From: Malacoraja senta | Taxonomy: Eukaryota | Assembly (NCBI GenBank): GCA_038087875.1 | Contig: CM075987.1 | Span: 25,298,001 to 25,362,000 of the forward strand | Direction: 5' to 3' | Length of the DNA: 64,000 bases | In this document: positions 1 through 64,000 of the stretch, piece by piece | How positions within the stretch are numbered: position 1 is the stretch's first letter | How the letters are laid out: each line of letters begins with the position of its first letter | Made by a program: the position numbers and the translations under genes | The notes under the pieces: generated by a model | Seen by the model: the letters and a program-made list of their open reading frames with translations, nothing else | Told to the model about the DNA's origin: nothing | Databases searched by the model: none

Positions 1-1135
1 TGTGGGGAGAATGGGGTTGAGAAGGGAAATGAGATCAGCCGTGATAGAATGGAGGAGCAGACTCGATGGGCCAAATGGCCTAATTCCACTCCTATTTCTT
101 CAAGATAAAGTTGAAGGCTTGCAAGTTCATTCCTTCAGGAATATGTCAAGGTTCCCCTTGTTCAAGGTACTGTAGGTTCTTCCACAAGACTTTGGGGTGA
201 AAGGGTGGATGGCCATTTCTGAAGGATGGCTCTTGGACATGCCTGTTGCCTGTTTCCATATGGCTTTGTCAGTGTAGTGCAAACCTGCCTGAACGCAGCC
301 CAATGTGAATAACTACCAGGGCATGAGATGGTGGAAGTAAGCTAGGACCTTCTGTGTCTGTTGCTCGTCCACGAGTGATGATAAATACATGCTGTGTGTG
401 TTTGTGTATCGTTCCCCCATAAATCCGGCAAAATTGACATATTCCTCGCAGGTAATGCAAAATCATCAGAGGAATAGATCGGGCAGATGCACAGAGTCTC
501 TTGCCCAGAGTATGGGGATCGAGCACTGGAGGACATACAGTAGGTTTAAGCTGAGGGGGGAAAGATTTAATAGAAACATAGAAAATAGGTGCAGGAGGAG
601 GCCATTCGGCCCTTCGAGCCAGCACCGCCATTCATTGATCGTCCCCTATCAATAACCCGTGCCTGCCTTCTCCCCATACCCCTTGACTCCACTAGCCCCT
701 AGAGCTCTATCTAACTCTCTCGTAAATCCATCCAGTGACTTGGCCTCCACTGCCCTCTGTGGCAGGGAATTCCATAAATTCACAACTCTCTGGGTGAAAA
801 CGTTTTTTCTCACCTCAGTCTTAAATGACCTCCCCTTTATTCTAAGACTGTGGCCCCTGGAACCTGAGGGGTAACATTTTCACACACAGGGTGGTGGGAG
901 TATGGAACAAGGAGGTAGTTGAGGCAGAGACTTTGCCTCAACCACAGGAGGTAGTTGAGGCAGAGACTTTCCCAGCATTTAAGAAACAGTTAGACAGGTG
1001 CATGGATAGAACAGGTTTGGAGGGATATGGACCAAACGCGGACAGGTTGGACGAGTGCAGCTGGGACATGTTGGCCGGTGTGGGCAAGTTGGGCCGAAGG
1101 GCCTGTTTCCACGCTGTATAACTCTATGACTCTAA
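1..1135. mobile_element. Cluster of CR1 (HER1-like) LINE 3' fragments in both orientations, nested
   Basis: Recurrent 3'-end motifs (tggcctaattc..ctcctat; gaaacatagaaaataggtgcagg at about 573 on minus; FTQRVV..WN..P-type translation); tail actctatgactct at about 1121-1133. Confidence 0.8.
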
Positions 1136-1395
1136 TTCAAGTACTTGTCTAATACTTCTTAAATGTGTGTGAGAATCTCTGCCTCCACAAATGTTCCCCT
1201 CAGGCAGAACATTCCAACTACTAACCCCCCACTGGGTGAAAAAAGATCTTCCTCAGATCACCTCTAAACATTTCATCTTTTGCCACAAACCTTTAACCGG
1301 ACTTTACTGGTTTTACACTAAACTTTATTCCCTTTATCAAGTATCTGCACACTGTGGATGGTTCGATTGTAAGCATGTGCAGTATAGTCTTTTCA

Positions 1396-1581
1396 CTTCT
1401 TCTTCTTTTTGTGTCCAAATGTTGACCTCGCTGTCATCGTCCGTCCTGAAAAGGACACGAGCTTCCGGCGACAATCAGTGGGAGCCATCACTTGTCGCAA
1501 TAGATGATGGTGGTAGCAGAATTAGCTCGGGATACTTCCAGTTTCCAGCCCCGTGACGTGGACGCTTCTGCTATGGGGCCC
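1396..1581 (-). mobile_element. Short retroposon with a 5' HDV-like ribozyme and (GAA)n tail (type B)
   Basis: Minus strand starts GGGCCCC-A-TAGCAGAA and ends ggacacaaaaagaagaagaag. It interrupts a Rex1-like 3' UTR. No clear TSD. Confidence 0.75.
1514..1581 (-). ncRNA. HDV-like (CPEB3-like) self-cleaving ribozyme motif
   Basis: P1 GGCCCC/GGGGCU; P2 UAGCAGAA/UUCUGCUA; P3 GCG/CAC (1 mismatch); L3 UCCACGU; GG for P1.1; J4/2 CUAA. Confidence 0.85.
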
Positions 1582-1956
1582 GATGGGCACGCAACAAAAA
1601 GCTTTTCATTGCACCTAAAGCATTAAAACTAAAACTAATCTAAACTAGACTAACATACTCCAGCTTTAGATTCTTCTGGTATGGGGAAAAGATTTCAGCT
1701 GCCTACCAGATCTATGCCTCTCATAATTTAGATAGCAGGGAGATAGATGTTGCACTAACAAAAATACAAAGCTGCGATCATTCAAACGTTGTTGAGGTAG
1801 GTTTATGGGGAGCATGCAATATAAGTCTCAAACAAAACATATAAGAGGAATTTAAAAACCCCCCACAGTGAATGGGAAACTGTGAAAGGCCCATTCTTCT
1901 TCTTTTACAGACACGTCGTACGTGCAAGGTTGCTCGTGAAAATCAATGTGATGATC

Positions 1957-2815
1957 CAGTAATCTCTCATTATAACGGAGCATAGAGGGGGCGAAATGGT
2001 GTCTGTTATTGCCGATTGTCTGCTATAACCAAGTGTAATATGTGGCGTTTCATGTGTAGAGACCCTACAATAACATTTATTGTGAGCAAGAGCTGCACTG
2101 AAAGCTGAAACATAAGTTCATAAGTTATAGGAGCAGAATTAGGCCATTCGGCCCATCAAGTCTATCATTCAATCATGGCTGATCTATCTCTCCCTCCTAA
2201 CCCCATTCTCCTGCCTTCTCCCCACAACCCCTTGACACCCGTACTAATCACGAAACTATCTATTGGCCCTGTCCCACTGTACGAGTTCATTCAAGTGCTC
2301 TCCCGGGTTTAAAAAAAAAATCAGACTCGTGGTAAGCACGTGGAATGAACGTAGCGGGTACGTCGGAGCTCGGGGACGTCTCTTAGCGGCTCGTAACGCT
2401 AACGGCAGGTACTCGGGAAGACTCGCTAACGGCAGGTAAGCTCGGGAAGACTCGTGAAGATTTTTCAACATGTTGAAAAATGTCCACGAGAGCCCCGAGT
2501 ACCGACGAGCGGCCATTACCGTAAATCTCCGAGTTCGAATCAGGGCAAACTCGGGGAGAACTCTTGAATGAACTCGTACAGTGGGACAGGGCTTTATCTC
2601 TGCCATTAGAATATCCATTGACTTGGCCTCCACAGCCTTCTGTGGCAATGAATTCCACCGATTCACCACCCTCTGACTAAAGAAATTCCTCTTCATCTCC
2701 TTCCTAAAGGTGCGTCCTTTAATTCTGAGGCTGTGCCCTCTGGTCCTAGACTCTCCCACTAGTGGAAACAACCAAAATTTGTTGTAAAGAGGTCTGTAAA
2801 AACGAGGGTTTACTG
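1957..2815. mobile_element. Degenerate Tc1/mariner (Tigger-like) non-autonomous element containing nested CR1 and Harbinger-like insertions
   Basis: Imperfect terminal inverted repeats cagtaatctctcattataacgg and (reverse complement) cagtaaaccctcgtttttacag; TA TSD not preserved. Confidence 0.45.
2264..2594. mobile_element. PIF/Harbinger-like MITE
   Basis: Long TIRs gccctgtcccactgtacgagttcattcaag / cttgaatgaactcgtacagtgggacagggc; inserted into a CR1 3' end at a T/A-rich site. Confidence 0.75.
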
Positions 2816-3125
2816 TTATAGCAAAGCTCTGACAATCAGGACCAAAGGGCAAGTATGTTTTGGATTAAATGGTGGCTTGGGTGATATGCGCAGTGGACTG
2901 ACATAAAATACATACTTTTGTAGAGGATGTGTTCTTAGAAAATATTTAGTAAAATAAAAAAGCCAGGCACATTCTCTTCGGGATACTTTGGTACGATGGA
3001 AGGGAACTGATGTGCCAATTGTGTAGCACAAATAAAGATTTGGAAATCATGGACACATATCCGAAAGAGTCGACGGCATTATAGTGAAGAGATGTCAGTT
3101 GATCGTTCATATTACAGTCAGCCGT

Positions 3126-3153
3126 CTGAAGAAGGGTCTCGACCCGAAACGTC
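3126..3153 (+). ncRNA. Minimal hammerhead ribozyme motif in a Penelope-like pLTR
   Basis: CUGAAGA-A-GGGU(CUCG)ACCC-GAAA-CGUC. Confidence 0.65.
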
Positions 3154-4789
3154 AGCCATTCCTTCTCTCCAGAGATGCTGCCTGTCGGGCTGAGATGAGG
3201 AAAAACTTTTTCACCCAGAGAGTTGTGAATCTGTGGAATTCTCTGCCACTGAAGGCAGTGGAGGCCAATTCACTGGATGTTTTCAAGAGAGAGTTAGAAA
3301 TAGCTCTTCAGGCTAAAGGAATCAAGGGCTATGGGGAAAAAGCAGGAACGGGGTACTGATTTTGGATGATCAACCATAATCATATTGAATGGCGGTGCTG
3401 GCTCGAAGGGCCGAATGGCCTACTCCTGCACCTATTTTCTATGTTTCTATCTTTCTATACTCCAGCTTTTTGTGCCTATCTTCAGTTTAAACCAGCATCT
3501 GCAATTCCTTCCTTCACATATTATTTATTATTCCTCCAAAGAGAAAGCGTTTTGTAGGATTTTACTTTCAAATCCTACAAATTTACTTTCAAGAGTTACA
3601 TAGAGCTCTAGGGGCTAGTGGAGTCAAGGGATATGGGGAGAAGGCAGGCACGGGTTATTGATAGAGGACGATCAGCCATGATCACAATGAATGGTGGTGC
3701 TGGCTCAAAGGGCCGAATGGCCTCCTCCTGCACCTATTTTCTATGTCTAAATCGACATTCAGGATTTTCACGGCAATGGGTTGAATGTTGCATTTTTTAT
3801 CTTTAAAGTCTTATTGACTCCAATAAAATAAATGAATTATACACCACTCAGCAGCTCACTTTAGTTCACCATTGCAAGGTGCTGAATGAAACAATGCTTC
3901 TTTCCATTGTAAAATGAATCCTGCTGCTGTTTCAACAACTCCTTTTGATATTGGGTGAATGATAATCAGAGCATTGTCAACACTGCCACTGTCAAATGCT
4001 AATGAGGATGTTTCCACTAGTGGGAGAGCCTAGGACCAGAGGTCACAGCCTCAGAATTAAAGGACGTTCCTTTGGGAAGGAGATGAGGAGGAATGTTTTT
4101 TTGTCAGAATGTGGTGAATCTGTGGACATCTTTGCCACAGAAGGCTGTGGAGGCCAAGTCAGTGGATAGTTTTATGGCAGAGATGGATTTATTCTTGATT
4201 AGTACGGGTATCAGGGGTTATGGGGAGAAGGCAGCAGAATGGGGTTAGGAGGGAGAGATAGATAAGCCATGGTGGGGTAGACTTGATGGGCTGAATGGCC
4301 TAATTCTACTCCTATGACTTATGACCTTATGAAAACAATACATTGCTTGACAGGAGAGTTTGCACATGGTTCATTTGTCGACTGGATTATTTGTTTGGCA
4401 TTGAGCTCCTAACACTTATGAACACGTGGGCTTCTATCTATAAGTGGAAGATTGTGTTGCTAGTTCTGGATGTTGTGCATGTGTGGAGATCTGATCAGCG
4501 GTAGTAATGGTCTTTCAAGAATTGCCTTCAGTTATATTGTGCCAGATAGATCAGCCATGATTGAATGGCAGGGTAGACTTGATGGGCCGAATGGCCTAAT
4601 TCTGCTCCTATTACTTATGAACTTATGAACTAATTACACCTTGCAATATAATAGTGACTCAATTTTGTCATAACCACTTTGGTTCTGCAGTAAGTTATGA
4701 AATTAAATAAGCATCCCCCCCCCAAATATGATCTTAAGGGTAAACTTGATTTAATTGAGAACGAGGCTGAATTTTATGCAATATTACTT

Positions 4790-5045
4790 GAAGTTTGACA
4801 CAAATTGCTGGAGTAACTCAGCAAGACAGGGAGCATCTCTGGAGAGAAGGAATGGGTGACGTTTCGGGTCGAGAACCTTCTTCAGACGGTGAGTCAGGGG
4901 AGAGGGGGAGATACAGAGATGAGGAAGTGTAAGGTGTGAAAATGAGACATCAAAGGGGATGGAGATCAAGGAGAATGTAGAATAGATCATTGTTAGCTGG
5001 GAGAAGGTAACAACAAAGCGAACAGAGATAAAATGTAGTTGGGGT
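4790..5045 (-). mobile_element. Penelope-like element 3' end / pLTR
   Basis: Reverse complement of the ctgaagaagg..cccgaaacgtcacccattccttctctccagagatgct motif found at the 3' end of the GIY-YIG-bearing copy at 41401-42598. Confidence 0.75.
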
Positions 5046-5451
5046 AATGTAGCTGTTGAAAGGAAACAGATTTATATGCAGCATGACATTAATATTCCAA
5101 AACATCTCAAGATACTCTATATCCAATGACAACCTCCTTGAAGCATTATTAGGATTGTACAGGAGGCCGCAGCAAATTGGTTTAATGTACTGTATTCCAC
5201 TCATCTGCGTCAGCAATTGTGACTGAGGGATATCAGGGGAAAACCACCTTGCTCTTTTTTTTTTTGAAGTAGCGCCTAGTGATCATTTAATGCAACTAGG
5301 AGACAGACTCAGTTTAACCTCCCACTAAAGTGTAAGCTCTTCTAAAGCTGCTGCCTACAAAACAGAGGATTATGCAGATTGTGTAAGAGTTCCTTTGCAA
5401 CTTGTAAACATAACAGGCTGCCATTATTGTTTGTGAGTTTGTTTTTATGTT

Positions 5452-6015
5452 AATATATATGTGTGTGCGTATGTATGTATGTATGTATGTGTGTGTGTAT
5501 ATATATATATATACATGTGTTTGTGCGTGAGTGTGTACATACTTGAGTGTGTGTGTATATATATATATATATATACATATGTGTGTGCGTGTCCGTGTGT
5601 GTATATATATATGTATGTCTGTATATGTTTGTGTGTGTGTGTGTGTGCGTGTGTGTGTGTGTGCGTGTGTGTGTGTGTGCGTGTGTGCATGTGAGTGCAC
5701 GTGTTTGTATGTGTGTGTGTGTGCGTGTCTGTATATGTGTGTGTGCATGTGTGAGTGTGTGTCTATGTGTGTGCGTGTTTGTGTGTGTGCATGTGTGTGT
5801 GCGTGTCTGTATATCTGTGTGTGTTTGTGCATGTGTGTGTGTGTGTGTGTCTGTGTGTGTGTGTGTGTGTGTCTGTGTGTGTGTGTGTGTGTGTGTCTGT
5901 GTGTGTGTGTGTGTGTGTCTGTGTGTGTGCGTGTGTGTGTGTGTGTGTGTCTGTGCGTGTGCGTGTGTGCGTGTGTGTCGGCATATGTTTGGGTGCGTCT
6001 GCATATGTTTGTGTG
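5452..6015. repeat. Compound degenerate (TG)n/(TA)n microsatellite
   Basis: Directly visible. Confidence 0.95.
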
Positions 6016-6742
6016 TAAGAACTACAGATGCTGGTTGAAACCGAAGATAGACACAAAAAGCTGGAGTAACTCAGTGGGTCAGGCATATGTCTGTGTACAC
6101 ACACTCTCTGAAGAAGGCTCTCAACCCAAAACATCACCTATTCATTTTCTCCAGAGATGCTGCCTGACTCGCTTAATTACTCCAGCATTTTGTGTCTATT
6201 TTTAAAAATATTATATATAATATATACACACTAATCAAGAATCTGTCAATCTCCACCTTACAAATATCCATTGATGGCCTCTACAGCCGTCTGTGGCAAT
6301 GAACTCCATAGATTCTCCACCCTTTGACGAAACAAATTTCTCATCACTTTTCCAAAGGTACTTTCATTAATTCTGAAGCTCTGGCCTCTGGTCCTGCACT
6401 CTCCCACTTGTGGAAACATCCTCTCCACATTCACTCTATCCAGGCCTTTCACTATTCGGTAAGTTTCAATGAGGTACCCCCTCATCCTTGTAAACTCCAG
6501 CGAGTCCAGACATAGTGTCTTCAGATCATTCTGTATTTTTACATCTTTCGATATTTTTACTTTATCGTCTGGTTTGTGATGAAAGCTCAATTGACTTTCA
6601 TTCTGATGCAATCCTTGGCATTTGTTGTCCAAACTCAATCATCCCCATCCCTGAATATATCCCAGTTCTGATCATTGGCTTCATATAATATCTGCTTCCT
6701 AATCTCCAGCTACTTCCTGGCTCGGGTATTTTGAGGGCTAGA

Positions 6743-7025
6743 GATGCAGCTATCAGACAGGCCCTTCGGCCCACCGAGTCCACGCCGACCAGCGAACCCC
6801 GCACACAAGCTCGATCCTACACACTGGAGACGAATTGCAATTTTACTGAAGCCAATTAACCTACAAACCTGCACGTCTTTGGAGTGTGGGAGGAAACCGG
6901 AGATCCCGGAGAAAAACCCACATGGTCACAGGGATGATGTACAAACCCCGTACAGCTGTGGTCAGGATTGAACCCGGGTCTCTGGCGCTGTAAGTCTGCA
7001 ACCCTGCTGCTGCGCCACCGTGTCG
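6743..7025 (-). mobile_element. tRNA-derived V-SINE (HE1-like)
   Basis: Minus strand has A box tggcgcagcag, B box gttcaatcc and the conserved core ggtttcctcccacactccaaagacg. Confidence 0.8.
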
Positions 7026-9215
7026 TGTTCTGATTGTTATTATAGATTTGCAGCTTCAGGTTCAGTTGAACCTCACCCTCTTTTCATTCATCACGTGAGA
7101 CAGCAGGCGTAGAATTGCCGATTCCTTCAGGCTGCGATACAAAGGCTAGGTTTGTAGTTGGCACTTGGCAGTGAGGACATCAGAAGGAGAATCAATGATT
7201 TCTGTTGCTTCTCTCTTTCAGTCTAAAGCAAGAAGATAAGTGGCGGATACCTACTGCAGAGAAGGGACGCATCCAGGTCTAACCTTACACTTACTCGGTC
7301 AAAAGCTTGAAGCCCAACATGCTGTCTGTTCAGCTTGAAGCAGGAAATCTTGTATTGATGTGTAAGGAGGAACTACTGATGCACCGACGATAGACACAAA
7401 AAGCTGGAGTAACTCAGCGGGACAGGCAGCATCTCTGGAGAGAAGGAATGGGTGACGCTTCAAGTCTGCCTGTCCTGCTGAATTACTCCAGCATTTTGTG
7501 CTTCTCTTTGATTTAAACCATCATCTGCAGTTCCTTCCCACACAGGGTATCATATCAATACGGATTGAAGAAGGATCTCGAAGAAGGGTCTCAACCCGAA
7601 ACATCACCCATTCCTTCTATCCAGAGATGCTGCCTGTCCCGCTGAGTTGCTCCAGCATTTTGTGTCTATCTTCGGTTTAAACCAGCATCCACAGTTCCTT
7701 CCTACACAGACTGCCTTTAAACCTTTTAATGAGAATTATTTTCCGATGTATTTTGAAGCTGGCCATCAATGTTTCATCAATGAACAATGGATTGGAAAGA
7801 CTTGGATGGATATGGGCCAAATGCGGGCAGCTGGGACTAGTGTAGATGGGACAACTTGGTCAGCGTAGGCAAGTTGGGCCAGAGGGAAGGGGGCCTGTTT
7901 CCATTCCACACTGTATGACTCTATGTCTCGATATCTTCAGCCCTCCCTGCAGCGAGTATTGAGGATGTTTATTGATTATTGCAATGTGTTCAGTTAGTAT
8001 GTGGCCTTTGACGGCACTGGGCCTGTACTCGCTGGAGTTCAGAAGAATGAGGGGGGAAGATTGAGTCAAAGACTTGGATAGAGTGGATGTGGAGAGGGAG
8101 TGGTGTCCCACTAGTGGGAGAGTCCAGGACTAGAGGTCATAACCTCAGAATTAAAGGACGTTCTTTTCGGAAGGAGATGAAGAAGAATTTCTGTACTAAG
8201 AGGGTGGTGAATCTGTGGAATTCTTTGCCACAAAAGGCAGTGGAGGCCAAGTCAGTGGATATATTTTAGGCAGAGATAGATAGATTCTTGATTAGTATGG
8301 GTGTCAGAGGCTATGGGGAGAAGGCAGGTGAAGGGGTTAGGAGTGAGAGATAGATCAGCCATGATTGAATGGCGGAGTAGACTTGATGGGGCCGAATGGC
8401 CTAATTCTGCTCCTATCACTTAGAACGGAGATGAGGAAAAACATTTTCACCCAGAGAGTTGTGAATCTGTGGAATTCTTAGCCTCAGAAGGCAGTGGAGG
8501 CCAATTCTCTGGATGCTTTCAAGAGAGAGTCAGATAGAGCTCTTAAACATAGCGTAGTCAGGGGATATGGTGAGAAGGCAGGAACAGGATACTGAACGTG
8601 GATGATCAGCCATGATTACAGTGAATGGCGGTGCTGGCTCGAAGAGCCGGATGGCTTACTCCTGCACCTATTGTCTACTGTCTATTGTCTATTGCCAGGG
8701 GAGATAGTTGAGGCAGGTATTATCACAATGTTTAAGAAACGTTGTCTACTATGTTTCTATGTTTCTAAACATTTGGACAGGTACATGGATATGACAGGTT
8801 TAAAAGGATATGGGCCAAACACAGGCAGGTGGGACTGGTGTAGATGGGTCATGTTGGTCGGTGGGGCAAGTTGGGCCAAAGGGCCTGTTTCCATGCTGTA
8901 TGACTCTGACTCTAAATCAGCACAGCACAGTGGCTAAATGGAATCCTTCTGTATGATATGACTTCATAATATGTCTATAAGCTGATAAGATGCTTTGAGG
9001 ATAGAGCTAGTCTTTTTAATGCCAGAGGAAATGGTATGGAGCCACATAGAAAGGATAAAGGCCTTTTCCGGCACACTTATGCTGACCAATTTCAGTTCCA
9101 TTTATCTGTGTTTGGCTCATATCCCACGAAACATTTCCTATCCATGTAGCTGTCCAAATATTTTTTAAATGTTGATATGGTGCCTACCTCACTTCCACTG
9201 GCAGCTCGTTCCATA

Positions 9216-10688
9216 TCTATATTACTAAAAGTCTGATCTTGACCACTTCCTGTTCTGTATATTGATTTTAGAAAAAACGCTGCCACTTACGGCTGTGATT
9301 TTTGGCCATCTTTCTCAGAGTCCCCCTCCGCTGCGCAGGACAAGAGGATTTTTCCCATTGATGAAAAATAAAAGAGTTATTCGTGTTTAAAAAATGTTGA
9401 GATTCTCTCTCCTGAAGGCGACGCCACTTCCGGAGGGACTATAAAACCCGGAAGCGTTGAGTGCCTCAGTCAGTCTCTGCAAGATGGGGGAGCGAGAGAG
9501 TCATGTCTCTCAGTCTGAGCTGTGAATCACACTGAACACATGTCTACTAAACTGTGAGTGGTTTTACTGACCTGTCAGTGCCCTTAATGTGGTTTGAAAA
9601 TATAGTTTGGAAATGCTAAAGCTGTGTTGCCTTTGGTTTGGAATAGCTAAAGCTGTGTTGCCTTTGGTTTGGAAATGCTAAAGATGTGTTGCCTTTGGTT
9701 TGGAAATGCTAAAGCTGTGTTGCCTTTGGTTTGGAAATGCTAAAGCTGTGTTGCCTTTGGTTTGGAAATGCTAAAGCTGTGTTGTCTAATTAAAGTTACC
9801 TTGCCTAATTAAAGTTGCCTTGCCTAATTAAAGTTGCCTTGCCTAATTAAAGTTGCCTTGCCTAATTAAAGTTGCCTTGCCTAATTAAAGTTGCCTTGCC
9901 TTCTATATAATTAAGGGTCTAATCTTGACCACTTCCTGTTTGCTCTTTATATTGATTTTAGAAAAAATGCTATCACGTACGGCTGTGATTTTTGGCCATC
10001 ATACGCAGAGTCCCCCTCCGCTCCTCAGGTGCCAAGGATTTTTCCCATCGATGAAAAATAAAAGAATAATTAGTGTTTTAAAAATGTTGAGATTCTCTGT
10101 CCTGTCAATCATGCCATGAAGGCCACGCGCCTTCTGGTGGGAGGGGGGAGGGGGGAGGAACTATAAAACCCAGAAGTGTGGGCGTGGCTCAGTCTCTGCA
10201 AGATGGAGGAGGGAGAGGTCACGACTCGCTGTCTTTAGTGGCCTTGCACCCTGCTTGAAGTGGTATGAAACTGCATTTAAATTTGGTGGCCTTGCACCCT
10301 GAAACTGCACTTGAATTTGGTGGCCTTGCACCCTGCTTGAAATGGTATGAAACTGCACTTGAATTTGGTTGCCTTGCACCCTGCTTGAAATGGAATTTCA
10401 AGGAATAGCCGTGAGTCAACTGCCCGCCCACCAGCCATGAGTGAGTGAGCTGCCGGCAAAACAGGCTTGAGTGTCTGAGGCGCCAGCCCAAGAATCCATT
10501 CGGCCCACAATGTCCATACTAGTCCTCTGGAAACCAGTCCCTTCAGCCCACAACACCCATACTAGTGCTCCAGAACCCTCCCCCCCCACTGGCCACCAAT
10601 ATTGGAATTGGTGGAGAGGTGGAATATTGCGTTGGGGGACCAGCCCTCCCGTGTGATGGTGGGACCCAACGGGTCCCACTTAGTCTAG
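9216..10688 (+). mobile_element. Non-autonomous Helitron
   Basis: 5' TC (tctatattactaaaagt) after A9215; 3' hairpin gggaccc-aac-gggtccc then CTAG (10685-10688) followed by T; no TSD; internal minisatellites. Confidence 0.85.
9607..9900. repeat. Tandem arrays inside the Helitron: 31-bp unit x about 5.5, then 19-bp unit x about 6
   Basis: Units ctaaagctgtgttgcctttggtttggaaatg and taattaaagttgccttgcc, with no spacers. Confidence 0.95.
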
Positions 10689-10762
10689 TATATCCATATA
10701 TCCATATTTCCATATATATATATATATCCATTCAAACCTGTATGTCTTTGGAGTGTGGGAGG

Positions 10763-11215
10763 TGTAATGAGGCGAGGCATACGCATGCCAGGGTGCAACA
10801 CATGTTTATTGATGTCTACTCACAGCATACTTCTGCATGGTGTTACAGTAAGCTAGCAACTACTCAGACTAATTACATTAGCAGACCTCCGATAATATAA
10901 ACCGCATAGTAGGCGGAGCTTCTACTAACAAGCACTACAATTGGCTGGTAAGAGGTAACCAATCCACATCTTTCCTTGTAGAAACAAAATAAACCATTGA
11001 TAGGATATCAATTATCAATTATTATAAATGGATATCAACCATTGATACACGGTGGCTAAATAATACAGTGGCCAAAATGCGAATAGCGCATATGGGGACG
11101 TATAGATGATTACACAAACTCTCCATATCTAAGGGGTGGCCTACAAAGCCGTCCGGCATGCGTGCGGTATAAATCCGCGTCTCCTCCGTTCATCGGGGAA
11201 GTGACTGGGGACGGC
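10763..11215 (-). mobile_element. Gypsy-type LTR retrotransposon 3' fragment (pol C-terminus, PPT, 206-bp LTR at 10763-10968)
   Basis: On minus: RTHAGRLCRPPLRY..stop (typical integrase tail motif), purine tract aaggaaaga, then LTR TGTGG...aataaa...CATTACA. Inserted in a V-SINE. Confidence 0.7.
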
Positions 11216-12514
11216 ACCAGAGCACCTGGAGAAAACCCACGCAGGTCACAGGGAGAACGTTCAAACTCCGTAACGCCAGCACTCGTAGTCAGGATGGAAC
11301 CCGGGTCTCTGGCGCTGTGAGGCAGCAACTCTACCGCAGCGCCACCGTGCCGCCCCAACTTAGCCGCTTCCATTGACTTCCCTTTCCCCGGTTGCTTCTA
11401 GTTCCAGTCCTCCATCCCCTTTTGCGCTATCTCCGCTGCTAAAAAACACCCAGTATTGGCAGCCTCCTGCACTGCAATACATTCCCCACAGCACCTCGGC
11501 GTTGACCTTGCGTTTAATTTTTCTCCAGTCTGCGCTGCCCACGGGCCTGTAGTGATATTTAAATTTGAACATTAATCTCCCCTAATCCAAATTCCACAGA
11601 ACATCCTGTGTTAAGCTACAAACTGCCTCCTTGACAAATTGCTTCCCTAGTTCGACACAGAATCAATGTACAGCAACTAAAATGGCACCTTTCTCCTCGG
11701 GACTACAAAAACAAGGTCAACAATGTTGGTTAGGTGGAAATATTGTATAATTTATGCCGTAATGAAACATGGCACTGTTTAAATTAACAGAGAGCCCTGT
11801 TGCCTTTGTAGATCAGACTTTATTATTTCTATTTATGGGGATTAGCGACACACATCGGGGGAATCACTATGCATGATACTTATTGAACAAGCAGAACTAA
11901 TGTCCCAGTACGCACCTATCTATGCAATCCAGTTAGCATCACTACTTTGAGACGCGTCACATCTGATGTGTCTCCTGTGCCAGGTTTGTCACCAGTGGTT
12001 GACTTAATAGGGAACTCCATTGCTGCTGTAACTGATCATCTAGATCAAGTTCTTATGATATACAAATTGCTGTTTGCAGTGTTCCCCAGATGAACGTGAA
12101 TCAAATTGCCCTTTCTATTCCGATGTCGCCTAATTTAATGGAGCATCTACTGATGGAATCACACCCGATAAATCTGTCATCATCTTAATAGCAACTAAGC
12201 ATTATTAGTGAAATATGTACGTCGGAAGGGAGGATCAGCTTTTGTCCAGCAATTAGGATATTATCTTGCGTTCAGAGTGGCAATACCCTTCTGAAATTCA
12301 ATTGATTTTAAACTACAAAACAGCTAAGGCTGTGCTAAAATGGAAAGCATTGCAAAACGATACTGCTGTAATAGGGAGATGATCAACAGAAAACCTGGTA
12401 ACGACCCTTTCAAGTCACAGAGAGGTCACTTCGTTCAAGGGAAGACTTTCACACAGAAGCCCCAAATGTTTTGATTTTGCAGAGTGTTGGTGTAAAGGTG
12501 AGTTGGTGAGTTTA

Positions 12515-12905
12515 AGAAGGTTGAGGGGGGGGACCTCATTGAAACTTACAGAATAATGAAAGGCATAGATAGAGTGGATGCGGAGAGGATGTTTCCACTG
12601 GTGGGAGAGTCTAGGACCAGAGGTCACAGCCTCAGAATTAAAGGGCGCTCTTTCAGAAAGGAGGTGAGGAGGAACTTCTTTAGTCAGAGGGTAGTGAATC
12701 TGTGGAACTCATTGCCACAGAGGGCTGTGGAGGCCAAGTCAGTGGATATTTTTTAAGGCTGAGATAAAATTCGTGATTAGAACGGGTGTCAAAGGTTATG
12801 GGGAGAAGGCAGGAAAATGAGATTAGGAGGCAAAGATCAGCCATGATTGATTTGGAGCATAGACTCGATGGGCTGAATGGTCTAATTCTACTCCTATAAC
12901 TTGTG
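12515..12905 (+). mobile_element. CR1 LINE 3' fragment
   Basis: RGDLIETYRIMKGIDRVDAERMFPLVGESRTRGHSLR..FFSQRVVNLWNSLP. Confidence 0.9.
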
Positions 12906-13029
12906 AATTAGTAAAACATTTGAAAGCTCAATTTTTAATATTGAAGATTTTGCGTTATCCACATAAGGAATTAATATTATTCCAAAGCCACTGAGACTTT
13001 AGAATCCCAGGGGGTTTCTGATGTTTACT

Positions 13030-13337
13030 TTTGTTTAGTTTAGAGATACAGCGCGGAAACCGGCCCTTCGGCCCATCGAGTCCGTGCCGACCAGCGATCC
13101 CCGCATACCAATACTATCCTTCACACACTAGGGACTAATTACCATTTTACCAAGCCAATTAACTTACAAACCTGTACGTCCTTGGGGTTTGGCAGGAAAC
13201 TGGAGCCCCCGGAGAAAACCCACGCAGGTCACGGTGGAGAACGTACAAACACTGTACAGACAAACGACCGTAGTCAGGATGAAGCCTGGGTCTCTGGCGC
13301 AGTAAGGCAGCAACTCTACCGCTGCACCGTCATGCCT
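13030..13337 (-). mobile_element. V-SINE (HE1-like)
   Basis: (taaac)n tail and conserved core on minus. Confidence 0.8.
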
Positions 13338-15349
13338 CCATCCGAAACGTCGTCTGGCCATTTCCCTCCACAGATGCTGCCTGGCCTGTTGAGTTCCTCC
13401 AGCAGTATGTTTTTCACTCAAGAATCCAACGTCTGCAGTTTCTTGTTTCTGCAGATAAAGTTCCCAGATGGACCTTTGGTATGATGAAGGGTCTCGACCC
13501 GAAACGTCACCCATTCCTTCTCTCCAGAGATGCCGCCTGTCCCGCTGAGACCCTTCTTCGCACTCCAGACTCTCCTCTTCACACAAGTGAACATGTGGTA
13601 AGTGAATTGAAGGACACCACACTTTACCCACCCCATCCATGCCACCCACCGCGACAATATCTGCTCAATCTGAAGTGAGAAAGATCCCCTTGCAGAATAG
13701 TTCTTGGATTACATCTTCTGGCTCCTGCTGAATTTGTACAGGTAGATGAAGCGTTTTGAAGTTTTAATGGTTCCCTCAGGGAATGGAACGACTGAAACAT
13801 CTGGCCGTTCGCTTGAAAGTTTGTGCAGTCACAAGCTGCTTCCAGAAGTGGCTGGCGTGGTAAGACTCCCCTGGGGAGAAACACAATTGGGAGAATGAAA
13901 CATGCCTCGACTCTTCGGCCCACCGAGCCCGCGCCGACCAGCAATCCCCGCACGCGAACGCTCGGGACAATTTACAATTTTACCAAGCCAATTAACGTAC
14001 AAACCTGTACGTCCATGGAGTGTGGGAGGAAACCGGAGATCCCGGAGAAAACCCACGCAAGTTTAGTTTAGCTTACTTTTGAGATACAGCGCGGAAACAG
14101 GCCCTTCAGCCCGCCAAGGTTGCACTGACCAGCGATCCCCGCACACTAACACTATCCCACACACACTAGGGATTAATTACAATTTTACCAAAGCCAATTA
14201 GCCTACAAACCAGCACGTCTTTGTGTGCGGGAGGAAACCGGTGCACCCGGAGAAAACCCACGTGGGTCACAGGAAGAATGTACAAACTCCATACAGACAG
14301 CACCCTTGGTCAGGATCGAACCCGGGTCTCAGGCGCTGTGAGCACTGTAAGACCAACTCTACCGCTGCACTACCGTGCCGCCCAAAGTGGAGCTTGGGCA
14401 AGCTGGGGCCCCGCCTGTTAGACCATAGAAGGCGTTCTGAGAATTTGCACTCTTGATCTTTCAATCTTTCCCATCTGAATATTGTACTTGAGTTTGAACC
14501 GATTGTATGTATGTGTGTATGTACGGTGCATCTGATCTCTTTGTACAGCATGCAAAAGAAGGCTTTTCACTTAACCTCAAAACAGTTGACAATAAGAAAG
14601 CTAATCCCAAAATATCTTTGCATGATTGGCGATATTTAGAACGAGTAGAATTAAAACAAAAATTAAATAAAAATATACGGGTCGAATGGACAGGATTGGA
14701 TCCACTTCCACCCGACAGTCAGTGTAGATCAAACAGTATTGCTGATTTGATCCGTGTCTGGTTTTGCTGCTGACCTGATCCATAATCCATGTCAGGTTTC
14801 CACACTACCACCTAGTGGCATGGGGGCAGCCATGTTAGTTAGTTCAACTTACGACTCCGAGCCTGCAGTACTCATTTTGATGGTCTCTGTATGTATTCTA
14901 ATTAAAGTACTTATTATGATATATAATGACTCTGTATCAATAGTACTTTGCACAGTCAGGTCCATCACTAATGCGCCCATCCTCCGGACAATGATCATTA
15001 TTCATGGTTCATTCACTGCCTCTTCTCTTCCAGGCATGTCTCTTTGAAGCAAGCTCTGTTTCTCTCTCCAATGCAATTAGCACCGTGGCCTTTTACCTTG
15101 TTCTTCCTACATGGATGCTGACTGGCCTGCTGAGTATCCCCAACATTCGCTATTCTCATCCCCCAAATGGATTGGATGCCTTTCCATACCCCTTGCCTGT
15201 GTATAGTTTAGTTTAGAGATACAGCGCGGAAACAGGTCCTTCGCCCAACTGAGTCTGCGCCGAGCAGCGATCCCCGCACATTAACACTATCCTACACAAA
15301 CTAGGGACAATTTGCAATGATACCAAACCAATGAAGTTACAAAATGTTG

Positions 15350-15552
15350 AGGAAGGAACTGCAGATGCTGGTTTAAACCGAAGATAGACACAAAATGCTG
15401 GAGTAACTCAGCGGGACAGGCAGCATCATTGGAGAGAAGGAATGGGTGACGTTTCAGGTCTGAAGAAGGGTCTCGACCCGAAACATCACCCATTCCTTCT
15501 CTCCAGAGATGCTGCCTGTCCCGCTGAGTTACTCCAGCATTTTGTGTCTATC
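15350..15552. mobile_element. Inverted (fold-back) pair of Penelope-like pLTRs inside a V-SINE
   Basis: agatagacacaaaatgctggagtaactc... is paired with its reverse complement; the centre lies at the hammerhead motif. Confidence 0.85.
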
Positions 15553-16822
15553 TGCAATTACAAACCTGTACGACTTTGGAGTGTGGGGGGAAACCGGAGC
15601 ACCCGGGGTAAACCCACGCAGATCACGGGGAGAACGTACACACTCCGTACGGACAGCACCCGTAATCGTGATTGAACCCAGTTCCTTGGCGCTGTGAGGC
15701 AGCAACTCTACCGCTGCGCCACTGTGCCACCCTGTGGAAACCAGAAGTGAATGTCTTTGTGGCCAATGAGTTCCCTTTGACGTGATCCCTCCCCATTTTA
15801 TTTTAATTTCGATTCAGTTCGTTCTATCCACTTCAAGCAAAATACATCTGAAACTGTAAACAAAACTGTCGGGGATGACAGAGAATGAGTAATGTCTGAC
15901 ACTTTGTCTTTCACAAAAGTAATTAAGGTCTCTGCTGTGAAGAGCAATGATGCATCAGTTGTACCAACCTAATCTCAATAGATTTGACAAATATGAAGTA
16001 ACCGTGAGGTCCTACTGACTGTGCACAGGTGCTTGGCTCCTGCTAAGGATACCACTGTTTTAGTTTAGAGATACAGCACGGAAACAGGCCCATTGGCCCA
16101 CCAAGTCCATGCCGACCAGCGATACCCGCACAGTCACACTATCCTACACACTAGGAACAATTTACAATTTTATCTGAAGAAGGGTCTCGACCAGAAACGT
16201 CACCCATTCCTTCTCTCCAGAAACGCAGCCTGTCCCGCTGGGTTACTCCAGCTTTTTGTGTCTATGGTAGATTTTTATCAAGCCAATTAGCCTACGTCTT
16301 TGGAGTGTGGGAGAATACCGGAGCTCCCGGAGAAAACCCACGCAGGTCACGGGGAGAACGTACAAACTCCGGACAGACCGCACCCGTAGTCAGGATCGAA
16401 CCAGGGTCTCTGGGGCTGTGAGGCAGCGACTCCACTGCTGCGTCACCATGCTGTGTATTTAAACAAAGGGGGACTTCTGCGAGGATAACGATTCTCCAAG
16501 AAAGTCTCTTCCCTTGAACACGGTCACAGGAACACGAGAATGTGTTGACTGTAATAGCCACTTATAATAGATCCTTCAATAAACTTCAAATGGATTGCAA
16601 ATTGATCAAATGCCAAACAAAACAAAAAAATCCCAGCCTTAAAATGCATCTTTTGATCATATAATTTGAGCACCTTGCACACAAAAACAAACAATCTGAG
16701 CAGTACGATAGACACAAACAGCTGGAGTAACTCAGCGGGTCAGGCTGCATCTCTGTAGAGAAAAGGGTTTCGGGTCGAGTCCCTTCTTCAGACTGACAGT
16801 CAGAAAGATAAACGAGAGATGT

Positions 16823-16855
<33 letters not shown>

Positions 16856-17566
16856 TATAATATCTTTTATTGTCGTTGAACATAGGTGCAACGAGATTTG
16901 GTATGCGGCTTCCATCCGATAGAAATTACTTAAACAACTAATTACATTTAGATACCCCGAGAAACATGATTTATATTTTAAAGTGCAAATATGTCTGTGC
17001 CGGGTCGATGTGCGTGTGAATACAGTTCATGGGGGTGGGGGGCACTGAGCAGCGCCGGTTCAGAGCAGCGATAGCTCTCAAGAGAGAGTTAGATTTAGCG
17101 GGCGGCCGATGGGGCACTTTGCCCAACCGCGCTGTGTCTCTAAATTAAGAAAAAAATGGGTTGAATACAAGCTGGGAGAGTCTTCCAACAGATTGACAAA
17201 CATATGTTATTATTTCTGACACTTCACGCTAAGAGTGTCTCTCTTAGCATTGAAGCATTTAAATTAGGTACATTGCTCCTTCACTAAGTTTGCAGATGAC
17301 GTGATAAGGGGAGAGGATCCCAAAATGCATCAGTAAGATTTCAAGGCTTCCAATCTCTGCTACATGCCAAGTTCATCATTTAGTCCGTGATCCACTTCAG
17401 GTTTAGTTCAGTTTAGTTTAGAGAAGGTTTAGTTTAGTTTTAGTTTATTGTCACGTGTACCGAGGTACAGTGAGAAGCTTGTGTTGCGTGCTAACCAGTC
17501 AGCGGAAAGACAATACATGATTGACAATCGAGCCATTTACAGTGTGTAGATACATGATAAGGGAAT

Positions 17567-17749
17567 GTAGACAAAATTGCTGGAGAAACTCAGCGGGTGC
17601 GGCAGCATCTATGGAGCGAAGGAAATAGGCAACGTTTCGGGCCGAAATGTTGCCTATTTCCTTCGCTCCATAGATGCTGCTGCACCCGCTGAGTTTCTCC
17701 AGCAATTTTGTCTACCTTCGATTTTCCAGCATCTGCAGTTCCTTCTTGA
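17567..17749. mobile_element. Penelope-like pLTR fold-back insertion (near-perfect 149-bp palindrome at 17567-17715) with 15-bp TSD
   Basis: TSD acatgataagg(g/a)aat at 17552-17566 and 17750-17764. Confidence 0.85.
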
Positions 17750-18306
17750 ACATGATAAGGAAATAATGTTTAGCCCAAGGTAAAGCCAGTAAAGTCCAAT
17801 CAAGGATAGTCCGAGGGTCAGAAACAGGCCCTTCGGCCCAACAGCGATCCCCGTACAATAGACGATAGACAATAGGTGCAGGAGTAGGCCATTCGGCCCG
17901 TCGAGCCAGCACCGCCATTCAATGTGATCATGGCTGATCATCCCCAATCAGTACCCCTTTCCTGCCTTCTCTATACTAATGCTATCCTACACACTAGGGA
18001 TAATTTCACCTTTTTGTTTTAACAATGCCAATAAACCTACAAACCTCTACGTCTTTGGAATGTGCGAGGAAACCGGAGCACCAGGAGAAAACCCACGCGG
18101 TCACGGGGGGAAGGTACAAACTCCGTACAGGCAGCACCCGTAGTCAGGATCGAACCCGGGTCAATTGTCCCTAGTGTGTGTAGGGTAGTGTTAGTGTTAG
18201 TGTTAATGTGCGCAGGGAGCGCTGGTCGGCACGGACTCGTTGGGCCGCAGGGCCTGCTTCCACGCCATATATCTCAACTAAAGTAAAACTGAACTGTGAA
18301 CCACAA

Positions 18307-19503
18307 GACTTTCAGAAGGCTTTCGACAAGGTCCCACATAAGAGATTAGTATACAAATTTAAAGCACACGGTATTGGGGGTTCAGTATTGATGTGGATAG
18401 AGAACTGGCAGGCAAACAGGAAACAAAGAGTAGGAGTAAACAGGTCCTTTTCACAATGGCAGGCAGTGACTAGTGGGGTACCGCAAGGCTCAGTGCTGGG
18501 ACCCCAGCTATTTACAATATATATTAATGATTTGGATGAGGGAATTGAATGCAACATCTCCAAGTTTGCGGATGACACGAAGCTGGGGGGCAGTGTTAGC
18601 TGTGAGGAGGATGCTAGGAGGCTGCAAGGTGACTTGGATAGGCTGGGTGAGTGGGCAAATGCATGGCAGATGCAGTATAATGTGGATAAATGTGAGGTTA
18701 TCCACTTTGGTGGCAAAAACAGGAAAGTAGACTATTATCTGAATGGTGGCCGATTAGGAAAAGGGGAGATGCAACGAGACCTGGGTGTCATGGTACACCA
18801 GTCATTGAAAGTAGGCATGCAGGTGCAGCAGGCAGTGAAGAAAGCGAATGGTATGTTAGCATTCATAGCAAAAGGATTTGAGTATAGGAGCAGGGAGGTT
18901 CTACTGCAGTTGTACAGGGTCTTGGTGAGACCACAGCTGGAGTATTGCGTTCAGTTTTGGTCTCCAAATCTGAGGAAAGACATTCTTGCCATAGAGGGAG
19001 TACAGAGAAGGTTCACCAGATTGCTTCCTGGGATGTCAGGACTTTCATATGAAGAAAGACTGGATAGACTCGGCTTGTACTCGCTAGAATTTAGAAGATT
19101 GAGGGGGGATCTTATAGAAACGTTCAAAATTCTTAAGGGGTTGGACAGGCTAGATGCAGGAAGATTGTTCCCGATGTTGGGGAAGTCCAGGACAAGGGGG
19201 CACAGTTTAAGGATTAAGGGGAAATCCTTTAGGACTGGGATGAGAAAAACATTTTTCACACAGAGAGTGGTGAATCTCTGGAACTCTCTGCCACAGAAGG
19301 TAGTTGAGGCCAGTTCATTGGCTATATTTAAGAGGGAGTTAGATGTGGCCCTTGTGGCTAAAGGGATCAGGGGGTATGGAGAGAAGGCAGGTACAGGATA
19401 CTGAGTTGGATGATCAGCCATGATCATATTGAATGGCGGTGCGGGCTCGAAGGGCCGAATGGCCTACACCTGCACCTATTTTCTAAGTTTCTATGTTTCT
19501 ATG
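18307..19503 (+). mobile_element. 5'-truncated CR1 LINE; open ORF2 reverse-transcriptase C-terminal half (to 19404)
   Basis: DFQKAFDKVPH, SGVPQGSVLGP, KFADD, ERVQ-type RRFTR motifs; (ttctatgt)n tail. Confidence 0.95.
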
Positions 19504-19546
19504 AGGCAAAGAAATCGAGTTCAAGTGACCTTAAATCCACAGGCAA

Positions 19547-19877
19547 CTGTTTCAGGACTGGGTGAAGGATGGTCAAGAATATAAATAACGATCTCCTTAA
19601 TCTCTTATTTTCTACACTTTTTCTTTCTATCTTCTTTTCTTCACTTTTCCTCTTTCACCCCTTTTTCCTTTTCACACACCATATATCACACGTTTTTCTA
19701 TATTTTATTATCTATTCTCTCTTTTTCTCTTTCATTATTAAAAAAAAAATAAGAAGCTGTACATAAAATGTAATATGTCAATATATATTAGGCACCTTGG
19801 TGCCATATTACTGTACTTACTTCTAATAAAATAAAGTAATTAAAATATTTTTTTTTTTTTTTTTTTTTATTTAAAAA
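19547..19877 (+). mobile_element. Short 5'-truncated L1-type 3' UTR insertion with 14-bp TSD
   Basis: TSD aaatccacaggcaa at 19533-19546 and 19878-19891, preceded by tt (TT/AAA site); AATAAA before the tail; T-rich UTR like that at 33000-33350. Confidence 0.75.
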
Positions 19878-20051
19878 AAATCCACAGGCAATGCATGGTG
19901 TGCAGTTAAATTTCTCCTCGTGCCCTGCTGTCCCAGAGGCACACCTGAGTGGTCGTTTTTCGATAAACCATAACATTGCCGTGATTTATATGAGATAATT
20001 CAGAGCTGCCGTCCAGAAATAATCTCTCAGTTTTTCCCTCACTCACAACAG

Positions 20052-20140
20052 AAAACATCTTCCTGTCGATCCTAATAAACCTCCACTTACTAGTAAAGAA
20101 CGTTGTCGGATCACCCCCGAGCCTTGTCCTGACTTTTCTG
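20052..20140 (+). other. Possible isolated exon (89 nt), gene unknown
   Basis: Pyrimidine tract + cag acceptor; TG|GTAAGT donor; one open frame (KHLPVDPNKPPLTSKERCRITPEPCPDFS). No homology recognised. Confidence 0.25.
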
Positions 20141-20278
20141 GTAAGTTTGTCCTCTCTGTTCTCATTTCATCTTTGAATTTCTGGTTTTTTTGTAATTTCT
20201 CCACTGACTCCCCGCTGAGCCAAAGTAGCCGATCCTTCCGAAGGCCACCCCCTCGCTGTGACAGCTCCCACTGTGAAA

Positions 20279-20416
<138 letters not shown>

Positions 20417-20559
20417 ACCGGCCAAGGTCACACTTAAAAAGTTATAGAGTCGTTGAGTCAGGCCCTTCGACCCAACTTGCCCGCGCCGACCAACATGCCC
20501 TATCTACACTCGTCTCACCTGCCCGTGTGTGACCCATATCCCTCTAAACCTAGCCTATC

Positions 20560-20927
20560 TAGGACACGCTAGAGGCAGGAAACATGTTCCCGATGTTGGG
20601 GGAGTCCAGAACCAGGAGCCACAGTTTAAGAATAAGGAGTAAGCCATTTAGAACGAAGACGAGGAAACATTTTTTCTCACAAAGAATGGTGAGTCTGTGG
20701 CATTCTCTGCCTCAGAGGGCGGTGGAGGCAGGTTCTCTGGATACTTTCAAGGGAGAGCTAGATAGGGCTCTTAAAAATAGCGGAGTCAGGGGATATGGGG
20801 AGAAGGCAGGAACGGGGTACTGATTGGGGATGATCAGCCATGATCACATTGAATGGCGGTGCTGGCTCAAAGGGCCGAATGGCCTACTCCTGCACATATT
20901 GTCTATTGCCTATTCTCTATTGTCTAT
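20560..20927 (+). mobile_element. CR1 LINE 3' fragment with (ctattgt)n tail
   Basis: MFPMLGESRTRSHSLRI..FFSQRMVSLWHSLP..GYGEKAGTGY. Confidence 0.9.
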
Positions 20928-21491
20928 CCAGGTAGTTTAGTTCAGTTTAGTTTAGAGATACAGCGCGGATTCAGGCCATTCGGCCCACTGGGTCCGCGCT
21001 GACCAGCGATCCCCGCACATTAACACTTTCCGACACACACTTGGGACAATTTCTTTTTTGCATTTATACTAAGCCAATTTACCTACAGACCTGTACGTCT
21101 TTGGAGTGTGGGAGGAAACCGAAGATCTCGGAGAAAACCCACGCAGGTTACGGGGAGAAGGTACAAACTCCGTACAGACAGCACCCGTAGTTCGGATCGA
21201 ACCCGGGTCTCTGGCGCTGTAAAGCAGTAGCTCTAGTGTTATGCCACCGTACCTGTCCAAATCTCTCTTAAATGTCGTCATTGTACCTGCCTGAACTACC
21301 ACTTCCGACAGCTCACTCCATATACGCACCACCCTGCGTGTGGAAACATAGAAACATAGAAAATAGGTGCAGGAGTAGACCATTCGGCCCTTCGAGCCAG
21401 CACCGCCATTCAATGTGATCATGGCTCAGTACCCCGTTCCTGCTTTCTCCCCATATCCCCTGATTCCGTTAGCCCTAAGAGCTATATCTCA

Positions 21492-21817
21492 TGGGGCTGT
21501 CCCACTTACGCGACTTTTTCGGCGACTTGCCGGCACCCGTCATAGGTCGTTGCAGGTCACCGAAATTGTTCAATATGTTGAAAATCCAGCGGCGACCAGA
21601 ACAAGGTACGACTCTTTGGGCGACTACTCACGACCATACAGGCTTCATTCACCCCGCAACATGTCGCCAGGGTGTCGCCTGTATGGTCGTGAGTCGTCAC
21701 CTCAGTTGCCCAAAGAGTCGTAGCGTCTTTCTGGTCGTAGCTGGATTTTCAACATGTTGAACATTTTTGGCGACGAGCAACGACCTGTGAAAAAGTCACG
21801 TAAGTGGGACAGGCCCA
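21492..21817. mobile_element. PIF/Harbinger-like MITE
   Basis: TIRs tggggctgtcccacttacg / cgtaagtgggacaggccca; flanked by tca/taa at a TAA target in a CR1 3' end. Confidence 0.75.
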
Positions 21818-22554
21818 TAACTCTCTCTTGAATACATCCCATGAATTGGCCTCCACTGCCTTCTTTGGCAGAGAATTCCACAGATTCACAACTCTCTGTT
21901 GGAAGTGTTGCCCCTCAGATTCCAATGAATTGGTTTGGATGTTCCCACTGGCTATTGTCCTCTGTACAAGGCTCCAAGGACATCTTTGCAAAGAGTCTTG
22001 GCTCTGTAGCTGTTGACAGTTGTATGTAACCCCTGTTGACCAGGAGGACTGAGATCAGAGGAAGGTGTTTGGCAATTCACCGGAACCTGTTCATCGTTTC
22101 TCCCACGGCAAAATGAATTTATTGGCAAGGCAGATTGCTGATACATCAACTCGTATATGAAAATTAACTTCAATAGCAATTTGCAGATATGCTCAGATCA
22201 CATGGCTAATAAATCAGCGAATTGTAGATGGAGTTAGATTAATTTTAAAACACTCCAGAATACTGGTAATTAACAACTTTACTGATCCCAAGGCACATAT
22301 TTGAGTAAAAGTAGTAATCTACCACATGTTGAAAAGTCCATTTTTGCAGCTCATACCCCACGGATTTTATCATTGACTGCAACTACAATATGGCAACAAT
22401 TATTTTAACAAAGCTCTCAACTTCAGTGCCATTGGTGATATTGTTGGCCTCTTATTAATTTAAGGCACTTTCACATTTATTTTTTTGTCTTTAGTCTGAG
22501 TTAGACACACACTGTCAGTCCCCAGCATTGCTAAGAGGCAAATGCAGATGCAGA

Positions 22555-23015
22555 TGCAGCAGAGAATAGTGGACGCAGCCCAGACCATCACACAAACCAA
22601 CCTCCCTTCTATCTGACTCCAGTTCTACCTCACGCTGCCTCGGCAAGGCCAGCAGCATAATCAAGGACGAGTCGCACCCTGGCCACTCCCTCTTCTCCCC
22701 CTCTCCCATCGGGCAAAAGGTATAGAAGTGTGAAAACGCACACCTCCAGATTCAGGGTCAGTTTCTTCCCAGCTGTTAACGGGCAACTGAATCATCCTAC
22801 CACAACCAGAGAGCAGTCCTGAACTACTATCTACCTCTTTGATGACCCTGGGACTATCCTTGATCGGACATTGGTGGCTTCAACTTGCATTAAACGTTAT
22901 TCCCTTATCATGTATCTGGACACTGTAAATGGATCGAATGCAATCATGTATTGTCTTTCTGCTGACTGGTTAGCACGTAACAACAGCTATTCACTGTACC
23001 TCGGTACACGTGACA
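22555..23015 (+). mobile_element. Rex1/Babar LINE 3' fragment
   Basis: QRIVDAAQTITQTNLPS..RCLGKASSIIKDESHPGHSLF..PSGKRYRS followed by the 3' UTR. Confidence 0.8.
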
Positions 23016-23218
23016 AAAAAAAAGAAAGACACAGAGTACTGAAGTAACTCAGTGGGTCAGGCAGAATATCTGGAGAAAACGGATAAGTGACGTTTCGATT
23101 CGGGACCCTTCTTCAGAACGCCCAAGATCTCCAGAGATGCTGCCTGACCCGCTGAGTTACGCCAGCACTTTGTGTCTGTTTTTAACATCAGGTTGAGACA
23201 TTGGCCAGGAGTTTGGGC

Positions 23219-23524
23219 TTTAGTTTAATTTGGAGATACAGCGCGGAAACAGGCCCTTCGGCCCACCGAGTCCGCACCGACCAGCGATCCCCGCTAACAC
23301 TACCCTACACACACTATGGACAATTCACATTTGTACCAAACCAATTAACCTACAAACCTATATGCCTTTGGAGTGTGGGAGGAGACCGAAGATCTCGGAG
23401 AAAACCCACACAGGTCACAGGGAGAACGTACAAACTCCGTACAGACAAGCTCCCGAACTCAGGATCGAACCCGGGTCTCCGGCGTTGTAAGGCAGCAACT
23501 CTACCACTGCGCCACCATGCCACC
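23219..23524 (-). mobile_element. V-SINE (HE1-like), near full length
   Basis: A and B boxes, core and tail on minus. Confidence 0.85.
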
Positions 23525-24319
23525 CTTCAGGAAGACAAGTAAATCTACACAGGCACAGTAGTTATGTACGACAAGTATTGATTAAAAATATTATTGCTTT
23601 CTACATTTTTACGTTTCTCTTTTTAATTTCTGTTGTGCATCTTCAAAGTAACCTTGGCAATAAGATCCAGTCAGTTTCCTTGTGCATGAAAATTCTCTTG
23701 TTTTACAGATTACTGTGCGATCAGTTTTGAAAGGTGCAATAGCCTGTATTGAGCGACACGAGAAAACTAGTAGTTACCAGAGAAGGTGATTGAGCCAAAT
23801 ACGATAATATATCAGAACAATAGGTTGACAATACGATACCGGGGACAAACTTGAATCTCTAACTCCAAGTAACCCTCTCCTCTCCCCCTGTGCTTTTACA
23901 CACTAGAAAGTCTCTTCCAAAGCAATGGTATGAATATTGACTTCCCTAACTTCAAGTAACCCTTGCTTTCCCTCTCTCTCCATCCTTCGCCCATCCTGGT
24001 TCTCTGACTAGTTCTACTGTCCTCCAGATTAAATATTGCTAATTTTATGCCCCGTTGTCTCCTTCCCCTCAGCTAACAACGAACCATTCTACATTTCCTA
24101 GGTCATCATCCGCTTTGATCTGTTGTTTTCACACCATACCCTTCTACATCTCTAGACTCTCTTTCCCCTGACTCTCAGTCTGAAGAAGGGCCTCGACTCA
24201 AAACCTCACCCATTCCTTCTCTCCAGAGATGCTGCCTGGCCCGCAGAGTTACCCCAGCATTTCGTGTCTATCTTCCCAGTATAATCATTCGGCCATCCGG
24301 CAAGTGGCAAGGTCTGAAT

Positions 24320-24565
24320 ATTCTAACGAGCTGCAAAGCGAAGTCAGGCAACATCACTGGTGATAGTGTGGCCCAACCCGATGGACTTACCGCGTTCTAG
24401 CCTTCGCTTTAAGCAGAAGGCCAATGGGGCAATGACGTCTGTCCCATCAGACTCAAGTGTGCTTCTCCCCAGGGTCACTGTTGCAGAGGTTAGATCGCCC
24501 TTCCTGAGGGTGAACCCACGGAGAGCAACCGGCCTGGACGGAGTCCCAGAGTCACGTCCTTAAGG
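24320..24565 (+). mobile_element. Degenerate internal LINE (Rex1-like) ORF2 fragment
   Basis: VTVAEVR..RVNPRRATGLDGVP (KAxGPDG-type motif). Confidence 0.6.
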
Positions 24566-26679
24566 ACCAGTTCAGTTCAGTTTGCATCAGTCTGAAGAAC
24601 GGTCTCGACACTGCAACGTCACCCATTCCTTCCCTCCAGAGATGCTTCCTGTCCCGCTGAATTACTCCTGACACATTTTGTGTCTATCTTCAGTTCAGTT
24701 TATTGTTTATTGCCACGTGTACCGAGGTAGAGTGAAAAGCTTTTGTTGCGTGCTAACCAGCCAGCGGAAAGACAATACCCGATTACAAGCGAGCCATTCT
24801 CAGTGTATGGATACATGATGAAGGGAATAATGATTAGTGCAAGGTAAAGCCGATAAAATCCAATCAAAGATAGTCCGGGGGTCCCCGATGAGGTAGATAG
24901 TAGTTCAGGACTGCTCTTTGGTGGCGGAAGGATGGTTCAGTTGCCTGATAACAGCCAACTAGCTGGAGTGTTCACGGACATCTTTTTTTCTTGCCCATCT
25001 CTGTTCTGAGGTACTTTCTTGCTTCAACAAGACCACCTGGTACCAAAGAAAAGCATGACCTCATACCACAGTCTGAAGAAGGGCTCTGACCCGAAACATC
25101 GCCAAAAGATGTTCTCCAGCGTTGAGTTACTCCAGCATTTTGTATCTTTCCTGAAGAGAAAATGACATACGTTCTAGGAGCAGAATTAGGCCATTCGGCC
25201 CATTATGTCTAGAAACATAGAAACATAGAAACATAGAAAATAGGTGCAGGAGGAAGCCATTCGGCCCTTCGAGCCTGCACTGCCATTCATTGTCTACTCC
25301 GCCATTCAACCATGGCTGATCTAATACCAACCTAACCCCATTCCCCAACCTAATACCCACCCAACCCCATTCTCCTGCCTTCTCCCCAAAACCTCTGACA
25401 CCTGTACTAATCAATAATCTATCCATCTCTGCTAGCCATTGACTTGGCAATGAATTCCAGATTCACCACTCTCTGACTAAAGAAATTCCTCCTCATTTCA
25501 TAAGGTCATAAAGAATAGGAGAAGAATTAGGCCATTCGGCCCATCATGTCTACTCCGTCATTCTATCGTGGCTGACCTATCTCTCCCTCCTAACCCCATT
25601 CTCCTGCCTTCTCCCCATAATCTCTGACACCTGTACTAATTCTGTCCTTCTGTCTTCTTCCCTAGTTCATGAAAGATGCATCCATTGTTCCCAATAGTGA
25701 ATCAGATTTCACTCAATGTGGAAGCTCAAAATGCAGAAAATAAGTCTGCGGTTTTGGAGGTCAACGGAAAATCCTTCAGTACTCCGTCACTGATTTTGCA
25801 AGAGGCAGAGAGGGATGGGCTAATGGCAAAGTTAATTTTATGAAATGAGTCAGTAGACACTCTGCGTTTCATGATTTATAGCTATCGTTATTCATTACAA
25901 TCAGACGTTCGGACAAGAAAAGTTGCCATGGTTTAACATGCAGACACTGATAAATTATTGTACGCATCCTTCACAAGCTTGGGTTCAATCCAAAACAAAA
26001 CCCTGGACCTTAGCTACTTGCTACAAGGATCCGTGCTCCACTTGTCATCTGATAGTTCCTGAATTCCTGGACAAGATTGCACCTCTGCTAATTTCAGTTT
26101 TGTTAAAAGATAATTCAGTGCAGGTTACGGGCACGGTGGAGTCACGGTAGAGTCGCAGCCTCACAGCGCCAGAGACCCGGGTTCGATCCCGACTACGGGT
26201 GCTGTCTGTACGGAGTTTGAGCGTTCTCCCCGTGACCTGCGTGGGTTTTCTCCGAGATCTTCGGTCTCTTCAAAGAACTACAGGTTTGTAGTTTAATTGG
26301 CTTGATATAAGTGTAGAATTGTCCCTAGTGTTAATGTGCGCTGGGCCGCAGGGCCTGTATCTCCAAACTAAATAATCTAAACGTTATTATTGCCACGTGT
26401 ACCGAGGTACAGTGAAAAGCTTTTGTTTGTGTGCTCGCCAGTGAAAGATAAGACTACACATCAATGCAATTGAGCTGTCCACAGTACACAGATCAAGGAT
26501 AAAGAGTACATCTTGTCGTGCAAGTTACAATGTTGAAGTCTGATAAAGTCCGATTACAAATAGTTCAAAGAACTCCAATGAGATAGATGGGAGGTGAGGA
26601 CCGCACTCTAGCCGATCGTTCCCTCGTGTGTCAGACAACGTGTAGCTCGCTGTTGGCTTCTGTCGTCGTCCAACATGTT

Positions 26680-27273
26680 TTTTTTGTTGTTTTTTTAAAA
26701 TATTATTTTTATTGGAAGCAATTGTACAAGAATAAAACATTCGACATGTAAAATTATACAATTATTGTCCAGCTACAATTTTGACCTTTTAACCTGAAAA
26801 TGAGGGAAAAGAAGAGAGAAAGAACAAGAGAGGGAAAAAGCGAAAAGTGAAAAGACAGGACCACTGGACTACCAGTGTGGCCAAAGAGTGAATAAAGATA
26901 TAAGCGAGGAAAAAAAAAAAAAAAAGTGGAGATATACCTGCTGCCCCTCGTTCCCCCCCCCCCCCGCCCCCCCCCCCCCCCGCCCACCTCACGCAACCAA
27001 TAATTGGATTTAAATCCAAAGTTGTGTTGCGCCATACTATCCTTGTAAGAATTCGGTGAAGGGTGTCCATGTCTTGAAAAATTGATCTGGTTTTTCTGCC
27101 AAGACGAGCCTAATATTTTCCAAATGTAGTGTCTCGGACATGTTTGTAATCCACATCTTCACAGTAGGGACTGATGTGTGTTTCCAAAATGTAAGTATTA
27201 GTTTTTTCGCCGTTATCAGGCCATAGTTAAGGAAACGTCTTTGAAATAATGTTAGCTCAGAACAGGCTTCTGA
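26680..27273 (-). mobile_element. 5'-truncated L1 (ORF2 C-terminus, 3' UTR, A-rich tail) with 13-bp TSD
   Basis: NYGLITAKKLILTFWK..PTVKMWITNMSETLHLE..FFKTWTPF; TSD cgtccaacatgtt at 26667-26679 and 27274-27286. Confidence 0.9.
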
Positions 27274-27310
27274 CGTCCAACATGTTGACATGAAATGGTC
27301 GCCCGACGCG

Positions 27311-27374
27311 TCACAGAATGCATCGTGTCATCGTTTCCAGGGATCACCACGAGGAGGCTTCTGTCATGATCCCC
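27311..27374 (-). ncRNA. HDV-like ribozyme motif, catalytic C apparently mutated to U
   Basis: P1 GGGGAUC/GAUCCCU; P2 ACAGAA/UUCUGU; P3 GCC/GGU; L3 UCCUCGU; GG; J4/2 UGCA. Confidence 0.8.
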
Positions 27375-27704
27375 ACTCTTGCTGATGAAAGGACAGTTCA
27401 CTTGCCTGCTAACAGTTGGGAACAAACTATGCCTGAATCTGGAGATAGACACAAAAAAGCTGGAGTAATTCAATGGATGAGGCAACATCTCTGGAGAAAA
27501 GGAATAGGTGACGTTTCAGGTTGAGATCCTCCTTCAGATTGAGAGTCAGGGAACCTGAGCTACGTACTTTCAGTCTCCTGCAAATTCTTCTGTCTGCCAC
27601 AAAGGTTTTAGGTGGTCCACAAGGAATTTAATTAAAATTCAATTTCATAAGATCATATGTGATGGGAGTAGAATTAGGCCCATTCGGCCCATCAAGTCTA
27701 CACC

Positions 27705-27904
27705 NNNNNNNNNNNNNNNNNNNNNNNNNNNNNNNNNNNNNNNNNNNNNNNNNNNNNNNNNNNNNNNNNNNNNNNNNNNNNNNNNNNNNNNNNNNNNNNN
27801 NNNNNNNNNNNNNNNNNNNNNNNNNNNNNNNNNNNNNNNNNNNNNNNNNNNNNNNNNNNNNNNNNNNNNNNNNNNNNNNNNNNNNNNNNNNNNNNNNNNN
27901 NNNN
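27705..27904. other. Assembly gap (200 N)
   Basis: Run of N. Confidence 1.
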
Positions 27905-28262
27905 GAGTAGGGGAATCGAGAAACCAGAGGACATAGGAACCCGAGGGTACTTTTTCATACAAAGGGTGGTGGATGTATGGAACGAGCTGCCAGAGGAGGT
28001 AGTTGTGGCAGGGACTATCCATACGTTTAAGAAACAGTTAGACAGGTAAGTGGATAGCACAGGTTTGGAGGGATATGTACCAAACGCAGGCAGATGGGAC
28101 TAATGTAGATAGGGCATGTTGGCCGGTGTGGGCAAATTGGGCCGAAGGGCCTGTTTTTATGTTGCAATCACCCCCTCTTCCTTTGCTACCCTTCACCTGC
28201 ATTGAGATGAAGAATGCTGTTGGATTCATACTAATTTGTAATAAGGTGACAATAAACTAAAC

Positions 28263-28552
28263 TGCACGGTGGAGCAGCGGTAGAGTTGCTGTCATCAGCA
28301 CATACAGCGCCAGATCTGCGGGTTCGATCCAAACTCTGAGTGCTGGAGTTTGTACGTTCTCCACATGAGCCCTTCGAGACCTTCAGTTTCCTCCCACATT
28401 CCAAAGACGTGCAGTTCCGATGGTTAATTGGGCTTGGTATAAGTGTAAATTGTCCTTAGTGTGTGTAGGATAGTGTTAATGTGCGGGGGACCGCTGGTCG
28501 ACGCCGACTCGGTGTCTGTTTCCGCGCTGTACTCTAAACCGAACTCAACTAA
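28263..28552 (+). mobile_element. V-SINE (HE1-like)
   Basis: gcacggtggagcagcggtagag, gggttcgatcc and the core. Confidence 0.8.
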
Positions 28553-29172
28553 TTGAGGGGGCAAGTGTGGAGAAACTGATTGAGCTTTGTACTTCCCAAC
28601 TGGTCTTGCCTGAGGTGTTCAGAAGGTGGAACAAGACTGACGGCATTCCAGTGCAATGATTTGCCCCATTCTCCCTGTCAGAATTAATTACTTTGAGCAT
28701 TAATTAATATGTTGCCTAGAATGCAAATCTAATTCAAAGATTTGCAAGGGGGAAACAGTATTCCTTAATCACAGCTTCAATTAAATAACCTGGATAGATC
28801 TAAATGATTGATGCAATCAACATTTAAGTAGCCACAGGCATAGACTTCATGCTCCCCATCACTGATGTTGCTTCTATTCCGTGATTCCCACTTCTACATC
28901 AATTTGCATCTCATTGAGAGAATTATCCTCCCAACTCTTGTTCAATTAGAGTCATGCAATTTAATAATATTTCACTTTAGATCATTGGCCTTTCCACATT
29001 GGAACTTCCTATTGGTTGAAATGTCTGTAAAGGAATGTCAATCACACATTTGTTTAGTGATAAGAATAATATGGACATACCAACAAAAGTTAATAACTCA
29101 AAAACTCCCCCAATACTAAAGACCTGGATATGGACGCACCACAAGATTTCAAAGGTACTATAATTATTCAAA

Positions 29173-32100
29173 ATGCATGACACCACACAAAAGAACCTAG
29201 GAGAATCTCATTTTGTAGTTGGAATATAAGAGGTATTAACGAACCTATCAAAAGGGGTAAGATATTAGCTCAGCTAAAAATGTATAATTTCAGACATTAC
29301 CTTCCTACAAGAACACACCTAAAACCTCAGGACCAAGTTAGGCTGAGGGCGAAATGGATAGTCAAACATACCACTCTTCATTCACTTCAAAATCTAGAGG
29401 CACGTCAATTATCATAAGAAAAGGTATACCATTTAAAGCAAAGAATATTATAACAGATATAGAAGGGAGATACCTAATAGTTAATGGAGAAATCCATGAC
29501 ACTCCACTTACTTTGGTAAATATATATGCCCCTAACTTTGATAACCCCCACTTTTTCAATAAAATCTTCAATATAATTGCAGAGTCAAACTATCAAAATG
29601 TTATAATAGGCGGAGACTTTAACTGTGTTTTAGATCCGTACTTAGATAAATCAAGTCAAAAACAGAGAGGGAATATGAAATCGAAAACTGGGGAACTCCT
29701 CAATACCTACATAAATAACACTAATATAGCAGATGTTTGGAGAATTGTGAATCCAACTGGCAGGGAATTTTCGTTTTACTCAATGGTACATAAGACATAC
29801 TCACGTATAGACTACTTTCTGCTGGATACAAAATTAATCCCCCAAACATCTAATGCAATATACCATACAAATTCAATTTCAGACCATTCTCCACTAACTT
29901 TCTTTTTAAAACTGGAAGGATTGTCTAAGAATAATTCATTCTGGAGATTTAACTCTCAAATTTTAAAAGATCCACAAGCGAGTATATATTTAAAAGAACA
30001 AATGGAGGTCTTTTTTCAAACAAATGATACTTCAGATATATCGCCTACTTTACTTTGGGAATCTTTTAAAGCATACATTAGGGGTATCATAATTTCATAT
30101 CAAGCTTTTCAAAATAAAAAGAATAAGAATGAACAAAGACAGTTAGAAGAACTTATTAGACAAATGGATATAGATAATGCTAAAGATCCATCAATAGATA
30201 AACATAATAAAATAATAATTTTAAAATTTAAATTAAATAAATTATTATCTGCCAAACTTATAAGACTTTTTCAAATTACAAAACAAGAGCACTTTGAATT
30301 TGGGATAAAACCGCATAAACTTTTGGCTCGCCAGCTAAAAAAACGAGAAAAGGAACATACTATACCAAAGATCAAATCAGATAAAGGGGAATTATTAACA
30401 ACACCGAAGGATATTAATAAAAGATTTGCGCAATTTTACGAGAATTTGTATACATCTAAAACGATAATTTGATTCCAATAATATCACAAAGTTCTTGGAT
30501 ACCTGTAATCTTCCAAAGTTAGAGCTGAAGGAACAAGAGGAACTGGGTGCACAAATCTCAATTAAGGAATTAGAAGATACAATAAACTCACTAAAAAATG
30601 GAAAAACACAGGCCCTGATGGATTTACTAATGAATTTTATAAAAGCTTTTATGATAAAATAATACCAAGATTACAAAAAATGTACCAATAACGCTTTTAA
30701 AAAACGAATACTACCTGATACATTAGTGGAATCAACGATTACATTAATACCTAAGAAAAATAAGGATTTAGAAGAACCTGGCTCATATAGAGCTATAGCA
30801 TTGTTAAACACAGATCAAAAAATATTAGCGAAAACATTAGCCAGAAGATTAAGTAAATACATTAGGAAATTAATAAACCCAGATCAGACAGGGTTTATCC
30901 CTAAGAGATACTCTTCTAATAATATGAGACGTCTACTCAACATAATGCACTCACACAAATCTGAAGATCAAGAATTATCAATTATTTCGCTGGATGCTGA
31001 AAAAGCATTTGATCAAGTAGAATGGAATTATATGGATAAAGTATTACAAAAATTTCAACTGGGAGAGATTTTATTTTATGGATTAAGTTACTATATAACA
31101 AACCTACAGCTAGAATACTTACTAATAACATATTATCCTCGAAATTCCAACTATCAAGGGGAAATAGACAAGGATGCTCATTATCACCACAGCTGTTTGC
31201 TCTCATTATTGAACCGCTAGCAGAAAAAATTAGAATACACCCTGATATTCATGGATATAATACTAAAGACTCATATAATAAAATATCTTTATACGCGGAT
31301 GATATATTATTGTATATACAAAACCTCAAATAACTATACCAAATATATTAAATTTAATTGAAGACTTCGGATCTTTTTCTGGATATAGAATAAATTGGAA
31401 TAAAAGTGAAATTATGTCAATAAAACCGAAAGATTCAACACATCTTTTAAAATTCCCTTTTAAAATAGCTACAGAAAAATTTAAATATTTGGGAATCGAA
31501 ATTACCAGAACATATCAAGGTATGCTCAGGGCAAATTTTGACCCCCTACTTAATAAACTGAATACATTAATTAAATTCTGGAAAACGCTCCCGATGTCTT
31601 TAATAGGCCGAATAAACGCAATAAAAATGATCTTTTTACCACAAATTTATACCTATTTCAATCAATTCCTATATACTTACCTAAGAAGTTTTTTAAAAAA
31701 ACTCGACTCAGATATCACTAATTTTATATGGGACTATAAATCACATAGAATACAAAAAACCCATCTGAATAAACCTAAAGTATTGGGGGGTCTAGCACTA
31801 CCTATTTTATGTATTATTATTGGTCAGTAAATATTAAAAACATGATTCAACTGATGGATAACTCCGCCCAGCAAGTAGACTGGATTGTAATGGAGAAAGA
31901 GGATTGCTCCTCTAGAAACATTGGAGCGATCCTCCTCTCTCCAATGAAATTGAATAACATAAACTATAATAAGAACCCAATTATTCATAGTACAATCCGT
32001 ATTTGGAAACAAATAAAACAAAATTTAAAATTAAGAAACTTATCACTTTTATTACCTATAGTCAATAACCCTTCGTTTAGTCCTTCTATTATAGATAAAG

Positions 32101-33371
32101 CTTATACACAATGGGATAGACTAGGGAATTAAAACGCTTGGTGACTTGTATGAAACTGGAAAATTACTTTCATTCAACAATTACAAATAAAATATAAACT
32201 CGGAAATAATCAATATTTTAAATACTTTCAAATATGCGACTATTTGAAAAAATATATAAAAGATCATCATAATAACCCAGCAGATGTACTGGACGAGGCA
32301 ATGCAGACAAAAGCGGAATCAACAAACTTAATATCATATTTGTACAATATATCTTAAATGTACAAATACCATCTACGGAGGGTATCAGAAGAGACTGGAA
32401 CAAGAGTTAGCTATTAAAATTTCAAAGGAAAGTTGGAATGAATACTTATTAAAAGTGCATAAATGCTCGATTAATGTAAGACACACTTTAATACAATTTA
32501 AAATTTTACATAGATTATATTATTCGAAAACTAAAATTCATAAAATGTTCCCAAACGTATCATCTATTTGTGATAAATGTCAATCCCAAGAAGCAACTAT
32601 AGCGCACTCATTTGTCTTCTGTACAAAAATTCAAAAATTTTGGAATGAAATTTTTGAAATCTTTACAAAGTTATTTAAAACAAGACTGATACCCAAAGCA
32701 GAATGGATTATCTTCGGAATAACGGAAGATGATCCAGAACTAAATGAGTTTCAAAAGAAATTAATGGATTAGGGTTAATAACTGGAAAAAAGCTAATTCT
32801 AAAATTTTGGAAGAAGGCTCCAATACCAACTATAAATATGTGGATTTCAAATATGTTTGAAACATTACACCTTGAAGAGATAAGACTCCTCCTAGCAGGT
32901 AAACCAGATCACTTCCACCTGACGTGGTCTGCATTTATAGAATTATTACAACATAGGGTGCAAAAGTACTTTAAAAAAAATAAAAAATGAGGTCGGGTAA
33001 GGGGGGATGATAGTTGAAGAGTTGGTATGTCCTATTTACGTGATGCTCAAAAAAAAAAAAACATTTGTTTCTCTTTTTTTCTCTTTCTCTTCTTTTCTTA
33101 GGGCCTATTTCTTAACTCTTTTCTTTTGTTTTTAATTTCGCTCTTATAGGGTCTTCGTCCTTTTTTGTTGTTACATTTTCTACACTTTTCTACACTTGCA
33201 CTTTTTCCTTCACTTTCTTCTCTCTTTCAATCTTTTCTTTCTCTAGTGTAAAAAATAAATAAAGGGAGTACATTAATTGTAAGAAGATATAAATGACGAG
33301 TATTAATGTATGTGGTTGTAATGTAATGTACCTTCATAATAAATAAAAATTAAAAAAAAAAAAAAAAAAAA
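29173..33371 (+). mobile_element. L1-clade LINE lacking ORF1; complete but frameshifted ORF2 (about 29173-32956), 3' UTR and poly(A)
   Basis: APE endonuclease (SWNIRG, NIYAPN, GGDFN, SRIDY, SDH); RT (YRAIAL, DAEKAFD, RQGCSLSP, YADD); CCHC knuckle CDKC..AHSFVFC; AATAAA + A20. Confidence 0.95.
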
Positions 33372-33558
33372 CACATAAATGTTCTTTGTCCAACGTGAAG
33401 TGTGTTACTGTAAATGGGCATTTCTAAAATATAATGCAAGTCTGCACCACCAGACTCAGGAACAGCTTCTTCACCTCTGTCGTCAGGCTTCTGAATGGTC
33501 CTTCCATAAGCTAGGGTACTGCCCGATTCACCTCTACCCCATTGCGGACATTGGACTT

Positions 33559-33702
33559 CTTCTTCTTCTTCTTGTGTATGGCGTGTACAGCCTAAAGTTG
33601 TAGGACAACTTGTTCTATTTGATCTTACTTGAATGTGCACACCAGGTTGATTGCATCCGTCGAAACAGGGCGGACCACGTGAAGGTTGCAATCTCCCACC
33701 CC
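33559..33702 (-). mobile_element. Ribozyme-headed short retroposon (type A) with (GAA)n tail
   Basis: TSD ggacattggactt at 33546-33558 and 33705-33717; same 5' start as the copies at 40556 and 44672. Confidence 0.9.
33649..33702 (-). ncRNA. Minimal HDV-like ribozyme (54 nt)
   Basis: GGGGUGG-GA-GAUUGCA-ACC-UUCACGU-GGU-CCGCCCU-GU-UUCGA-CGGA-UGCAAUC. Confidence 0.85.
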
Positions 33703-34048
33703 ATGGACATTGGACTTTGTCTATGGAACTAAAGGTGGACACAAAAAGCTGGAGTAACTCAGCGGGTCAGGCTGCATCTCTGGAGAAAAGGAATGGGTGA
33801 CGTTTCGGGTTGAGACCCTTCGAGCTTATGCGCTACAATGCTGAGAACTATATTTTGCACCCTATATCTTTCCCTTTGCTCTATCCATTGTACTTGAGCT
33901 GGCGTGATTGTATTCACTTATGGTATTATCTGATCTACGTTAAAAGGAACTGCAGATGCTGGTTTCTACCGAAGATAGACACAAGTGCTGGAGTAACTCA
34001 GAGGGTCAGGCCGTATCTCAGGAGAAACAGGATGGGTGATGGGTGAGT

Positions 34049-34076
34049 CTGAAGAAGGGTCCCGACCCGAAACGTC
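34049..34076 (+). ncRNA. Minimal hammerhead motif in a Penelope-like pLTR
   Basis: CUGAAGA-A-GGGU(CCCG)ACCC-GAAA-CGUC. Confidence 0.65.
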
Positions 34077-37000
34077 ACCCATCCTTTTCCTCCAGAGATG
34101 CTGCCTGACCCGTTGAGTTACTCCAGCATTTTGTGCCTATCTTTGGTATTATCTGATCTGCTTGGGTAAATTTCAATGACTGGCTTTGCAGTTAAAATAC
34201 AACCATGTCAATCGAGATGACTGTCACTTGCGGGGTACAGGGGCAATGGGTGTGGAAAAAGTACAACCCATTGGTGATATTTCCACAAATTCTATAATTC
34301 AAATATCTTCCTTCAGCAAAAATATCCTCAACATGGCTTTGACTGCTCATTAGATGGTGTGCAAGCCCTTTCATTTTTCTGAACATATCTCAAAAGATTC
34401 TCTAAATTTTTTTCCATTCAGTAGGATCTGCAAGTCCAAGTCACCAGAGAAAGCTATGTCTTTTTATACTGCTGTCAGCTTACAGTATTTTCAATTGCCA
34501 ACTAATTTAAAGTTCCATGAATTCTCTGACCAAAGCCAAGTTCCATTCTAGTGAGCAAATCAATTCTTTGCACCGTTTTCTGCTGCGCTCCTAAATACAA
34601 TCCCATAATTACTGACTTGCAAATTAATAATTTTCTCTATCACACTAACCGCTCATTTTTATATTTATTATACATTTTATATTTATTATATTTTTATATT
34701 TAGTCGGAGGGTGGTGAATCTGTGGAATTCTTTGCAACAGAATGCTGTGGAGGCCATCAGAAGATATTTTTAAGGCAGAGATAGATAGATTCTTAATTAG
34801 TGCGGGTGTCAGAGGTTATGGGGAGAAGGCAGGAGAATGGGGTTAGGAGGGAGAAATAGATCAGCCAAGATTGAATGTTGTAGACTTGATGGGCCGAATG
34901 GCCTAATTCTACTCCTATTCCTGATGACCTTATGATTTGTATATTTTATATGTTTTATTACAGTCTATACACAAATTTAAAAAAAATCCAAAATTAGTTT
35001 TTGTCTTTGCATTTGGTATGAAGTTAGTATGTTATCGAACAATGTAAAGATACATTCACGACGGTTCAATCAAGAGACACAAGGAACTGCAAGATGCAGT
35101 TTGCAATACAAAACACACGAAAAACAAAGCGCTGGAGTAACGGGGTCAGGGTGGCACGGTGGCGCAGTGGTAGAGTCTATACAGGTGCTGTCTGTATAGA
35201 GTTTCTAAGTTCATCTACGTCGGTGTGGGCTAGTTGAGCCAAAGGGCCTGTTTCCATGTTGTATGAATTTATAATTCGAATAGCAGTCAGGATTGGTAAT
35301 TCTACCCTAGCCTTCACTGTTAAAGGTCTTGGGTTTTCTCCAGTGGCTCCAGTTTCCTCCCACGCTTCAAAGACGTACAGGTTTATAGGTTAATTGTCTT
35401 CCACAAAATTGTAATTTATCCCTAGTCTGTGCAGGATAGTGTTAGCGTGCGGGGATCGCTGGTCGGCGCGGACTCGGTTGGCCTAATCTCTAAACTAAAA
35501 CTAATCTGTAAAACTAAACTAAGCTCAATGGATCAAGCAGCATCTCTGGATGACATGGATCGGTGACATTTATCCAGCTCGGACACTTCTCCCGGTTTAG
35601 TCAGGGCCAGAAAATCTCTGTTATTTTCACAGCACTGTGTTTTTCAAAACAAATGTTGATTTTCCACCCACATTTAAAAGTGCACTCTCCTGCAGAAGTG
35701 ACTGAGATATGATGCTCTGCATCTCCATTCCTGGGAGCGCAGGAGGACGAAGGGTGTACAAAATCATGAGAGGAATAGATCGGGTCGACGCACAGAGTCT
35801 CTTGCCCAGAGTAGGGGATCGAGAACCAGAGGACACAGGTTTAAGGTGAGAGGGGGGAAAGATTTAATAGAACCCCGAGGGGTAACTTCTTTTTTACACA
35901 AAGGGTGTTGGGTGTATGGAACGAGCTGTCGGAGGAGGTAGTTGAGGTAGTACTAGGAAACAATTAGACAGGTGCATGGATAGGACAGGTTTTAGAGGGA
36001 TATTGGCCAAACGCAGGCAGGTGGGACCAGTGCAGATGGGACATGCTGGTCAGTGTGGGTAAGTTGGGCCAAAGAGCCTCTTTCCATGTGGTATGAGTCT
36101 ATAATTTGAATAGCAGATAGGATTGGTAATTCTACCCTAGCCTTCATTGTTAAAGGCCTTGGGAGGTGTGATATGGTGCTGAACACAGTTAAGTTGTTAC
36201 ACCTAGGGTGGTGCTTTGCGCATGACTGAGATGGATGTGGGCAACTTTCAATCTTTAATTGCCTAATTTATATACAGACCATTAAGGGCGGTGAATCTGT
36301 GGAATTCATTGCCACAGACGGCTGTGGAGGCCAAACGCTGGATATTTTTAAGGCGGAGATTGACGGATTCTTGATTAGTACGAGGTGTCAAGGGTTATGG
36401 GGAGAAGGCAGGAGAATAGGGTTGGCAGTAAAAGATGGATCAGCCACGATTGAATGGCGGTGTAGACTTGATGGGCCGAATGGCCTAATTCTGTTCCTGG
36501 GAATTATGAACTAAATACCCCAAAACAAGATTCATTACAGTGAGCGAAAACTACAAATAAAGTGAATTATTGAACCAGAAATCGGTTGCATTTCATAGCA
36601 GTAAACTAACCTCAAGGTGATGACCATTTTATTTAACTTGGCAACCAGTAGGCACTACATTTTTGTCAGGCAAACCTTTTGCTTCATTATCCAGTTCTTT
36701 GTTGCAATTGAAGTTTGCACACATTTTGCAGAGGTGGCAAGTTTTCCCAACCTTGCCTAATGTACATTCCGATTCCGATTTTAATTGAAGTACAGTACAT
36801 ACTTTACATAACAATCCCATGCTATTCCCATGGGTTGAATGCATTATATTGCCCTGCTTGTGTGGACCCAGTTCCTGGTAGTGAACGAGGCTTAATCACC
36901 TGGATAAAAATAAAGAATTAAACAAAGTTAATTAAATAGCATATAAATGTAGAACATGGGGATAGTGTAGGACAAGGTGTAATAAAATATGATCATTATG

Positions 37001-37789
37001 CTACTCAATCCAACTGTGAATAGTTATACCTGGTCTGAAATGCTAATTTAATCACCAACATGATTTAGAAAAATGATAGAAAAACATATTTTCCCAGCGA
37101 TGTCTTATGAAACGTGGGAAGAGGAAGAAATAAAAATAAGTAAGGACAAAGAAAACAATGAAAAATGAATGAGTGAAGGAAATTCAGAGAGAGAGAGAGG
37201 GGAAAGGTGGGGGAAGAGAAAGAGTGAGACACAAAGAACTGCAGATGATGATTTACAAAAAAAAACACACAAAGTGCTGGAGTTCCTCAGCGGGTGAGGC
37301 GGAATCTCTGGAGAACATGGATAGGTGACGTTTTGGGTCAGGGCCTTTCTTCGGAAAGAAGAAGATTCCCCAATCTGAATGTCACCTTCTGACAGCGCCA
37401 GAGAAGCGGGTTCGATCCTGACCTTGGGTGCAGTCTGTACGGAGTTTGTACTTTCTCCTCAAGACCTGCGTGGCTCCCCCCCCCCCCCCCCACCACAATC
37501 CAAAGACGTGCAGGTTTGTAGGCTAATTGGCTTCTGTAAATGATCCCTAGTGTGTAGAGTAGAACTAGTGAACATGGATCGCTGGTTGGCGCAGACTCGG
37601 CAGGCCAAAAGGCCCGTTTCCATCCTGTATCTCTAATCTCTAAACTAAACGAAACTAAGTTTGAAGATAAAGTCAAGTTTGGAAAACTGGAGTAACTGGA
37701 GCTGACTTTGCACGTTGATTTGAATTATACCCACAAGGGAAGCGTTGCTCCCTGTAAAACAGAAAGGTGGAGAGATCGAACTTTCATTC

Positions 37790-38940
37790 CATTTAGTATA
37801 TTGTCACGTGTACCGAGGTACAGTGAAAAGCTTTTGTTGAGTGATAACCAGTCAGCGGAAAGACAATACATGATTACAATCGAGCCATTCGCAGTGTACA
37901 GATACATGATAAGGGAATAACGTTCAGTGCAAGGTAACGCCAGTAAAGTCTGATCAAGGATAGTCCGAGGGTCACCAAAGAGGTGGATGAGCACTCAATA
38001 GTCCAGTAGTTCAGATTAGTGGTTCAGGACTGCTCTCTGGATCAGGGGCGGAAAACCCGGGGGTAGCCAGAGGGGACACGTCCCCCCCATGTTTCGAGAG
38101 GTGGGGACATCCCCCCCAAGTTTTTGTGATCCGTATTTTAAAATCTCCGCTTTCCGCGAGGCAGTGGGGGTTGGGACTGCTGATCGAGGGCGAGATGATT
38201 GGAGGAGGGAGGAGTGAGGTGTGTGGGGGGGGGGGGGGGTGGGACTGAGGATAGAGCGCGGCGATTGGAGGAGGGAGACGTGGCACAGACCTGCGCCTCA
38301 TCCGCAGGCAGGATCGATCCCGGCCGGGTCTCCGGCGCTGTCCCGAGTGCTCCCCCCCACCCCCCCCCACGGGTGGCCAGAGAGGTCGGGAGTCAGACAC
38401 GAGCTGTACCCCCAGGCCCACAGCCAGCGCAGAGAAGCAGCACTAAACCCAGCTCACTCTGCCTGTCCTGCCTGGGCTTGCGGGAAATATGGCCAGCGCG
38501 GAGAAGCAGCGCTGGTGTCCCGTCAGTCCAGTCAGGGCTGTAGTTAACCCGGTGAGACAGGCAGTGTTGAGCTGCATTTAGCGCTGGATTGAGCCTCCGA
38601 AGCCTCGCGCGCGCGTGTGTGTGAGCGGCCGCCAAAAAATGGTGTCCCCTGTCCCCTCCATGTTTTGATAGCGAGTTCCGCCCTTGCTCTGGTTATGGTT
38701 GGATGATTCCGTTGCCTGATAACAGCTGGGCGGAAGCTGTCCCTGATTCTGGAGGTGTGCGTATTCACACTTCTGTACCTTTTGCCCGATGGGAGAGGGG
38801 AGAAGAGGGAGTGGCCGGGGTGCGGCTCGTCCTTGATTATGCTGCTGGCCTGGCCGAGGCACCGCGAGGTATAAATGGAGTCAATAGAAGGGGGGGGGGG
38901 GGGGGGGGTTGGTTTTTTTGTGATGGTCTGGGCTGCAAGT
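37790..38940 (-). mobile_element. Rex1/Babar LINE 3' fragment interrupted by a hAT-like MITE
   Basis: AAQTIT..SIDSIYTSRCLGQASSIIKDEPHPGHSLFSPLPSGKRYRS on minus, plus the 3' UTR. Confidence 0.8.
38043..38686. mobile_element. hAT-like non-autonomous DNA transposon
   Basis: TIR caggggcggaa / ttccgcccttg; 8-bp TSD ctctggat (38035-38042) / ctctggtt (38687-38694); subterminal ggggaca/tgtcccc motifs. Confidence 0.8.
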
Positions 38941-40555
38941 TCTTGTGGTCTTGGATGGAGCAGTTCCCAAATCAAGCTGCAAGGCAATGCGATAAAATGC
39001 TTTGTACTGCACATCTGTAGAAGTGCGTCTATGCTCTCTATGGTGCCTCTTTTTGCACGATGTCCCGAACACTTTGTAGTCAGTCTAATACTTCTAAATT
39101 TATTCCCTGTTTTGATTCCAAAGCCCAGCAGCCAGCGAGTTCCCAAGGCTATTCACTGCTGTGATTGCTGAAAAAAAATTTGCCAAACAAACAACATTGC
39201 TAATGAGATTCCCCTGGTGCTCAAGCTGGCTTGGACACTGATTTCATTCTGTATTTAATAATTAGTACCCATGGTGATGCAATTATTACTTGGCGGTATC
39301 ATGCAGATTTCTTATTAAAATGATTTTTTTTTACTATTACGTGGAAGACTAGGAAGCACTGTGTTCCATTCTCTGGGCTCAATCAGTAAGTGGCTATCAG
39401 AGTTCATCATGAAATTCAGTTGGAGTGAATAGGGCTTCAGTACACTGTTAGGAATAAGAATGACTGATTATAACATTGCTACACTTTCTGAGACTATTAC
39501 TAGTCAACAAGCATTTCTTCCATTATCACCAAGAAAGCCCATAGAGTCATAGAGTGATACAGTGTGGAAACAGGCCCTTTGGCACAACTTGCCCACACAG
39601 ACCAAAATGTCCCATCGACACTAGTCCCACCTGCCTGCGTTTGCCCCATATCCCTCTAAACCTATCCGATCCATGTACCTGTCTAGATGCTTCTTAAATG
39701 CTGCGATTGTACGTACCTCAACTAACTCCTCCGGCAGCTCGTTCCAGACACCCACACCTCTACCACCTTAGAAGATTGAGGAGTCAACGAATACTCTTTT
39801 GAACTTCTACAGGTGTACAGTAGAGAACATATCGACTGGTTGCATCATGGCCTAGTTCGGCAAAACGGTCGCCCAGGAACGAAGAAGCTTGTAAAAAGTT
39901 GTGAACACTGCCCAGCCCATCACAGATACTGACCTCCCCACCATCGAAGGGATCTTTTATTTTTTTTCCCCCCAATATTTACATATCTGTTGTGCTGCTG
40001 CAAGTAAGAATTTAATTGTTCCGTGTGGCAATATGACAATCTGGTCTCTGAAAACCTCTGATGAAAATGTGCCTTTGCAAAAAAAAATGCAGAGAAGCAA
40101 AATATTTTGTTGACTGCATTTTAGATATTTCATTACCATTGATTGATCAATGGGTTTTTAGATGCAAGGGGAATCAGGGGATATCAGATAAGTGGCACAG
40201 AGGTAAAAGATCAGTCATAATCTTATTCAATGACAGAGCAACAACCCTTGCTTCCATTTCCTACATTCTTACCAACAAAGTGAAATATCACAGATGCAGG
40301 TGGCCCAGTGGCACATCATTAGAGTTGCTGCCTTACAGCGCCAGAGACCTGAGTTCAATCCTGGCTATGGGTGCTGTCTGCACGGAGTTTGTACGCTCTC
40401 CCCGCGACTTTTTCACTTTTTCACACAGAGAGTGAAAACACTTGTTCACACAGAGAGTTGTCAGTCTGCGGAATTCTCTGCCTCAGAGGGCGGTGGAGGC
40501 CGGTTCTCTGGATACTTTCAAGAGAGAGCTAGATAGGGCTCTCAAAGATAGCGGA

Positions 40556-40609
40556 GGGGTGGGAGATTGCAACCTTCACGTGGTTCACCCTGTTTTGACG
40601 AATGCAAAC
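40556..40609 (+). ncRNA. Minimal HDV-like ribozyme (54 nt)
   Basis: GGGGUGG-GA-GAUUGCA-ACC-UUCACGU-GGU-UCACCCU-GU-UUUGA-CGAA-UGCAAAC; putative catalytic C at 40599. Confidence 0.85.
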
Positions 40610-40689
40610 AACCTGGCGTGCACAAACGGAAGATCAAAGTTGTCTTACAACTTTAGGCTGTGCAAGCCATACGCAAGAAGAAGAAGAAG
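40556..40689 (+). mobile_element. Ribozyme-headed short retroposon (type A) with (GAA)n tail
   Basis: TSD aagatagcg(g/a)a at 40545-40555 and 40690-40700; inserted in a CR1 3' end. Confidence 0.9.
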
Positions 40690-41400
40690 AAGATAGCGAA
40701 GTCAGGGGATATGGGGAGAAGGCAGGAACGGGGTATTGATTGTGGATGATCAGCCATGATCACATTGAATGGCGGTGCTGGCTCGAAGGGCCGAATGGCC
40801 TACTCCTGCACCTATTATCTATTGACCTGCGTGGGTTTTCTCCGAGATCTTCGGTTTCCTCCCACACTCCAAAGACGTACAGGTTTGTAGGTTAATTGGC
40901 TTGGTATAAATATAAATTGTCCCTGGTGTGTGTAGGATAGTGTTAATGTGGGTGGATCGCTGGTTGGTACGGATTCGGTGGGCCGAAGGGCCTGTTTCCA
41001 CGCTGCATCTCTGAACTAAACTAAACTGAAATAAACTGAGATGCCTCCTAATTATATTAGTGTTGCTACATCATTGATGATGATCAAGTGATCAATGCAA
41101 ACAAATGTTGTCGGTCTCAAGGACGGATTGCATGGTTGAAATACTGTACAGTGTCTGTCCTAATTCACCGTTCCTAAACCATGTTGGTAAAATGTATGTG
41201 TAACCACAAATTACAGCAATCTCAGGCATTTCAGTTGAGAGATCCAGCTTCACAAGTTCATAAGTGATAGGAGCAGAATCAGGCCATTTGGCCCATCAAT
41301 TCTAATCTGCCATTCAATCATGGCTGATCTATCTCTCCCTTCTAACCTCATTCTCCTGCCTTCTCCCCATAACATTTGACACCTACTAACCAAGAATTTA

Positions 41401-42598
41401 TCCACCAATTTTCATCCTTTTCTCAAATTCACTTGGACCATCTCCGACACCTCCCTCCCCTTTCTTGATCTCACAGTCTCCATCACAGGAAATAGACTAT
41501 TGACTGACGTCTATTACAAAAGCACTGACTCCCACAACTATCTCGACTACACTTCTTCCCACCCTGCTTCCTGCAAAGACTCTATCCCCTACTCCCAATT
41601 CCTCCGTCTACGCCGCATCTGCTCCCAAGATGAGGTGTTCCATACCAGGACATCCGAGATGTCCTCATTCTTTAGGGAACGGGGGTTCTCCGCTCCCATC
41701 ATAGATGAGGCCCTCACTCGTGTCTCCTCGGTACCCCGCAGCTCCGCCCTTGCTCCCCCTCCCCCTAGTCGCAACAGAGACAGAGTCCCACTGAAACTCA
41801 CCTCCCGGCCCATCAGCCGTCGCTTACACCACACAATCCTCAGAAATTTATGCCATCTCCACCCCTTTCTGCCTTCCGCAGAGACCGTTCCCTCCGCAAC
41901 TCCCTGGTTAGCTCATCCCTTCCCACCCAAACCAATGCCGACAGTCCTTTCAGGATAGGCAGAGGTTCACTTGCACCTCCTCCAACCTCATCTACTGTAT
42001 CCGCTGTTCAAGATGTGGACTCTTATACATCGGTGAGACCAAACGCAGACTGGGCGATCCTTTCGCGGAACACCTTCGCTCAGCCCGCGTGAACCAACCT
42101 GATCTCCCAGTTGCTGGACACTTTCATTCTCCTTCCCATTCCTACACAGACCTTTCTGTCCTCGGTCTCCTCCATTGTCAGTGAGGTTAAACGCAAATTG
42201 GAGGAACAGCATCTCATATTTCGCTTGGGCAGCTTACAGCCCAGTGGTATGAATATTGAATTCTCTCATTTCAGGTAGCCCCGGCATTCCCTCTCTCTCT
42301 CTCTCTATCCCTCCCTCCCCAACATCGCACTATTCTCATTTTCACCCTACAAACAGCTAACAATGGCCTGTTTCCTTTATCATCATTACTGTTTTGCAAG
42401 TCTTTCATTCATTGTTCTTTATCTCTACTTCATCATCTATATCTCTCGTTTCCCTTATCCCTAACCAGTCTGAAGCAGAGTCTTGACCCGAAAAGTCACC
42501 CATTCCTTCTCTCTAGAGATGCTGCCTGTCCTGCTGAGTTACTCCAGCTTTTTGTGTCTATCTTCGGTTTAAACCAGCATCTGCAGTTCCTTCTTACA
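41401..42598 (+). mobile_element. Penelope-like retroelement, 5'-truncated (RT C-terminus + GIY-YIG, frameshifted) with pLTR
   Basis: NFHP..KFTW..LPFLD, YYKSTDSHNYLDYTSSHP, SNLIYCIRCSRCGLLYIGETKRRL; TSD-like caagaat(t/c)tatc. Confidence 0.9.
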
Positions 42599-44671
42599 CA
42601 AGAATCTATCTGTCTCTGCCTTAAAAATATCCATTGACTTGGCCTCCACAGCCTTCTGTGGCAATGAATTTCATAGACTCACCACCTTCTGACTAGAGCA
42701 ATTCCTCCTCATCACCTTCCTAAAGGAACATCCTTTAATTCCACTTCCAGGAAAACAATAAATACATTTACCTGAATGATTCAGTGTCACAATGATGGAT
42801 TTCTGCCATGTTATAAACCTCCATGTGATTATCCAAGGGTTTACACTTTCAGTTCAATCATTTTACGTAATGACAATTGTGAGTTCCCTTTTAATGCAGA
42901 AAACTGAAGATAATTTGGAGTGACGGAATCCAAATTGAATTGAATCTGTTCCAAAAACAGCGATCAGAATGCATTAATTCACTGGCAGGGCCCATTGCCA
43001 TAATCTAATAATGCATAATCCATGACAGAGGCGGCATGATTGCAAAGCTGCTGTTGACCAGAGGGTCGCTCAGTACTTCACTAAGACACGATTAAAAGAG
43101 CAGGCATTCAGTCAAACTGCACTTTGTTTAGTTGGAGCAAAGAGCCACAGATGCTGGTTCATACCAAAGATAGACACGGAGTGCTGGAGTAACTCTGCTG
43201 GTCAGGCAGCATCTCCTGAGATAAAGGAATGGGTGACGTTTCGGGTCGGGAACCTTCTGCACACACTTTGTTTAGTTTTAGTTAGACGTATGGCATGGAA
43301 ACATACTGTACGGAGCCTACAGTATGGAGCATCAAAACATGCCCTTTGGCCCTCCAAGTCTGCGTCGACCATCGAATGCCCTTCACACTGATTCCATGTT
43401 ATCCCATCCACTCTCCACACACTATGTATTTAATATACAAAGGCCAATTAACCTACAAACACACACGTCCTTGGGATGTGGGAGGAAACCGGAGCACCCG
43501 GAGGAAAACCATAACATCACAGGGAGAATGTACGAAAACGCTGTACAGACAGCACCCGTAGTCAGGATCGAACCCCGGCCCCTGGCGCTGTAAGGCACCA
43601 AATCTACCTCCCCACCACAGAGCCAAAGGAGACTTTGACCTTCCCCAACTTTTGTACTCCGAATTCAAACTCCACACGGACGGCACCCGAAGGTCAGGAT
43701 CAAACCATCTACCAGCTGTGCCACTTTCAAAAACAGCATATAAGTTGAGAGGAGCAAAGATGTACGGGAACGTATTTTTTTTACGGAAGTTGGTGGGTGC
43801 CTGGAACGTGCTGCCAGAGATGGTGGTGGAGGTAGGTACCATAGTGGTGCTTAGGTGGCTTTTCGATAAGCACGTGGACATGCAGGGAATGGTGGGATTC
43901 GGATCATGCAGGGAGATGGGATTAGTTCATCTTGCCATCATGGTCAGCATAGAGGTTGTGGGCCGAAGGGCCTGTTCCTCTGTTTTATTCTTCTATGTCC
44001 CATGTTTTAATCCTAAAACAAAAGTGCAACACATCACTGTCATTGATTATAATTTTATTCCAGTAGTGTTCTTGATTGCAAAGATGTTCAATCAGTTTGC
44101 AATTGATAAGCAAAACTGGAATTGTACTTCAATGATAAGGAGTTACTGTCTGGTCACATATATATTACAATACAGAAACATATCATTACAATCAATCCAC
44201 AGAAACTTCTCGGCCTACACGGTAGGCTTATTATTTAAACTCGTATTTATATAAACAATTCTGTACTCAGACTACTGTGCAATCAAAGCAATTTGTGATT
44301 TCCACAACACCGGTACAATCGCTCATGTTTACAGTGGAAACAAGCCGGCAATGGCGGCAGTGCTTACCCAGAAAGCCGTGCGCCGCAGAAAGTGCCCCAT
44401 TGGTGAGATGGGGGGAACCCAAGTTTACAAGTAGATAGACACAAAATGCTGGAGTAACTCAGCGGGACAGGTAGCATCTCTGGAGAGAAGGAATGGGTGA
44501 CATTCCGGGTCGAGACCCTTCTTCAGACTAGTCAAGGGAAAGGGAAACGAGAGATACAGATGGAGATGCAGAGAGATAAAGAACAATGAATGAAAGATAT
44601 GCAAAATGGTAATGATGATAAAGGAAACAGGCCGTTGTTAGCTGTTTGCTGGGTGAGAACAAGAAGCTGGT

Positions 44672-44725
44672 GGGGTGGGAGATTGAAACCTTCACGTGGT
44701 CCACCCTGTTTCGACTAATGCAATC
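44672..44725 (+). ncRNA. Minimal HDV-like ribozyme (54 nt)
   Basis: GGGGUGG-GA-GAUUGAA-ACC-UUCACGU-GGU-CCACCCU-GU-UUCGA-CUAA-UGCAAUC. Confidence 0.85.
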
Positions 44726-44807
44726 AACCTGGCGCGCACAAACAGAAGATCAAACAGAACAAGTTGTCCTACAACTTTAGGCTGTGCACGCCACACGCAA
44801 GAAGAAG
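44672..44807 (+). mobile_element. Ribozyme-headed short retroposon (type A) with (GAA)n tail
   Basis: TSD aagaagctggt at 44661-44671 and 44808-44818; inserted in a Penelope-like 3' region. Confidence 0.9.
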
Positions 44808-45634
44808 AAGAAGCTGGTGCGACTTGTGTGGGGGAGGGATGGAGAGAGAGGGAATGCCGGGTTACTTGAAGTTAGAGTGCCTGTGTTGTTTGCTCATGCA
44901 CACCTTCCACGGGCACATCTACTCCAGTTACTTTCACTTGCATCACTCTCCACCCAACCCTCCTCCTCATGGTGCGGCAGAGTTGCTCCCTCACAGCGCC
45001 AGAGACCCGGGTTCGATCCTGACGATGGGTGCTGTCTTCACGGAGTTTGTACGTTCTCCCTGTGACCTCATGGGTTTTCTCCAGGTTTCCTTGTTTCCTC
45101 CCACACTCCGCACAGATAAGTACCCGTAGTCAGGATCGAACCTGGGTCTCTGGCGCTGTAAGGCAGACAACTCTACCGCTGCGCCATCGTACTTACTTCA
45201 GCAACCAGAGGAAGCCAAACCTATTACCTGATCCTGTCAAAATGTTGCATTTTGCATTGCGATTTCCAGGCATAGCAAAATTAATTTTTCAAGTCTTTAT
45301 TCACACAGGCATTGCCTTATTTGTAGAGCAGATAGCTTGCCACTAAATACGTATTGCACTTGTATCAATAGTCTTCTTTCAATTCTTCATAAATGTTCTA
45401 ATTGCTATTATTAAGATTTATATTTGGTTACCGTGACTTTCCTATTCTATATGGCGGTGCTAAATCCTTAAAATCCATTCCCCTTGTCTGTTTAAACAAT
45501 CTTATCAATTAAAAATTACTAAAATATATCCTTCGGTTCGTTGAGAACATTGCAATCTCTCAGCTTCAGGAAGGCACTGATAGAAGTTCATTCGGAATGA
45601 TGCTCCTCGACTGGTGTTTATTTCAAGAAGGCCT

Positions 45635-46240
45635 GCAGACAAGAACGGGGATGTAACGCTGAGGCTCTACGAGGCACTGGTCATGCCGCATTTGTAATAT
45701 TGTGAGCAATTTTGGGCACCATTACTGAGGTTGGATGTGCTGGCTCTGGAGAGGGTCCAGAAGAGGTTTACAAGAATGATCCCAGGAATGAGTGGGTTAA
45801 CCTACGATGAGCGTTGGATGGCACTGGGCCTGTACTCGCTGGAGTTTAGAAGAATGAGGGAGGACCTCGTCGAAAGATACAGAATAGTGAAAGGCTTGGA
45901 TAGAGTGGATGTGGAGAGGATGTTTCCACTGGTGGGAGAGTCTAGGACTAGGGGTCATAGCCTCAGAATTAAAGGACCTTCTTTCAGGAAGGAGGTGAGG
46001 AGAAATTTCTTTAGTCAGAGGGTGGTGAATCTGTGGAATACTTTGCCACAGAAGGCTGTGGAGGCCAAGTCAGTGGATATTTTTTAAGGCAGAGATAGAT
46101 AGAAAGATTCTTGATCAGTTAGTACGGTTATGGGGAAAAGGCAGGAGAATGGAGTTAGGAGGGAGAGAAAGATTAGCCATGATTGAATGGAGGGGTAGAC
46201 TAGATTTTCCTAATTCTACTCCGATCCCATGACCTTACGA
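45635..46240 (+). mobile_element. CR1 LINE 3' fragment
   Basis: DVLALERVQKRFTRMIPG..FFSQRVVNLWNTLP. Confidence 0.9.
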
Positions 46241-47088
46241 CTCATAAACTGCCCCACTCTTAACTTCATTGAACATCTACAAGCTCCTGAAGGGCCATGC
46301 ATCGAAGCCTGGCTCGCCCGCCACAGAACCGTGGCGCAGCGGTAGAGTTGCTGCCTTACAGCGCCAGAGACCGAAGGTTCAATCCTGACTACAGGTGCTG
46401 TCTGTACGGAGTTTGTACGTTCTCCCCGTGACCTCATTCCCCTACTCCCTCTTATTGAGGTGTATAAAATCATGAGAGGAATAGATCGGGTAGATGCACA
46501 GAGTCTCTTGCCCAGAGCAGGTGAATCGAGGACCAGAGGACATAGGTTCAAGGGAAGGGGGAAAAGATTCAAAATAATCTGAGGGATAACATTTTCACAC
46601 AAAGGGTGGTGAGCGTATAGGACAAGCTGCCCGAGGGGGTAGTTGAGGCTGGGACTATCCCAACTTCTAACAAACAGTTAGACAGGTACATGGACAGGGC
46701 AGGTTTGGAGGGAGATGGGCCAAACGCAGGCAGGTGGGACTAGTGTAGCTGGGACATGTTGGCCGGTGTGGGCAAGTTGGGCTGAAGATCCTGTTTCCAC
46801 ACTCTATGACTCTATGACCTGCGTGGTTTTTCTCTGGGTGCTCAGTTTCCTCCCACACTCCAAAGATGTACAAGTAATTGTAAATTGTCCCCAGTGTGTG
46901 TAGGATAGTGTTAGTGTGCGGGGATGGCTGGTCAGCACTGACATTCTCTAGCTTCTTTTTAGTGCTATTGTTGGAGACATGAAGGTGCCGATGCACACCT
47001 TTAATAAACATACACCTCACGTATGAAATAAAATAATGAAATAATGGTGTTTAACTGATTGTTAACTGATTTAACTGATGTTTATGTA

Positions 47089-47390
47089 CGGCATGGTGGC
47101 GCAGCGGTAGAGCTGTTGCCTTACTGCGCCAGGGACCCGGGTTCGATCCCGACTACGGGTGCTGTCTGTACGGAGTTTATACGTTCTCCCCGTGACCTGC
47201 GTTGGTTTTCTCCGAGATCTTCGGTTTCCTCCCACAGACTCAAAGACCTACGGGTTTGTAGGTTATAATATAAATTGTCCCTAGTGTGCGTAGGGAAGTG
47301 TTAATGTGCGGGGATCGCTGGTCGGTGCGGTCTCGGTGGGCCGAAGGGCCCATGTCCGCGCTGTATCTCCAAATTAAAGTAAACTAAACT
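47089..47390 (+). mobile_element. Full-length V-SINE (HE1-like)
   Basis: A box tggcgcagcgg, B box gttcgatcc, core, (taaac)n tail. Confidence 0.9.
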
Positions 47391-50300
47391 CTTCCGAGGT
47401 ACTTCCACAAACAAAAAACACTGGTCCTCCTATTCTAGTTTCAACAACAGCCTTCCAGTTGCCATTGTTCTTGGCCTGTGGGTGGTGTACATAGTGAGCT
47501 GAAAGGGGACTGGAAACAACTGGAAAAAATAAAATGCACGGCTAACATCCTAGGCAGTGGGTTGAGAGAAATCCCAGGGCACGATTCAAAGCAGAGCAGA
47601 GATTCATTCCCGTGACCTGCTCAACATTCATCTCCTGGATCATCTGCTGGCTGTGTGGCAGAGTTGCATACAAAGTGGCTGTTGCATCTGGCGCTGTGGC
47701 ATCTAACCAGCTTGAAATACAATCCTTCAGCTGTAATGCAGTTCAGAACAACCGGCCAAGATGACAAATTTGCCTTTAAAAAAAAAAAATCTCCGCATCT
47801 CATCAAGTGCAGAGATTAAACGGGAAAATAAAATATGAATGAGGGTCCATGTGCCAATGGGAAATTATGGCTGAGGTTGTGGTGGGAAAGGGGAAGAAGG
47901 TTTCTTCAGTTTGCTAAGAGCCGTTTTAGTAGTAATTGGTCTCTACAAATTACCAGTGTGTCGGAAGTGGATGTGAAAGTGGGATAACTTTGAGCGAGTG
48001 TGGACGGGTGATCAGTGTGGGCTCGGCGGGCTGAAGGGCCTGTTTCCATGCTGTATCTTTTAAACAATCAATCAATCAAAATCTGAAGATAGACATAAAA
48101 AGTTGGAGTAACTCAGCGGGACAGGCAGCGTCTCTGGAGAGAAGGAATGGGTGACGTTCCGGGTCGAGACCATTCTTCAAACACATCTGAAGTCATCAGA
48201 GAGGCAAAGCTTTAAATAATCGCTATTCTTAAGTTTTTTTAAAAACATTTTCAAAATAAAAGCAGTGGAAGCAAAGAGATGAGGACTGTTTTTTCCTCCG
48301 GAGTCCCATTCACAGTTTATGCCTGTTCATGAGAAAAGCAGCACACATCCCTACATGGATGGACACAAAATGCTGGAGTAACTCAGCATTTACTCAGACA
48401 GGCAGCATATTCTTTACATATTATTCTGTCTGAGGTTTTAACAAATTTGGAGATGACGGTCATTTCAACAGAATGTATGACTTGCCATTAAAAAAAGCCA
48501 TGTTGAAACAATTTTACTTCAATAATTGACCTCCAAAAGGCAACTCCGAATAGGTTCTATTGCAAAAGGATTGAATTGTGAATCATGGCCTGCTCACCGA
48601 TGGTAACAATGGTGGACAGGATTTAAGACAATAATATAGACAATAGACAATAGGTGCAGGTAGTAGGCCATTCGGCCCTTCGAGCCAGCACCACCATTCA
48701 CTGTGATCATGGCTGATCATCCACAATCAGTACCCCGTTCCTGCCTTCTCCCCATATCCCTTGACTCCGCTATCTTTAAGAGCTTTATCCAACTCTCTCT
48801 TGAAAGCGGCGTTGGTCGGTGTGGACAAGTTTGGCCGAAGGGCCTGTTTCCATGCTGTGTGACTCTATGACTCAAACGGTATGCCTGTGTGACATCACCT
48901 CCATTTGCTTTCTGTGGACCAAAGGGCCTGTTTCCACGCTGTATCTCAAAGTCAATTGTGAATAAAACATTAGTTCTAGTCAGGTACATGCAGCATTAAC
49001 ATGGCTCCAACCTTCTGCTAAGTTTTCCGGTCATCTGAAGTATATCTGACCCAGTTTTAAAATTCGTAGTACTGTTGCCGTACACATATATGCACGATAA
49101 TCCGTATTACGCAGTGCCGAACATATATTGATAGCTTCACCACGAAATGTGCTGTTTTACACCAAAGATCGACGCAAAATGCTGGAGTAACTCGGCAGGA
49201 CAGGCAGCATCTCTGGATAGAAGGAATGGGTGACGTTTTGGGTCCAGACCCTTCTTCAGACTGAGAAAGGGTCTCGACCGAATAGTCACCCATTCCTTCT
49301 CTCCAGAGACGCTGCCTGTCACGCTGAGTTACTCCAGCATTTTGTGTCTATCTTTGATTGCTTCACGAAAAGGGCAAGGAGGGAAAAACCATCACATTGT
49401 TTTGTTTCACGGAGGACAATTGCTTTCAGCTAATGATATATAACAGCAGCCCACCTAACTGAGAATGAAAGGCATTGGAACGCAAACAAATTACAGAGCT
49501 TGTATGAATCGACATCATTGTTTTAAGATGATTTGCATCGCTTTCGTTTCTAGGTCGAGAGAGCTGTCAGCATAGTCCGATTAAACCCTGCTACGGAGAC
49601 AGTTGAACAGAGCAGTTAAATTACTTGTCAAATCAAGGATTTGCAACTACAATATTCCACTCACAATATTGGTGGGATGCAAAGCCTGAAGAAAGAATGA
49701 AGTTAATATTCAAACTCTAATGAGTCTGGATTTGACTGTGTTGAAGCCAAGCATCTGGTAATGAAAAACAGCATCCATGATTCAGAAGACAGTGACAGAA
49801 TGTAGTGGAGATGTCTTCTCTCATTTTAATTGGGAAGCCTGATGTCAAAGGCATAACTGGCTGGTACAATGTAATGGTCCGAGGTTATGAGCATCAACAA
49901 AACTGGACAGCCTTCCGATCCAATACCAGCTCCTTCATGTCAGAAATATAGGTGCATATCAATGAGCTACAACTGGAAGCGAGTATATTAGGCCGGCAGA
50001 AAATAGTTAGCTTTCTCCACACAACTCTCACGCAGTGGCTGTTTTTAGTAACCCACTTTGCACAAGTTCAACAGGGTTAAAAAAAAAATTTAGTTTGGTT
50101 TAGCGATACAGCGCGGAAACAGGCCCTTCGGCTCGCCGAGTCCGCGCTGACCAAGCAATCCTCGCACACCAACACTATCCTGCACACAACAGGGACAATT
50201 TTACATTTATACCAAAGCCAATTAATCTACATGCCTGTACGTCTATGGAGTGTGGGAGGAAACTGAAGATCTCAGAGAAAACCCACGCAGCCACGGGGAG

Positions 50301-52093
50301 AACGTACAAACTCCGTACAGACAGCACCCGTGGTCGGGATCGAACCTGGGTCTCTGGTGCTGTCTGTGTGGAGTTTGCACGATCTCCCTGTGACTGCGCG
50401 GGTTTCTTCTAGGTGCTCCTGTTTCCTCGCACATCCCAACGATGTGCGGGCTTGTAGGATCATTTAAACTCGGACTCTTGTTTTTGAGTAAACCCGGCCT
50501 CTTGTTACCATGTGCAACAGATTTCCACTGTCCCTTATTCTGTTTAGCTCTTACAAATATAGTTTAGTTTAGTTTAGAGATACAGAACGGAAATAGGCCC
50601 ACCGTGCCGACCAGTGGTCCCCGCACACTAACACTATCTTGCACATTAGGGACAACTTAGAATTTTTACCGAAGCCAACGAACCCGTATGTCTTTGGAGT
50701 GCGGGAGGAAACCAGAGCACCCGGAGAAAACCCGCGTGGTCACCGAGAGAATGTACAAACTCTGGGCAGACAGAACTTGTAGTCAGGGTCGAAATCAGGT
50801 CACTGGCGCTGTAAGGCAGCAACTCTACCGCTGCGCCACCGTGCCGCCCCTAGCAACTCCCTATAAATGGACCCCTATAATTCCCCCGCCCCCCCCCATT
50901 GTGCAGGGAACTGGATGCGAAAGTTGGACGAGGTAGAACCAGGGCGATGGATGGTTGAAGTTGACTCGTTGGGCCAAATGGCCTCTTTCCATGCTGCATC
51001 TTTCGATTCACTCAATCAAATGGCGAGGAACTGTAGATACTAGTTTACACTGAAGATAGATATAAAAAGCTGGAGTAACTCAGCGGGACAGGCAGCATCT
51101 CTGGAGAGAAGGAATGGGTGACGCTTCAGGTCGAGACCCTTTTCTGGGACTGTGATCCAGTGTGAAAATGGAACAGTGGCCTGATGTCTTGTGTGGAAAG
51201 CGAGAGTTCTGGAAAGCCTGTTAGATGAGGCAGAAGCAGGATTAGAATATCCCTTGGCCAATTATGTACTCGTTCAACGAATGCTCCTTTAATCTCATGA
51301 GTTCACTTTCACTAACAAGTCTTTTATGCAGTACTTAATCAAAAGCCTTATGAAAATCAAAAATCGCACATGAGCCACACTACCCTCATCAGCGCTGTCA
51401 ATTACTCCAACAATAAACTCAAATCAATTTAGTCTAACGCAATTTCCTTCAACAGGTCCCGCAGGCTTTTGTCTATTATGCTGTGGTCTGGAAATTCATT
51501 GGATCAACGCTGCTAAAACAAATTTGCTCAGATGAATATCATACAACGTGCTGTTTTACAGATGAATGAATGGGTAAATACTTTATTGCCACAAGCGAGA
51601 AGTCACAGCGAAATGTTTTGTTTGCGCACCCAAGGTATGTAAATAGTCACCACATAGAGGGCGGGGACAAAGGTACAAAGTGTACACAGTATCCGCCCCA
51701 GGTCCCCCTTTGTAACCCCCCCTCCCTCAACCCTCTGCCCCCCCCCACACACCGGGTCCCCATTGTCTATTGGTCTTCCCCCCACCCTCCCTCATGGCAA
51801 TCCCTCCTTTCAGCAAAAACGTTGTCAGTTGAAAGGTTCACTTGCTGTTTAGAAACATCGAAACATAGAAAATATGTGCAGGAGGAGGCCATTCGGCCCT
51901 TCGAGCCAGCACCGCCATTCATTGTGATCATGGCTGATCGTCCCCTATCAATAACCCGTGCCTGCCTTCTCCCCATATCCCTTGACTCCACTAGCCCCTA
52001 GAGCTCTATCTAACTCTCTCTTAAATCCATCCAGTGACTTGGCCTCCATTGCCCTCTGTGGCAGGGAATTCCAGGGAATTCCAGTTTAGGTTA

Positions 52094-52186
52094 GGGATGC
52101 AAGCAGAAGCCCCCACGTGGCGCATCCCAAGCAATGCTGACGACAGAAACTGTACCACAGTGACTGACTGAAGTCGCCAATTCTGC
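52094..52186 (+). ncRNA. HDV-like ribozyme motif with extended P4, P1.1 degenerate
   Basis: P1 GGGAUGC/GCAUCCC; P2 GCAGAA/UUCUGC; P3 GCC/GGC; L3 CCCACGU; CGAC..GUCG in P4; J4/2 CCAA. Confidence 0.75.
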
Positions 52187-52263
52187 AACCACCGACCGTC
52201 AACCGTCACTGACCGACCGGAAAGACGTGATATAGAAGATGGCTGGACACGATGAAGAAGAAG
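52094..52263 (+). mobile_element. Ribozyme-headed short retroposon (type D) with (GAA)n tail
   Basis: TSD-like agt(t/a)taggtt at 52083-52092 and 52262-52271; ends ggacacgatgaagaagaag. Confidence 0.75.
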
Positions 52264-53155
52264 TATAGGTTCAAGATAAAGTGCAGAAACAGGCCCCTTC
52301 AGCTCACCGTATCCGCGCCGACCAGCGATCCCCGCAAACAAACACCACCCGACACACACTAAAGACAATTTACAATTTTACCAAGCCAATTTGCCTGCAA
52401 ACCTGTACGTCTTTGGAGCGTGGGAGTAAACCGAATCACAATAGACAATAGGTGCAGGAGTAGGCCATTCGGCCCTTCAAGCCAGCACCGCCATTCAATA
52501 TGATCATGGCTGATCATGCACCTGGGGAAAACCCACGCAGGTGACGGGGAGAAGGGGAGAAGTCTAGAGCTATGAAACCTGCTATGTCCAAGAGTTCAAG
52601 TGAGTTTTATTGTCATGTGTCCCTGATAGGACAATTTAATTCTTGCTTTGCTTTAGCACACCAGAACACAGTAGGCACATGTTTAGGGCAACCAGGCATA
52701 CAAGGGGGAGAACAATCCTCCGGAACATAAATAAACTGAGCGTTAAGTCCTTTCGGTGCAGAGACAGCGACAGATGGTCAAAGACAGTTTTAATCTATAA
52801 ATTGCATGGTTTACCTCAATATTTTGGATGTGAACACTGGCTCCATGGAATAAGTGCTGCCATTGACATGCACTGCTTTGAATATTCGAGATCTGCTTTG
52901 AATATTCAACCATCCTTGTTGTGACAAGGTGATTCACATCAAAATTGTTAAACGCCTCTGAGGAGAAAACCCAATTTCCAAAACATCCTCCTTATGGATG
53001 GGGGATTAACTGGTCCGAATAGAAGTACTATACTAACTTCAAGTAGCCCTTGCTTTCCCTCTCTCTCCAGTCCCTCCCCCTTCCCAGTTCTCCTTCCAGT
53101 CTTACTGTCTCCGACTACATTTTATCTCTGTTCCGCCCACTCCCCTGACATCAGT

Positions 53156-53183
53156 CTGAAGAAGGGTCTCGACCCGAAACGTC
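53156..53183 (+). ncRNA. Minimal hammerhead motif in a Penelope-like pLTR (element about 53030-53283)
   Basis: CUGAAGA-A-GGGU(CUCG)ACCC-GAAA-CGUC. Confidence 0.65.
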
Positions 53184-53299
53184 ACCCATTCCTTCTCTAC
53201 ATTGACGCTGCCTGTCCCACTGAGTTACTCCAGCATTTTGTGTCTACCTTCGATTTAAACCAGCATCTGCAGTTCTTTCCTACCATGACCTAATTCTAC

Positions 53300-53823
53300 A
53301 ATGATATGAATAGAATTAGGCCATTCGGCCCATCAGGTATCTTCCGCCATTCAAGCTTGGCTGATCTATCTCTCCTTCCGAACCCCATTCTCCTACCTTC
53401 TCCCCTTAACCTCTGACACCTGTACTAATCAAGAATCTATCTATCTCTGCTGTAACAATATCCACTGACTTGGCCTCCACAGCCTTCTGTGGCAAAGAAT
53501 TCCACAGATTCACCACCCTCTGACTAAAGAAATTTCTCCTCATCTCCTTCCTAAAAGAACATCCTTTAATTCAGAGGTTATGTCCTGTAGTCCTCGACTA
53601 TCCCGCTAGTGGAAGCATCCTCTCCACATCCACTCTATCCCAGGCTTTCACTGTTCTGTACATTTCAATGAGGTCCCCCCTCATTCTTATGAACTCCAGC
53701 GAGTCGAGGCCCAGTGTCGTCAAAGGCTGATCATATGTTAACCTACTAATTCCTGGGATCATTCTTGTAAACCTCCTCTGGACCCTCTCCAGAGCCAGCA
53801 CATCCTTCCTCAGATATGGGGCC
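53300..53823 (-). mobile_element. CR1 LINE 3' fragment (second subfamily)
   Basis: WAPYLRKDVLALERVQRRFTRMIPG on minus. Confidence 0.85.
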
Positions 53824-54908
53824 CATAGAAACATAGAAACATAGAAACATGGAAAATAGGTGCAGGAGTAGGCCATTCGGCCCTTCGAGCCTGCACCGCC
53901 ATTTAATATGATCACGGCTGATCATCCAACTCAGTATCCTGTACCTGCTTTCTCTCCATACCCCCTGATCCCTTTAGCCACAAGGGCCACATCTAACTCC
54001 CTCTTAAATATAGCCAATGAACTGGCCTCAACTACATTCTGTGGCAGAGAATTCCAGAGATTCACCACTCTCTGTGTAAAAAATGTTTTTCTCTTCTCAG
54101 TACTAAATGATTTCCCCTTTATCCTTAAACTGTGACCCCTTGTTCTGGACTCCCCCAACATCGGGAACAATCTTCCTGCATCTAGCCTGTCCAACCCCTT
54201 AAGAATTTTGTAAGTTTCTATAAGATCCCCCCCTCAGTCTTCTAAATTCCAGCGAGTACAAGCCGAGTCTATCCAGTCTTTCCTCATATGAAAGTCCTGA
54301 CATCCCAGGAATCAGTCTGGTGAACCTTCTCTATACTCTCTCTATGGCAAGAATGTCCTTCCTCAGATTAGGAGACCAAAACTGTGCGCAATACTCCAGG
54401 TGTGGTCTCACCAAGACCCTGTACAACTGCAGTAGAACCTCCCTGCTCCTATACTCAAATCCTTTTGCTATGAATGCTAACATACCATTCGCTTTCTTCA
54501 CTGCCTGCTGCACCTGCATGCCCACTTTCAATGACTGGTGTACCATGACACCCAGGTCTCGTTGCATCTCCCCTTTTCCTAATCGGCCACCATTCAGGTA
54601 ATAGTCTACTTTCCGGTTTTTGCCAGCAAAGTGGATAACCTCACATTTATCCACATTATACTGCATCTGCCATGCATTTGCCCACTCACCCAGCCCATCC
54701 AAGTCATCTTGCAGCCTCCTAGCATCCTCCTCACAGCTAACACTGCCCCCCAGCTTCGTGTCATCCGCAAACTTGGAGATGTTGCATTCAATTCCCTCGT
54801 CCAGATCATTAATATATATTGTAAATAGCTGAGGTCCCAGCACTGAGCCTTGCGGTACCCCACTAGTCACTGCCAGCCATTCTGAAAAGGACCCGTTTAC
54901 TCCTACTC
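53824..54908 (-). mobile_element. 5'-truncated CR1 LINE, same subfamily as 18307-19503
   Basis: SGVPQGSVLGP, KFADD; (ttctatgt)n tail; one frameshift near 54230. Confidence 0.95.
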
Positions 54909-56077
54909 ATTTTCCCACTACATAAGAGATTGCCATATGCCACATGCGCATTGTCCTGATATTTATCAGATTGAATTCCATTGAATATTTTATTGTCAGG
55001 TGACAAGTCACAAGTATGCAAATGGTCGCTCATAAAGGGGGCTGACAAAATTACAAATCCCCCTGCTCCAGTTTCCCCTTTGTTCTCCCCCTCCCTCACG
55101 CCGGGTCCTTCTTCGTTCCTTTCTGTCGGCAGCGGCGTCCCCACTTCCACGTGTCCGTCCACGTCCGTCGGCCGGCGCCACCATTGACCGCCGCACCGAC
55201 CTCTCCACTATCGCCGCCGGGTCCTCTGCCAGCGTGAATATCTTGATGCGTGCATCTACTGAGACATCATAAAATCGTCTTCTCAGTTTCCAAAGCATAT
55301 CTCCTAAGTGGCCTCTGACTGTGAGCTGGTAGTCTGCTCCCTTCACAATGAGCAAAGCACAACGTGTTAGAGTAACTCAACTCCTCAGGCAGCATCTGCG
55401 GGGAGAATGGATAGGTGATTTTTCCAGGTCGGGGGCCTCCTTCAGACTTTTCCTATCCATTCCTTCCACAGATGCTGCCTGACCCGCCGAGATCCTCCAA
55501 CACTTTGTATTTTGCTCCAGATTCCAACATCTGCAGTTCGTTGTGTCTCCCTTCCTAACGGCACTTGTTTGTCCAGCTGCAATTACAAAACGGATTACTG
55601 CTTTGTGAGTACATTTGGATGTAGTTTGAAGCCTTAATTACTGGTATTAATCAAATCAACATTCACTGCACAAAATATACTCTAACCACAGATTATTACA
55701 CCTTAATGGAGAGGTATTTTCAGTGAATTACTAACAACCCACATGCTAAATCAACTGATAGAAAATATTCTCTGAAATTCTATAAATTGCTTATTTACCA
55801 TCAATCAACATCATTCCTTGAAAAGTAACACTTCCATAAACCTGCAAATATTCAAGTTTCTAAATATGCAGTCCTTGACTTTTGTCATCTGCAAAGATAT
55901 GTCAGCATTCTAAGAATTAATAATTTGACAAATTATCCGACTTTTACCTGTTATGGCGATGCTGTGGCGCAGCGGTAGAGATTCTGCCTCACAGCGCCAG
56001 AGACCCGGTTCGATCCTGACTACGGGTGCTGTCCGTATGGAGTTTGTACGTTCTCCCCGCGACCCGCGTGGGTCCAA

Positions 56078-56632
56078 ATCCATTTTTCCCATTTTCTGTT
56101 AAACTCGTCTTCTTTCACTCTTAGAGAATATGTCATTTTCTCCATGATAAATATTTCCTGTACTATGTCTAACCATCATCTAAGTCTGGGTGTGTCCGCT
56201 GCAAGCCATCTTCTTGTAATGTCCTTACTGCCAGCATGTGAGTAGGATTTTAACCAAGTAATGATCTTCCTTCAGCACCACTTTAGTTATGTTACCCAGG
56301 TATAAAATGGAACACTTCTTGGAGACTATATATCCTAATACCTCCTTTAATTCTGAATTCACTCTGTCCCAAAATGGTTCTAATTTTGGGCAACGCCAGA
56401 AGATATGTGCATGATTTGCGTCTGTTTGGCCACATTGCCTCCAGCATGTTTGCTGCCTTAGAATCTGCTTGCTTTTTATGTTAGGCGTAATAAAGAAACA
56501 CATTTTTCCAATTAATACTCTCCATTTTTGTGAATTAGTGGATGTCTGAAGTGTTACACACATATGATGCCATTCTTCTTCTGAGATTGTGATGTTCAAT
56601 TCCTTTTCCCACTTAAATGTATCTCCAAACTG
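56078..56632 (-). mobile_element. Old L1-clade ORF2 C-terminal fragment
   Basis: WEKELN..EEEW, CWRQCG..NHAHIFWRCPKL..FW (CCHC knuckle). Confidence 0.85.
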
Positions 56633-57201
56633 AAACACATAGAACCAACAAGTCGTGGTCCCAAGGGCAGATCATTTAGCTTAAAAAGATGGAAATGATT
56701 CAATTTTATAAACTATCTCACAAGTTCACAAGTTATAGGAGTAGAACCAGGCCATTCGGCCCATCGAGTCGACTCCGCCATTCAATCATGGCTGATCTCT
56801 GCCTCCTAATCCCATTTTCCCGCCTTACGAGTTCACAAGTTATGGGAGTAGATTTTCAAAGATTCTTGATTTTCAAAGATGAAAAAAGCATGAACTCACA
56901 ACTAAGTCTCCAGCAGTGTTTTCCCTAAGCCTTGCGTCGCCAGATGGTGAAATATAGATTTAATCAGTGGAATTCTCCCTCGGTGAATATCCATGCTGCA
57001 ATTCATTAAACATAATATTAGGTTTGCATTTCTGTGTCAATTCACTCCACCACAACAACATATCTGGCGAGCAAACTACCAGAGTTTAAAGTAAGCGGAA
57101 AACATGCTCACATGCCAGTTCAGTAATGCAGCAAAATGGAGATGCATCTCTCGCGTTAATAAAAGTTTCATGCCAATAGGCCGGGAATCATTTTCTAGTT
57201 A

Positions 57202-57234
57202 CCAGCAGAGGGTGCAGAAAGTAACCATGGCAAC
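57202..57234 (+). promoter_or_regulatory. CTCF-like core next to an RFX X-box
   Basis: ccagcagagggtgc (57202-57215) and gtaaccatggcaac (57221-57234); motif match only. Confidence 0.35.
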
Positions 57235-57275
57235 CAGGGAGCTCAGGCACCAATGACAAATCACAACCCAAGTTA

Positions 57276-57668
57276 TGCCCCTGTCCCACTTAGGCGATTT
57301 TTTAGGCGACTACAGGCGACTAGGCTGTCGTCACATGGTCGCCAGGGTGTCGCCTGTACGGCCGTGAGTCGTCTCCTCAGTCGCCCAAAGAGTCGTAGCG
57401 TCTTTCTGGTCGCCGCTGGACTTTCAACGTGTTGAACATTTTTCGGAGACAGTCAACGACAGTGGGTTTGACGCCAATGATGTAGCTTTTGTCGTAGTTG
57501 TCGCCAGGTTAACGTAGTTTGTCGCCGGTACTGACTTCATTTTTTTTTGGTTAAAGTTAGGATTCTATTTCAAATTTTATGTTGAAGGGGACCGTTTTTT
57601 CGGCGACCATCTACGACTGTGACAGATGCGGGCAGTCCCCTAAAAATAGCCTAAGTGGGACAGGCCCA
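57276..57668. mobile_element. PIF/Harbinger-like MITE
   Basis: TIRs cctgtcccacttaggc / gcctaagtgggacagg; tta/taa flanks. Confidence 0.75.
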
Positions 57669-58795
57669 TAACTCAGCGGGTCAGACATCATCTCTGGAGA
57701 AAAGGAATGGGTGACATAACTCTCTCAGAGCGGCACGGTGGCGCAGCGGTAGAGTGGCTCGGACTATGTACAAGTTGGGAGTTTGTACGTTCTCCCTGTG
57801 ACCTGCGTGGTTTTTCTCCGGGTTCTCCGGTTTCCTCCCACACTCTAAAAAGATGTAGGTTAATTGGCTTTGGTAAAATTGTAAATCTGTCCCTAGGGTG
57901 TGCAGGACAGTGTTAGCGTGCGGGGATCGCTGGTCGGCGCGGACCGAAAAGGAGGGGCAGAAAGGACAGAGAAAGAGACGTGATTTTTGCTGACGTTTAT
58001 CTGCATCTTTTTTCTTCTTCAACTCTCTTTGGTTTGTGACTATTCACAAGGTTGTAACGTTCACAATAATATCATTCAAATATACTCCAGAGGCCAAAGG
58101 AAGAACACTACACAGTTATGTAAACAAAAAAAGATGCATTTGGAAAACCAGTCTCTGTATCTCAAGGACATTTGTATACACGTGGCATTTCATGTCAATA
58201 TATGGTTAGCCGAATTTAGCAGCAGAGGTGCCGGTGGAAACATGTTCCAGTCTATATTCCCCCCACAGAAACGCAACCCCTTTGTGATTATATCATACTT
58301 TTCACATTTCTTTTTCCACTAGTAAATTCACTGTTGTGAAGCCATGTTGTACATGTAACTAAAAAAAAACACACACACAAAGTGCTGGAGTAACTCAACA
58401 GGTCAGGCAGAACATTCATGGGTGACGTTTCTGGTCGGGATCCTTTTCCAGTCTGAAGAAGGGTCCCGACTTGAAAAGTCACTGATCAATGTAATCCAGA
58501 GATGCTGCCTGACCCTCTGATTTACTCCAGCATTTTGTCTTTGTTTCGATTAATCAGCATCTGTATTTCCTTGTAACTCCTTGTTCATACGTTCTAGGAG
58601 CAGAATTAGGCCATTCGGCCCATTGTTCACTTTACCATTCAATCACGGCTGAACTATCTTTCCCTCTCAACCCCATTCTCCTGCTTTCTCCTCATAACCC
58701 CTGACACCCGTACCAATCAAGAATCTATCTATCTATCTCTGCCTTAAAAATATCCATTGACTTGGCCCCCATAGCCTTCCGTGGCAGTGAAGTAA

Positions 58796-59463
58796 AGGCT
58801 CTGTCTCACGGTGTTGCGGTCATCAGCGGTGAAGCGCGGCTTCGCCTGTAGAGGGGACCGCACGGCAACGGCGAGAGCGCCGAGCCTATGCCACGGGAGC
58901 GCCGCACGGATGCTGCGCAGGGGCCGAGTGATTTAAATACGGCTGGTCCCACGTGCTCGCGGTAAGTATAAAAAAAAAGTGCGGGCCGACTGCGATGACG
59001 TCATTTTGGATCTGCGGGGCTGTGGCGGCGGCCGTCCTGATCGCGGCGCTGTAGCGGTGGCTGTGGCGGCGGCCTTGCCGCACACGTGACTCACTAGCGG
59101 CGGCTGTGGCAGCGGCTGTGCTGATCGCGGCGCTGTAGCGGTGGCTGTGGCGGCGGCCGTGCCGGCGGTCGTGCCTCACTGGCGGAGGCTGTGGCGGTGC
59201 AAGTTCGACGCGCGGCGCTCGTGCCACACTGGCGGCGGCTGTGGCGGCGGCCGTGCCGCAGTCGTGCCTCACTGGCGGAGGCTGTGCGGTAGGGACATAT
59301 TTTTGAACAGTGTTGGTTTTATTTTAGCACCGTGCGGTGTTGGGAACAACGCCGCACGGCCCCGGAATTGTGCGTTTGACCGAGTGCGCGGTCTATGGCG
59401 GCCCAGGAGCGGTAGATTCTTCCTGTTTCGCCGCCAATGACCGCAGACTCGTGAGACAGGCCT
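58796..59463. mobile_element. CpG-rich Harbinger-like non-autonomous element with internal tandem repeats
   Basis: TIRs ctgtctcacg..tgcggtcat / atgaccgca..cgtgagacag; taa/tta flanks; repeated gctgtggcggcggccgt units. Confidence 0.7.
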
Positions 59464-59837
59464 TTAAGTGTGTGTGTGTGTCCTTGCAAGTGCAACCCCA
59501 GTGTTAACTATTGTAACTAATATTGTTTGACCTCCTGGAATACAAATTGAAATTGTGATCTGTAATATATGAGGATTGTATCCATTAGTTGATACAGATA
59601 CAAACAGAAGCAGATGATAAAACTAAAGCCTTGTTGGTTCAGGTCAGGGGAGGGGAGGGGAGGGGAGGGTGCAGCAATGATTCCAAAACTATATGAAAGA
59701 GAATCTGCAGTTTCAAGAGTGGCACATTGGTGCAGCGGTAGAGTTTGCTGCCTTACAGCACTTGCCAGAGACCCTGGTTCGATCCTGACTACGGGTGCTG
59801 TCTGTACGTAGATTGTATGTTCTCCCTGTGACTCAGT

Positions 59838-59865
59838 CTGAAGAAGGGTTTCGGCCCGAAACGTT
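59838..59865 (+). ncRNA. Minimal hammerhead motif, second pLTR subfamily
   Basis: CUGAAGA-A-GGGU(UUCG)GCCC-GAAA-CGUU. Confidence 0.6.
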
Positions 59866-60831
59866 GCCTATTTCCTTCGCTCCATAGATGCTGCTGCACC
59901 CGCTGAGTTTCTCCAGCACTTTTGTCTACCTTCGATTTTCCAGCATCTGCAGTTCCTTCTTAAAAACTCCCTGTGATCACGTGGGTTTTCTCCGAGATCT
60001 TCGGATTCCTCCCACACTCCAAAGACGTGCAGGTTTGTAGGTTAATTGGCTTGGTATAAATGGCACCGTGAGGCAGCAACTCTACCGCTGCGCCACCGTT
60101 TCACCATAGAAGAAAATAATGTTGCCGTTTATTTATAACAGGAACATCTGCACTGCTAATTCAGTTACCGACCTTCTTTAACTGTAGAGGGTGTGGGAGA
60201 CGAGAAGATAGGAAAGGGCTTAGCAAAGGTAAGGTGACAGGTAGGTAATCTTTCAACTTCATACAAGAAATGGCGAAAATAAAAATAGTTTCACAACACA
60301 AACCACCGTAAATCACTGAGCGACAGAGCAACGCGAGGGCAAGAGGAAGTTTTGGATTGTTGTCAACAACGCTTTTGATGGAGAAAGATTAATCAAGAGT
60401 TTGAGGGGACTAGCAGATGAAGTGGTGGAGGACAAAATGCTGGAATCACTCGAGTAACAGTTGGACGAGAGAATTGGAGCTTCAGAAAGGAAATCAATAA
60501 TAAATAAATCAAAAAAGTCACCCGCTCCCTCCATCGAGAAGATTGCAAATAATTCCGTTCTCCGCAACTCTCGTTTGTATTTTGGGGTTGGTGTGGCAAA
60601 ATCTCGGTCCATCAATGTCAGTCAGTCATTGTCTCAGTTTCACGATATGTAGCACTGGGTGACCAAGAAATTGTTATTATTCTTAATTGTAACTGAGAAG
60701 GTTCAAGAGGGTTTAAAAGGAAAATGTCAAGACAAAATGAATTCGCAAGGCACTGGTTTAGGAATGGCTCCCAGTCTGTGGAGAGTAAATTGTTCTCAGG
60801 CAGAAAGACCAAATTAGTTTTGCAATTGCAA

Positions 60832-61148
60832 GGGCGTCACGTTGGCGCAGCGGTAGAGTTGCTGCCTCACAGCGCCAGAGACCGGGGTTCGATCCCGTCT
60901 ACGGGCGCTGTCTGTACGGAGTTTGTAAGTTCTCCCCAAGGCCTAAGTGGGTTTTCTCTGAGATCTTCGGTTTCCTCCCACACTCCAAAGACGTCCAGGT
61001 TTGTAGGTTAATTGGCTTGGTGTAAATGTAAGTTGTCCCTAGTGTGTGTAGGATGGTGTTAGTGTGCGGGGATCGCTGGTCGGTGTGGGCTCTGTGGGCC
61101 GAAGGGCCTGTTTCCGTGCTGTGTCTCCAAACTAAACTAAGACTAAAA
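60832..61148 (+). mobile_element. Full-length V-SINE (HE1-like)
   Basis: A and B boxes, core and tail. Confidence 0.9.
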
Positions 61149-61231
61149 TTGACTTAAAAAACATTGGGACCACAGAGCTGCGGAAAAGAACAGTTAATCC
61201 CACTGCTGACCAAGACATGATGACTACTGCA

Positions 61232-62330
61232 GGTACACAAAAATGCTGGAGAAACTCAGCGGGTGCAGCAGCATCTATGGAGCAAAGGAAATAGGCAACG
61301 TTTCGGGCCAAAACCCTTCTTCAGACTGATAGGGGGTGGGGGGAAGAAAGGAAAAAAGGAAAAAGGCGGAGGAGGAGCCCGAGGGCTGGGGGAGGGGAGG
61401 AGACAACCAGAGGGCTGATGAAGGGGAGGGGACAGCAAGTGCTAGCAGAATTGGGAGAATTCAATGTTCAAGCCCCCAGGATGTAGACTGCCCAAGCGGA
61501 ATATGAGGTGCATTTCCTCCAATTTACGGTGTTGCTCGTTGTGGCCATGGAGGAGACCCAGGACAGAGAGGTCAGATACGGAATGGGAGGGTGAGTTGAA
61601 GTGCTGAGCCACCGGGAGCACAGGTTGGTTATTGCGGACGGACCGGAGGTGTTCGGCGAAACGATCGCCAAGCCTCCGCTTGGTCTCACCGATGTAGATC
61701 AGCTGGCATCTAGAGCAGCGGATGCAATAGATGAGGTTGGAGGAGATGCAGGTGAACCTCTGTCGCACCTGGAACGACTGCTTGGGTCCTTGAATGGAGT
61801 CGAGGGGGGAGGTGAAGGGACAAGTGTTGCATCTCTTGCGGTTGCAAGGGAAAGTACCCGGGGAGGGGGTGGTATGGGAGGGAAGGGAAGAATTGACAAG
61901 GGAGTTACGGAGGGAGCGGTCTTTGCGGAAGGCAGACATGGGGGGAGATGGGAAGATGTGGCGAGTGGTGGGGTCACGTTGGAGGTGACGAAACTGACGG
62001 AGGATCACTTGTTGTATGTGACGGCTGGTGGGGTGAAAGGTGAGGACTAGGGGGACTCTGCCCTTGTTGTGAGTGGGGGGATGGGGAGAGAGAGCAGTGT
62101 TGCGGGGTATGGCAGAGACCCTGGTGCGAGCCTCATCTATGGTGGAGGAGGGGAACCCCACGTTCCCTGAAGAATGAGGACATTTCAGATGCCCTGGTGT
62201 GGAACGCCTCATCCTGGGAGCAGATGCGGCGTAGACGGAGGAATTGGGAGTGGGGGATGGAGTCCTTACAGGAAGCAGGGTGGGAAGAAGTGTAGTCCAG
62301 ATAGCCATGGGAGTCGGTGGGTTTGCAGGT
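61232..62330 (-). mobile_element. Penelope-like retroelement, 5'-truncated (RT tail, Cys motif, GIY-YIG) with pLTR
   Basis: KPTDSHGYLDYTSSHP; CNRKRCNTC; SNLIYCIRCSRCQLIYIGETKRRLGDRFAEH..GLNIEFSQF. Confidence 0.95.
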
Positions 62331-62523
62331 GTGGAAATAGGAATGATGTGTCAAACATCCACCAAATATTCTAAAGATAGACACAAAATGCTTTACGTCT
62401 TTGGAGTGTGGGAGGAAACTGAAGATCTCGGAGAAATACCACACAAGTCACAGAGAGAACGTACAAACTCCATACAGACAAGCACCCATAGTCAGGATCG
62501 AACCCGGGTCTCTGGGGCTGCGA

Positions 62524-62857
62524 TGGGCCTGTCCCACTTACTCAACTTTTTCGGCGACTGCCGGCACCCGTCATAGGTCGTTGCAGGTCGCCGAAAATGT
62601 TCAACATGTTGAAAATCCAGTGGCGACCAGAACAAGGTACGACTCTATTGGGCGACTACTCACGACCGTACAGGCTTCACCCCATGACATGTCGCCTGTA
62701 TGGTCGTGAGTCGTCTCCTCAGTCGCCCAAAGAGTCGTAGCGTCTTTCTGGTCGCCGCTGGATTTTGAACATGTTGAAAATGTTTGGCGACCTGCAATGA
62801 CCTATTATGCCGGGTGCCGGCAATCACCAAAAAGGTCCCGTAAGTAAGACAGGCCCA
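62524..62857. mobile_element. PIF/Harbinger-like MITE, same family as 21492-21817
   Basis: TIRs tgggcctgtcccactta / taagtaagacaggccca; shared interior; inserted in a V-SINE. Confidence 0.8.
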
Positions 62858-64000
62858 TTAGGCAGCAAGTCTACCGCTGCACCACCGTGCCGCTGAGGTC
62901 CAGGACAGAAAGGTCAGTTTGGGAATGGGAAGGGGAGTTAAAGTGTTTGGCACCCGGCTGGGTGTCCATCTTCTACATAAAGCTAGGTTTCTGGCCTACT
63001 GGTCCAGAGACATAACATAGATGTTCTCTGTACAGAGATCCAAATAGATGGACCAGACCTATTGTGACAATGCCTAATCCTCAGTCCGTCTCTCGTTGCG
63101 AAAATTAAAGTCAGCTGTGAATCATAAGATCATAATTGATGGGGGGTAGAATTAGGCCATTTGGCCCATCAAGTCTACTCCGCCATTCAATCATGGCTGA
63201 TCTATCTCTCCCTCCAAGCCCCATTCTCCTGCCTTCTCTCCGTTACCCCCGACACCCAATCAACCTAAACAACGAGTGAGAAGGAGCAGGCAGAACAGTA
63301 ATAACACTGAACAAATAAAAACTGGTAAAATAAAGTCCAGAATAAAAGGATTATTATCCTAAACCAGCACCAATAATTCCATTGGTTTTGGTTGTATTGT
63401 TGGGTAAACAGATTTTTGATTTTTAAGGTTAATCAATTATTTGTCCTCTATCTACGTATCCCGACTATGAAATCTAACCCTGTCATTTCTACATACCATC
63501 CCTTTCATCTTTATATCAGTACCAATTCCAATATTGCTTCTTGTTCCAAAGTATATGTAGCACTCAATCAAAGATCTCTGAATACAATGCTACCTAGATA
63601 CATCACAGTAACTTTTGCTTTCCCTCTATCTCCAACCCTCCCCTTGGCTAACAATGCCTCGGTTATTACCCTCCCCCCGAACAACAATGATCCATTCCAC
63701 ATTTCCCTTGACCTCCGTCCCCTTTGATGTCATGTTTTCACACCTTACCCTTCCACATCTCTGTGTCTCCCTCTCCCCTGACTCTCGGTCTCAAGAAGGG
63801 CCATGACCCAAAACGTCACCCATTCCTTCTTTCCAGAGATGCTGCCTGTCCCGCTGAGTTACACCAGCTTTTTGTGTCTATCTTCAGGGTAAAAGAGAGG
63901 ATGAGAGACACGGAGAAAGTGTGTGTGAGAGAGAGAGAGTGGGGAAGTGTGAAGGGGAGGGCGGCACAGCGGAGCAGCGGTAGAGTTGTTGCCTTTCAAC

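What the first reader, a model, noticed from the sequence alone, without database searches (positions are those of the whole stretch)
1396..52263. A class of tiny ribozyme-headed retroposons: six copies, four sequence types, in 64 kb
Seen: elements at 1396-1581(-), 26617-27374(-), 33559-33702(-), 40556-40689(+), 44672-44807(+) and 52094-52263(+). All begin at G1 of an HDV-like nested double pseudoknot (P1-P2-P3-L3 YYCWCGU-P1'-P4-J4/2-P2'). All are about 135-190 bp, have no ORF and no pol III A/B boxes. Five end in (GAA)n and five have 10-13 bp TSDs. The P1/P2/P3 sequences differ between types but pairing is kept. Established: HDV-like ribozymes process the 5' ends of R2, RTE and some other non-LTR retrotransposons, and short-repeat tails are typical of RTE-clade elements. 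Inference: these are promoter-less SINE-like elements that self-cleave out of host transcripts and are copied by an RTE-type LINE. I do not know of a description of such a class in cartilaginous fish, but could not search.
Basis: partly seen in the sequence, partly recalled or inferred. Interest (0 to 1): 0.95.

Follow-up and report, generated by a model that had tools for sequence, protein, structure and literature searches.

The report
Ribozyme-headed mini-retroposons riding RTE-like LINEs
A skate-like genome carries tens of thousands of tiny mobile elements that begin exactly at the cut site of an HDV/CPEB3-type self-cleaving RNA fold and borrow the copying machinery of a LINE that has the same head and tail, and these heads look like relatives of the mammalian CPEB3 ribozyme.

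Summary
A covariance model run unfiltered over the window finds the six elements and nothing else. They fall into four families, with 396 to 2860 first-look candidates each in the 1.94 Gb genome. Target-site duplications abut G1 in 81 of 103 copies against 3 of 103 in a control. P1, P2 and P3 covary across about ten head types, and the catalytic C and the L3 cytosines are nearly invariant. No pol III boxes or tRNA were found.

The predicted partner exists. It is a 3.1 kb RTE-like LINE (endonuclease plus reverse transcriptase) with some open ~1010-aa frames. It starts at G1 of the same ribozyme and ends in GACACGAAAA(GAA)n. Two further lineages show the same design.

Many heads, including the LINE's, pass Rfam's curated cut-off for the "mammalian" CPEB3 ribozyme. 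In the whole genome 39 of 59 scored candidates pass, the best at 64 bits.

Self-cleavage and promoter-less co-transcription are inferred, not shown. The kind is known (R2 SIDEs, NARTc, ribozyme-terminated RTEs). This is a new high-copy vertebrate variant, with a possible bearing on the origin of CPEB3.

The parts
1396..1580 (-). Type B element. The HDV/CPEB3-like ribozyme head is 1514-1580 (G1 = 1580), followed by the body, the 3' box GGACAC and (GAA)3 at 1397-1405.
   Evidence: R1 52.8 bits. RF00622 32.1 bits, E 1.2e-4, below the gathering score of 35 because P3 has decayed from CGC to CAC. Family copies score 37.5-41.2 bits. 2022 first-look candidates in the genome.
26617..27374 (-). Type C element (about 150 bp) split by a nested insertion. 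The ribozyme head is 27287-27374 (G1 = 27374). The tail part is 26617-26671.
   Evidence: R1 35.2 bits. RF00622 27.7 bits. Compared with eight intact copies, L091-L098. 792 first-look candidates. P2' has decayed in this copy.
26672..27283 (-). Nested poly(A)-tailed 3' fragment of an L1-like LINE inside the type C copy, flanked by the 13-bp duplication AACATGTTGGACG. It is not part of the class.
   Evidence: Direct reading against the intact type C copies. Its sequence resembles the 3' end of the L1-like LINE at 29342-33372.
33558..33702 (-). Type A element. The minimal, P4-less ribozyme head is 33649-33702 (G1 = 33702). A 3' stem-loop domain follows, then (GAA)5 at 33557-33571.
   Evidence: R1 55.1 bits. 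TSD AAGTCCAATGTCC with 1-2 extra bases at the 5' junction. The P1' variant CCGCCCU keeps pairing through U.G.
40556..40691 (+). Type A element inserted into the 3' end of a CR1-like LINE. The head is 40556-40609 and the tail is 40677-40691.
   Evidence: R1 56.7 bits. TSD AGATAGCG(G/A)A. 2860 first-look candidates for this query, and all 40 scored matches start at query position 1-3.
44672..44812 (+). Type A element. The head is 44672-44725 and the tail is 44801-44812.
   Evidence: R1 61.4 bits. TSD GAAGCTGGT(G).
52094..52262 (+). Type D element. The ribozyme head with a long P4 domain is 52094-52186. The 3' box is GGACACGA and (GAA)3 lies at 52254-52262.
   Evidence: R1 42.3 bits. Family copies score 27.3-30.0 bits against RF00622. 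396 first-look candidates, with scored copies 95-97% identical to the query.

Best explanation
These are non-autonomous non-LTR retroposons of about 135-195 nt. They consist of three parts: a 5' HDV/CPEB3-type self-cleaving ribozyme, a family-specific structured body, and the very short 3' UTR of an RTE-like LINE, which is a GAC(A/T)CGA box plus a (GAA)n or related microsatellite.

Proposed cycle:
1. A copy is transcribed as part of a longer host or neighbouring transcript. It has no pol III boxes. (Inferred.)
2. The ribozyme cuts 5' of G1, giving the RNA an exact 5' end. (Inferred from the fold, the invariant catalytic residues and the genomic 5' ends.)
3. The endonuclease-reverse transcriptase of the RTE-like LINE, which carries the same head and the same terminal box and tail, binds the 3' box and tail. 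It copies the RNA into a nicked target by target-primed reverse transcription. This produces TSDs of about 10-12 bp that abut G1. (The insertion signatures are shown. The trans-mobilisation is inferred from the shared termini.)

The LINE uses the same ribozyme to free its own RNA. This makes the short elements the RTE counterpart of the R2 SIDEs.
For: Fold. On 61 distinct rows from about ten head types, P1 is 93.4% paired with 5 of 7 pairs changed on both sides. P2, the pseudoknot helix that was not in the model used for aligning, is 94.8% paired with 6 of 7. P3 is 93.4% paired with 2 of 3. Overall 87.1% of cells are paired, against 33-44% when partners are slid. The covariation score is 0.558 against at most 0.108 slid, and 0 of 500 shuffles reach it.

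Catalytic core. The J4/2 C is present in 58 of 61 rows and the J1/4 G in 58 of 61. L3 positions C3, C5 and U7 are present in 61 of 61, and the J4/2 AA in 59-61 of 61.

Curated model. RF00622 scores at or above its gathering score in 3 of 3 type B copies, in 11 of 11 further loci (37-64 bits) and in 39 of 59 candidates scored genome-wide. It rings in 0 of 14 control genomes.

5' ends. All 40 scored matches of each of the four queries start at query position 1-3. TSDs abut G1 in 81 of 103 copies against 3 of 103 in the control. With stricter rules, 68 of 96 have offset 0, 7 have an offset of 1-4 nt and 21 have none. Of copies not selected by the search, 6 of 6 in the window and 4 of 6 bystanders start at G1.

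Partner. A full LINE copy has head, ORF, box, tail and TSD. It has a 25-nt 3' UTR. Open frames of 1008 and 1014 aa without stops exist, and there are many 5'-truncated copies. Its last 19 nt are 100% identical to family B. Lineages 2 and 3 have their own heads and end in GGACTCGA or GGACACGA plus tail, matching families E, B and D. A metagenomic relative at 51% amino-acid identity has the same head and the GACACGA box with an (ATC)n tail.

Not pol III SINEs.
Against: No biochemical or RNA evidence was obtained. Cleavage at G1 in vivo and the absence of a promoter are therefore untested.

Types C (consensus), D and E close P1 with G1-C rather than the usual G1.U. Types A and E have almost no P4. 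Activity of these variants is an extrapolation.

Type A gets no Rfam hit in 0 of 2 copies. Types C and D stay below the RF00622 cut-off at 24.5-30 bits.

Apart from 18-36 nt of ribozyme core and the terminal 17-19 nt, the bodies of the short elements show no similarity to the three LINE lineages sampled. The type A tail box (CCATACGCA) has no matched LINE.

The best-scoring copies are biased towards full length. 2 of 6 bystander copies (both type B) are 5'-truncated.

The covariation counts treat related copies as rows. There are about ten independent head types, not 61.
Confidence: 0.85

Rival explanations
1. The short elements are plain internal-deletion derivatives (SIDEs) of RTE-like LINE lineages that I did not sample. 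They would then be a by-product of each LINE family rather than a separate class.
For: The head and the whole (tiny) 3' UTR are shared with LINEs. The genome holds several RTE-like lineages at 50-57% identity. Families B, C and D share patches of body sequence with one another (direct reading). 'ACCAC' after P2' is common to LINE lineage 3 and families B, D and E.
Against: There is no body similarity to any of three sampled LINE lineages beyond the ribozyme core and the terminal 17-19 nt. Type A has a distinct P2, a distinct tail box and an 11-bp stem-loop body with no LINE counterpart found. Only three lineages were sampled, so this is weak evidence.
Confidence: 0.25
2. The heads are not active ribozymes in these elements. 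They serve as a protein-binding or translation module, or as an internal promoter at the DNA level (as Pr77 does in L1Tc). The 5' end at G1 would then reflect transcription initiation or the end of reverse transcription, not cleavage.
For: No cleavage data exist. In L1Tc the same 77 nt are both promoter and ribozyme (PMC3383444, abstract in the listing). R2 protein binds the 5' pseudoknot (PMC6765202, passage). Some families have G1-C or lack P4.
Against: The catalytic C, the J4/2 AA, the L3 cytosines and the J1/4 G are kept in 58-61 of 61 rows. Meanwhile the helices change by compensation. That is the pattern expected of selection for the catalytic fold. Many heads pass the curated RF00622 threshold. 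G1 is exactly the position that the fold predicts for scission.
Confidence: 0.1
3. They are ordinary pol III SINEs (tRNA, 5S or 7SL heads), or chance look-alikes of the HDV fold.
For: Their size, copy number, TSDs and LINE-type tails are SINE-like.
Against: The window has 0 tRNA genes and 0 Rfam gathering hits. The best A/B-box matches have 2-4 mismatches, and type B has an internal TTTT. Chance is excluded by the controls.
Confidence: 0.02

Closest known systems
R2 SIDEs (short internally deleted elements) of Drosophila
   Same: These are non-autonomous elements made of the LINE's 5' HDV-like ribozyme plus sequences matching the LINE's 3' UTR. They are processed from a co-transcript and copied in trans by the LINE protein (PMC3774820, passages; PMC3414825, abstract).
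   Different: SIDEs sit in 28S rDNA, are few, and are clear deletion derivatives of R2, which uses a restriction-like endonuclease. The elements here are dispersed and number thousands per family. They use an AP-endonuclease RTE-like LINE, occur in a vertebrate, and have bodies unrelated to the sampled LINEs.
RTE-clade LINEs with 5' HDV-like ribozymes (Ruminski et al. 2011, J Biol Chem)
   Same: The autonomous partner has a single ORF with endonuclease and RT and a very short 3' UTR ending in a simple repeat, which are features of RTE (PMC2887409, abstract). Ribozyme cleavage at the 5' junction is reported for RTE (PMC3774820, passage; PMC6765202, passage).
   Different: I could not read Ruminski 2011 (not held). 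As I recall its abstract, it assigns HDV-like ribozymes to long elements and hammerheads to short ones. Here HDV-like heads sit on short elements at high copy number. Placement of this LINE in the RTE clade rests on its architecture, not on a tree.
Mammalian CPEB3 ribozyme (Rfam RF00622)
   Same: The fold is the same and the sequence is strikingly close. The LINE head scores 61-64 bits and families B and E-J score 37-60 bits, against a gathering score of 35. A metagenomic RTE-relative head matches the model consensus at 35 of 37 positions from P1 to P1' and at 10 of 11 positions in J4/2-P2'.
   Different: CPEB3 is a single conserved intronic locus in mammals. It is stated not to have been found outside mammals (PMC8233481, passage). 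The elements here are dispersed repeats in a skate-like genome, tied to retrotransposition.
L1Tc / NARTc of Trypanosoma cruzi
   Same: A LINE and its non-autonomous partner share a 5' HDV-like ribozyme that frees the RNA from co-transcripts (PMC3185411 and PMC3383444, abstracts).
   Different: These belong to a different LINE clade (ingi/L1Tc), occur in a protist with polycistronic transcription, and the head also acts as a promoter.
Minimal (P4-less) HDV-like ribozymes and theta ribozymes
   Same: Types A and E replace P4 with a 5-7 nt linker, as minimal drzs do (PMC10879173, passage).
   Different: That paper reports nearly 99% of theta ribozyme and minimal drz sequences confined to bacteriophages. 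The ones here head a vertebrate retroposon with at least 2860 candidate copies.
Hammerhead-bearing SINE-like elements (Schistosoma Sm-alpha) and retrozymes
   Same: They are short non-autonomous retroelements that rely on an embedded self-cleaving ribozyme (PMC6765202, passage).
   Different: They use a different ribozyme class, have tandem or circular-RNA life cycles and involve pol III. Here there is a single 5' HDV-like ribozyme and the insertions are dispersed with TSDs.

Membership tests
HDV-like (delta) self-cleaving ribozymes | Nested double pseudoknot: P1 and P2 crossing, P3 inside P1, with P1' directly after P3' | tested here: met
   P1 is 93.4% paired, P2 94.8% and P3 93.4%. 13 of 17 pairs in these three helices change on both sides. 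The slid controls give 33-44% paired.
HDV-like (delta) self-cleaving ribozymes | Catalytic cytosine at the start of J4/2, followed by purines; conserved L3 cytosines; a J1/4 G for P1.1 | tested here: met
   C in 58 of 61 rows, AA in 59-61 of 61, L3 C3 and C5 in 61 of 61, J1/4 G in 58 of 61.
HDV-like (delta) self-cleaving ribozymes | G1.U wobble closing P1 at the cleavage site | tested here: inconclusive
   pair 1-37: GU 22, GC 14, AU 2, other 7, gap 16. Families A and B and the LINE heads have G.U. Families C (consensus), D and E have G-C.
HDV-like (delta) self-cleaving ribozymes | Self-scission 5' of G1 | not testable with these tools
   Only indirect evidence: genomic 5' ends and TSDs abut G1.
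Rfam RF00622 CPEB3 ribozyme | Bit score at or above the curated gathering score (35) | tested here: met
   Met by 3 of 3 type B copies, by 11 of 11 loci of head types E-J and the LINE, and by 39 of 59 candidates scored genome-wide. Not met by the window's own B and C copies (32.1 and 27.7 bits), by types C and D (24.5-30 bits) or by type A (no hit).
Rfam RF00622 CPEB3 ribozyme | Single conserved locus in an intron of the CPEB3 gene of mammals | tested here: not met
   The hits are dispersed repeats on many contigs of a batoid genome. This is the same sequence family by score, but not the CPEB3 locus.
Canonical SINE (pol III) | Head derived from tRNA, 5S or 7SL with internal A and B boxes | tested here: not met
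   The box motifs are recalled from memory.
SIDE-type non-autonomous partner of a ribozyme-terminated LINE | 5' ribozyme of the same kind as the LINE's | tested here: met
SIDE-type non-autonomous partner of a ribozyme-terminated LINE | 3' end identical to the LINE's 3' UTR | tested here: met
   The last 19 nt of family B are 100% identical to LINE lineage 1. The LINE 3' UTR is only about 25 nt plus tail. Families D and E and B variants match lineages 1, 3 and 2 in the box. No LINE was found for the type A box.
SIDE-type non-autonomous partner of a ribozyme-terminated LINE | Body derived from the LINE by internal deletion | tested here: not met
   No body similarity to three LINE lineages. Other lineages were not sampled.
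RTE clade of non-LTR retrotransposons (the partner LINE) | Single ORF with AP-endonuclease and RT, about 3.1-3.3 kb, very short 3' UTR ending in a simple repeat | tested here: met
   The features are as listed in the abstract of PMC2887409.
RTE clade of non-LTR retrotransposons (the partner LINE) | Phylogenetic placement of the RT within RTE reference sequences | not tested
   No named RTE references were at hand. Homologues at 50-63% identity in aphids, moths, sea urchin, lancelet, anole and fish carry no clade names.

The most novel reading that the evidence does not exclude
The mammalian CPEB3 ribozyme is not a mammalian invention. It would be a domesticated 5' head of this RTE-type LINE/mini-retroposon lineage, which inserted into a CPEB3 intron in an early mammal.

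The skate elements and the metagenomic RTE relative supply the outgroups that CPEB3 studies say are missing. Their P1 and P2 sequences are free to vary in this fold, yet they match the CPEB3 model consensus almost base for base in some lineages. This argues for common descent rather than convergence.

A second strand: types A and E show that P4-less 'minimal' HDV-like ribozymes have a eukaryotic home and a job.
Probability: 0.55. Interest if true: 0.85.

Novelty: new variant of a known kind. Interest (0 to 1): 0.72.

Why it matters
Ribozyme-terminated LINEs and a few non-autonomous riders are known from insects and trypanosomes. Here the same trick supports whole families of SINE-sized elements in a vertebrate. 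My rough estimate is 30,000 to 60,000 head-bearing copies. These elements apparently need neither their own promoter nor a pol III head, which widens the definition of what a SINE-like element can be built from.

The genome offers a natural mutational series of about ten HDV-like ribozymes, including P4-less and G1-C variants, with thousands of copies each. This is ready material for structure-function work.

It also ties Rfam's 'mammalian' CPEB3 ribozyme model to retrotransposon heads. That turns the open question of where the CPEB3 ribozyme, and by extension HDV-type ribozymes in vertebrates, came from into a testable phylogenetic problem.

A practical point: genome annotators using RF00622 will get tens of thousands of hits in such genomes.

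Tried and rejected
RNA evidence. The look-up of sequencing runs listed no RNA holder on record, and every run is kept as contigs only. There is therefore no read-level evidence for or against cleavage, and no test of empty sites in relatives.

Earlier findings of the scan: three look-ups returned nothing.

Partner LINE inside the window: none. The only (GAA)n tails in the window are those of the elements or lie in unrelated sequence. The window's LINEs are L1-like with poly(A) and CR1-like with (ATGTTTCT)n tails.

A shared P4 helix across all families is rejected. The four pairs as drawn are only 49.5% paired, so P4 is family-specific or absent.

Simple internal-deletion origin from the three sampled LINEs finds no body similarity.

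Long 5' extensions from uncleaved read-through are not seen. The stricter TSD search found offsets of only 0-4 nt. The window's B copy, with a 7-bp match 21 nt upstream, remains unexplained.

Rfam in gathering mode on the window gives 0 hits. The window's own B and C copies are decayed and fall just under the cut-off.

Papers wanted but not held: Ruminski 2011, Webb 2009 and Webb & Luptak 2011. There was no access to Dfam or Repbase, so an existing repeat-library entry cannot be excluded.

In the metagenomic RTE relatives, R1 hit 5 of 80 loci. By my count from the table, about 13 loci carry enough 5' sequence to be testable. The others may have diverged or different ribozymes.


Full report
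**What is in the window**

I read the six stretches. They form four sequence types. Type A is at 33558-33702(-), 40556-40691(+) and 44672-44812(+). Type B is at 1396-1580(-), type C at 26617-27374(-) and type D at 52094-52262(+).

Each starts with G-rich P1, then P2, a 3-bp P3, a 7-nt loop YYCWCGU, P3', P1', a variable P4 region, C-N-A-A and P2'. This is the order of an HDV-like double pseudoknot.

I built a covariance model (R1) from 17 heads of about ten types (alignment A2). I ran it without filters over both strands of the window. It gave eight matches at E<=1. Six are these elements (E 2.3e-14 to 1.8e-7) and two are noise (E 0.59 and 0.64). Five of the six window copies were in the seed alignment. 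The sixth (type C) was not, and was still found at 35.2 bits.

**Corrections to the observation**

G1 of the B copy is 1580.

The 758-bp type C 'element' is a ~150-bp element. It is interrupted at about 26672-27283 by a poly(A)-tailed LINE 3' fragment with a 13-bp duplication. Comparison with eight intact copies shows this. Intact type C copies end in (CGAA/GAAC)n.

The other five window copies end in (GAA)3-5.

**They are mobile, abundant and start at G1**

The window lies in a 1.94 Gb assembly. Searching the assembly gave first-look candidates of 2860 (A), 2022 (B), 396 (D) and 792 (C head). Forty candidates were scored each time. The tool calls these counts lower bounds. All 40 scored matches of each query begin at query position 1-3.

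In 103 copies with flanks, a duplication of the 16 nt upstream, ending exactly at the base before G1, recurs just after the tail in 81. A control using 16 nt taken 20 nt further upstream gives 3 of 103. Under stricter rules, 68 of 96 copies have a TSD at offset 0, 7 at an offset of 1-4 nt and 21 none.

The best-scoring copies are biased towards full length. Among copies that the searches did not select, all 6 window copies start at G1. So do 4 of the 6 bystander copies found in the flanks of other loci. The other two bystanders (type B) are truncated at positions 21 and 47.

Median pairwise identity within families is 95.4-97.7%, so the sampled copies are young.

The flanks hold four head-bearing bystanders in about 270 kb. 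With the six copies in the 64-kb window, this suggests roughly 30,000-60,000 head-bearing copies genome-wide. This is a small-number estimate.

**They are not pol III SINEs**

ARAGORN finds no tRNA in the window. Rfam in gathering mode finds nothing. The best A- and B-box matches have 2-4 mismatches, and type B contains TTTT internally (box motifs recalled).

**The fold is supported by covariation**

R1 found 76 heads in 68 sources, 61 of them distinct. On that alignment I counted the pairs of P1, P2, P3 and a basal P4, writing P2 as a pseudoknot.

- P1: 93.4% paired, 5 of 7 pairs changed on both sides.
- P2: 94.8% paired, 6 of 7. P2 was not part of the model, so the alignment could not lean towards it.
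- P3: 93.4% paired, 2 of 3.
- Whole structure: 87.1% paired, against 33-44% when the 3' partners are slid by 1-3 columns.
- Covariation score: 0.558, against at most 0.108 slid and 0.186 shuffled (0 of 500 shuffles reach it).
- P4 as drawn: only 49.5% paired. It is family-specific, and types A and E have almost none.

Examples of whole-helix replacement:

| Helix | Pairings seen |
|---|---|
| P1 | GGGGUGG/CCACCCU, GGCCCC/GGGGCU, GGGGAUC/GAUCCCY, GGGAUGC/GCAUCCC |
| P2 | GAUUGCA/UGCAAUC, AGCAGAA/UUCUGCU, UGACAGAA/UUCUGUCA, GGAAAGA/UCUUUCC, GGUAGAA/UUCUACC, GAAGGA/UCCUUC |
| P3 | ACC/GGU, GCG/CGC, GCC/GGC |

The unpaired core is nearly invariant. The first J4/2 base is C in 58 of 61 rows, followed by AA in 59-61. 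L3 positions C3, C5 and U7 are present in 61 of 61. The G after P1' is present in 58 of 61.

A caveat: the rows are related copies. There are about ten independent head types, not 61.

**Rfam's CPEB3 model**

The window's B and C copies score 32.1 and 27.7 bits against RF00622 (gathering score 35). The B copy has a decayed P3.

Family copies do better:

- 3 of 3 type B copies score 37.5-41.2 bits.
- 2 of 2 type D copies score 27.3-30.0 bits.
- 3 of 3 type C copies score 24.5-27.9 bits.
- 0 of 2 type A copies are hit.

Run over the whole genome, RF00622 gave about 102,000 first-look candidates, which the tool calls rough. Of these, 59 were scored. 51 matched at E<=0.001 and 39 were at or above the cut-off, the best at 64.2 bits. 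None of 14 control genomes rings. I fetched 14 of these places. Eleven were re-scanned and all 11 pass the gathering score, at 37-64 bits. No other HDV-type Rfam family comes close. One type D copy scores 24.8 bits against RF02682.

**The partner LINE**

Five of the 14 places (L099, L100, L105, L107, L112) are the 5' end of one element. It has a textbook ribozyme: P1 GGGGAUC/GAUCCCU, P2 GGUAGAA/UUCUACC, P3 GCG/CGC, L3 UUCACGU, an 8-bp P4 and J4/2 CGAA. An ORF follows that opens with an AP-endonuclease motif.

One full copy (L100+L113) is 3137 bp from G1 to the tail. It has a 12-bp TSD, a 940-aa frame, one stop and 88 more codons. Pfam finds Exo_endo_phos_2 and RVT_1.

In the genome there are 60 matches at up to 97% identity. 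They include frames of 1008 and 1014 aa without stops, and many 5'-truncated copies. By coordinates, at least ten of the top RF00622 hits lie just upstream of such ORF matches.

In an open-frame copy the ORF stops 25 nt before the tail. The 3' UTR is CCAACCAGCTTCAAAGACACGAAAA followed by (GAA)n.

[quoted passage not shown] Homologues at 50-63% identity are about 900-1000 aa long, sit on ~3.1-3.3 kb contigs and occur in aphids, moths, sea urchins, lancelet, anole and fish. I did not build a tree, so 'RTE-like' is an inference from architecture.

**Shared termini**

Family B shares its last 19 nt with this LINE at 100% identity, plus 18 nt of ribozyme core. Families D and E share 17-19 terminal nt at 88-89%.

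Two further LINE lineages at 50-57% amino-acid identity were sampled at their ends.

- Lineage 2 starts at G1 of its own head (R1 22.4 bits, P3 ACC/GGU as in type A). It has the TSD TTCATTG. In four independent copies it ends ...ACGGACTCGAAGAAGA. This matches the box of family E (GGACTCGAUAAGAAG) and of some B variants.
- Lineage 3 has head type G (R1 47.7 bits). It ends ...AAGGACACGAAAGAA and has a 10-bp TSD.

The short elements thus carry both UTR modules of the LINEs: the ribozyme, and the tiny 3' UTR made of a GAC(A/T)CGA box plus a microsatellite. Their bodies show no similarity to the three sampled LINEs. No LINE was found for the type A tail box.

**Beyond this genome**

A profile of the LINE protein retrieved 80 metagenome loci. 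R1 hits 5 of them, all upstream of the ORF on the coding strand.

One family (L133-L135, 51% amino-acid identity) scores 69.2 bits with R1 and 55.6 bits with RF00622. From P1 to P1' it matches the RF00622 consensus at 35 of 37 positions, and in J4/2-P2' at 10 of 11. It has a TSD abutting G1 and ends GAGACACGA(ATC)n. The box is therefore conserved while the microsatellite differs.

Another relative has a head scoring 41.6 bits against RF02682 (cut-off 44).

**Host**

The CR1-like reverse transcriptase in the window is 91-95% identical to Leucoraja erinacea proteins and 76-87% identical to proteins of other rays and sharks. The host is a cartilaginous fish, probably a skate.

**How it most likely works**

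- Shown: the anatomy, the insertion signatures, the covarying fold with an intact catalytic core, and a co-resident LINE with the same head, box and tail and with open frames.
- Inferred: (i) transcription as part of longer RNAs; (ii) self-scission 5' of G1, which sets the 5' end; (iii) recognition of the 3' box and tail by the LINE protein, and target-primed reverse transcription in trans.

Cleavage at the 5' junction is the reported role of HDV-like ribozymes in R2, R4, L1Tc and RTE (PMC3774820, passage; PMC6765202, passages).

I could get no RNA evidence.

**What is known and what is new**

Known:

- Ribozyme-terminated LINEs, including RTE.
- NARTc.

Seven full-text searches found no description of such elements in cartilaginous fish, nor of RTE-type short elements with HDV-like heads. 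However, Ruminski 2011, Webb 2009 and Webb & Luptak 2011 are not held, and I had no Dfam or Repbase. I therefore rate it a new variant of a known kind.

Two side results may matter more.

- P4-less minimal HDV-like ribozymes are reported as almost confined to phages (PMC10879173), yet they head families A and E.

**Verdict**

Confidence in the retroposon-plus-partner model is 0.85. Catalysis awaits the bench.

Noticed in passing
window 26672-27283 (-): A poly(A)-tailed 3' fragment of an L1-like LINE is nested inside the type C copy and flanked by the 13-bp duplication AACATGTTGGACG. It dates the type C insertion as older than this L1 event.
   Followed up: partly
window 29342-33372 (+): A nearly full-length L1-like LINE: AP endonuclease, RVT_1 in pieces, zf-RVT, a long pyrimidine-rich 3' UTR and a poly(A) tail. 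The type A copy at 33558-33702 lies about 190 bp beyond its tail.
   Followed up: partly
window 18184-19490 (+) and 53830-54906 (-): CR1-like LINE 3' parts with (ATGTTTCT)n-type tails. The type A copy at 40556 sits inside the conserved 3' end of another such CR1 copy.
   Followed up: partly
window 15406-15528, 17586-17696, 49186-49332, 7397-7498; also L032:1756-1900: A family of ~100-150 nt perfect-hairpin repeats (GTAACTCAGCGGGACAGGCAGC...). It draws sub-threshold hits to plant and animal miRNA models. It looks like a MITE or an inverted-repeat element common in this genome.
   Followed up: no
window 61442-62350 (-): A 302-aa open frame with a weak GIY-YIG match (E 3.6e-4, below the cut-off). 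It may be a Penelope-like element remnant.
   Followed up: no
window 1581-1607 (-): The type B copy has no TSD abutting G1. A 7-bp match to the post-tail sequence (TGAAAAG) lies 21 nt upstream. This could be chance, or a copy made from an RNA with a short uncleaved 5' leader.
   Followed up: partly
type A nt 8-18 (e.g. window 40563-40573) and L115:201-211: There is an 11-nt identity (GAGATTGCAAC) between J1/2-P2 of the type A head and the 3' UTR of LINE lineage 2, just before its GGACTCGA box (E 0.09). It could be chance or a trace of template switching in the origin of type A.
   Followed up: no
just 3' of P2' in families B, D, E, H, J, LINE lineage 3 and L133: The motif ACCAC(C) directly follows P2' in many otherwise different heads, including the metagenomic RTE relative. 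It is not part of the standard HDV fold. It may be a helix extension or a protein-binding site.
   Followed up: no
L102:260-327 (-), L104:23-90 (+): Head type H has a P4 (CAGAUUCUGCAAGGAUUUG / CACAUUCUACAAGAAUCUG) that follows the RF00622 consensus P4 closely, as well as the core (51.4 and 47.7 bits). I did not determine what element it heads.
   Followed up: no
L133:814-886 and L133:3950-3990 (metagenome contig): An RTE relative from an unknown host has a head 35 of 37 identical to the RF00622 consensus over P1-P1'. Its TSD is CCGAGTCTT and its 3' end is GAGACACGA(ATC)n.
   Followed up: partly
window 5463-5735 (+): A (TG)n/(TA)n compound microsatellite that draws spurious mir-297-type hits.
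   Followed up: no

What the first reader, a model, noticed from the sequence alone, without database searches (positions are those of the whole stretch)
1514..1581. Retroposon-borne ribozyme closely resembling the mammalian CPEB3 ribozyme
Seen (minus): GGGCCCCAUAGCAGAAGCGUCCACGUCACGGGGCUGG-AAACUGGAAGUAUCCCGAG-CUAAUUCUGCUA. Against human CPEB3 as I recall it (GGGGGCCACAGCAGAAGCGUUCACGUCGCAGCCCCUGU...CGAAUUCUGCUG), 24 of the first 29 and 10 of the last 12 nt match. The differences are mostly compensatory: P1 GG/CC to CC/GG, P2 C-G to U-A, and P1.1 U.U to C-G. This copy has a P3 mismatch and P1 is one pair short, so it is probably decayed. Inference: the intronic CPEB3 ribozyme could be an exapted relic of a retroelement lineage still abundant in cartilaginous fish. 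P2 sequence identity is not required by the fold, which favours homology over convergence.
Basis: partly seen in the sequence, partly recalled or inferred. Interest (0 to 1): 0.9.

Follow-up and report, generated by a model that had tools for sequence, protein, structure and literature searches.

The report
CPEB3-like ribozyme heading shark retroposons
A self-cutting RNA whose core closely matches the one in the mammalian CPEB3 gene sits at the front of thousands of small jumping elements in a cartilaginous-fish genome, which suggests where the mammalian ribozyme came from.

Summary
Window 1580-1514 (minus strand) matches Rfam's "Mammalian CPEB3 ribozyme" model end to end at 32.1 bits (cut-off 35), and no other HDV-like family matches.

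It is the first 67 nt of a ~185-195-nt non-autonomous retroposon. The family's first 36 nt occur 1,230 times in the genome, against 0 for the control. Copies begin at the predicted cleavage-site G, carry target-site duplications and end in a (GAA)n tail.

Intact copies pass the Rfam cut-off: 6 of 8. The tail matches a young 3.1-kb endonuclease/reverse-transcriptase LINE that has its own CPEB3-type ribozyme at 61-64 bits.

At least nine ribozyme families share the CPEB3-type core. P1, P2 and P4 covary between them.

One old family keeps CPEB3's P4 stem letter for letter. A related LINE in metagenome contigs matches CPEB3 at 45 of 48 non-P4 positions.

Mitochondrial COX1 is closest to sharks. 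Descent of the mammalian CPEB3 ribozyme from this LINE lineage is likely but not proven. Cleavage itself was not assayed.

The parts
1514..1580 (-). HDV-like (CPEB3-type) ribozyme, read on the minus strand. G1 = 1580. P1 5' strand 1580-1575. P2 5' strand 1572-1566. P3 1565-1563 with 1555-1553 (A1554 breaks the middle pair). L3 1562-1556. P1 3' strand 1552-1547. J1/4 GG 1546-1545 (P1.1 with C1561 and C1560). P4 region 1544-1526. Putative catalytic C 1525. J4/2 1524-1522. P2 3' strand 1521-1515.
   Evidence: Sequence. RF00622 alignment at 32.1 bits. My own model R1 gives 63.2 bits. Helix assignment follows the alignment and pair counts.
1396..1580 (-). The whole retroposon copy (family A): ribozyme head, ~100-nt body and a tail (...GGACAC AAAAAGAAGAAGAAG at 1416-1396). 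This copy lacks ~10 nt that other copies have before the tail, and it has no target-site duplication.
   Evidence: Searches give the copy boundaries; contigs of four other organisms cover 1412-1580. Their flanks beyond 1580 are unrelated to one another. At 1416 they read on into the family's usual tail.
1581..1621 (.). Part of another repeat into which the copy inserted. Its other part lies at 1314-1383. It is not part of the ribozyme.
   Evidence: high contig depth at 1314-1383 and 1580-1621. Joints skip 1378->1588 with ~36 other letters between; the 19 nt upstream of G1 joined to the start of the head occur only once in the genome.
52094..52265 (+). A second ribozyme-headed small retroposon (family H). 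P1 GGGATGC/GCATCC, P2 AGCAGAA/TTCTGC, P3 GCC/GGC. Tail ...GGACACGATGAAGAAGAAG. TAGGTT lies on both sides.
   Evidence: R1 31.0 bits. Sequence. 396 first-look candidates; 22 of the 39 non-self scored matches start at query base 31 (window 52094), the rest within a few bases except three.
44672..44813 (+). A third ribozyme-headed small retroposon (family I), without P4. P3 ACC/GGT, L3 TTCACGT, (GAA)n tail. AGCTGGTG lies on both sides.
   Evidence: R1 23.5 bits. Sequence. 2,424 first-look candidates; 27 of the 39 non-self scored matches start at query base 32-33.
27310..27374 (-). A fourth HDV-like ribozyme candidate (family J). P1 GGGGATC/GATCCCT, P3 GCC/GGT, L3 TCCTCGT.
   Evidence: R1 26.7 bits. 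Sequence. Family size and ends were not examined.

Best explanation
Window 1580-1514 (minus strand) is the self-cleaving head of a short, non-autonomous non-LTR retroposon.

Proposed mechanism:
1. The element has no tRNA-type head of its own. It is transcribed as part of whatever transcript runs through it.
2. The first 67 nt fold into the nested double pseudoknot of HDV-like ribozymes and cut the RNA just 5' of G1 (window 1580). This frees an RNA whose first base is the first base of the element.
3. The 3' end (...GACACGAAAAGAAGAAG) is the same as that of a 3.1-kb single-ORF endonuclease/reverse-transcriptase LINE of RTE-like build. That LINE carries the same kind of ribozyme. Its protein copies the small RNA into new sites by target-primed reverse transcription, leaving target-site duplications.
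4. The window's copy is dead. It has a G-to-A change in P3, a ~10-nt deletion before the tail, and sits in another repeat without a duplication.

The ribozyme is of CPEB3 type. The mammalian intronic CPEB3 ribozyme most likely descends from an insertion of an element of this LINE/SINE lineage. I put common descent at about 0.75 and the LINE-to-intron direction at about 0.65.

Shown: the sequence match, the family, its ends, the duplications, the shared tail, the LINE partner, and covariation of the helices.

Inferred: cleavage in vivo (from the 5' ends), read-through transcription, mobilisation by that LINE, and descent of CPEB3.
For: Model match:
- RF00622 matches the window copy end to end at 32.1 bits, and no other HDV-like family matches.
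- 6 of 8 family-A loci pass the 35-bit cut-off.
- 10 of 10 loci of six other families pass it, at 37-61 bits.
- A genome-wide look scored 59 candidates: 51 at E<=1e-3, 39 over the cut-off, best 64.2 bits.

Abundance:
- The first 36 nt of family A, with up to 3 mismatches, occur 1,230 times against 0 for the control. The first 100 listed are exact.
- The P3-L3 core 15-mer, with up to 1 mismatch, occurs 3,199 times against 104 for the control.

Ends:
- 32 of 39 non-self matches begin at window 1580.
- 16 of 30 copies have exact duplications of 8 nt or more that end at the first G and start right after the tail. The control gave 0 of 30. L018/L019 and L022/L023 are segmental duplicates.
- In contigs of four other coded organisms, flanks beyond 1580 are unrelated to one another: 111, 146, 18 and 8 loose ends, agreement 0.37-0.48.
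- Families H and I in the window also mostly begin at their G1: 22 of 39 and 27 of 39 non-self matches.

Fold, from 25 ribozymes of 7 families:
- 87.4% of cells are paired, against 34-50% when partners are slid.
- 72 cells have changes on both sides, against 2-10 when slid.
- P2 is 95.2% paired, with 4 of 7 pairs compensatory.
- The J4/2 cytosine is at least 90% conserved.
- Only family A has L3 UCC, and it also has J1/4 GG. That turns CPEB3's U.U in P1.1 into C-G.

Partner LINE:
- Full-length copies are 97-98% alike.
- One 1,014-aa ORF has Exo_endo_phos and RVT_1 domains.
- Its 3' end...AGACACGAAAAGAAGAA, and its duplications are shown. Family A ends ...GGACACGAAAAGAAGAAGA.

Link to CPEB3:
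- A 52%-identical LINE in metagenome contigs L067-L069 is headed by a ribozyme identical to the Rfam consensus at 35 of the first 37 and 10 of the last 11 positions. It scores 55.6 bits.
- Its tail is GACACGAA(TCA)n.
- Family D copy L051 has the P4 stem CAGATTC/GAATCTG of the CPEB3 consensus exactly. Copies L042, L044 and L059 have it with one to three changes.

Taxon and literature:
- The best named COX1 matches are Squatina japonica (95%) and Carcharhinus longimanus (94%). Teleosts reach at most 93% and mammals 86-88%.
Against: - No cleavage assay was done and no RNA 5'-end data were seen. Every run laid was kept as contigs, which cannot show RNA ends.
- The window copy itself is under the Rfam cut-off and has a broken P3 pair.
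- Nested-only folding gives unremarkable energies: z = +0.60, +0.07, -1.79 and -1.06. For family A it picks P2 instead of P1.
- Part of the likeness is functional constraint, not ancestry. The L3 pattern U-Y-Y-A-C-G-U also stands in the consensus of the bacterial HDV-F-prausnitzii model.
- A complete HDV-like fold with the same P1, P3 and L3 as family A lies in a phage-like contig, L161. It scores 24.6 bits with RF00622.
- P2 differs between sister families, so its identity with CPEB3 in family A alone proves little.
- Other relatives of the LINE (L064, L082) carry a different flavour of HDV-like ribozyme.
- No mammalian genome could be searched, so nothing is known here about retroposon remains next to the CPEB3 ribozyme.
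- The RTE assignment rests on organisation and on named relatives, not on a tree.
Confidence: 0.85

Rival explanations
1. Convergence. This is a real retroposon ribozyme, but its likeness to CPEB3 reflects the narrow set of sequences that work in the P3-L3-J4/2 core plus a GC-rich P1. There is no direct descent.
For: The L3 pattern U-Y-Y-A-C-G-U is shared with the bacterial HDV-F-prausnitzii consensus. A phage-like contig (L161) has the same P1, P3 and L3 as family A with a different P2 and P4. P1, P2 and P4 change freely between families in one genome.
Against: The phage example scores only 24.6 bits with RF00622, while the retroposon families score 37-64. L067 also shares P1 (7 bp), J1/2 and P2 (7 bp) with CPEB3: 45 of 48 non-P4 positions. 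Family D shares the P4 stem, the least constrained helix. At permissive thresholds no other Rfam HDV-like model matched these sequences.
Confidence: 0.2
2. The conserved 5' head is not a working ribozyme. It is an internal promoter or a protein-binding structure, and the uniform 5' ends mark transcription starts.
For: No cleavage data were obtained here. According to the abstracts of PMC3383444 and PMC3185411, the first 77 nt of L1Tc/NARTc are both a promoter and a ribozyme, so a head can have two jobs.
Against: All four helices of the double pseudoknot are kept by compensatory change across families. The J4/2 cytosine is conserved and G1 pairs with U. The same sequence class cleaves in mammals (CPEB3; literature). 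A promoter would not need P1-P2 pseudoknot covariation.
Confidence: 0.07
3. Reverse direction. A LINE captured the ribozyme from a host CPEB3-type intron, or acquired it by transfer from a mammal-like source, rather than the intron acquiring it from a LINE.
For: Direction was not tested here. LINE 5' ends are known to pick up host sequence (general knowledge, recalled).
Against: CPEB3-type or related ribozymes head LINE relatives only 36-52% identical in protein, from unrelated metagenome contigs. Named relatives of the LINE span sea urchin, amphioxus, fishes, a lizard and insects. So the association looks older and wider than mammals, where the ribozyme is a single intronic copy (PMC8233481 passages).
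Confidence: 0.05

Closest known systems
Mammalian CPEB3 ribozyme (Rfam RF00622; Salehi-Ashtiani et al. 2006, known to me only through citing papers)
   Same: The same double-pseudoknot plan. P3 and J4/2 are identical or nearly so, and L3 differs by one base in family A and is identical in most other families. P2 is the same in family A. P1, J1/2 and P2 are the same in the metagenomic LINE head L067. The P4 stem is the same in family D. Intact copies pass the family's curated score.
   Different: It is multi-copy and sits at the 5' end of mobile elements, not a single copy in intron 2 of CPEB3. It is in a cartilaginous fish, not a mammal. Family A has a 6-bp P1, a C-G in place of U.U in P1.1, and an unrelated, weak P4. 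Its presumed role is 5' processing of a retroposon RNA, not intron scission.
HDV-like ribozyme-terminated non-LTR retrotransposons: R2, RTE, Baggins (Ruminski et al. 2011 and Webb et al. 2009, both not held here; summarised in PMC6765202, passages read)
   Same: The ribozyme sits at the very 5' end. The element is co-transcribed and freed by self-cleavage. The downstream sequence is conserved while the upstream sequence varies. The LINE has an RTE-like build: ~3.1 kb, one ORF, a short 3' UTR and a microsatellite tail.
   Different: Here the ribozyme is of CPEB3 sequence type. I found no paper saying that of any retrotransposon ribozyme. The primary papers could not be read.
Non-autonomous elements headed by an HDV-like ribozyme: NARTc of Trypanosoma cruzi (PMC3185411, PMC3383444, abstracts) and R2 SIDEs of Drosophila (PMC3414825, abstract)
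   Same: A short element keeps the LINE's ribozyme head and its 3' end and is moved by the LINE's protein.
   Different: Those are internal-deletion derivatives of their LINE. Family A shares only the ribozyme type and the last ~18 nt with the LINE found here. Its body and its P1 and P4 differ. It is in a vertebrate host, and many parallel families exist.
Conserved intronic ribozymes of vertebrates seen as domesticated mobile-element ribozymes (review PMC7761336, passages read)
   Same: The general idea that intronic hammerhead and HDV-type ribozymes of amniotes were co-opted from mobile elements.
   Different: In the passages seen, the review names no source family for the CPEB3 ribozyme. Here a concrete candidate lineage with sequence-level likeness is identified.

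Membership tests
HDV-like self-cleaving ribozymes | Nested double pseudoknot: P1 and P2 interleaved, with P3 inside P1 and P1.1 between L3 and J1/4 | tested here: met
   All helices can be drawn on the window copy. Across 25 sequences of 7 families, 87.4% of cells are paired against 34-50% when slid, and 12 of 21 pairs show changes on both sides. P1.1 was read by eye only: family A has UCC in L3 with GG in J1/4.
HDV-like self-cleaving ribozymes | Cleavage 5' of a G that opens P1 (usually a G.U pair), and a catalytic C in J4/2 | tested here: met
   G1580 can pair with U1547. C1525 is followed by UAA and then the P2 3' strand. That C is at least 90% conserved in alignment A1. These are sequence features only.
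HDV-like self-cleaving ribozymes | Self-scission activity | not testable with these tools
   It is inferred from copy 5' ends that coincide with the predicted cut. No RNA-end data or assay were available.
Rfam RF00622 CPEB3_ribozyme | Score at or above the curated gathering cut-off (35 bits) | tested here: inconclusive
   The window copy scores 32.1 bits and fails. Its family passes in 6 of 8 loci at 37.5-42.8 bits. Families B-G pass in 10 of 10 loci. Genome-wide, 39 of 59 scored candidates pass.
Rfam RF00622 CPEB3_ribozyme | A single orthologous copy in the second intron of CPEB3, in mammals only | tested here: not met
   There are more than 1,200 dispersed copies with target-site duplications. 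The genome's COX1 is closest to sharks. Whether this genome's own CPEB3 intron holds a copy was not examined.
Ribozyme-terminated non-LTR retroposons (autonomous LINE plus dependent short elements) | The ribozyme is the first sequence of the element, upstream flanks are unrelated, and target-site duplications are present | tested here: met
   (16 of 30, control 0 of 30). The window copy itself lacks a duplication and seems to have replaced ~36 nt of a host repeat.
Ribozyme-terminated non-LTR retroposons (autonomous LINE plus dependent short elements) | The 3' end is shared with an RT-encoding partner present in the same genome | tested here: met
   The LINE ends ...AGACACGAAAAGAAGAA and family A ends ...GGACACGAAAAGAAGAAGA. 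The LINE ORF has APE and RT domains. Actual mobilisation is inferred.
RTE clade of LINEs | Placement of the RT domain in the RTE clade by phylogeny | not tested
   Only organisation (3.1 kb, one ~1,000-aa ORF, ~35-nt 3' UTR, microsatellite tail) and the spread of named relatives point to RTE.
Classical SINE | A Pol III promoter head derived from tRNA, 7SL or 5S | tested here: not met
   ARAGORN finds no tRNA-like gene in 1300-1700. Rfam finds no 7SL, 5S or tRNA match there at E<=10. The head is the ribozyme.

The most novel reading that the evidence does not exclude
The mammalian CPEB3 ribozyme is the domesticated 5' head of an RTE-type LINE or of its short dependent element. The element inserted into the CPEB3 intron in a mammalian ancestor. 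The still-mobile families in cartilaginous fishes, and the relatives seen in metagenome contigs, are its living outgroups. That would allow the ribozyme's ancestral state to be rooted. It would also allow a test of whether the ribozymes of the hepatitis delta virus group come from the same retroposon pool.
Probability: 0.6. Interest if true: 0.8.

Novelty: new member of a known kind. Interest (0 to 1): 0.72.

Why it matters
The origin of the CPEB3 ribozyme is an open question. It is one of very few conserved self-cleaving RNAs of mammals and is linked to memory. [quoted passage not shown]

Here, sequences that pass the curated model for that family head thousands of mobile elements in a cartilaginous fish, and also a related LINE from elsewhere. 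This provides three things:
- a concrete source lineage;
- outgroups for ancestral reconstruction;
- a natural mutational series (P1, P2, P4 and P1.1 variants) for a well-studied ribozyme.

It also shows that the label 'mammalian' on the Rfam family is too narrow. In addition, short ribozyme-headed retroposons without a Pol III head form many parallel families in a vertebrate genome.

Tried and rejected
- Rfam gathering scan of the whole window: nothing, because this copy is 2.9 bits short.
- Earlier notes of this scan: none on this genome or sequence. The word search gave only phage or archaeal-virus HDV-like cases, which were not used.
- Sequencing runs: no RNA holder listed, and names are coded. 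The runs laid were all contigs, so no RNA ends could be read.
- I first took TGAAAAG, 21 nt upstream and again after the tail, for a duplication with an uncleaved 5' extension. I rejected this. That junction occurs once in the genome, and the flank belongs to another repeat.
- Nested-only folding: z-scores of +0.60 to -1.79, which are uninformative for a pseudoknot.
- Search for more copies of family D: only 4 first-look hits. A 301-nt query mostly hit an unrelated repeat lying 97 nt downstream.
- Core 16-mer in viral contigs: 25 hits, 24 of which match the model only over the typed core; one full fold, L161.
- Literature:
  - One search was badly posed and returned irrelevant papers.
  - Core sequence strings occur in no held paper.
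  - 'CPEB3-like' occurs in one unrelated paper.
  - Main-text motif look-ups in PMC9901934 and PMC10274809 found no CPEB3 sequence.
  - The theta-ribozyme paper PMC10879173 prints no L3 motif in its main text.
  - Ruminski 2011, Webb 2009 and Webb & Luptak 2011 are not held. A prior statement there cannot be excluded.
- The protein atlas gave only 'Chordata' for the nearest LINE cluster.
- I did not compare with mammalian loci, because no mammalian sequence is available to the tools.
Full report
**1. What is at the coordinates**

Rfam's model for the mammalian CPEB3 ribozyme (RF00622) aligns to 1591-1515 over its full length. The score is 32.1 bits and E is 7.7e-7 for the 401 bases searched. 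The curated cut-off is 35 bits. With E up to 10, no other HDV-like family matched. Because the copy is just under the cut-off, the standard scan of the whole window lists nothing.

So does the elephant CPEB3 sequence printed from the supplement of PMC8233481. Against these, 24 of the first 29 positions match.

**2. It is the head of a retroposon**

A search of the window's own genome (1.94 Gb, 6,182 contigs) with 1700-1400 found 2,013 first-look candidates. Forty were scored, at 91-100% identity. Of the 39 non-self matches, 32 begin at query base 121, which is window 1580. The others begin at bases 116-122.

The 30 fetched loci share about 195 nt. They run from GGCCCCATAG... to ...ATGGACACGAAAAGAAGAAGA and have unrelated flanks.

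A script found exact duplications of at least 8 nt in 16 of the 30 copies. Each duplication ends at the first G and begins again directly after the tail. A control segment taken 40 nt further upstream gave 0 of 30. Two pairs of loci are segmental duplicates, and several other copies have imperfect duplications that are visible.

The first 36 nt of the family, with up to 3 mismatches, occur 1,230 times in the genome against 0 for the reversed control. The first 100 listed are exact.

So the G at 1581 is flank and the element starts at 1580. That is the base 5' of which an HDV-like ribozyme with this P1 would cut.

There is no tRNA-like head.

**3. The window copy is a dead one**

- It has A at 1554 where 20 of the 29 other copies have G. 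This breaks the middle pair of P3.
- It lacks about 10 nt before the tail.
- It has no duplication.

Contigs of four other coded organisms show that 1314-1383 and 1581-1621 belong to another repeat. Some of those contigs join 1378 to 1588 with about 36 other letters between. The copy therefore sits inside that repeat and seems to have replaced a short stretch of it.

My first idea was an uncleaved 21-nt 5' extension. I dropped it, because that junction is unique in the genome.

The 6-bp P1 is shared by the whole family and is not decay.

**4. Undecayed copies and sister families are closer to CPEB3**

- Six of eight family-A loci pass the Rfam cut-off, at 37.5-42.8 bits.
- A genome-wide look with RF00622 scored 59 candidates. 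Fifty-one had E<=1e-3, 39 were over the cut-off, and the best scored 64.2 bits.
- The top 20 hits (L031-L050) and ten more (L051-L060) fall into further families, which I call B to G. Ten of ten loci tested from these families pass the cut-off, at 37-61 bits.
- All families share AGCG-TTCACGT-CGCG (P3 and L3), CTGT after P1, and GCGAAT or GCTAAT before the P2 3' strand.
- Family G has no P4.
- The core 15-mer, with up to 1 mismatch, occurs 3,199 times against 104 for the control.
- A model built from these sequences (R1) finds three more heads in this window:
  - 52094-52192 (+), 31.0 bits;
  - 44672-44726 (+), 23.5 bits;
  - 27374-27310 (-), 26.7 bits.
- The first two belong to families of 396 and 2,424 first-look candidates. 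Of the 39 non-self scored copies in each, 22 and 27 start at or next to G1 and end in (GAA)n.

**5. The fold is supported by covariation**

I aligned 25 ribozymes from seven families (A1).

| Measure | Named structure (P1, P2, P3, five pairs of P4) | Partners slid by 1-3 columns |
|---|---|---|
| Cells forming standard pairs | 87.4% | 34-50% |
| Cells with changes on both sides | 72 | 2-10 |

- P2 is 95.2% paired, and four of its seven pairs change on both sides.
- P2 variants include AGCAGAA/TTCTGCT, GGTAGAA/TTCTACC, AGCAGGA/TCCTGCT, AGAAGGA/TCCTTCT and GGAAAGA/TCTTTCC.
- The figure for P4 (73.7%) is lowered by the family-A rows, whose short P4 is not in register with the others.
- Families H, I and J in the window add P3 variants: GCC/GGC, ACC/GGT and GCC/GGT.
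- The cytosine before the P2 3' strand is at least 90% conserved.
- Family A alone has C at the second L3 position, and it alone has GG after P1. I read this by eye, because the alignment is shifted by one column there.
- Folding without pseudoknots is uninformative, with z-scores from +0.60 to -1.79. It does return P1+P3+P4 for family B and for L067.

**6. The partner LINE**

Family B is a 3.1-kb element. Its full-length copies are 97-98% alike. One copy has an open frame of 1,014 aa with Exo_endo_phos, Exo_endo_phos_2 and RVT_1 domains. The frame is open from inside the ribozyme.

The element ends about 35 nt after the stop codon in ...CAAAGACACGAAAAGAAGAA and has target-site duplications. 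The last ~18 nt are those of family A. Families G and H end in close variants.

The size, the single ORF, the short 3' UTR and the microsatellite tail fit the RTE type. The named relatives also fit: sea urchin, amphioxus, teleosts, Anolis, psyllids and moths, at 45-55% identity. No tree was made.

**7. The same kind of head elsewhere**

A profile of the LINE protein (A2) pulled 80 loci from metagenome contigs. R1 matched seven of them at E<=1.

Three of the seven (L067-L069) hold the same 78-nt sequence at 68.4 bits. They come from three data sets, and the ribozyme is identical, so they are not independent. It lies ~60 nt upstream of a LINE ORF that is 52% identical to the shark one.

RF00622 gives it 55.6 bits. 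It is identical to the Rfam consensus at 35 of the first 37 positions (P1, J1/2, P2, P3, L3) and at 10 of the last 11. Only P4 differs. That element ends in GACACGAA(TCA)n and has a 14-nt duplication.

Weaker matches (L072, L080) keep the core with other P1 and P2 sequences. Two further relatives (L064, L082) have another HDV-like flavour, at 30 bits with the F. prausnitzii model and below its cut-off.

Within the shark genome, the small old family D has only 4 first-look hits, at 86-88% identity. It carries the CPEB3 consensus P4 stem CAGATTC/GAATCTG, exactly in L051 and with one to three changes in L042, L044 and L059.

**8. Taxon**

The assembly holds a mitochondrial genome with a 16,723-bp period. 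Its COX1 is closest to Squatina japonica (95%) and Carcharhinus longimanus (94%). Teleosts reach at most 93% and mammals 86-88%. I therefore take the genome to be that of a cartilaginous fish. I went no finer than class level.

Eight coded organisms hold 15-80% of the sampled words of window 1-4000. In runs of four of them, thousands of contigs lie on the element. So the family is shared by several related species.

**9. Homology or convergence**

For constraint:
- The L3 pattern U-Y-Y-A-C-G-U also stands in a bacterial HDV-like consensus.
- A search of viral contigs for the 16-nt core gave 25 hits. Twenty-four match the model only over the typed core. One (L161) is a complete double-pseudoknot candidate with the P1, P3 and L3 of family A but another P2 and P4. 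It lies beside an XRE-type regulator gene in a phage-like contig and scores 24.6 bits with RF00622.

The core alone is therefore no proof of ancestry.

For descent:
- The retroposon heads score 37-64 bits.
- L067 also shares the freely variable P1 and P2.
- Family D shares the P4 stem.
- No other Rfam HDV-like model matches them.

I put common descent at about 0.75.

The direction LINE-to-intron is favoured. Ribozyme-headed relatives of this LINE are widespread, while the CPEB3 copy is single and, by the literature, confined to mammals.

**10. What is known**

- HDV-like ribozymes at the 5' ends of R2, RTE, Baggins and L1Tc, and on short dependent elements, are established. I saw this in PMC6765202 (passages) and in PMC3185411, PMC3383444 and PMC3414825 (abstracts).
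- A review floats co-option of intronic HDV-type ribozymes from mobile elements in general terms (PMC7761336, passages).
- I found no paper that links the CPEB3 sequence type to a retroposon family or reports it outside mammals.
- Ruminski 2011, Webb 2009 and Webb & Luptak 2011 are not held. I saw only two passages of the supplement to PMC8233481.

**11. Verdict**

The element is a new member of a known kind, the ribozyme-terminated non-LTR retroposons. What is new is that its ribozyme belongs to the CPEB3 sequence family. That gives the mammalian ribozyme a plausible source and outgroups.

Cleavage, transcription and the mammalian link remain to be shown experimentally or with vertebrate-wide searches.

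Noticed in passing
window 52094-52265 (+): A second small ribozyme-headed retroposon (family H). Its P3 is GCC/GGC instead of GCG/CGC and its P4 region is long. The tail is GGACACGATGAAGAAGAAG, and TAGGTT lies on both sides. There are 396 first-look candidates in the genome.
   Followed up: partly
window 44672-44813 (+): A third, ~140-nt ribozyme-headed retroposon (family I). It has no P4, its P3 is ACC/GGT, and it has a (GAA)n tail. AGCTGGTG lies on both sides. There are 2,424 first-look candidates.
   Followed up: partly
window 27310-27374 (-): A fourth HDV-like candidate with L3 TCCTCGT and P3 GCC/GGT (26.7 bits with model R1). Its element ends and family were not examined.
   Followed up: no
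L041:7953-8127 (minus strand): Upstream of one full-length LINE copy, a 26-nt piece of the ribozyme (from the end of P1 through P3) is repeated five times in tandem before the complete head.
   Followed up: no
L161:362-431 (minus strand), a viral contig: A complete HDV-like double-pseudoknot candidate with the same P1, P3 and L3 as family A, a perfect 7-bp P2 and a 10-bp P4. It lies just upstream of, and divergent from, an XRE-type helix-turn-helix gene in a phage-like contig. RF00622 gives it 24.6 bits.
   Followed up: partly
L064:960-1024 and L082:953-1019: Relatives of the LINE in metagenome contigs carry a different HDV-like head (GGGGTAC.../GTACCCC). It weakly matches the F. prausnitzii model at 30-31 bits, under that model's cut-off of 44.
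   Followed up: no
window 1314-1383 and 1581-1621: These are the two halves of another abundant repeat, interrupted by the family-A copy. Contigs of other organisms join the halves with ~36 other letters between.
   Followed up: partly
G000 contig C2915 (COX1 at 10356, 27079, 43802, 60525) and contig C6182: The mitochondrial genome is present once as its own contig. It is also present as a head-to-tail concatemer of at least four units of 16,723 bp, which is probably an assembly artefact.
   Followed up: no
window 18184-19404, 29342-31830, 54331-54906, 61442-62350: The window is rich in other retroelement remains: three stretches with RT or endonuclease domains, and an ORF with a weak GIY-YIG match (21.2 bits, under the 22.6-bit cut-off) that may be Penelope-like.
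   Followed up: no

What the first reader, a model, noticed from the sequence alone, without database searches (positions are those of the whole stretch)
26617..27374. Type C ribozyme element with an HDV-like L3, a C-to-U catalytic knockout and a nested L1
Seen (minus, 27374-27311): GGGGAUC-A-UGACAGAA-GCC-UCCUCGU-GGU-GAUCCCU-GG-AAACGAUGACACGA-UGCA-UUCUGUGA. P3/L3 (GCC-UCCUCG) matches the HDV genomic ribozyme core as I recall it. The catalytic position (27322) reads U, consistent with CpG decay; the equivalent C75U is the classic inactivating change. An L1 with its own 13-bp TSD splits the body, giving the age order Rex1, then ribozyme element, then L1. No clear (GAA)n tail.
Basis: partly seen in the sequence, partly recalled or inferred. 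Interest (0 to 1): 0.7.

Follow-up and report, generated by a model that had tools for sequence, protein, structure and literature searches.

The report
Ribozyme-headed mini-retrotransposon, split by L1
This is one worn copy of a 150-base hitch-hiking retrotransposon that starts with an HDV-like self-cleaving RNA fold and was later split by another mobile element; the proposed catalytic C-to-U knockout comes from misreading the fold.

Summary
It belongs to a family of about 150-bp elements flanked by target-site duplications (791 rough candidates in the 1.94-Gb genome). Copies begin exactly at G1 of an HDV-like ribozyme and end in GAAC repeats. All 39 other copies examined are continuous across the point where the window copy carries a 594-bp poly(A)-tailed L1-like insert with a perfect 13-bp duplication.

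The "C-to-U catalytic knockout" is not supported: 27322 is T in 39 of 39 other copies. The better-supported fold is 88 nt. It has a perfect 8-bp P2 (UGACAGAA/UUCUGUCA), a real P4 hairpin and J4/2 = CCAA. That places the catalytic C at 27298, which is intact. The window-specific lesions are A80-to-T in J4/2 and an extra A in the P2 3' strand.

The family is an internal-deletion derivative of a compact endonuclease-plus-RT LINE. It keeps about 126 nt of the 5' end and about 26-28 nt of the 3' end. This makes it a new member of a known kind. The "Rex1" host was not verified. Cleavage was not shown.

One side lead: sister LINE ribozymes score up to 64 bits on the mammalian CPEB3 model.

The parts
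27375..27385 (-). Upstream copy of the target-site duplication of the ribozyme element (tcagcaagagt)
   Evidence: It matches 26615-26605 (tcggctagagt) at 9 of 11 positions. The empty-site paralogue L079 shows an 11-nt overlap of the two flanks.
27286..27374 (-). HDV-like ribozyme, 89 nt in this copy and 88 nt in intact copies. P1 27374-27368 with 27345-27339. P2 27366-27359 with 27294-27286. P3 27358-27356 with 27348-27346. L3 27355-27349. P1.1 27354-27353 with 27338-27337. P4 27333-27304. J4/2 27298-27295.
   Evidence: Rfam hits; alignment to seven other ribozyme families of the same genome (type A, F1-F6); pair counts; energies.
27322..27322 (-). In the supported fold it lies in the P4 loop.
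   Evidence: T in 39 of 39 other copies.
27295..27298 (-). J4/2. It reads CCAT in the window and CCAA in intact copies. 27298 (C77) is the proposed catalytic C. 27295 carries a window-specific A-to-T change.
   Evidence: C77 is present in 34 of 39 copies, with 5 one-C variants. C78, A79 and A80 are each 39 of 39. The HDV model's catalytic C column aligns to C77. Column 77 is C in 12 of 13 aligned ribozymes, and columns 79-81 are invariant.
27291..27291 (-). Window-specific extra A inside the P2 3' strand (TTCaTGTCA instead of TTCTGTCA)
   Evidence: Gap in 39 of 39 other copies.
27318..27318 (-). Window C-to-T change at position 57. It lengthens the decoy P2 strand from 5 to 6 pairs.
   Evidence: C in 35 and T in 4 of the 39 other copies. 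The parser finds TTCTGT only in the window copy.
27281..27283 (-). ATG inherited from the parent LINE's open reading frame, 3 nt after the ribozyme
   Evidence: The parent-LINE copy L112 has the ribozyme, then ATGTT..., then the endonuclease reading frame.
27274..27286 (-). Upstream copy of the 13-bp duplication made by the L1-like insertion
   Evidence: Identical to 26679-26667.
26680..27273 (-). 5'-truncated L1-like LINE fragment. It carries the end of the ORF (stop at 27037-27039), a 3' UTR with G and T homopolymer runs, and an A-rich tail.
   Evidence: The encoded peptide is 64.5% identical over 62 aa (E 1e-23) to the C-terminal end of a LINE at window 29.3-33 kb that has Exo_endo_phos and RVT_1 domains.
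26667..26679 (-). Downstream copy of the 13-bp duplication of the L1-like insertion
26616..26666 (-). 3' part of the ribozyme element. The last 26 nt (26641-26616) are the module shared with the parent LINE's 3' end, ending in a degenerate GAAC tail.
   Evidence: Contiguous with the 5' part in 39 of 39 other copies. The module is shared with LINE 3' ends L103 and L111.
26605..26615 (-). Downstream copy of the element's target-site duplication
26385..27551 (-). Host repeat, about 400 bp without the two nested insertions, into which the ribozyme element inserted
   Evidence: Paralogues L079 and L081 are continuous across the site. There are more than 5,000 rough candidates, and most matches start at the same boundary.

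Best explanation
Window 27374-26616 (minus strand) is one decayed copy of a short, non-autonomous non-LTR retroelement, about 150 bp long. The element is an internal-deletion derivative of a compact LINE that encodes an endonuclease and a reverse transcriptase in a single reading frame. I call this parent 'LINE-C'. The derivative is a SIDE in the sense used for R2 elements.

It keeps the LINE's first 126 nt or so: an 88-nt HDV-like ribozyme plus the first 12 codons or so. It also keeps the LINE's last 26-28 nt, which contain the stop-codon region, plus a (GAAC)n tail.

Inferred life cycle:
1. The element has no promoter of its own and is transcribed as part of host transcripts.
2. The ribozyme cuts just 5' of G1 and so defines the RNA's 5' end.
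3. The LINE's protein recognises the shared 3' module and copies the RNA into a staggered nick by target-primed reverse transcription. This gives 10-12 bp duplications that abut G1.

The ribozyme fold is P1 1-7/30-36, P2 9-16/81-88, P3 17-19/27-29, P1.1 C21C22/G37G38, P4 42-71 and J4/2 C77-C78-A79-A80. The catalytic C is C77 (or C78 in copies with a single C).

The window copy still has these C's. It carries A80-to-T and a 1-nt bulge in P2, and it was then split at position 100/101, outside the ribozyme, by a younger L1-like insertion.

Shown here: sequence, family, ends, duplications, parent LINE and fold support. Inferred: cleavage, mobilisation in trans, and loss of activity in this copy.
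For: Family and ends:
- A search with the first 114 nt gave 791 rough candidates, of which 40 were scored at 89-100% identity.
- 37 of 39 alignments start at element position 1 (the reference copy L007 is included).
- 24 of 39 copies have an exact direct repeat of 9 nt or more ending at the base before G1 (three pairs are segmental duplicates).
- The 3' 20-mer occurs 98 times against 0 for the reversed control.
- Of 20 such sites sampled, 14 are ribozyme-bearing copies, 5 are 5'-truncated copies (4 of them with clear target-site duplications) and 1 is a LINE 3' end.

Parent LINE:
- L111 is 37-54% identical in protein to the F1 LINE ORF over aa 247-940 and ends in the same 3' module.
- L112 has the type-C ribozyme (85% identity over element positions 1-126), followed by the endonuclease reading frame.
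- The F1 ORF has Exo_endo_phos and RVT_1 domains.

Fold:
- In intact copies the only full complement to the strand abutting P3 is TTCTGTCA, preceded by CCAA.
- RF00094 aligns its whole model (1-89) to L004 1500-1591 and puts its J4/2 C on C77. RF02682 pairs CGACG with CGUCG as P4.
- MAFFT, with no structure input, aligns CCAATTCTGTCA with the C[G/T/C]AAT... strand of seven other families (type A, F1-F6).
- On that alignment 87.2% of cells pair, against 37-50% when the partners are slid. 9 of 19 pairs change on both sides. P2 is 95.2% paired, with 5 of 7 pairs compensatory.

Window lesions. Nesting order.
Against: - No cleavage was observed. In the one poly(A) RNA-seq run with raw reads, only 38 reads lay on an intact copy. 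No pile-up of read starts was seen at G1. 14 reads continued upstream across the G1 junction. The library shows reads in both orientations and the depth is about 20, so this is weak.
- All Rfam scores for type C are below the gathering thresholds: 27.7 and 24.9 against 35 for CPEB3, 19.9 against 50 for HDV, 18.1 against 44 for the F. prausnitzii model.
- About half of the copies (21 of 39) have G1-C36 instead of the canonical G1-U wobble.
- Covariation evidence comes from comparison between families, not within type C. Type C's own P4 is supported only by energy and by two weak model alignments.
- Only one ribozyme-bearing parent-LINE copy (L112, 85% identical and decayed) was found. 0 of 39 copies found with the 5' query were LINEs.
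- The LINE's clade was not determined.
Confidence: 0.8

Rival explanations
1. This is a compact, nearly P4-less HDV-like ribozyme with P2 = ACAGA(A)/(U)UCUGU and J4/2 = UGCA. Its catalytic C, at 27322, decayed to U through CpG deamination.
For: The Rfam CPEB3 model aligns its J4/2 C to this U, both in the window copy and in an intact copy. The following base is G, so a former CpG is formally possible. P4-less relatives do exist in this genome (family F3).
Against: - T at this position in 39 of 39 other copies, and also in the parent-LINE copy L112 (GATGCAC). There was therefore no post-insertion decay.
- In intact copies this P2 is only 5 bp, with mismatches at both ends, and it does not abut P3.
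- The -AA- that is invariant in all 13 aligned ribozymes is missing from this J4/2.
- Energy is -4.9 against -20.4 kcal/mol.
Confidence: 0.03
2. The short fold is right, but the catalytic C is the conserved C55 (27320), two bases 3' of the reader's position, with J4/2 = CAC.
For: C55 is C in 39 of 39 copies. P4-less HDV-like ribozymes occur in the same genome (family F3).
Against: - There is no A-A in this J4/2.
- P2 is 5 bp and is separated from P3 by an A-C mismatch in 35 of 39 copies.
- Two independent Rfam models and the MAFFT alignment all choose the long fold.
- Conservation of C55 is uninformative, because nearly every column is at least 90% conserved in these young copies.
Confidence: 0.07
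3. The HDV-like fold is an inherited relic that no longer cleaves in this lineage. The element's 5' end is set by transcription initiation, for example an internal promoter as in the Pr77 region of L1Tc, or by some other processing.
For: No read-start pile-up at G1, and 14 of 38 reads cross the junction. Half of the copies have G1-C36. All Rfam scores are below threshold.
Against: - Element starts coincide with G1 to the base in 37 of 39 alignments, and the duplications abut G1.
- Every helix and J4/2 is intact in the majority sequence.
- Subfamily-level changes keep pairing: C45-to-U gives G-U, and A49-to-G gives G-U in P4.
- Sister families keep the fold through compensatory changes.
Confidence: 0.1

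Closest known systems
HDV-like ribozymes at the 5' ends of non-LTR retrotransposons (R2, RTE, Baggins, L1Tc)
   Same: The ribozyme is the first element-encoded sequence, so cleavage 5' of G1 would release the element RNA from a co-transcript. The ORF start lies just downstream. The element is found in many copies with conserved downstream and variable upstream sequence. This pattern is described in the review PMC6765202 (passages read) and in PMC8256844 (passages read).
   Different: The host is a 1.94-Gb vertebrate-like genome. The parent LINE's clade was not determined; its RTE-like compact architecture is my inference. Cleavage was not tested here. The primary paper (Ruminski et al. 2011) was not held, so I could not check whether this family is already listed.
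R2 SIDEs (Short Internally Deleted Elements) of Drosophila
   Same: Both are non-autonomous elements made of the parent LINE's 5' ribozyme joined to its 3' end, and both are propagated by the parent's machinery (abstract of PMC3414825).
   Different: These are dispersed rather than rDNA-specific, and abundant rather than rare (hundreds of copies). The 3' part is only about 26-28 nt plus a GAAC-repeat tail. About 12 codons of the ORF start are retained.
NARTc / L1Tc of Trypanosoma cruzi
   Same: A non-autonomous element that shares the autonomous LINE's 5' HDV-like ribozyme (abstracts in the listing).
   Different: Unrelated sequence and host. No evidence here that the ribozyme DNA also acts as a promoter. 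The tail is not poly(A).
HDV genomic ribozyme (Rfam RF00094)
   Same: AGCCUCCUCG (P3 5' strand plus L3) is identical to the model consensus. P1.1 has two G-C pairs, there is a 3-nt J1.1/4, P4 is long, and J4/2 is C-N-A-A. The features of the genomic ribozyme are as described in bioRxiv 10.1101/2022.09.22.508989 (passages read).
   Different: 19.9 bits against a gathering score of 50. P1, P2 and P4 sequences are unrelated. It sits in a retroelement, not in a circular RNA replicon.
Mammalian CPEB3 ribozyme (Rfam RF00622)
   Same: Same fold. Sister families in this genome score 44-64 bits and share AGAAGCGUUCACGUCGCG, CCCUGUCA and GCGAAUUCU with the model consensus.
   Different: Type C itself scores only 25-28 bits. 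Its L3 is UCCUCGU and its P1.1 has two G-C pairs. These are multi-copy LINE heads, not a single conserved intronic locus.

Membership tests
HDV-like self-cleaving ribozyme | Nested double pseudoknot: P1, P1.1, P2, P3 and P4 in the canonical order | tested here: met
   All helices can be drawn on intact copies. Across 13 ribozymes of 8 families, 87.2% of cells pair, against 37-50% when partners are slid, and 9 of 19 pairs change on both sides. P4 is supported by energy and by two weak model alignments only.
HDV-like self-cleaving ribozyme | Catalytic C as the first base of J4/2, followed by N-A-A and then the P2 3' strand | tested here: met
   CCAA at positions 77-80. C77 is 34 of 39 (5 single-C variants); C78, A79 and A80 are each 39 of 39. 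It aligns with the C of RF00094 and with the C of 11 of the 12 other aligned sequences. That this C is the catalytic one rests on established knowledge of HDV C75, cited in the passages.
HDV-like self-cleaving ribozyme | G1 at the cleavage site, forming a G-U wobble that closes P1 | tested here: inconclusive
   G1 is 38 of 39. Its partner, position 36, is U in 15, C in 21, A in 2 and a gap in 1. The window copy has G-U.
HDV-like self-cleaving ribozyme | Rfam curated score threshold | tested here: not met
   CPEB3 27.7 and 24.9 bits against 35. HDV 19.9 against 50. HDV-F-prausnitzii 18.1 against 44. Sister families do pass: 39 of 59 scored matches are over the threshold.
HDV-like self-cleaving ribozyme | Self-scission 5' of G1 | tested here: inconclusive
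   Indirect support: elements begin at G1 in 37 of 39 alignments. Directly: no pile-up of starts and 14 of 38 RNA reads crossing the junction, in one poly(A) run. A bench assay is needed.
SIDE / LINE-dependent non-autonomous retroelement | 5' and 3' ends identical to those of an autonomous LINE, with the interior deleted | tested here: met
   L112 carries element positions 1-126 at the head of the LINE, before the endonuclease ORF. L103 and L111 end with the same module of about 26-28 nt.
SIDE / LINE-dependent non-autonomous retroelement | Signs of target-primed reverse transcription: target-site duplications, 5' truncations, variable repeat tail | tested here: met
   24 of 39 copies have an exact duplication of 9 nt or more. 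5 of 20 sampled 3' ends are 5'-truncated copies, 4 of them with clear target-site duplications. Tails have 2-4 GAAC units.
Rex1 (as host of the insertion) | Homology to the Rex1 reverse transcriptase or to a named Rex1 3' end | not tested
   The host is non-coding, about 400 bp, with a recurrent 5' boundary. No reference Rex1 sequence was available in the tools.
L1 clade (the nested insert) | Poly(A) tail, 5' truncation and duplication of 7-20 bp; ORF2 with APE and RT domains; placement in the L1 clade | tested here: inconclusive
   An A-rich tail, a 13-bp duplication and a C-terminal peptide matching an APE+RT LINE in the window are met. Clade placement by phylogeny was not done.

The most novel reading that the evidence does not exclude
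One LINE superfamily in this vertebrate-like genome carries both 'CPEB3-type' ribozyme heads and 'HDV-genomic-type' heads.
- The CPEB3-type heads have L3 UUCACGU and a weak P1.1. They score up to 64 bits on the mammalian CPEB3 model, and family F2 even shares the P4 sequence.
- The HDV-genomic-type heads are type C: AGCCUCCUCG, a P1.1 of two G-C pairs, a 3-nt J1.1/4 and a long P4.

The boldest reading not excluded is that the single-copy mammalian CPEB3 intron ribozyme is an exapted head of such a LINE or SIDE. More speculatively, deltavirus ribozymes may have drawn on the same retroelement pool.

I found no statement of this in the papers searched (passages read). The key reviews and Ruminski et al. 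2011 were not held.
Probability: 0.3. Interest if true: 0.75.

Novelty: new member of a known kind. Interest (0 to 1): 0.3.

Why it matters
For this locus, little: it is a dead, interrupted copy of an abundant repeat, and the advertised "natural C75U-like knockout" does not exist.

For the family, the interest is moderate. It is a clean vertebrate-genome example of a LINE that delegates 5'-end formation to an HDV-like ribozyme, and of how 126 nt plus about 26-28 nt of that LINE are enough to make a successful parasite of it. That defines a very small candidate 3' recognition module.

The decoy P2 strand is also a practical warning. The short CPEB3 covariance model mis-parses long-P4 HDV-like ribozymes and mis-assigns the catalytic C.

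The side observation is the part worth following. CPEB3-grade and HDV-grade cores sit side by side on related LINE heads, which bears on where the mammalian CPEB3 ribozyme came from.

Tried and rejected
- **RNA evidence.** The look-up of sequencing runs listed no holder on record as RNA. One 2026 poly(A) raw-read run (X11), added because it shares a study with a DNA holder, was laid on L004:1380-1780 together with three contig sets. Only 38 reads lay on it, all from other copies. There was no start pile-up, so the result is inconclusive. The contig sets only show that the family is present under other coded organism labels.
- **Covariation within type C.** Not informative. The 39 copies differ from their majority by a median of 7 of 148 positions, mostly through CpG decay.
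- **Family F2.** A search for better-preserved copies of this CPEB3-like family found only 4 copies.
- **Earlier notes of this scan.** Three look-ups, nothing held.
- **Ruminski et al. 2011.** PMC3308841 was not held.
- **Literature on cartilaginous or other fish.** One search was badly posed and returned only genome papers. It does not show absence.
- **Loci for the 98 sites of the 3' 20-mer.** I sampled 20 short stretches instead.
- **Clade of LINE-C and LINE F1, and of the L1-like insert.** Not determined. Pfam gives only Exo_endo_phos and RVT_1. I ran no further search on names.
- **Chance resemblance.** Rejected, given the family size, the exact ends and the cross-family pairing.
- **A longer L1 duplication.** The first 9 nt of the insert (tcagaagcc, 27273-27265) resemble element positions 104-112. 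The duplication could therefore be up to about 22 nt with a 3-nt gap, or this could be junction microhomology. Left open.
Full report
**1. The observation**

Rfam's CPEB3_ribozyme model matches 27385-27312(-) at 27.7 bits. That is below its gathering score of 35, with E 3.3e-4 for the 6 kb searched and 3.5e-3 for the whole window. A second hit, at 32.1 bits, lies at 1591-1515(-).

The window belongs to a 1.94-Gb eukaryotic assembly. A stretch at about 27706-27903 is masked with N.

**2. It is a family, with exact ends**

A search of the window's own genome with 27400-27287(-) gave 791 rough candidates. Forty were scored at 89-100% identity, and their matches begin at or a few bases before G1. 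I fetched the 39 other places.

- Against one natural copy (L007), 37 of 39 alignments start at element position 1. All 39 run uninterrupted across position 100/101, where the window copy is broken.
- The element is about 150 bp. It begins GGGGATC and ends ...GACACACGAGCGAAC(GAAC).
- In 24 of 39 copies an exact direct repeat of 9-12 nt ends at the base before G1. Three pairs of these copies are segmental duplicates.
- The window copy's own duplication is degenerate: tcagcaagagt at 27385-27375 against tcggctagagt at 26615-26605, matching at 9 of 11 positions. A paralogue of the host repeat without the insertion (L079) shows the two flanks overlapping by 11 nt.
- The window copy differs from the majority of the other 39 at 9 of 152 positions. 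Five of those differences are C-to-T.

**3. The nested insert**

In the window, 27273-26680 (594 bp) lies between two perfect copies of aacatgttggacg (27286-27274 and 26679-26667). It ends in an A-rich tail. It encodes the last 60-odd residues of a LINE ORF. That peptide is 64.5% identical over 62 aa (E 1e-23) to the C-terminal end of an element at 29.3-33 kb of the window, which carries Exo_endo_phos and RVT_1 domains.

So "nested, 5'-truncated, poly(A) LINE with a 13-bp duplication" is confirmed. Placement in the L1 clade was not tested.

The insertion point is after position 100, outside the ribozyme.

**4. The "catalytic U"**

Position 53 (27322) is T in 39 of 39 other copies. It is also T in the one parent-LINE copy found. 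It is therefore not a post-insertion CpG decay.

**5. The fold**

In intact copies, the strand that must pair with the P2 5' strand abutting P3 (UGACAGAA, positions 9-16) has one perfect complement. This is UUCUGUCA at 81-88, preceded by CCAA.

It looks better in the window copy only because of a private C57-to-T change; C is found in 35 of the 39 other copies.

Four lines of evidence agree on the long fold:

- **Rfam models on an intact copy.** The HDV_ribozyme model aligns over its full length (1-89) to L004 1500-1591 and puts its J4/2 C on C77. It scores 19.9 bits, E 0.37, well below its threshold. The F. prausnitzii HDV model pairs CGACG (42-46) with CGUCG (67-71) as P4.
- **Alignment without structure input.** MAFFT aligned 13 ribozymes from 8 families of this genome. 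It places type C's CCAATTCTGTCA on the others' CGAA/CTAA/CCAA-plus-P2 strand. Columns 79-81 and 84 are invariant, and column 77 is C in 12 of 13.
- **Pair counts on that alignment.** For the named structure (P1, P2, P3, P1.1), 87.2% of cells pair, against 37-50% with the partners slid by 1-3 columns. Nine of 19 pairs change on both sides. P2 is 95.2% paired, with 5 of 7 pairs compensatory. 0 of 500 shuffles reach the observed covariation score. The tool's caveat that relatedness inflates the shuffle control applies.
- **Energy.** The nested part of the long fold evaluates to -20.4 kcal/mol, against -4.9 for the short one. The P4 hairpin appears in the unconstrained minimum-energy structure.

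The catalytic C is therefore most likely C77 (27298), or C78 in the 5 of 39 copies that have a single C. Both are present in the window copy.

The window copy's private lesions in this fold are A80-to-T at 27295, where A is 39 of 39 elsewhere, and an extra A at 27291 inside the P2 3' strand, absent from 39 of 39. That these lesions cripple the ribozyme is inference from the known roles of J4/2 and P2.

**6. The HDV resemblance is real**

AGCCUCCUCG is identical to the RF00094 consensus. P1.1 has two G-C pairs. Three unpaired A's precede P4. In the passages I read of the CPEB3 crystal-structure preprint, these features separate the genomic HDV ribozyme from CPEB3.

**7. What the element is**

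The 3' 20-mer occurs 98 times in the genome, against 0 for its reversed control. I sampled 20 of these sites:

- 14 are ribozyme-bearing copies;
- 5 are 5'-truncated copies, 4 of them with clear target-site duplications;
- 1 (L103) is the 3' end of a LINE coding region.

That LINE ("LINE-C") has at least 183 rough candidates for its 3' region. A longer copy (L111) is 37-54% identical in protein to residues 247-940 of another LINE of this genome (F1). It ends with the same module, inside which its stop codon lies.

A copy reaching further 5' (L112) has the type-C ribozyme and the next ~38 nt (85% identity over element positions 1-126). The endonuclease reading frame follows directly.

Type C is thus the LINE's first 126 nt or so joined to its last 26-28 nt. 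This is the architecture that Eickbush and Eickbush named SIDE for R2 (abstract). The ATG of the LINE ORF lies 3 nt after the ribozyme (27283-27281 in the window).

The F1 LINE (L071 99-3233) is 3.1 kb. It has one 940-aa ORF with endonuclease and RT domains, a (GAA)n tail and a CPEB3-type ribozyme head. Type C instead carries 2-4 GAAC units.

**8. Mechanism**

The following is inferred:

1. The element is co-transcribed with host RNA.
2. It self-cleaves 5' of G1.
3. LINE-C protein recognises the short 3' module.
4. Target-primed reverse transcription follows, at sites that often read T/C then AC. These give microhomology with the GAAC tail.

The exact coincidence of element starts with G1 is what this model predicts. 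Direct evidence for cleavage is lacking. In the one poly(A) RNA-seq run with raw reads, only 38 reads lay on an intact copy. There was no pile-up of starts at G1, and 14 reads ran on upstream of it. That is weak evidence against efficient cleavage, or simply read-through and antisense RNA.

**9. Host repeat**

The flanks belong to a non-coding repeat of about 400 bp. It has more than 5,000 rough candidates and a recurrent 5' boundary, and it ends ...ttcactgtacctcggtacacgtggcaataataa. The nesting order (host, then type C, then L1-like insert) is confirmed. The name "Rex1" is not.

**10. Comparison with what is known, and novelty**

HDV-like ribozymes at the heads of R2, RTE, Baggins and L1Tc elements, and ribozyme-bearing non-autonomous derivatives, are established (passages; abstracts). 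This is a new member of that kind, not a new kind. I could not read Ruminski et al. 2011, so prior listing of this very family cannot be excluded.

**11. Side lead**

The mammalian CPEB3 model finds 59 scored matches in this genome. Thirty-nine are over its threshold and the best scores 64.2 bits. The examples I inspected all sit at element heads. The F1 head shares AGAAGCGUUCACGUCGCG, CCCUGUCA and GCGAAUUCU with the model consensus. The low-copy family F2 also shares most of P4.

CPEB3-type and HDV-type cores therefore coexist on related LINE heads. In the papers I could search and the passages I read, I found no statement that the CPEB3 ribozyme derives from such a LINE. That is a lead, not a result.

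**Verdict**

The element is real and the nesting is correct. The headline interpretation, a catalytic knockout, is wrong. The copy is ordinary, and the family is moderately interesting.

Noticed in passing
window 1396-1581 (-): A second ribozyme-headed short element ('type A'). CPEB3 model hit at 1591-1515(-), 32.1 bits. J4/2 is CUAA, P2 is AGCAGAA/UUCUGCU, L3 is UCCACGU with GG for P1.1, and it ends in aaaaagaagaagaag.
   Followed up: partly
own genome; loci L041-L070, L071 (99-3233): The mammalian CPEB3_ribozyme model gives 59 scored matches, 39 over threshold, best 64.2 bits. They fall into several families at retroelement heads. One is a 3.1-kb single-ORF endonuclease+RT LINE with a (GAA)n tail (F1). 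Another is a low-copy family (F2, 4 copies) whose P4 also resembles CPEB3.
   Followed up: partly
loci L061, L063, L067-L070: A family of SINE-like elements of about 190 bp whose HDV-like ribozyme has no P4 at all (...GGCCCCTGTTTCCACCAATCTTTCC). G1 pairs with C, the tail is AAGAAG, and the duplications are 10-11 bp. It scores 37-44 bits on the CPEB3 model.
   Followed up: no
type-C copies, element positions 36/45 and 41/49/77: There are linked subfamily variants: U36/C45 against C36/U45 (G1-U against G1-C closing P1). A third group has G41, G49 and a single C in J4/2. The P4 changes keep pairing as G-U.
   Followed up: partly
L111 3' end; L103: The parent LINE's stop codon (TGA) lies inside the terminal module shared with type C, about 17 nt before the repeat tail. 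The LINE therefore has almost no 3' UTR, and its candidate 3' recognition signal overlaps coding sequence.
   Followed up: no
window 27273-27265 vs 26663-26655: The first 9 nt of the L1-like insert (tcagaagcc) nearly repeat the element sequence just beyond the 13-bp duplication (acagaagcc). Either the duplication is longer with a 3-nt deletion, or this is 5'-junction microhomology.
   Followed up: no
window 29181-32951 (+): A longer copy of the L1-like LINE, with endonuclease and RT domains in several broken frames. It is related to the insert that splits the ribozyme element.
   Followed up: partly
window ~27706-27903: A run of N (withheld or masked stretch) 330 bp upstream of the element, inside other repeats.
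   Followed up: no
window 26150-26260 (-), 23186-23542 (+), 28231-28455 (-): Pieces of what looks like a tRNA-derived SINE (..gggatcgaacccgggtctctggcgctgtgaggc..) recur around the locus. The whole neighbourhood is nested repeats.
   Followed up: no

What the first reader, a model, noticed from the sequence alone, without database searches (positions are those of the whole stretch)
40556..40689. Second type A copy: 5' boundary falls exactly on the predicted cleavage site
Seen: the TSD (40545-40555) abuts G1 at 40556 directly, as in the 44672 copy. P1 keeps pairing through a G.U (UCACCCU), J4/2 is CGAA, and P2 has one mismatch. Identical 5' ends at independent insertion sites are what ribozyme-defined transcripts predict, unlike the random 5' truncation of the CR1 and L1 copies in this window.
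Basis: partly seen in the sequence, partly recalled or inferred. Interest (0 to 1): 0.7.

Follow-up and report, generated by a model that had tools for sequence, protein, structure and literature searches.

The report
Tiny self-cutting RNA heads jumping element
This 134-base insert is one copy of an abundant, non-coding jumping element whose first 54 bases fold like an unusually small hepatitis-delta-type self-cutting RNA, and both its DNA copies and its RNA start at the predicted cut site, which suggests the element cuts itself out of host transcripts before being copied.

Summary
Three copies lie in the window (40556+, 44672+, 33702-). Each starts at G1 of a 54-nt HDV-like fold with no P4 stem, then a 3' stem-loop, a (GAA)n tail and an 11-13 nt TSD. 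Public reads laid on the 44672 copy show a sharp family-wide 5' edge with unrelated flanks; only a T at -1 is enriched. In a single-cell RNA run, 1212 reads join the template-switch adaptor directly to G1 (about 70% of sense reads there), from more than one locus. So RNA 5' ends also map to G1. This does not separate self-cleavage from a promoter start at G1. The best reading is a ribozyme-headed non-autonomous LINE derivative (SIDE), probably Vingi-mobilised: Repbase Vingi 5' ends share its L3 loop and junctions, as does the CPEB3 ribozyme. No autonomous partner was found and cleavage is untested. It is a new variant of a known kind.

The parts
40545..40555 (+). 5' target-site duplication, 11 nt (12 if G40556 is counted as microhomology)
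40556..40609 (+). 54-nt minimal HDV-like ribozyme fold: P1 40556-62/40585-91, J1/2 2 nt, P2 40565-71/40603-09, P3 40572-74/40582-84, L3 UUCACGU 40575-81, P1.1 C40577-G40592, P4 reduced to a 6-nt loop (U-UUCG-A in the other two copies, U-UUUG-A here), predicted catalytic C40599 in J4/2 CGAA
   Evidence: feature numbering as for CPEB3
40614..40669 (+). 3' stem-loop: 11-bp outer stem and 7-bp inner hairpin; presumed recognition signal for the partner RT (inference)
40674..40689 (+). (GAA)n tail
40690..40700 (+). 3' target-site duplication (1 mismatch to the 5' copy)
40435..40821 (+). host: 5'-truncated CR1-type LINE 3' end, split by the element; itself lies inside a tRNA-type SINE (about 40308-41030)
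44672..44807 (+). second family copy; TSD 44661-44671/44808-44818, G microhomology, J4/2 CUAA
33559..33702 (-). third family copy; 13-nt TSD plus 2 extra bases before G1, P2 7 of 7, J4/2 CGGA

Best explanation
A high-copy, non-coding, 135-145 nt non-autonomous non-LTR retroelement (SIDE type). A copy is transcribed by read-through from host promoters (inferred). Its first 54 nt fold into a P4-less HDV-like ribozyme (fold shown by sequence; activity inferred) that cuts 5' of G1 and sheds host sequence. RNA 5' ends at G1 are shown for the family, their chemistry is not. A LINE RT/endonuclease supplied in trans, most likely of the Vingi/Ingi group (about 0.65), binds the 3' stem-loop and (GAA)n tail and primes TPRT at AAG-containing targets (inferred from TSD/tail overlap in 3 of 3 copies). 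It copies to G1, then primes the second strand through 1-nt microhomology or added bases. This gives 11-13 nt TSDs, G ambiguity and a -1 T bias (inferred, following the R2 model in PMC3774820).
For: 3 of 3 window copies start at G1 with different flanks. 103 of 108 structure cells pair, against 31-42% for slid controls; depth rises at bin 44670-44676 in all 4 runs (X23: 28 to 652; X1: 36 thousand to 1.0 million). The top 5' loose-end place in both DNA runs is 44671 (103 and 157 contigs) with flank agreement 0.35, i.e. no shared upstream sequence. In X21, 1212 reads carry the adaptor (agreement 0.98), then TGGG, then G1; T>G at 44671 is in 1210 of 1227 sense reads against 3 of 30 antisense. No allele at 44716 exceeds 43% while adaptor reads would be 57% of the depth, so several loci contribute. 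Among the 40 listed variant rows, the common changes within the fold fall in J1/2, the second base of J4/2 and a U-A/U.G wobble, or restore P2. No intact Pol III A/B boxes. Four Vingi segments in the PMC5786205 supplement show the same layout by eye.
Against: No cleavage assay. No double-sided compensatory change among the 3 copies, and the shuffle control is uninformative. Plain folding is no better than shuffles (z 0.62). No Rfam HDV family matched at gathering score or at E up to 10. One search listed no unclipped begin/end piles (table 6), hid 606 loose-end rows and 80 variant rows, so no full histogram and no decay rate of the catalytic C. Template switching also captures capped RNA and favours G-starting uncapped RNA (PMC6885630, PMC6280765). 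The X23 row at 44672 has a consensus ending in four Gs, which could be a cap-derived extra G. RNA came from organism E, not shown to be the window's species, and says nothing on the 40556 copy itself. T is enriched at -1 (639 reads against 394 at G1 in X23). No autonomous partner was found.
Confidence: 0.75

Rival explanations
1. Internal promoter. The head is mainly a promoter that starts transcription at G1 (as Pr77 does in L1Tc/NARTc); the fold is inherited from the parent LINE and cuts rarely or not at all.
For: Pr77 is both promoter and ribozyme in the related Ingi group. Adaptor-G1 reads cannot tell capped from 5'-OH ends. Possible extra G in X23. P1.1 has a single C-G pair, as in the slow CPEB3 ribozyme.
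Against: All catalytic-core positions are intact in 3 of 3 copies that are 90-93% identical. No Pol III boxes. In X21 the second adaptor class has one G fewer, not one more. The two roles are not exclusive.
Confidence: 0.15
2. Same mechanism, but the partner is an RTE- or Ingi-clade LINE, or a hybrid (ribozyme of one clade, tail of another), not Vingi.
For: RTE, Ingi, Vingi and R2 all make bipartite non-autonomous LINEs, and RTE and Ingi have known ribozymes. Hybrid SIDEs exist. P1-P3 stems differ in sequence from the four Vingi ends seen. No Vingi 3' end was obtained for comparison.
Against: L3 UUCACGU, the CCCU-GU junction, CGAA and AA after P2 match Vingi-2_Gav by eye. The RTE 3' ends seen in that supplement end in CAA repeats or T runs.
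Confidence: 0.3
3. The common 5' end is only the result of short length, and the RNA pile is a library artefact (strand invasion or G bias at a G run).
For: 12 of 18 CR1 hits keep 144 nt or more. G bias and strand invasion are documented. Short cDNAs preferentially keep the adaptor (inference).
Against: Strand invasion would give four Gs in all, aligning from 44671; that row (284 reads) has a T-rich genomic consensus, while the pile has seven Gs. The pile is sense-specific. Short length does not explain why the start is G1 of a fold with 0.02 chance hits per window.
Confidence: 0.07

Closest known systems
NARTc/RIME (Ingi-clade SIDEs with the Pr77 HDV-like ribozyme; PMC3383444, PMC4035085)
   Same: Short non-coding LINE derivative, ribozyme cutting just 5' of +1, dispersed insertions, TSDs.
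   Different: Trypanosomes; 77-nt fold with P4; poly(A) tail; 263 nt. Here a vertebrate, a 54-nt P4-less fold, (GAA)n tail, 135-145 nt.
R2 and R2/R1 SIDEs (PMC3414825)
   Same: Only a 5' ribozyme plus a 3' recognition structure; freed from a host co-transcript.
   Different: rDNA site-specific, few copies, about 500 nt, large ribozyme.
Vingi LINEs and their internally deleted derivatives (PMC5786205 text and supplement)
   Same: G-run start, L3 UUCACGU, CCCU-GU, CGAA, AA after P2 (by eye); Vingi is known to make bipartite non-autonomous copies.
   Different: The four Vingi segments seen have a real P4 and other stem sequences. [quoted passage not shown] No partner was shown here.
Minimal (P4-less) delta-like and theta ribozymes (PMC10879173)
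   Same: P4 absent, compact core, catalytic C in J4/2.
   Different: That paper places nearly 99% of them in gut phages, often beside tRNAs; here the fold heads an animal retroelement.
CPEB3 ribozyme (10.1101/2022.09.22.508989; PMC10919898)
   Same: Same 7-nt L3 and numbering (U20, U21, C22, A23, C24, G25, U26, G37, U38), one-C-G P1.1.
   Different: Single-copy, intronic, mammalian, has P4 (catalytic C57 against C44 here).

Membership tests
HDV-like ribozymes | Nested double pseudoknot P1/P2, P3, P1.1 | tested here: met
   (by sequence: P1 21 of 21 cells, P2 19 of 21, P3 9 of 9, C22-G37 3 of 3)
HDV-like ribozymes | G1.U wobble at the cut site; U20 and G25 in L3; catalytic C first in J4/2 | tested here: met
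   3 of 3 copies; features
HDV-like ribozymes | P4 helix | tested here: not met
   only a 6-nt loop; P4-less minimal forms are a described subgroup
HDV-like ribozymes | Compensatory covariation | tested here: inconclusive
   0 double-sided and 3 one-sided changes in 3 sequences
HDV-like ribozymes | Match to an Rfam model | tested here: not met
HDV-like ribozymes | RNA 5' end at G1 in cells | tested here: met
   1212 adaptor-G1 reads in X21; family level, end chemistry unknown
HDV-like ribozymes | Self-cleavage, lost with a C-to-U change | not testable with these tools
   needs an assay
SIDE / bipartite non-autonomous LINE | Short, non-coding, TSD, simple-repeat tail, no Pol III boxes | tested here: met
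SIDE / bipartite non-autonomous LINE | Both ends shared with an autonomous LINE | not testable with these tools
   no genome held; no longer element in the window
Vingi-derived element | 5' end like Vingi 5' ends | tested here: inconclusive
   layout and loop/junction letters match by eye, stems differ; no computed alignment
Vingi-derived element | 3' end shared with a Vingi; partner ORF APE-RT without RNase H | not testable with these tools
   no Vingi 3' sequence obtained; Kojima 2011 not held
tRNA-derived SINE | tRNA head with A and B boxes | tested here: not met
   best A box 2-3 mismatches, B box 1, against 0 and 0 in the neighbouring SINE (box motifs recalled)

The most novel reading that the evidence does not exclude
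A P4-less HDV ribozyme, so far described almost only from phages, is active in tens of thousands of interspersed copies per gigabase of a vertebrate genome. It cuts host pre-mRNAs and releases a unit-length RNA of about 135 nt. It belongs to a Vingi ribozyme lineage from which the mammalian CPEB3 ribozyme is also a relic.
Probability: 0.3. Interest if true: 0.82.

Novelty: new variant of a known kind. Interest (0 to 1): 0.57.

Why it matters
Ribozyme-headed SIDEs are known from trypanosomes and from Drosophila rDNA. A vertebrate family of this density (3 in 64 kb; about 47,000 per Gb, Poisson 95% range 9,700-137,000) would be a natural mutational scan of a 54-nt HDV core. It would also be a genome-wide source of co-transcriptional cuts in host RNA. 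It makes two questions testable: whether Vingi 5' UTRs, already used in gene-insertion platforms (PMC13708176), are self-cleaving, and whether the CPEB3 ribozyme came from a Vingi 5' end. The single copy in the finding is ordinary within its family.

Tried and rejected
Whole-genome histogram: no genome held; replaced by one read lay. Rfam: 0 hits at gathering score on the window; 8 weak unrelated hits at 33400-45000. MFE folding does not model the pseudoknot and gave no signal. Exact-pattern scans: 0 loci in viral contigs, 0 in metagenomes; a 20-nt core pattern gave 8 loci, none with the P1/P2 5' strands or the tail, which read as chance matches in GC-rich coding-like DNA and were dropped. No partner LINE in the window: only the 3 short copies match; the 4 ORFs scanned are an RT, an endonuclease, a weak GIY-YIG and a blank. 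A -1 T as part of the RNA was rejected: such reads would align from 44669, and the pile is at 44668 with T>G at 44671. Earlier findings by sequence and by place: nothing. PMC5499810 has none of the 5 terms and its supplements could not be read.

Full report
Observation. The stretch 40556-40689 is a 134-nt insertion in the 3' end of a CR1-type LINE, which itself lies in a tRNA-type SINE. Three other copies of that CR1 end carry the 11-mer once, so 40545-40555 and 40690-40700 are a true TSD with one mismatch. BLAST finds three copies in the window: 40556+, 44672+ and 33702-, 90-93% identical over aligned columns. All begin with the same G run and have unrelated flanks. A descriptor for the HDV fold (features recalled; checked against passages) hits exactly these three in 64 kb; 100 shuffles give 0.02 hits on average. 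I found no second HDV type.

How exact the boundary is. In the 40556 and 44672 copies the target continues with G, so G1 can be element or target. The 33702 copy has a 13-nt TSD, two extra bases, then G1, and its target also carries a G run a few bases on. Such junctions are what PMC3774820 (passages) describes for R2 elements whose ribozyme cuts at the element's own end: priming by microhomology and added bases, with under 40% canonical junctions.

Anatomy. The fold is 54 nt. P4 is reduced to a 6-nt loop, U-UUCG-A in two copies and CpG-decayed in this one. A 3' stem-loop (11-bp outer stem, 7-bp inner hairpin) and a (GAA)n tail follow. 103 of 108 cells pair, against 31-42% for slid controls. 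There is no double-sided change, and with three sequences the shuffle control says nothing. Rfam gave nothing relevant. There are no intact Pol III boxes (recalled motifs).

The family at large. No genome was held. I listed 23 runs and laid 4 of them on 44642-44843 at 80% likeness: DNA contigs X1 (organism A, kind not on record, 88% read, 11,050 laid) and X6 (organism E, 14,916), bulk RNA X23 (5% read, 3,853) and single-cell RNA X21 (1% read, 4,681), both organism E. I used the 44672 copy as bait because it is nearer the majority sequence. Depth steps up at bin 44670-44676 in all four runs. In both contig runs the only listed 5' loose-end places are 44671 (103 and 157 contigs, flank agreement 0.35) and an internal break at 44746. 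So there is no shared upstream sequence beyond one base. That base is often T: 639 X23 reads align from 44671 against 394 from G1. Of the 16 pieces shown (of about 26,000, chosen mostly for length), 6 have 30 or more letters of 5' flank; 4 start at 44671, 1 at G2 and 1 at 44683 (my reading of the record coordinates). Only 24 of 630 loose-end rows were shown, so the full histogram was not obtained.

RNA ends. In X21, 1212 reads have a loose end that I recognise from recall as a template-switch adaptor (agreement 0.98), followed by TGGG and then G1. That is 70% of the 1743 sense reads at 44679; the antisense side shows 3 of 30. Seven Gs in a row exclude strand invasion at the element's own G run and exclude a start at the -1 T. 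Allele shares at 44716 (43, 41, 16%) mean the reads come from more than one locus. A second row at 44672 (370 reads, mixed) has a consensus fitting adaptor plus one G fewer. 330 reads end in poly(A) at 44800, by polyadenylation or priming on the tail. Limits: template switching accepts capped and uncapped ends and favours G (PMC6885630, PMC6280765, passages); a capped G2 start would look the same; short cDNAs keep the adaptor preferentially; cutting may have occurred during library preparation; table 6 listed no piles; and one X23 consensus ends in four Gs, possibly a cap signature.

CR1 copies are indeed truncated at dispersed points (18 hits, 74-1079 nt retained). The L1 is nearly a singleton here and tests nothing. 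But 12 of 18 CR1 hits retain 144 nt or more after rejoining the split host copy (the script counted 11), and the tRNA-type SINE also piles its starts (11 of 23 head-containing hits, of 34 in all). Uniformity alone is not diagnostic; coincidence with G1 in both DNA and RNA is the evidence.

Mechanism. Read-through transcription, self-cleavage at G1, trans-mobilisation through the 3' stem-loop and tail, TPRT at AAG-bearing sites, and second-strand priming by microhomology or an added base. Shown: fold by sequence, TSDs, DNA edge, RNA ends. Inferred: catalysis, the source of transcription, the partner and the cause of the -1 T. I put 0.75 on ribozyme-defined ends and 0.15 on a promoter doing the job.

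Partner and known systems. The supplement of PMC5786205 (passages and part 11 of 15) prints segments of Vingi-2_Gav (2-74), Vingi-4_Crp (1-64), Vingi-1_BF (8-69) and Vingi-2_SPur (395-451). By eye they are HDV folds with P4; two have the same L3 and the others near variants. The main text (passages) names RTE, Ingi, Vingi and R2 as makers of bipartite non-autonomous LINEs and does not list Vingi among ribozyme-bearing clades. Two of these four segments do not start at position 1-2 of their consensus, which warns that G1 is not always the annotated end. The closest described systems are NARTc/RIME (PMC3383444, first of 4 parts; PMC4035085, passages) and R2 SIDEs (PMC3414825, passages). P4-less forms are described mainly from phages (PMC10879173, passages). 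A review notes hundreds of ribozyme copies with shared downstream and different upstream sequence in several metazoans (PMC6765202, passages), so the pattern itself is known. The element works like a SIDE; membership in Vingi is unproven.

Novelty. I take the host to be a cartilaginous fish, from recall of its SINE and CR1 families; no call tested this. Searches (listings and abstract starts; two searches showed 20 of 218 and 20 of 963) turned up no paper on this family, on a Vingi ribozyme, or on a Vingi origin for the CPEB3 ribozyme. Kojima 2011 and Ruminski 2011 were not held, Webb 2009 was not read, the supplements of PMC5499810 could not be seen, and Repbase/Dfam could not be searched; any of these may already cover part of it. 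Other papers seen as passages only: PMC13708176, PMC5753468, PMC3747384, PMC10919898, 10.1101/2022.09.22.508989 (62). Earlier AI notes show similar ribozyme-headed elements in other genomes (8 of 9 shown); I did not test them. Verdict: real, a new variant of a known kind, interest 0.57.

Noticed in passing
PMC5786205 supplement compared with PMC10919898 primer and window 40575-40593: Repbase Vingi 5' segments read as HDV folds and match the mouse Cpeb3 ribozyme primer nearly letter for letter around L3; the CPEB3 ribozyme may be a relic Vingi 5' end.
   Followed up: partly
window 44671: T is enriched at the -1 position across copies although RNA starts at G1; target preference or an added base.
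   Followed up: partly
window 44741-44760 (tables 4, 7): The indel-rich middle holds a short imperfect tandem duplication in the majority form; it may mark the join of the parent LINE's 5' and 3' ends. Single contigs show internal deletions of 33-70 nt.
   Followed up: no
window 44808 to 44671 (table 5c, X1): One contig holds two copies head to tail, 34 letters apart; another (X6 record 10, depth about 1000) suggests a copy carried inside a further amplified repeat.
   Followed up: no
window 44668-44671 (X23): 145 bulk RNA reads also show T>G at 44671, rare in DNA contigs (4 and 5 contigs), possibly adaptor-joined G1 ends in a second library type.
   Followed up: no
window 40308-41030: Three-layer nesting: tRNA-type SINE, then a CR1 3' fragment, then the ribozyme element as the youngest layer. 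All three window copies sit inside other repeats.
   Followed up: partly
window 61442-62350 (-) and 41380-42279 (+): Penelope-like fragments (weak GIY-YIG match below cut-off); not searched for hammerhead motifs beyond the blank Rfam scan.
   Followed up: no
window 29342-32772 (+); 18184-19503 (+) and 53832-54911 (-): A frame-broken L1-type element, and two CR1 copies 96% identical. An N gap lies near 27.7-27.9 kb.
   Followed up: no

What the first reader, a model, noticed from the sequence alone, without database searches (positions are those of the whole stretch)
44672..44807. Type A element: 54-nt minimal HDV-like ribozyme plus a structured 3' module
Seen: perfect 7-bp P1 GGGGUGG/CCACCCU with the diagnostic G1.U wobble; P3 ACC/GGU; L3 UUCACGU and J1/4 GU (as in CPEB3, from memory); P4 reduced to UUCGA; J4/2 CUAA; P2 with one mismatch. 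Downstream, a 10-bp stem (44731-44740 with 44783-44792) encloses a hairpin aagttgt-cct-acaactt (44761-44777), followed by (GAA)n and an exact 11-bp TSD. Inference: a P4-less ribozyme near the minimal size for this fold, and a 3' stem-loop that may be the LINE RT recognition signal.
Basis: partly seen in the sequence, partly recalled or inferred. Interest (0 to 1): 0.85.

Follow-up and report, generated by a model that had tools for sequence, protein, structure and literature searches.

The report
Ribozyme-headed short retrotransposon, P4-less
This is one copy of a roughly 136-base mobile element, present in thousands of copies, that begins with a stripped-down hepatitis-delta-type self-cutting RNA fold and ends in a GAA repeat, and the same genome holds a young full-size retrotransposon with a larger version of the same fold and the same tail.

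Summary
Window 44672-44808 is a 136-nt insertion with an 11-bp target-site duplication. It is one of at least 4,763 genomic copies.

Its first 54 nt fit the HDV-like nested double pseudoknot. P4 is reduced to UUCGA. The loop and joining strands match the CPEB3 ribozyme model's consensus (L3 UUCACGU, J1/4 GU) and, in the main subfamily, J4/2 CGAA.

Rfam places it below threshold: 13-20.6 bits against a gathering score of 35. Even so, the only ribozyme families hit are CPEB3 and HDV-F-prausnitzii, in 3 of 3 copies tested.

A whole-genome CPEB3-model search found 39 hits above threshold. These include a young 3.1-kb LINE (endonuclease plus reverse transcriptase in one reading frame), which carries a full ribozyme, an (AAG)n tail and an 11-bp duplication. 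They also include a second P4-less short element.

Across these families the helices differ by compensatory changes: 13 pairs changed on both sides, and 97% of cells paired.

Cleavage itself is not shown. PolyA RNA-seq reads cross the predicted site and do not pile up at G1.

The 3' stem-loop is not shared with the LINE. Only the tail and about 8 nt are.

Verdict: a real new variant of a known kind.

The parts
44662..44672 (+). Left copy of the 11-bp target-site duplication AGAAGCTGGTG. Its last G is ambiguous with G1 of the element.
   Evidence: sequence; empty-site joint 44661 to 44809 skips 147 nt, with 11 letters fitting both sides.
44672..44725 (+). 54-nt minimal (P4-less) HDV-like ribozyme fold. 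Parts: P1 44672-78 with 44701-07; J1/2 44679-80; P2 44681-87 with 44719-25; P3 44688-90 with 44698-700; L3 44691-97; J1/4 44708-09; P4 remnant 44710-14; J4/2 44715-18. The predicted cut is 5' of 44672.
   Evidence: (CPEB3 model 20.6 bits, E 8.1e-4; HDV-F-prausnitzii model 15.1 bits).
44715..44715 (+). Candidate catalytic cytosine. It is the first base of J4/2 and corresponds to C57 of CPEB3.
   Evidence: An invariant column in alignment A1. It aligns to the C of CGAA in the CPEB3 model in the alignment of a second copy. The role of C57 comes from passages of PMC4836649.
44686..44686 (+). Private C-to-A change of this copy that breaks one P2 pair.
   Evidence: A>C in 217 of 228 and 154 of 161 reads. 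(consensus C). P2 duplex -3.7 against -7.4 kcal/mol.
44726..44729 (+). Linker between the ribozyme and the 3' module.
44730..44793 (+). Structured 3' module. The outer stem is 44730-40 with 44783-93 (11 bp in the consensus, one C-A mismatch here). It encloses an A-rich internal loop and the hairpin 44761-67 / loop CCT / 44771-77.
   Evidence: folds; subfamily differences fall in loops, linkers and the outer 3 stem pairs. No Rfam family was hit. It is not found in the LINE.
44794..44808 (+). Pre-tail ACACGC followed by the (AAG)n tail.
   Evidence: The LINE ends ...ACACGAAA(AGA)n. Subfamily C of the element ends ACACGAAAGAAG.
44809..44819 (+). Right copy of the target-site duplication.
40556..40689 (+). 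Second copy in the window, with its own duplication AAGATAGCG (40545-53 and 40690-98). It has an internal 10-nt deletion.
   Evidence: CPEB3 model 14.3 bits; HDV-F-prausnitzii model 15.0 bits.
33559..33702 (-). Third copy in the window, of the majority subfamily, with duplication AAGTCCAATGTCC (33717-05 and 33558-46).

Best explanation
The element is a non-autonomous non-LTR retrotransposon. It is SINE-like in size, but no polymerase III promoter head was detected.

Proposed mechanism, with each step marked:
1. Copies are transcribed passively as parts of host or read-through transcripts (inferred).
2. The 54-nt HDV-like ribozyme at the 5' end cuts just upstream of G1 and so sets the RNA's 5' end (inferred from the fold and from where insertions begin; cleavage was not observed).
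3. A LINE-encoded endonuclease and reverse transcriptase, supplied in trans, nicks the target. It primes on the (AAG)n tail and copies the RNA to its 5' end, leaving a 7-17-bp target-site duplication (duplications, tails and 5' truncations shown; the enzyme inferred).
4. The most likely supplier is the young 3.1-kb LINE of the same genome, which resembles RTE in architecture (inferred). It has one reading frame with endonuclease and reverse transcriptase, the same tail and an 11-bp duplication. At its own 5' end it has a full-size ribozyme with identical unpaired core strands.
5. The element's ribozyme is a natural P4-deleted version of that class.
For: Retroposition:
- The core pattern has 4,763 hits against 0 in the control.
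- All 40 scored BLAST hits are 96-100% identical.
- A duplication of 7 bp or more was found in 34 of 43 copies. In 21 of those 34 the junction lies at G1 (offset 0 or +1).
- Empty sites are seen.
- 5'-truncated copies have unrelated upstream flanks.

Fold:
- P1, P2 and P3 are perfect in the 40-copy consensus.
- In 3 of 3 narrow Rfam scans of copies, the two best hits were the CPEB3 ribozyme and HDV-F-prausnitzii, on the right strand. In the F. prausnitzii alignments and in the window-copy CPEB3 alignment, model position 1 of P1 falls at G1. A control scan of the 3' module gave no ribozyme family.
- P2 is not modelled as pairs in those models, yet it is 7 of 7 Watson-Crick pairs.
- Nine sequences from four ribozyme families of this genome give 97.4% paired cells, against 76.3% in shuffles (0 of 500 reach it). 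Thirteen pairs changed on both sides (4 of 500 shuffles). Slid controls give 33-48% paired.
- In 40 copies, frequent variants inside the ribozyme sit only at J1/2 position 8, at P1 position 32 (U-G or U-A, both pairs), at CpG position 42 in the P4 remnant, and at position 45. Position 45 gives CGAA or CUAA, both seen in the Rfam consensus lines. Positions 16-37 were fixed by how the copies were picked.

Partner LINE:
- 39 of 59 scored hits to the CPEB3 model exceed 35 bits, the best at 64.2.
- The top hits are LINE 5' ends.
- The LINE carries Exo_endo_phos (E 5.8e-8) and RVT_1 (E 1.8e-32).
- It has an (AAG)n tail and an 11-bp duplication.
- Its 3' end has 214 hits. The 100 listed are all exact.
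Against: - Cleavage is not seen. In a polyA RNA-seq run, about 201 reads run on from 44671/44672 into unlike upstream sequence. That means they cross the predicted cut in various copies. No place passed the tool's test for many molecules beginning or ending there. The power of this test is low, because most copies carry mutations and the threshold is a fifth of the local depth.
- The element scores 13-20.6 bits on the CPEB3 model (gathering score 35) and 14.4-15.1 bits on HDV-F-prausnitzii (gathering score 44).
- The best score, 20.6 bits, owes part to a chance match of the upstream flank.
- The element and the LINE share no detectable sequence beyond the ribozyme's single-stranded core, ACACG(A/C)AA and the tail. 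The shared 3' end scored above shuffles only for subfamily C (3 of 300 shuffles as high).
- P1, P2 and P3 differ in sequence between the two, so the element is not a simple internal deletion of this LINE.
- I examined one LINE copy end to end, and it has an in-frame TGA near the C-terminus.
Confidence: 0.7

Rival explanations
1. The 5' fold is an inactive relic. The element inherited a ribozyme from a LINE ancestor, loss of P4 crippled it, and the 5' end at G1 is set by something else, such as transcription initiation or the ancestor's end. The helices survive only because the family is young.
For:: reads cross the site and there is no pile-up of starts at G1. Scores on the Rfam models are below the gathering scores. 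The copies are only 3-4% diverged, so conservation among copies says little.
Against: - The subfamily consensus sequences differ at 9-10 places in the 3' module. In the ribozyme they differ only at positions that keep pairing or that vary in known ribozymes.
- A second, independent P4-less family exists, with different helices and the same core.
- P4-less HDV-like ribozymes that cleave are on record, according to passages of the theta-ribozyme preprint.
- No tRNA was detected by ARAGORN, and no Rfam match to tRNA, 7SL or 5S came up in the scans.
Confidence: 0.2
2. The element is mobilised by a different LINE, not found here, whose 3' untranslated region carries the 11-bp stem and the AAGTTGT-CCT-ACAACTT hairpin. 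The RTE-like LINE with the same tail would then be a coincidental neighbour in the genome.
For: The stem-loop is absent from the LINE I found. Many LINE clades recognise a 3' stem-loop (established knowledge, recalled). The genome holds about 160,000 first-look reverse-transcriptase candidates, of which only 150 were scored.
Against: - Four of six pattern searches required the stem-loop or the terminal 22 nt together with a non-element upstream context, two exact and two allowing up to 3 mismatches. A fifth required the outer stem and the hairpin behind a non-element context, and a sixth the ribozyme core followed by a non-element context. All six returned only indel variants, truncated or interrupted copies of the element. 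No recurrent foreign upstream sequence appeared other than one composite.
- The LINE I found shares the tail, the duplication size and the ribozyme class.
Confidence: 0.25
3. The HDV-like fold is a chance resemblance in a repeat of other origin.
For: My own loose topology descriptor hit many places in the window and in its reversed control. Topology alone is therefore cheap.
Against: - Both of the two best Rfam hits are HDV-type ribozymes, in three copies.
- There is covariation across four families.
- The fold starts exactly at the insertion boundary.
- The related LINE ribozyme scores 64 bits.
Confidence: 0.02

Closest known systems
HDV-like ribozymes at the 5' ends of non-LTR retrotransposons (R2, R4/Dong, RTE, Baggins, L1Tc)
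   Same: The ribozyme sits at the very 5' end of the element, the cut coincides with the 5' junction, and the elements lack promoters of their own and are co-transcribed. This comes from passages of PMC6765202 and PMC3774820. The LINE found here fits this directly.
   Different: The element studied here is non-coding and 136 nt long, and its ribozyme has no P4. I could not read the primary paper on RTE and Baggins (Ruminski 2011), because it is not held. I therefore cannot say which vertebrate or SINE cases it lists.
Non-autonomous ribozyme-bearing derivatives: R2 SIDEs and NARTc
   Same: These are short elements without a reading frame. They keep the 5' HDV-like ribozyme and a 3' end that the parent's protein uses in trans (abstract of PMC3414825; passage; abstract of PMC3383444).
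   Different: SIDEs and NARTc are internal deletions that share both ends with the parent in sequence. Here the helices and the 3' module differ from those of the LINE I found, the insertions are dispersed rather than in rDNA, and the copy number is in the thousands.
Mammalian CPEB3 ribozyme (Rfam RF00622)
   Same: The L3 UUCACGU and J1/4 GU are identical, and J4/2 CGAA is identical in the main subfamily. The distance from G1 to L3 is the same, and P1 begins GGGG with G1 opposite U (model consensus printed; residue numbering from PMC4836649).
   Different: The element scores 13-20.6 bits against a gathering score of 35. It has no P4 and different P2 and P3 sequences. It is a dispersed repeat rather than a single intronic locus. 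The P3-L3 motif is also close to the bacterial F. prausnitzii model, so shared constraint can explain the likeness.
Minimal (P4-less) HDV-like ribozymes from metagenomes and theta ribozymes of gut phages
   Same: They lack the P4 domain and are about the same size (passages of the preprint 10.1101/2023.06.13.544163).
   Different: Those come from metagenomes or phages and lie next to tRNAs, and that text says their origin and function were open. This one is in a eukaryotic genome at the head of a retrotransposon. I could not read Riccitelli 2014.
RTE-mobilised SINEs with microsatellite-like tails
   Same: They have a short repeat tail. The start of the target-site duplication tends to match the tail, which suggests priming by base pairing (passages of PMC6007223). 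Here many duplications begin A, AG, AAG or GAA.
   Different: Classical SINEs have a tRNA, 7SL or 5S head and share tens of bases of 3' end with the LINE. Neither holds here.

Membership tests
HDV-like ribozyme (structural class) | Nested double pseudoknot: P1 and P3 nested, P2 crossing, and P1.1 between L3 and J1/4 | tested here: met
   Consensus P1 is 7 of 7 pairs, P2 7 of 7 and P3 3 of 3. The C22-G37 pair never varies. Covariation across four families: 13 pairs changed on both sides and 97.4% of cells paired.
HDV-like ribozyme (structural class) | Catalytic C at the start of J4/2, and a G-U pair at the cleavage site | tested here: met
   C44 (44715) is an invariant column. G1 lies opposite U36 in 7 of 7 sequences that have a letter at column 1.
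HDV-like ribozyme (structural class) | Site-specific self-cleavage 5' of G1 | tested here: inconclusive
   Insertions begin at G1 in 21 of 34 copies with a detectable duplication. RNA-seq shows about 201 reads crossing the site and no pile-up of starts. Biochemistry is not possible with these tools.
Rfam RF00622 CPEB3_ribozyme | Score at or above the gathering score of 35 bits | tested here: not met
   Scores are 20.6, 14.3 and 13.0 bits for three copies. The whole-window scan at gathering threshold gave nothing. The LINE ribozyme of the same genome does meet the threshold (up to 64.2 bits).
Rfam RF00622 CPEB3_ribozyme | Single conserved locus in an intron of the CPEB3 gene | tested here: not met
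   There are thousands of dispersed copies. CEBP_ZZ exons lie on contigs C2259, C2128, C15 and C17, not beside the window (C11).
Rfam RF02682 HDV-F-prausnitzii | Score at or above the gathering score of 44 bits | tested here: not met
   Scores are 14.4-15.1 bits.
Classical SINE | Head derived from tRNA, 7SL or 5S, with an internal polymerase III promoter | tested here: not met
   ARAGORN found no tRNA in 44500-45100. No Rfam match to tRNA, 7SL or 5S came up. Promoter activity itself was not tested.
Non-autonomous non-LTR retrotransposon (target-primed reverse transcription) | Target-site duplications, a 3' repeat tail, 5' truncations and no reading frame | tested here: met
   duplications of 7-17 bp in 34 of 43 copies; empty site; truncated copies.
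Non-autonomous non-LTR retrotransposon (target-primed reverse transcription) | A 3' end shared with an autonomous LINE of the same genome | tested here: inconclusive
   Only ACACG(A/C)AA plus (AAG)n is shared with the RTE-like LINE. No LINE carries the stem-loop.
Internally deleted LINE derivative (SIDE or NARTc type) | Both ends collinear in sequence with the parent LINE | tested here: not met
   blastn-short of the element against the LINE 5' and 3' pieces matched only the tail. P1, P2 and P3 have different sequences.
Minimal P4-less HDV-like ribozymes | P4 domain absent and the rest of the fold intact | tested here: met
   Five bases (UUCGA) stand where the LINE has a 24-nt P4 hairpin. The closing pair is kept as U-A against C-G.
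RTE clade (for the candidate partner LINE) | About 3.2 kb, a single reading frame with endonuclease then reverse transcriptase, a very short 3' untranslated region and a short repeat tail (definition recalled, not read here) | tested here: inconclusive
   The architecture fits: about 3.14 kb, Exo_endo_phos then RVT_1 in one frame, and (AAG)n. No reverse-transcriptase phylogeny was made.

The most novel reading that the evidence does not exclude
The mammalian CPEB3 ribozyme may descend from this lineage of retrotransposon ribozymes. One genome holds an active-looking LINE whose 5' ribozyme scores up to 64 bits on the CPEB3 model, nearly twice the gathering score. It also holds two short derivatives that have independently shed P4, and at least one solitary decayed locus (L126) whose P2 and P4 resemble the CPEB3 consensus. 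On this reading the element shows how far the fold can be pared down in nature while still heading a successful, promoter-less mobile element.
Probability: 0.15. Interest if true: 0.85.

Novelty: new variant of a known kind. Interest (0 to 1): 0.62.

Why it matters
HDV-like ribozymes are known to process the 5' ends of several LINE clades and a few of their deletion derivatives. This case adds three things.

1. It is a natural P4-less ribozyme of only 54 nt in a eukaryotic chromosome, where it has a clear job. Such minimal forms were reported from metagenomes and phages, and the text I read described their origin and role as open.
2. It is a high-copy short element that appears to need no promoter of its own. 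That is a different solution from the polymerase III heads of classical SINEs.
3. It is a set of four related ribozyme families in one genome. This gives natural covariation data, and a candidate LINE and short-element pair for testing trans-mobilisation.

The strong hits to the CPEB3 model in a retrotransposon also make the origin of the CPEB3 ribozyme testable by phylogeny.

Tried and rejected
- **Rfam, whole window.** The scan at gathering threshold found nothing. A 351-nt scan at E up to 10 listed no HDV family. The hits appeared only when the stretch was cut to 74 nt, where the filters are laxer.
- **My own loose HDV topology scan of the window.** It gave many hits in the reversed control, so I dropped it.
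- **Minimum-free-energy folding of the whole element.** The z-score was -0.9, which is uninformative because pseudoknots are not modelled.
- **Six pattern searches with 'not-element' letters, looking for a LINE that shares the stem-loop, the terminal 22 nt or the ribozyme.** They returned only element variants, truncations and one composite. In the composite another repeat sits inside the element (L119 and L120).
- **The top 30 RVT_1 loci.** They had no similarity to the element and no GAA runs.
- **The look-up of sequencing runs.** No RNA holder listed.
- **CEBP_ZZ search, to see whether L126 lies in a CPEB gene.** No hit on its contig.
- **Local alignment of the LINE's last 187 nt with the 3' modules.** Significant only through the tail.
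- **The search of earlier findings.** Nothing on this genome. Two notes on other genomes did not bear on it.
- **Papers not held.** Ruminski 2011, Webb 2009 and Riccitelli 2014. What I say of them comes from other papers' texts or from recall.
- **Library searches for a printed description of such an element.** Searches on HDV-like plus SINE, non-autonomous vertebrate, RTE, shark, and CPEB3 ribozyme plus RTE found only the general statement in PMC6765202.
- **Taxon.** The genome's taxon was not determined.

Full report
**1. What is there**

Window 44672-44808 is a 136-nt insertion. It is flanked by the 11-bp direct repeat AGAAGCTGGTG, at 44662-72 and 44809-19. It sits inside another abundant repeat. 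Reads and contigs from uninterrupted copies of that repeat join 44661 directly to 44809, skipping 147 nt with 11 letters fitting both sides. That is the signature of an empty site plus a target-site duplication.

Two more copies lie in the window, at 40556-40689 (+) and 33702-33559 (-). Each has its own duplication and an (AAG)n tail.

In the 1.94-Gb genome that holds the window:
- A BLAST first look gave 1,919 candidates. All 40 that were scored were 96-100% identical over essentially the full 136 nt.
- A 22-nt pattern of the ribozyme core matched 4,763 times, against 0 for the reversed control.
- Contigs of three other coded organisms, and raw reads of a fourth, hold the element with the same frequent variants.

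**2. Anatomy**

From 40 copies taken in listing order, the consensus first 54 nt read as follows:

| Part | Sequence |
|---|---|
| P1, 5' strand | GGGGUGG |
| J1/2 | GA |
| P2, 5' strand | GAUUGCA |
| P3, 5' strand | ACC |
| L3 | UUCACGU |
| P3, 3' strand | GGU |
| P1, 3' strand | CCGCCCU |
| J1/4 | GU |
| P4 remnant | UUCGA |
| J4/2 | CGAA |
| P2, 3' strand | UGCAAUC |

Every helix is complete. The window copy carries two private changes: A for C at 44686, which breaks one P2 pair, and C for T at 44735.

Frequent variants inside the ribozyme are limited to four positions:
- Position 8, in J1/2 (G or A).
- Position 32 (G or A, giving U-G or U-A in P1).
- Position 42, a CpG in the P4 remnant.
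- Position 45 (G, U or A, just after the candidate catalytic C).

Positions 16-37 were fixed by the way the copies were picked, so they carry no information here.

The 3' module has 9-10 frequent variants. They fall in loops, linkers and the three outermost pairs of the long stem. The 8-bp stem core and the 7-bp hairpin do not vary. This fits a structural constraint, but it is not covariation.

**3. Is the fold more than chance?**

My own loose topology scan was worthless, because it gave many hits in the reversed control. Three independent lines are better.

(a) *Rfam.* I scanned three 74-nt stretches containing the ribozyme against all 4,227 Rfam models. In each case the two best hits were the CPEB3 ribozyme and HDV-F-prausnitzii, over the full model length and on the right strand. 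P1 began at G1 in all three F. prausnitzii alignments and in the window-copy CPEB3 alignment.

| Stretch | CPEB3 model (bits) | HDV-F-prausnitzii model (bits) |
|---|---|---|
| Window 44662-44735 | 20.6 (E 8.1e-4) | 15.1 |
| Window 40546-40619 | 14.3 | 15.0 |
| L084 | 13.0 | 14.4 |

An 87-nt control from the 3' module gave only noise at E of 8.8 or more. All these scores are far below the gathering scores of 35 and 44. Part of the 20.6 bits comes from a chance match of the flank.

(b) *P2.* Those models do not treat P2 as pairs, yet it is 7 of 7 Watson-Crick pairs in the consensus.

(c) *Covariation* (section 4).

**4. Relatives in the same genome**

A search of the whole genome with the CPEB3 model scored 59 of about 102,000 first-look candidates. 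Of these, 39 exceeded 35 bits, the best at 64.2 bits. I fetched 17 of them (read). They fall into four groups.

(i) *LINE 5' ends (L121-L124).* These are 73-nt ribozymes with a 24-nt P4 hairpin. About 30 nt downstream of the ribozyme's last base begins a reading frame that opens with an AP-endonuclease domain.

(ii) *A second P4-less short element of about 170 nt* (L127, L128, L130-L136). It has an (AAG)n tail and duplications of 10-12 bp.

(iii) *A third ribozyme type with a long P4* (L125, L137, L138), on an unidentified element.

(iv) *One solitary locus, L126.* Its P2 and P4 resemble the CPEB3 consensus, but the 5' strand of its P1 is broken.

All types share L3 UUCACGU, with single-base variants in decayed copies. 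All share J1/4 GU and J4/2 C-N-A-A. Their helices differ.

I aligned nine sequences: four of the element, two of the LINE, one of type (iii) and two of type (ii). I then counted pairs for the HDV structure, including the pseudoknots.

| Measure | Observed | Control |
|---|---|---|
| Cells forming a standard pair | 97.4% | 76.3% in shuffles; 0 of 500 reach the observed value |
| Pairs changed on both sides | 13 of 26 (3 in P1, 5 in P2, 2 in P3, 3 in P4) | 4 of 500 shuffles reach it |
| Structure slid by 1-3 columns | not applicable | 33-48% paired, and at most 2 pairs changed on both sides |

Two caveats apply. I chose these nine rows, and members of one family are not independent. The structure was also read from these sequences. 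Even so, the fold is well supported, and the element's ribozyme is a P4-deleted member of this local class. The P4 closing pair is kept as U-A where the LINE has C-G.

**5. The candidate partner**

I read one LINE copy end to end in three adjoining pieces (L122, L139, L129). It spans contig C1 from about 217,550,496 to 217,553,635, roughly 3.14 kb.

- It begins with the ribozyme, although in this copy the first two G's are changed.
- It encodes 157 aa with Exo_endo_phos (E 5.8e-8).
- That frame continues into 743 aa of open frame with RVT_1 (E 1.8e-32).
- About 33 aa further on there is an in-frame TGA.
- It ends ...CAAAGACACGAAAAGAAGAAGAAG, followed by the 11-bp duplication ACAGAACAAAA.

A 33-nt stretch of its 3' end occurs 214 times with up to 3 mismatches. 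The 100 listed are all exact, so the family is young. For 5 of the 9 LINE-type ribozyme hits, a LINE 3' end lies about 3.1 kb downstream on the same strand.

The architecture looks like the RTE clade as I recall its definition. I made no phylogeny.

With the element it shares the repeat tail, the duplication size, the ribozyme class and ACACG(A/C)AA before the tail. It shares nothing else. The stem-loop is not in it. Six pattern searches built to catch any other carrier of the stem-loop, the terminal 22 nt or the ribozyme found none.

**6. How it most likely works**

*Shown:*
- Retroposition with duplications of 7-17 bp (34 of 43 copies).
- Insertions that begin at G1 (offset 0 or +1 in 21 of 34 copies; within -3 to +2 in 29 of 34).
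- 5'-truncated copies.
- Duplications that often start with A, AG, AAG or GAA, matching the tail. The same has been reported for RTE-related elements (passages of PMC6007223).

*Inferred:*
- Passive transcription within longer RNAs.
- Self-cleavage 5' of G1.
- Recognition of the 3' end and priming on the (AAG)n tail by the LINE protein in trans.

*Against efficient cleavage:* in a polyA RNA-seq run, about 201 reads continue from 44671/2 into unlike upstream sequence. No position passed the tool's test for many starts. This test is weak for three reasons. Most copies carry changes in the ribozyme. PolyA selection favours uncut RNAs. The threshold is a fifth of the local depth.

**7. Comparison and novelty**

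Ribozymes of this class at the 5' ends of R2, R4/Dong, RTE, Baggins and L1Tc, and in the non-autonomous SIDEs and NARTc, are in print. One review notes that some SINEs use them. P4-less forms are in print from metagenomes and phages.

My searches did not find either of the following:
- A P4-less form heading a high-copy eukaryotic element.
- Retrotransposon ribozymes that pass the CPEB3 model's threshold.

The library lacks the key primary papers, so this absence is weak evidence.

I rate the finding a new variant of a known kind, with interest 0.62. The likeness to CPEB3 may reflect common descent or shared constraint. The P3-L3 motif is nearly the same in the bacterial F. prausnitzii model, which cautions against reading descent into it.

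Noticed in passing
L121-L124, L122+L139+L129 (genome contig C1:217550496-217553635 and others): A young LINE of about 3.14 kb, RTE-like in architecture, with a single endonuclease plus reverse-transcriptase reading frame and an (AAG)n tail. Its 5' ribozyme scores 52-64 bits on the CPEB3 model (gathering score 35). Its 3' end has 214 hits, and the 100 listed are exact.
   Followed up: partly
L127, L128, L130-L136: A second short element of about 170 nt. It has a different P4-less HDV-like ribozyme (P2 GGAAAGA/UCUUUCC), a hairpin GTTCAGC-TCTG-GCTGAAC, an (AAG)n tail and duplications of 10-12 bp. Its P1 seems one G shorter, so the G-U pair at the cut may be missing.
   Followed up: partly
L125, L137, L138: A third ribozyme type, with a long P4 (CAAGUUCCAUGUAUGCUCCAUGUAACUUG) and J4/2 CUAA, at 51-60 bits on the CPEB3 model. 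It heads an element I did not identify.
   Followed up: no
L126 (genome C10:9303888-9303957): A solitary locus at 47.7 bits. Its P2, P4 and J4/2 are close to the CPEB3 consensus, with a compensated P2, but the 5' strand of its P1 is broken. No CEBP_ZZ exon lies on its contig, so nothing places it in a CPEB gene.
   Followed up: partly
L119, L120 and at least 2 further places listed (upstream TTTCT): Copies of the element split at the same point, just before the hairpin, by about 170-230 nt of another abundant repeat. The recurrent junction suggests either a composite that was itself retroposed or an insertion hot spot.
   Followed up: partly
window 44571-44660 and 44820-44877: The flanks of the element belong to another high-copy repeat that is abundant in RNA-type contigs of several organisms. 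Many element copies elsewhere also sit in pieces of common repeats.
   Followed up: no
window 44810 back to 44670 (run X2, one contig): A joint that goes back 141 nt, from tail to head. It could be a tandem pair of elements or a circular or concatemeric RNA. There is only one contig, so it is weak.
   Followed up: no
L022, L039, L026: Ribozyme-only fragments that lack the 3' module. Two are flanked by unusually long direct repeats of about 20-25 nt.
   Followed up: no
L129 positions about 98-103: An in-frame TGA in the LINE copy, within a C-terminal LNRLRT motif and upstream of a C-x-C...H...C motif. The frame then stays open into the (AAG)n tail. I checked one copy only.
   Followed up: no
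window 33559-44808: Three copies of the element lie within 11 kb, where the genome-wide average of the core pattern is about one per 400 kb.
   Followed up: no
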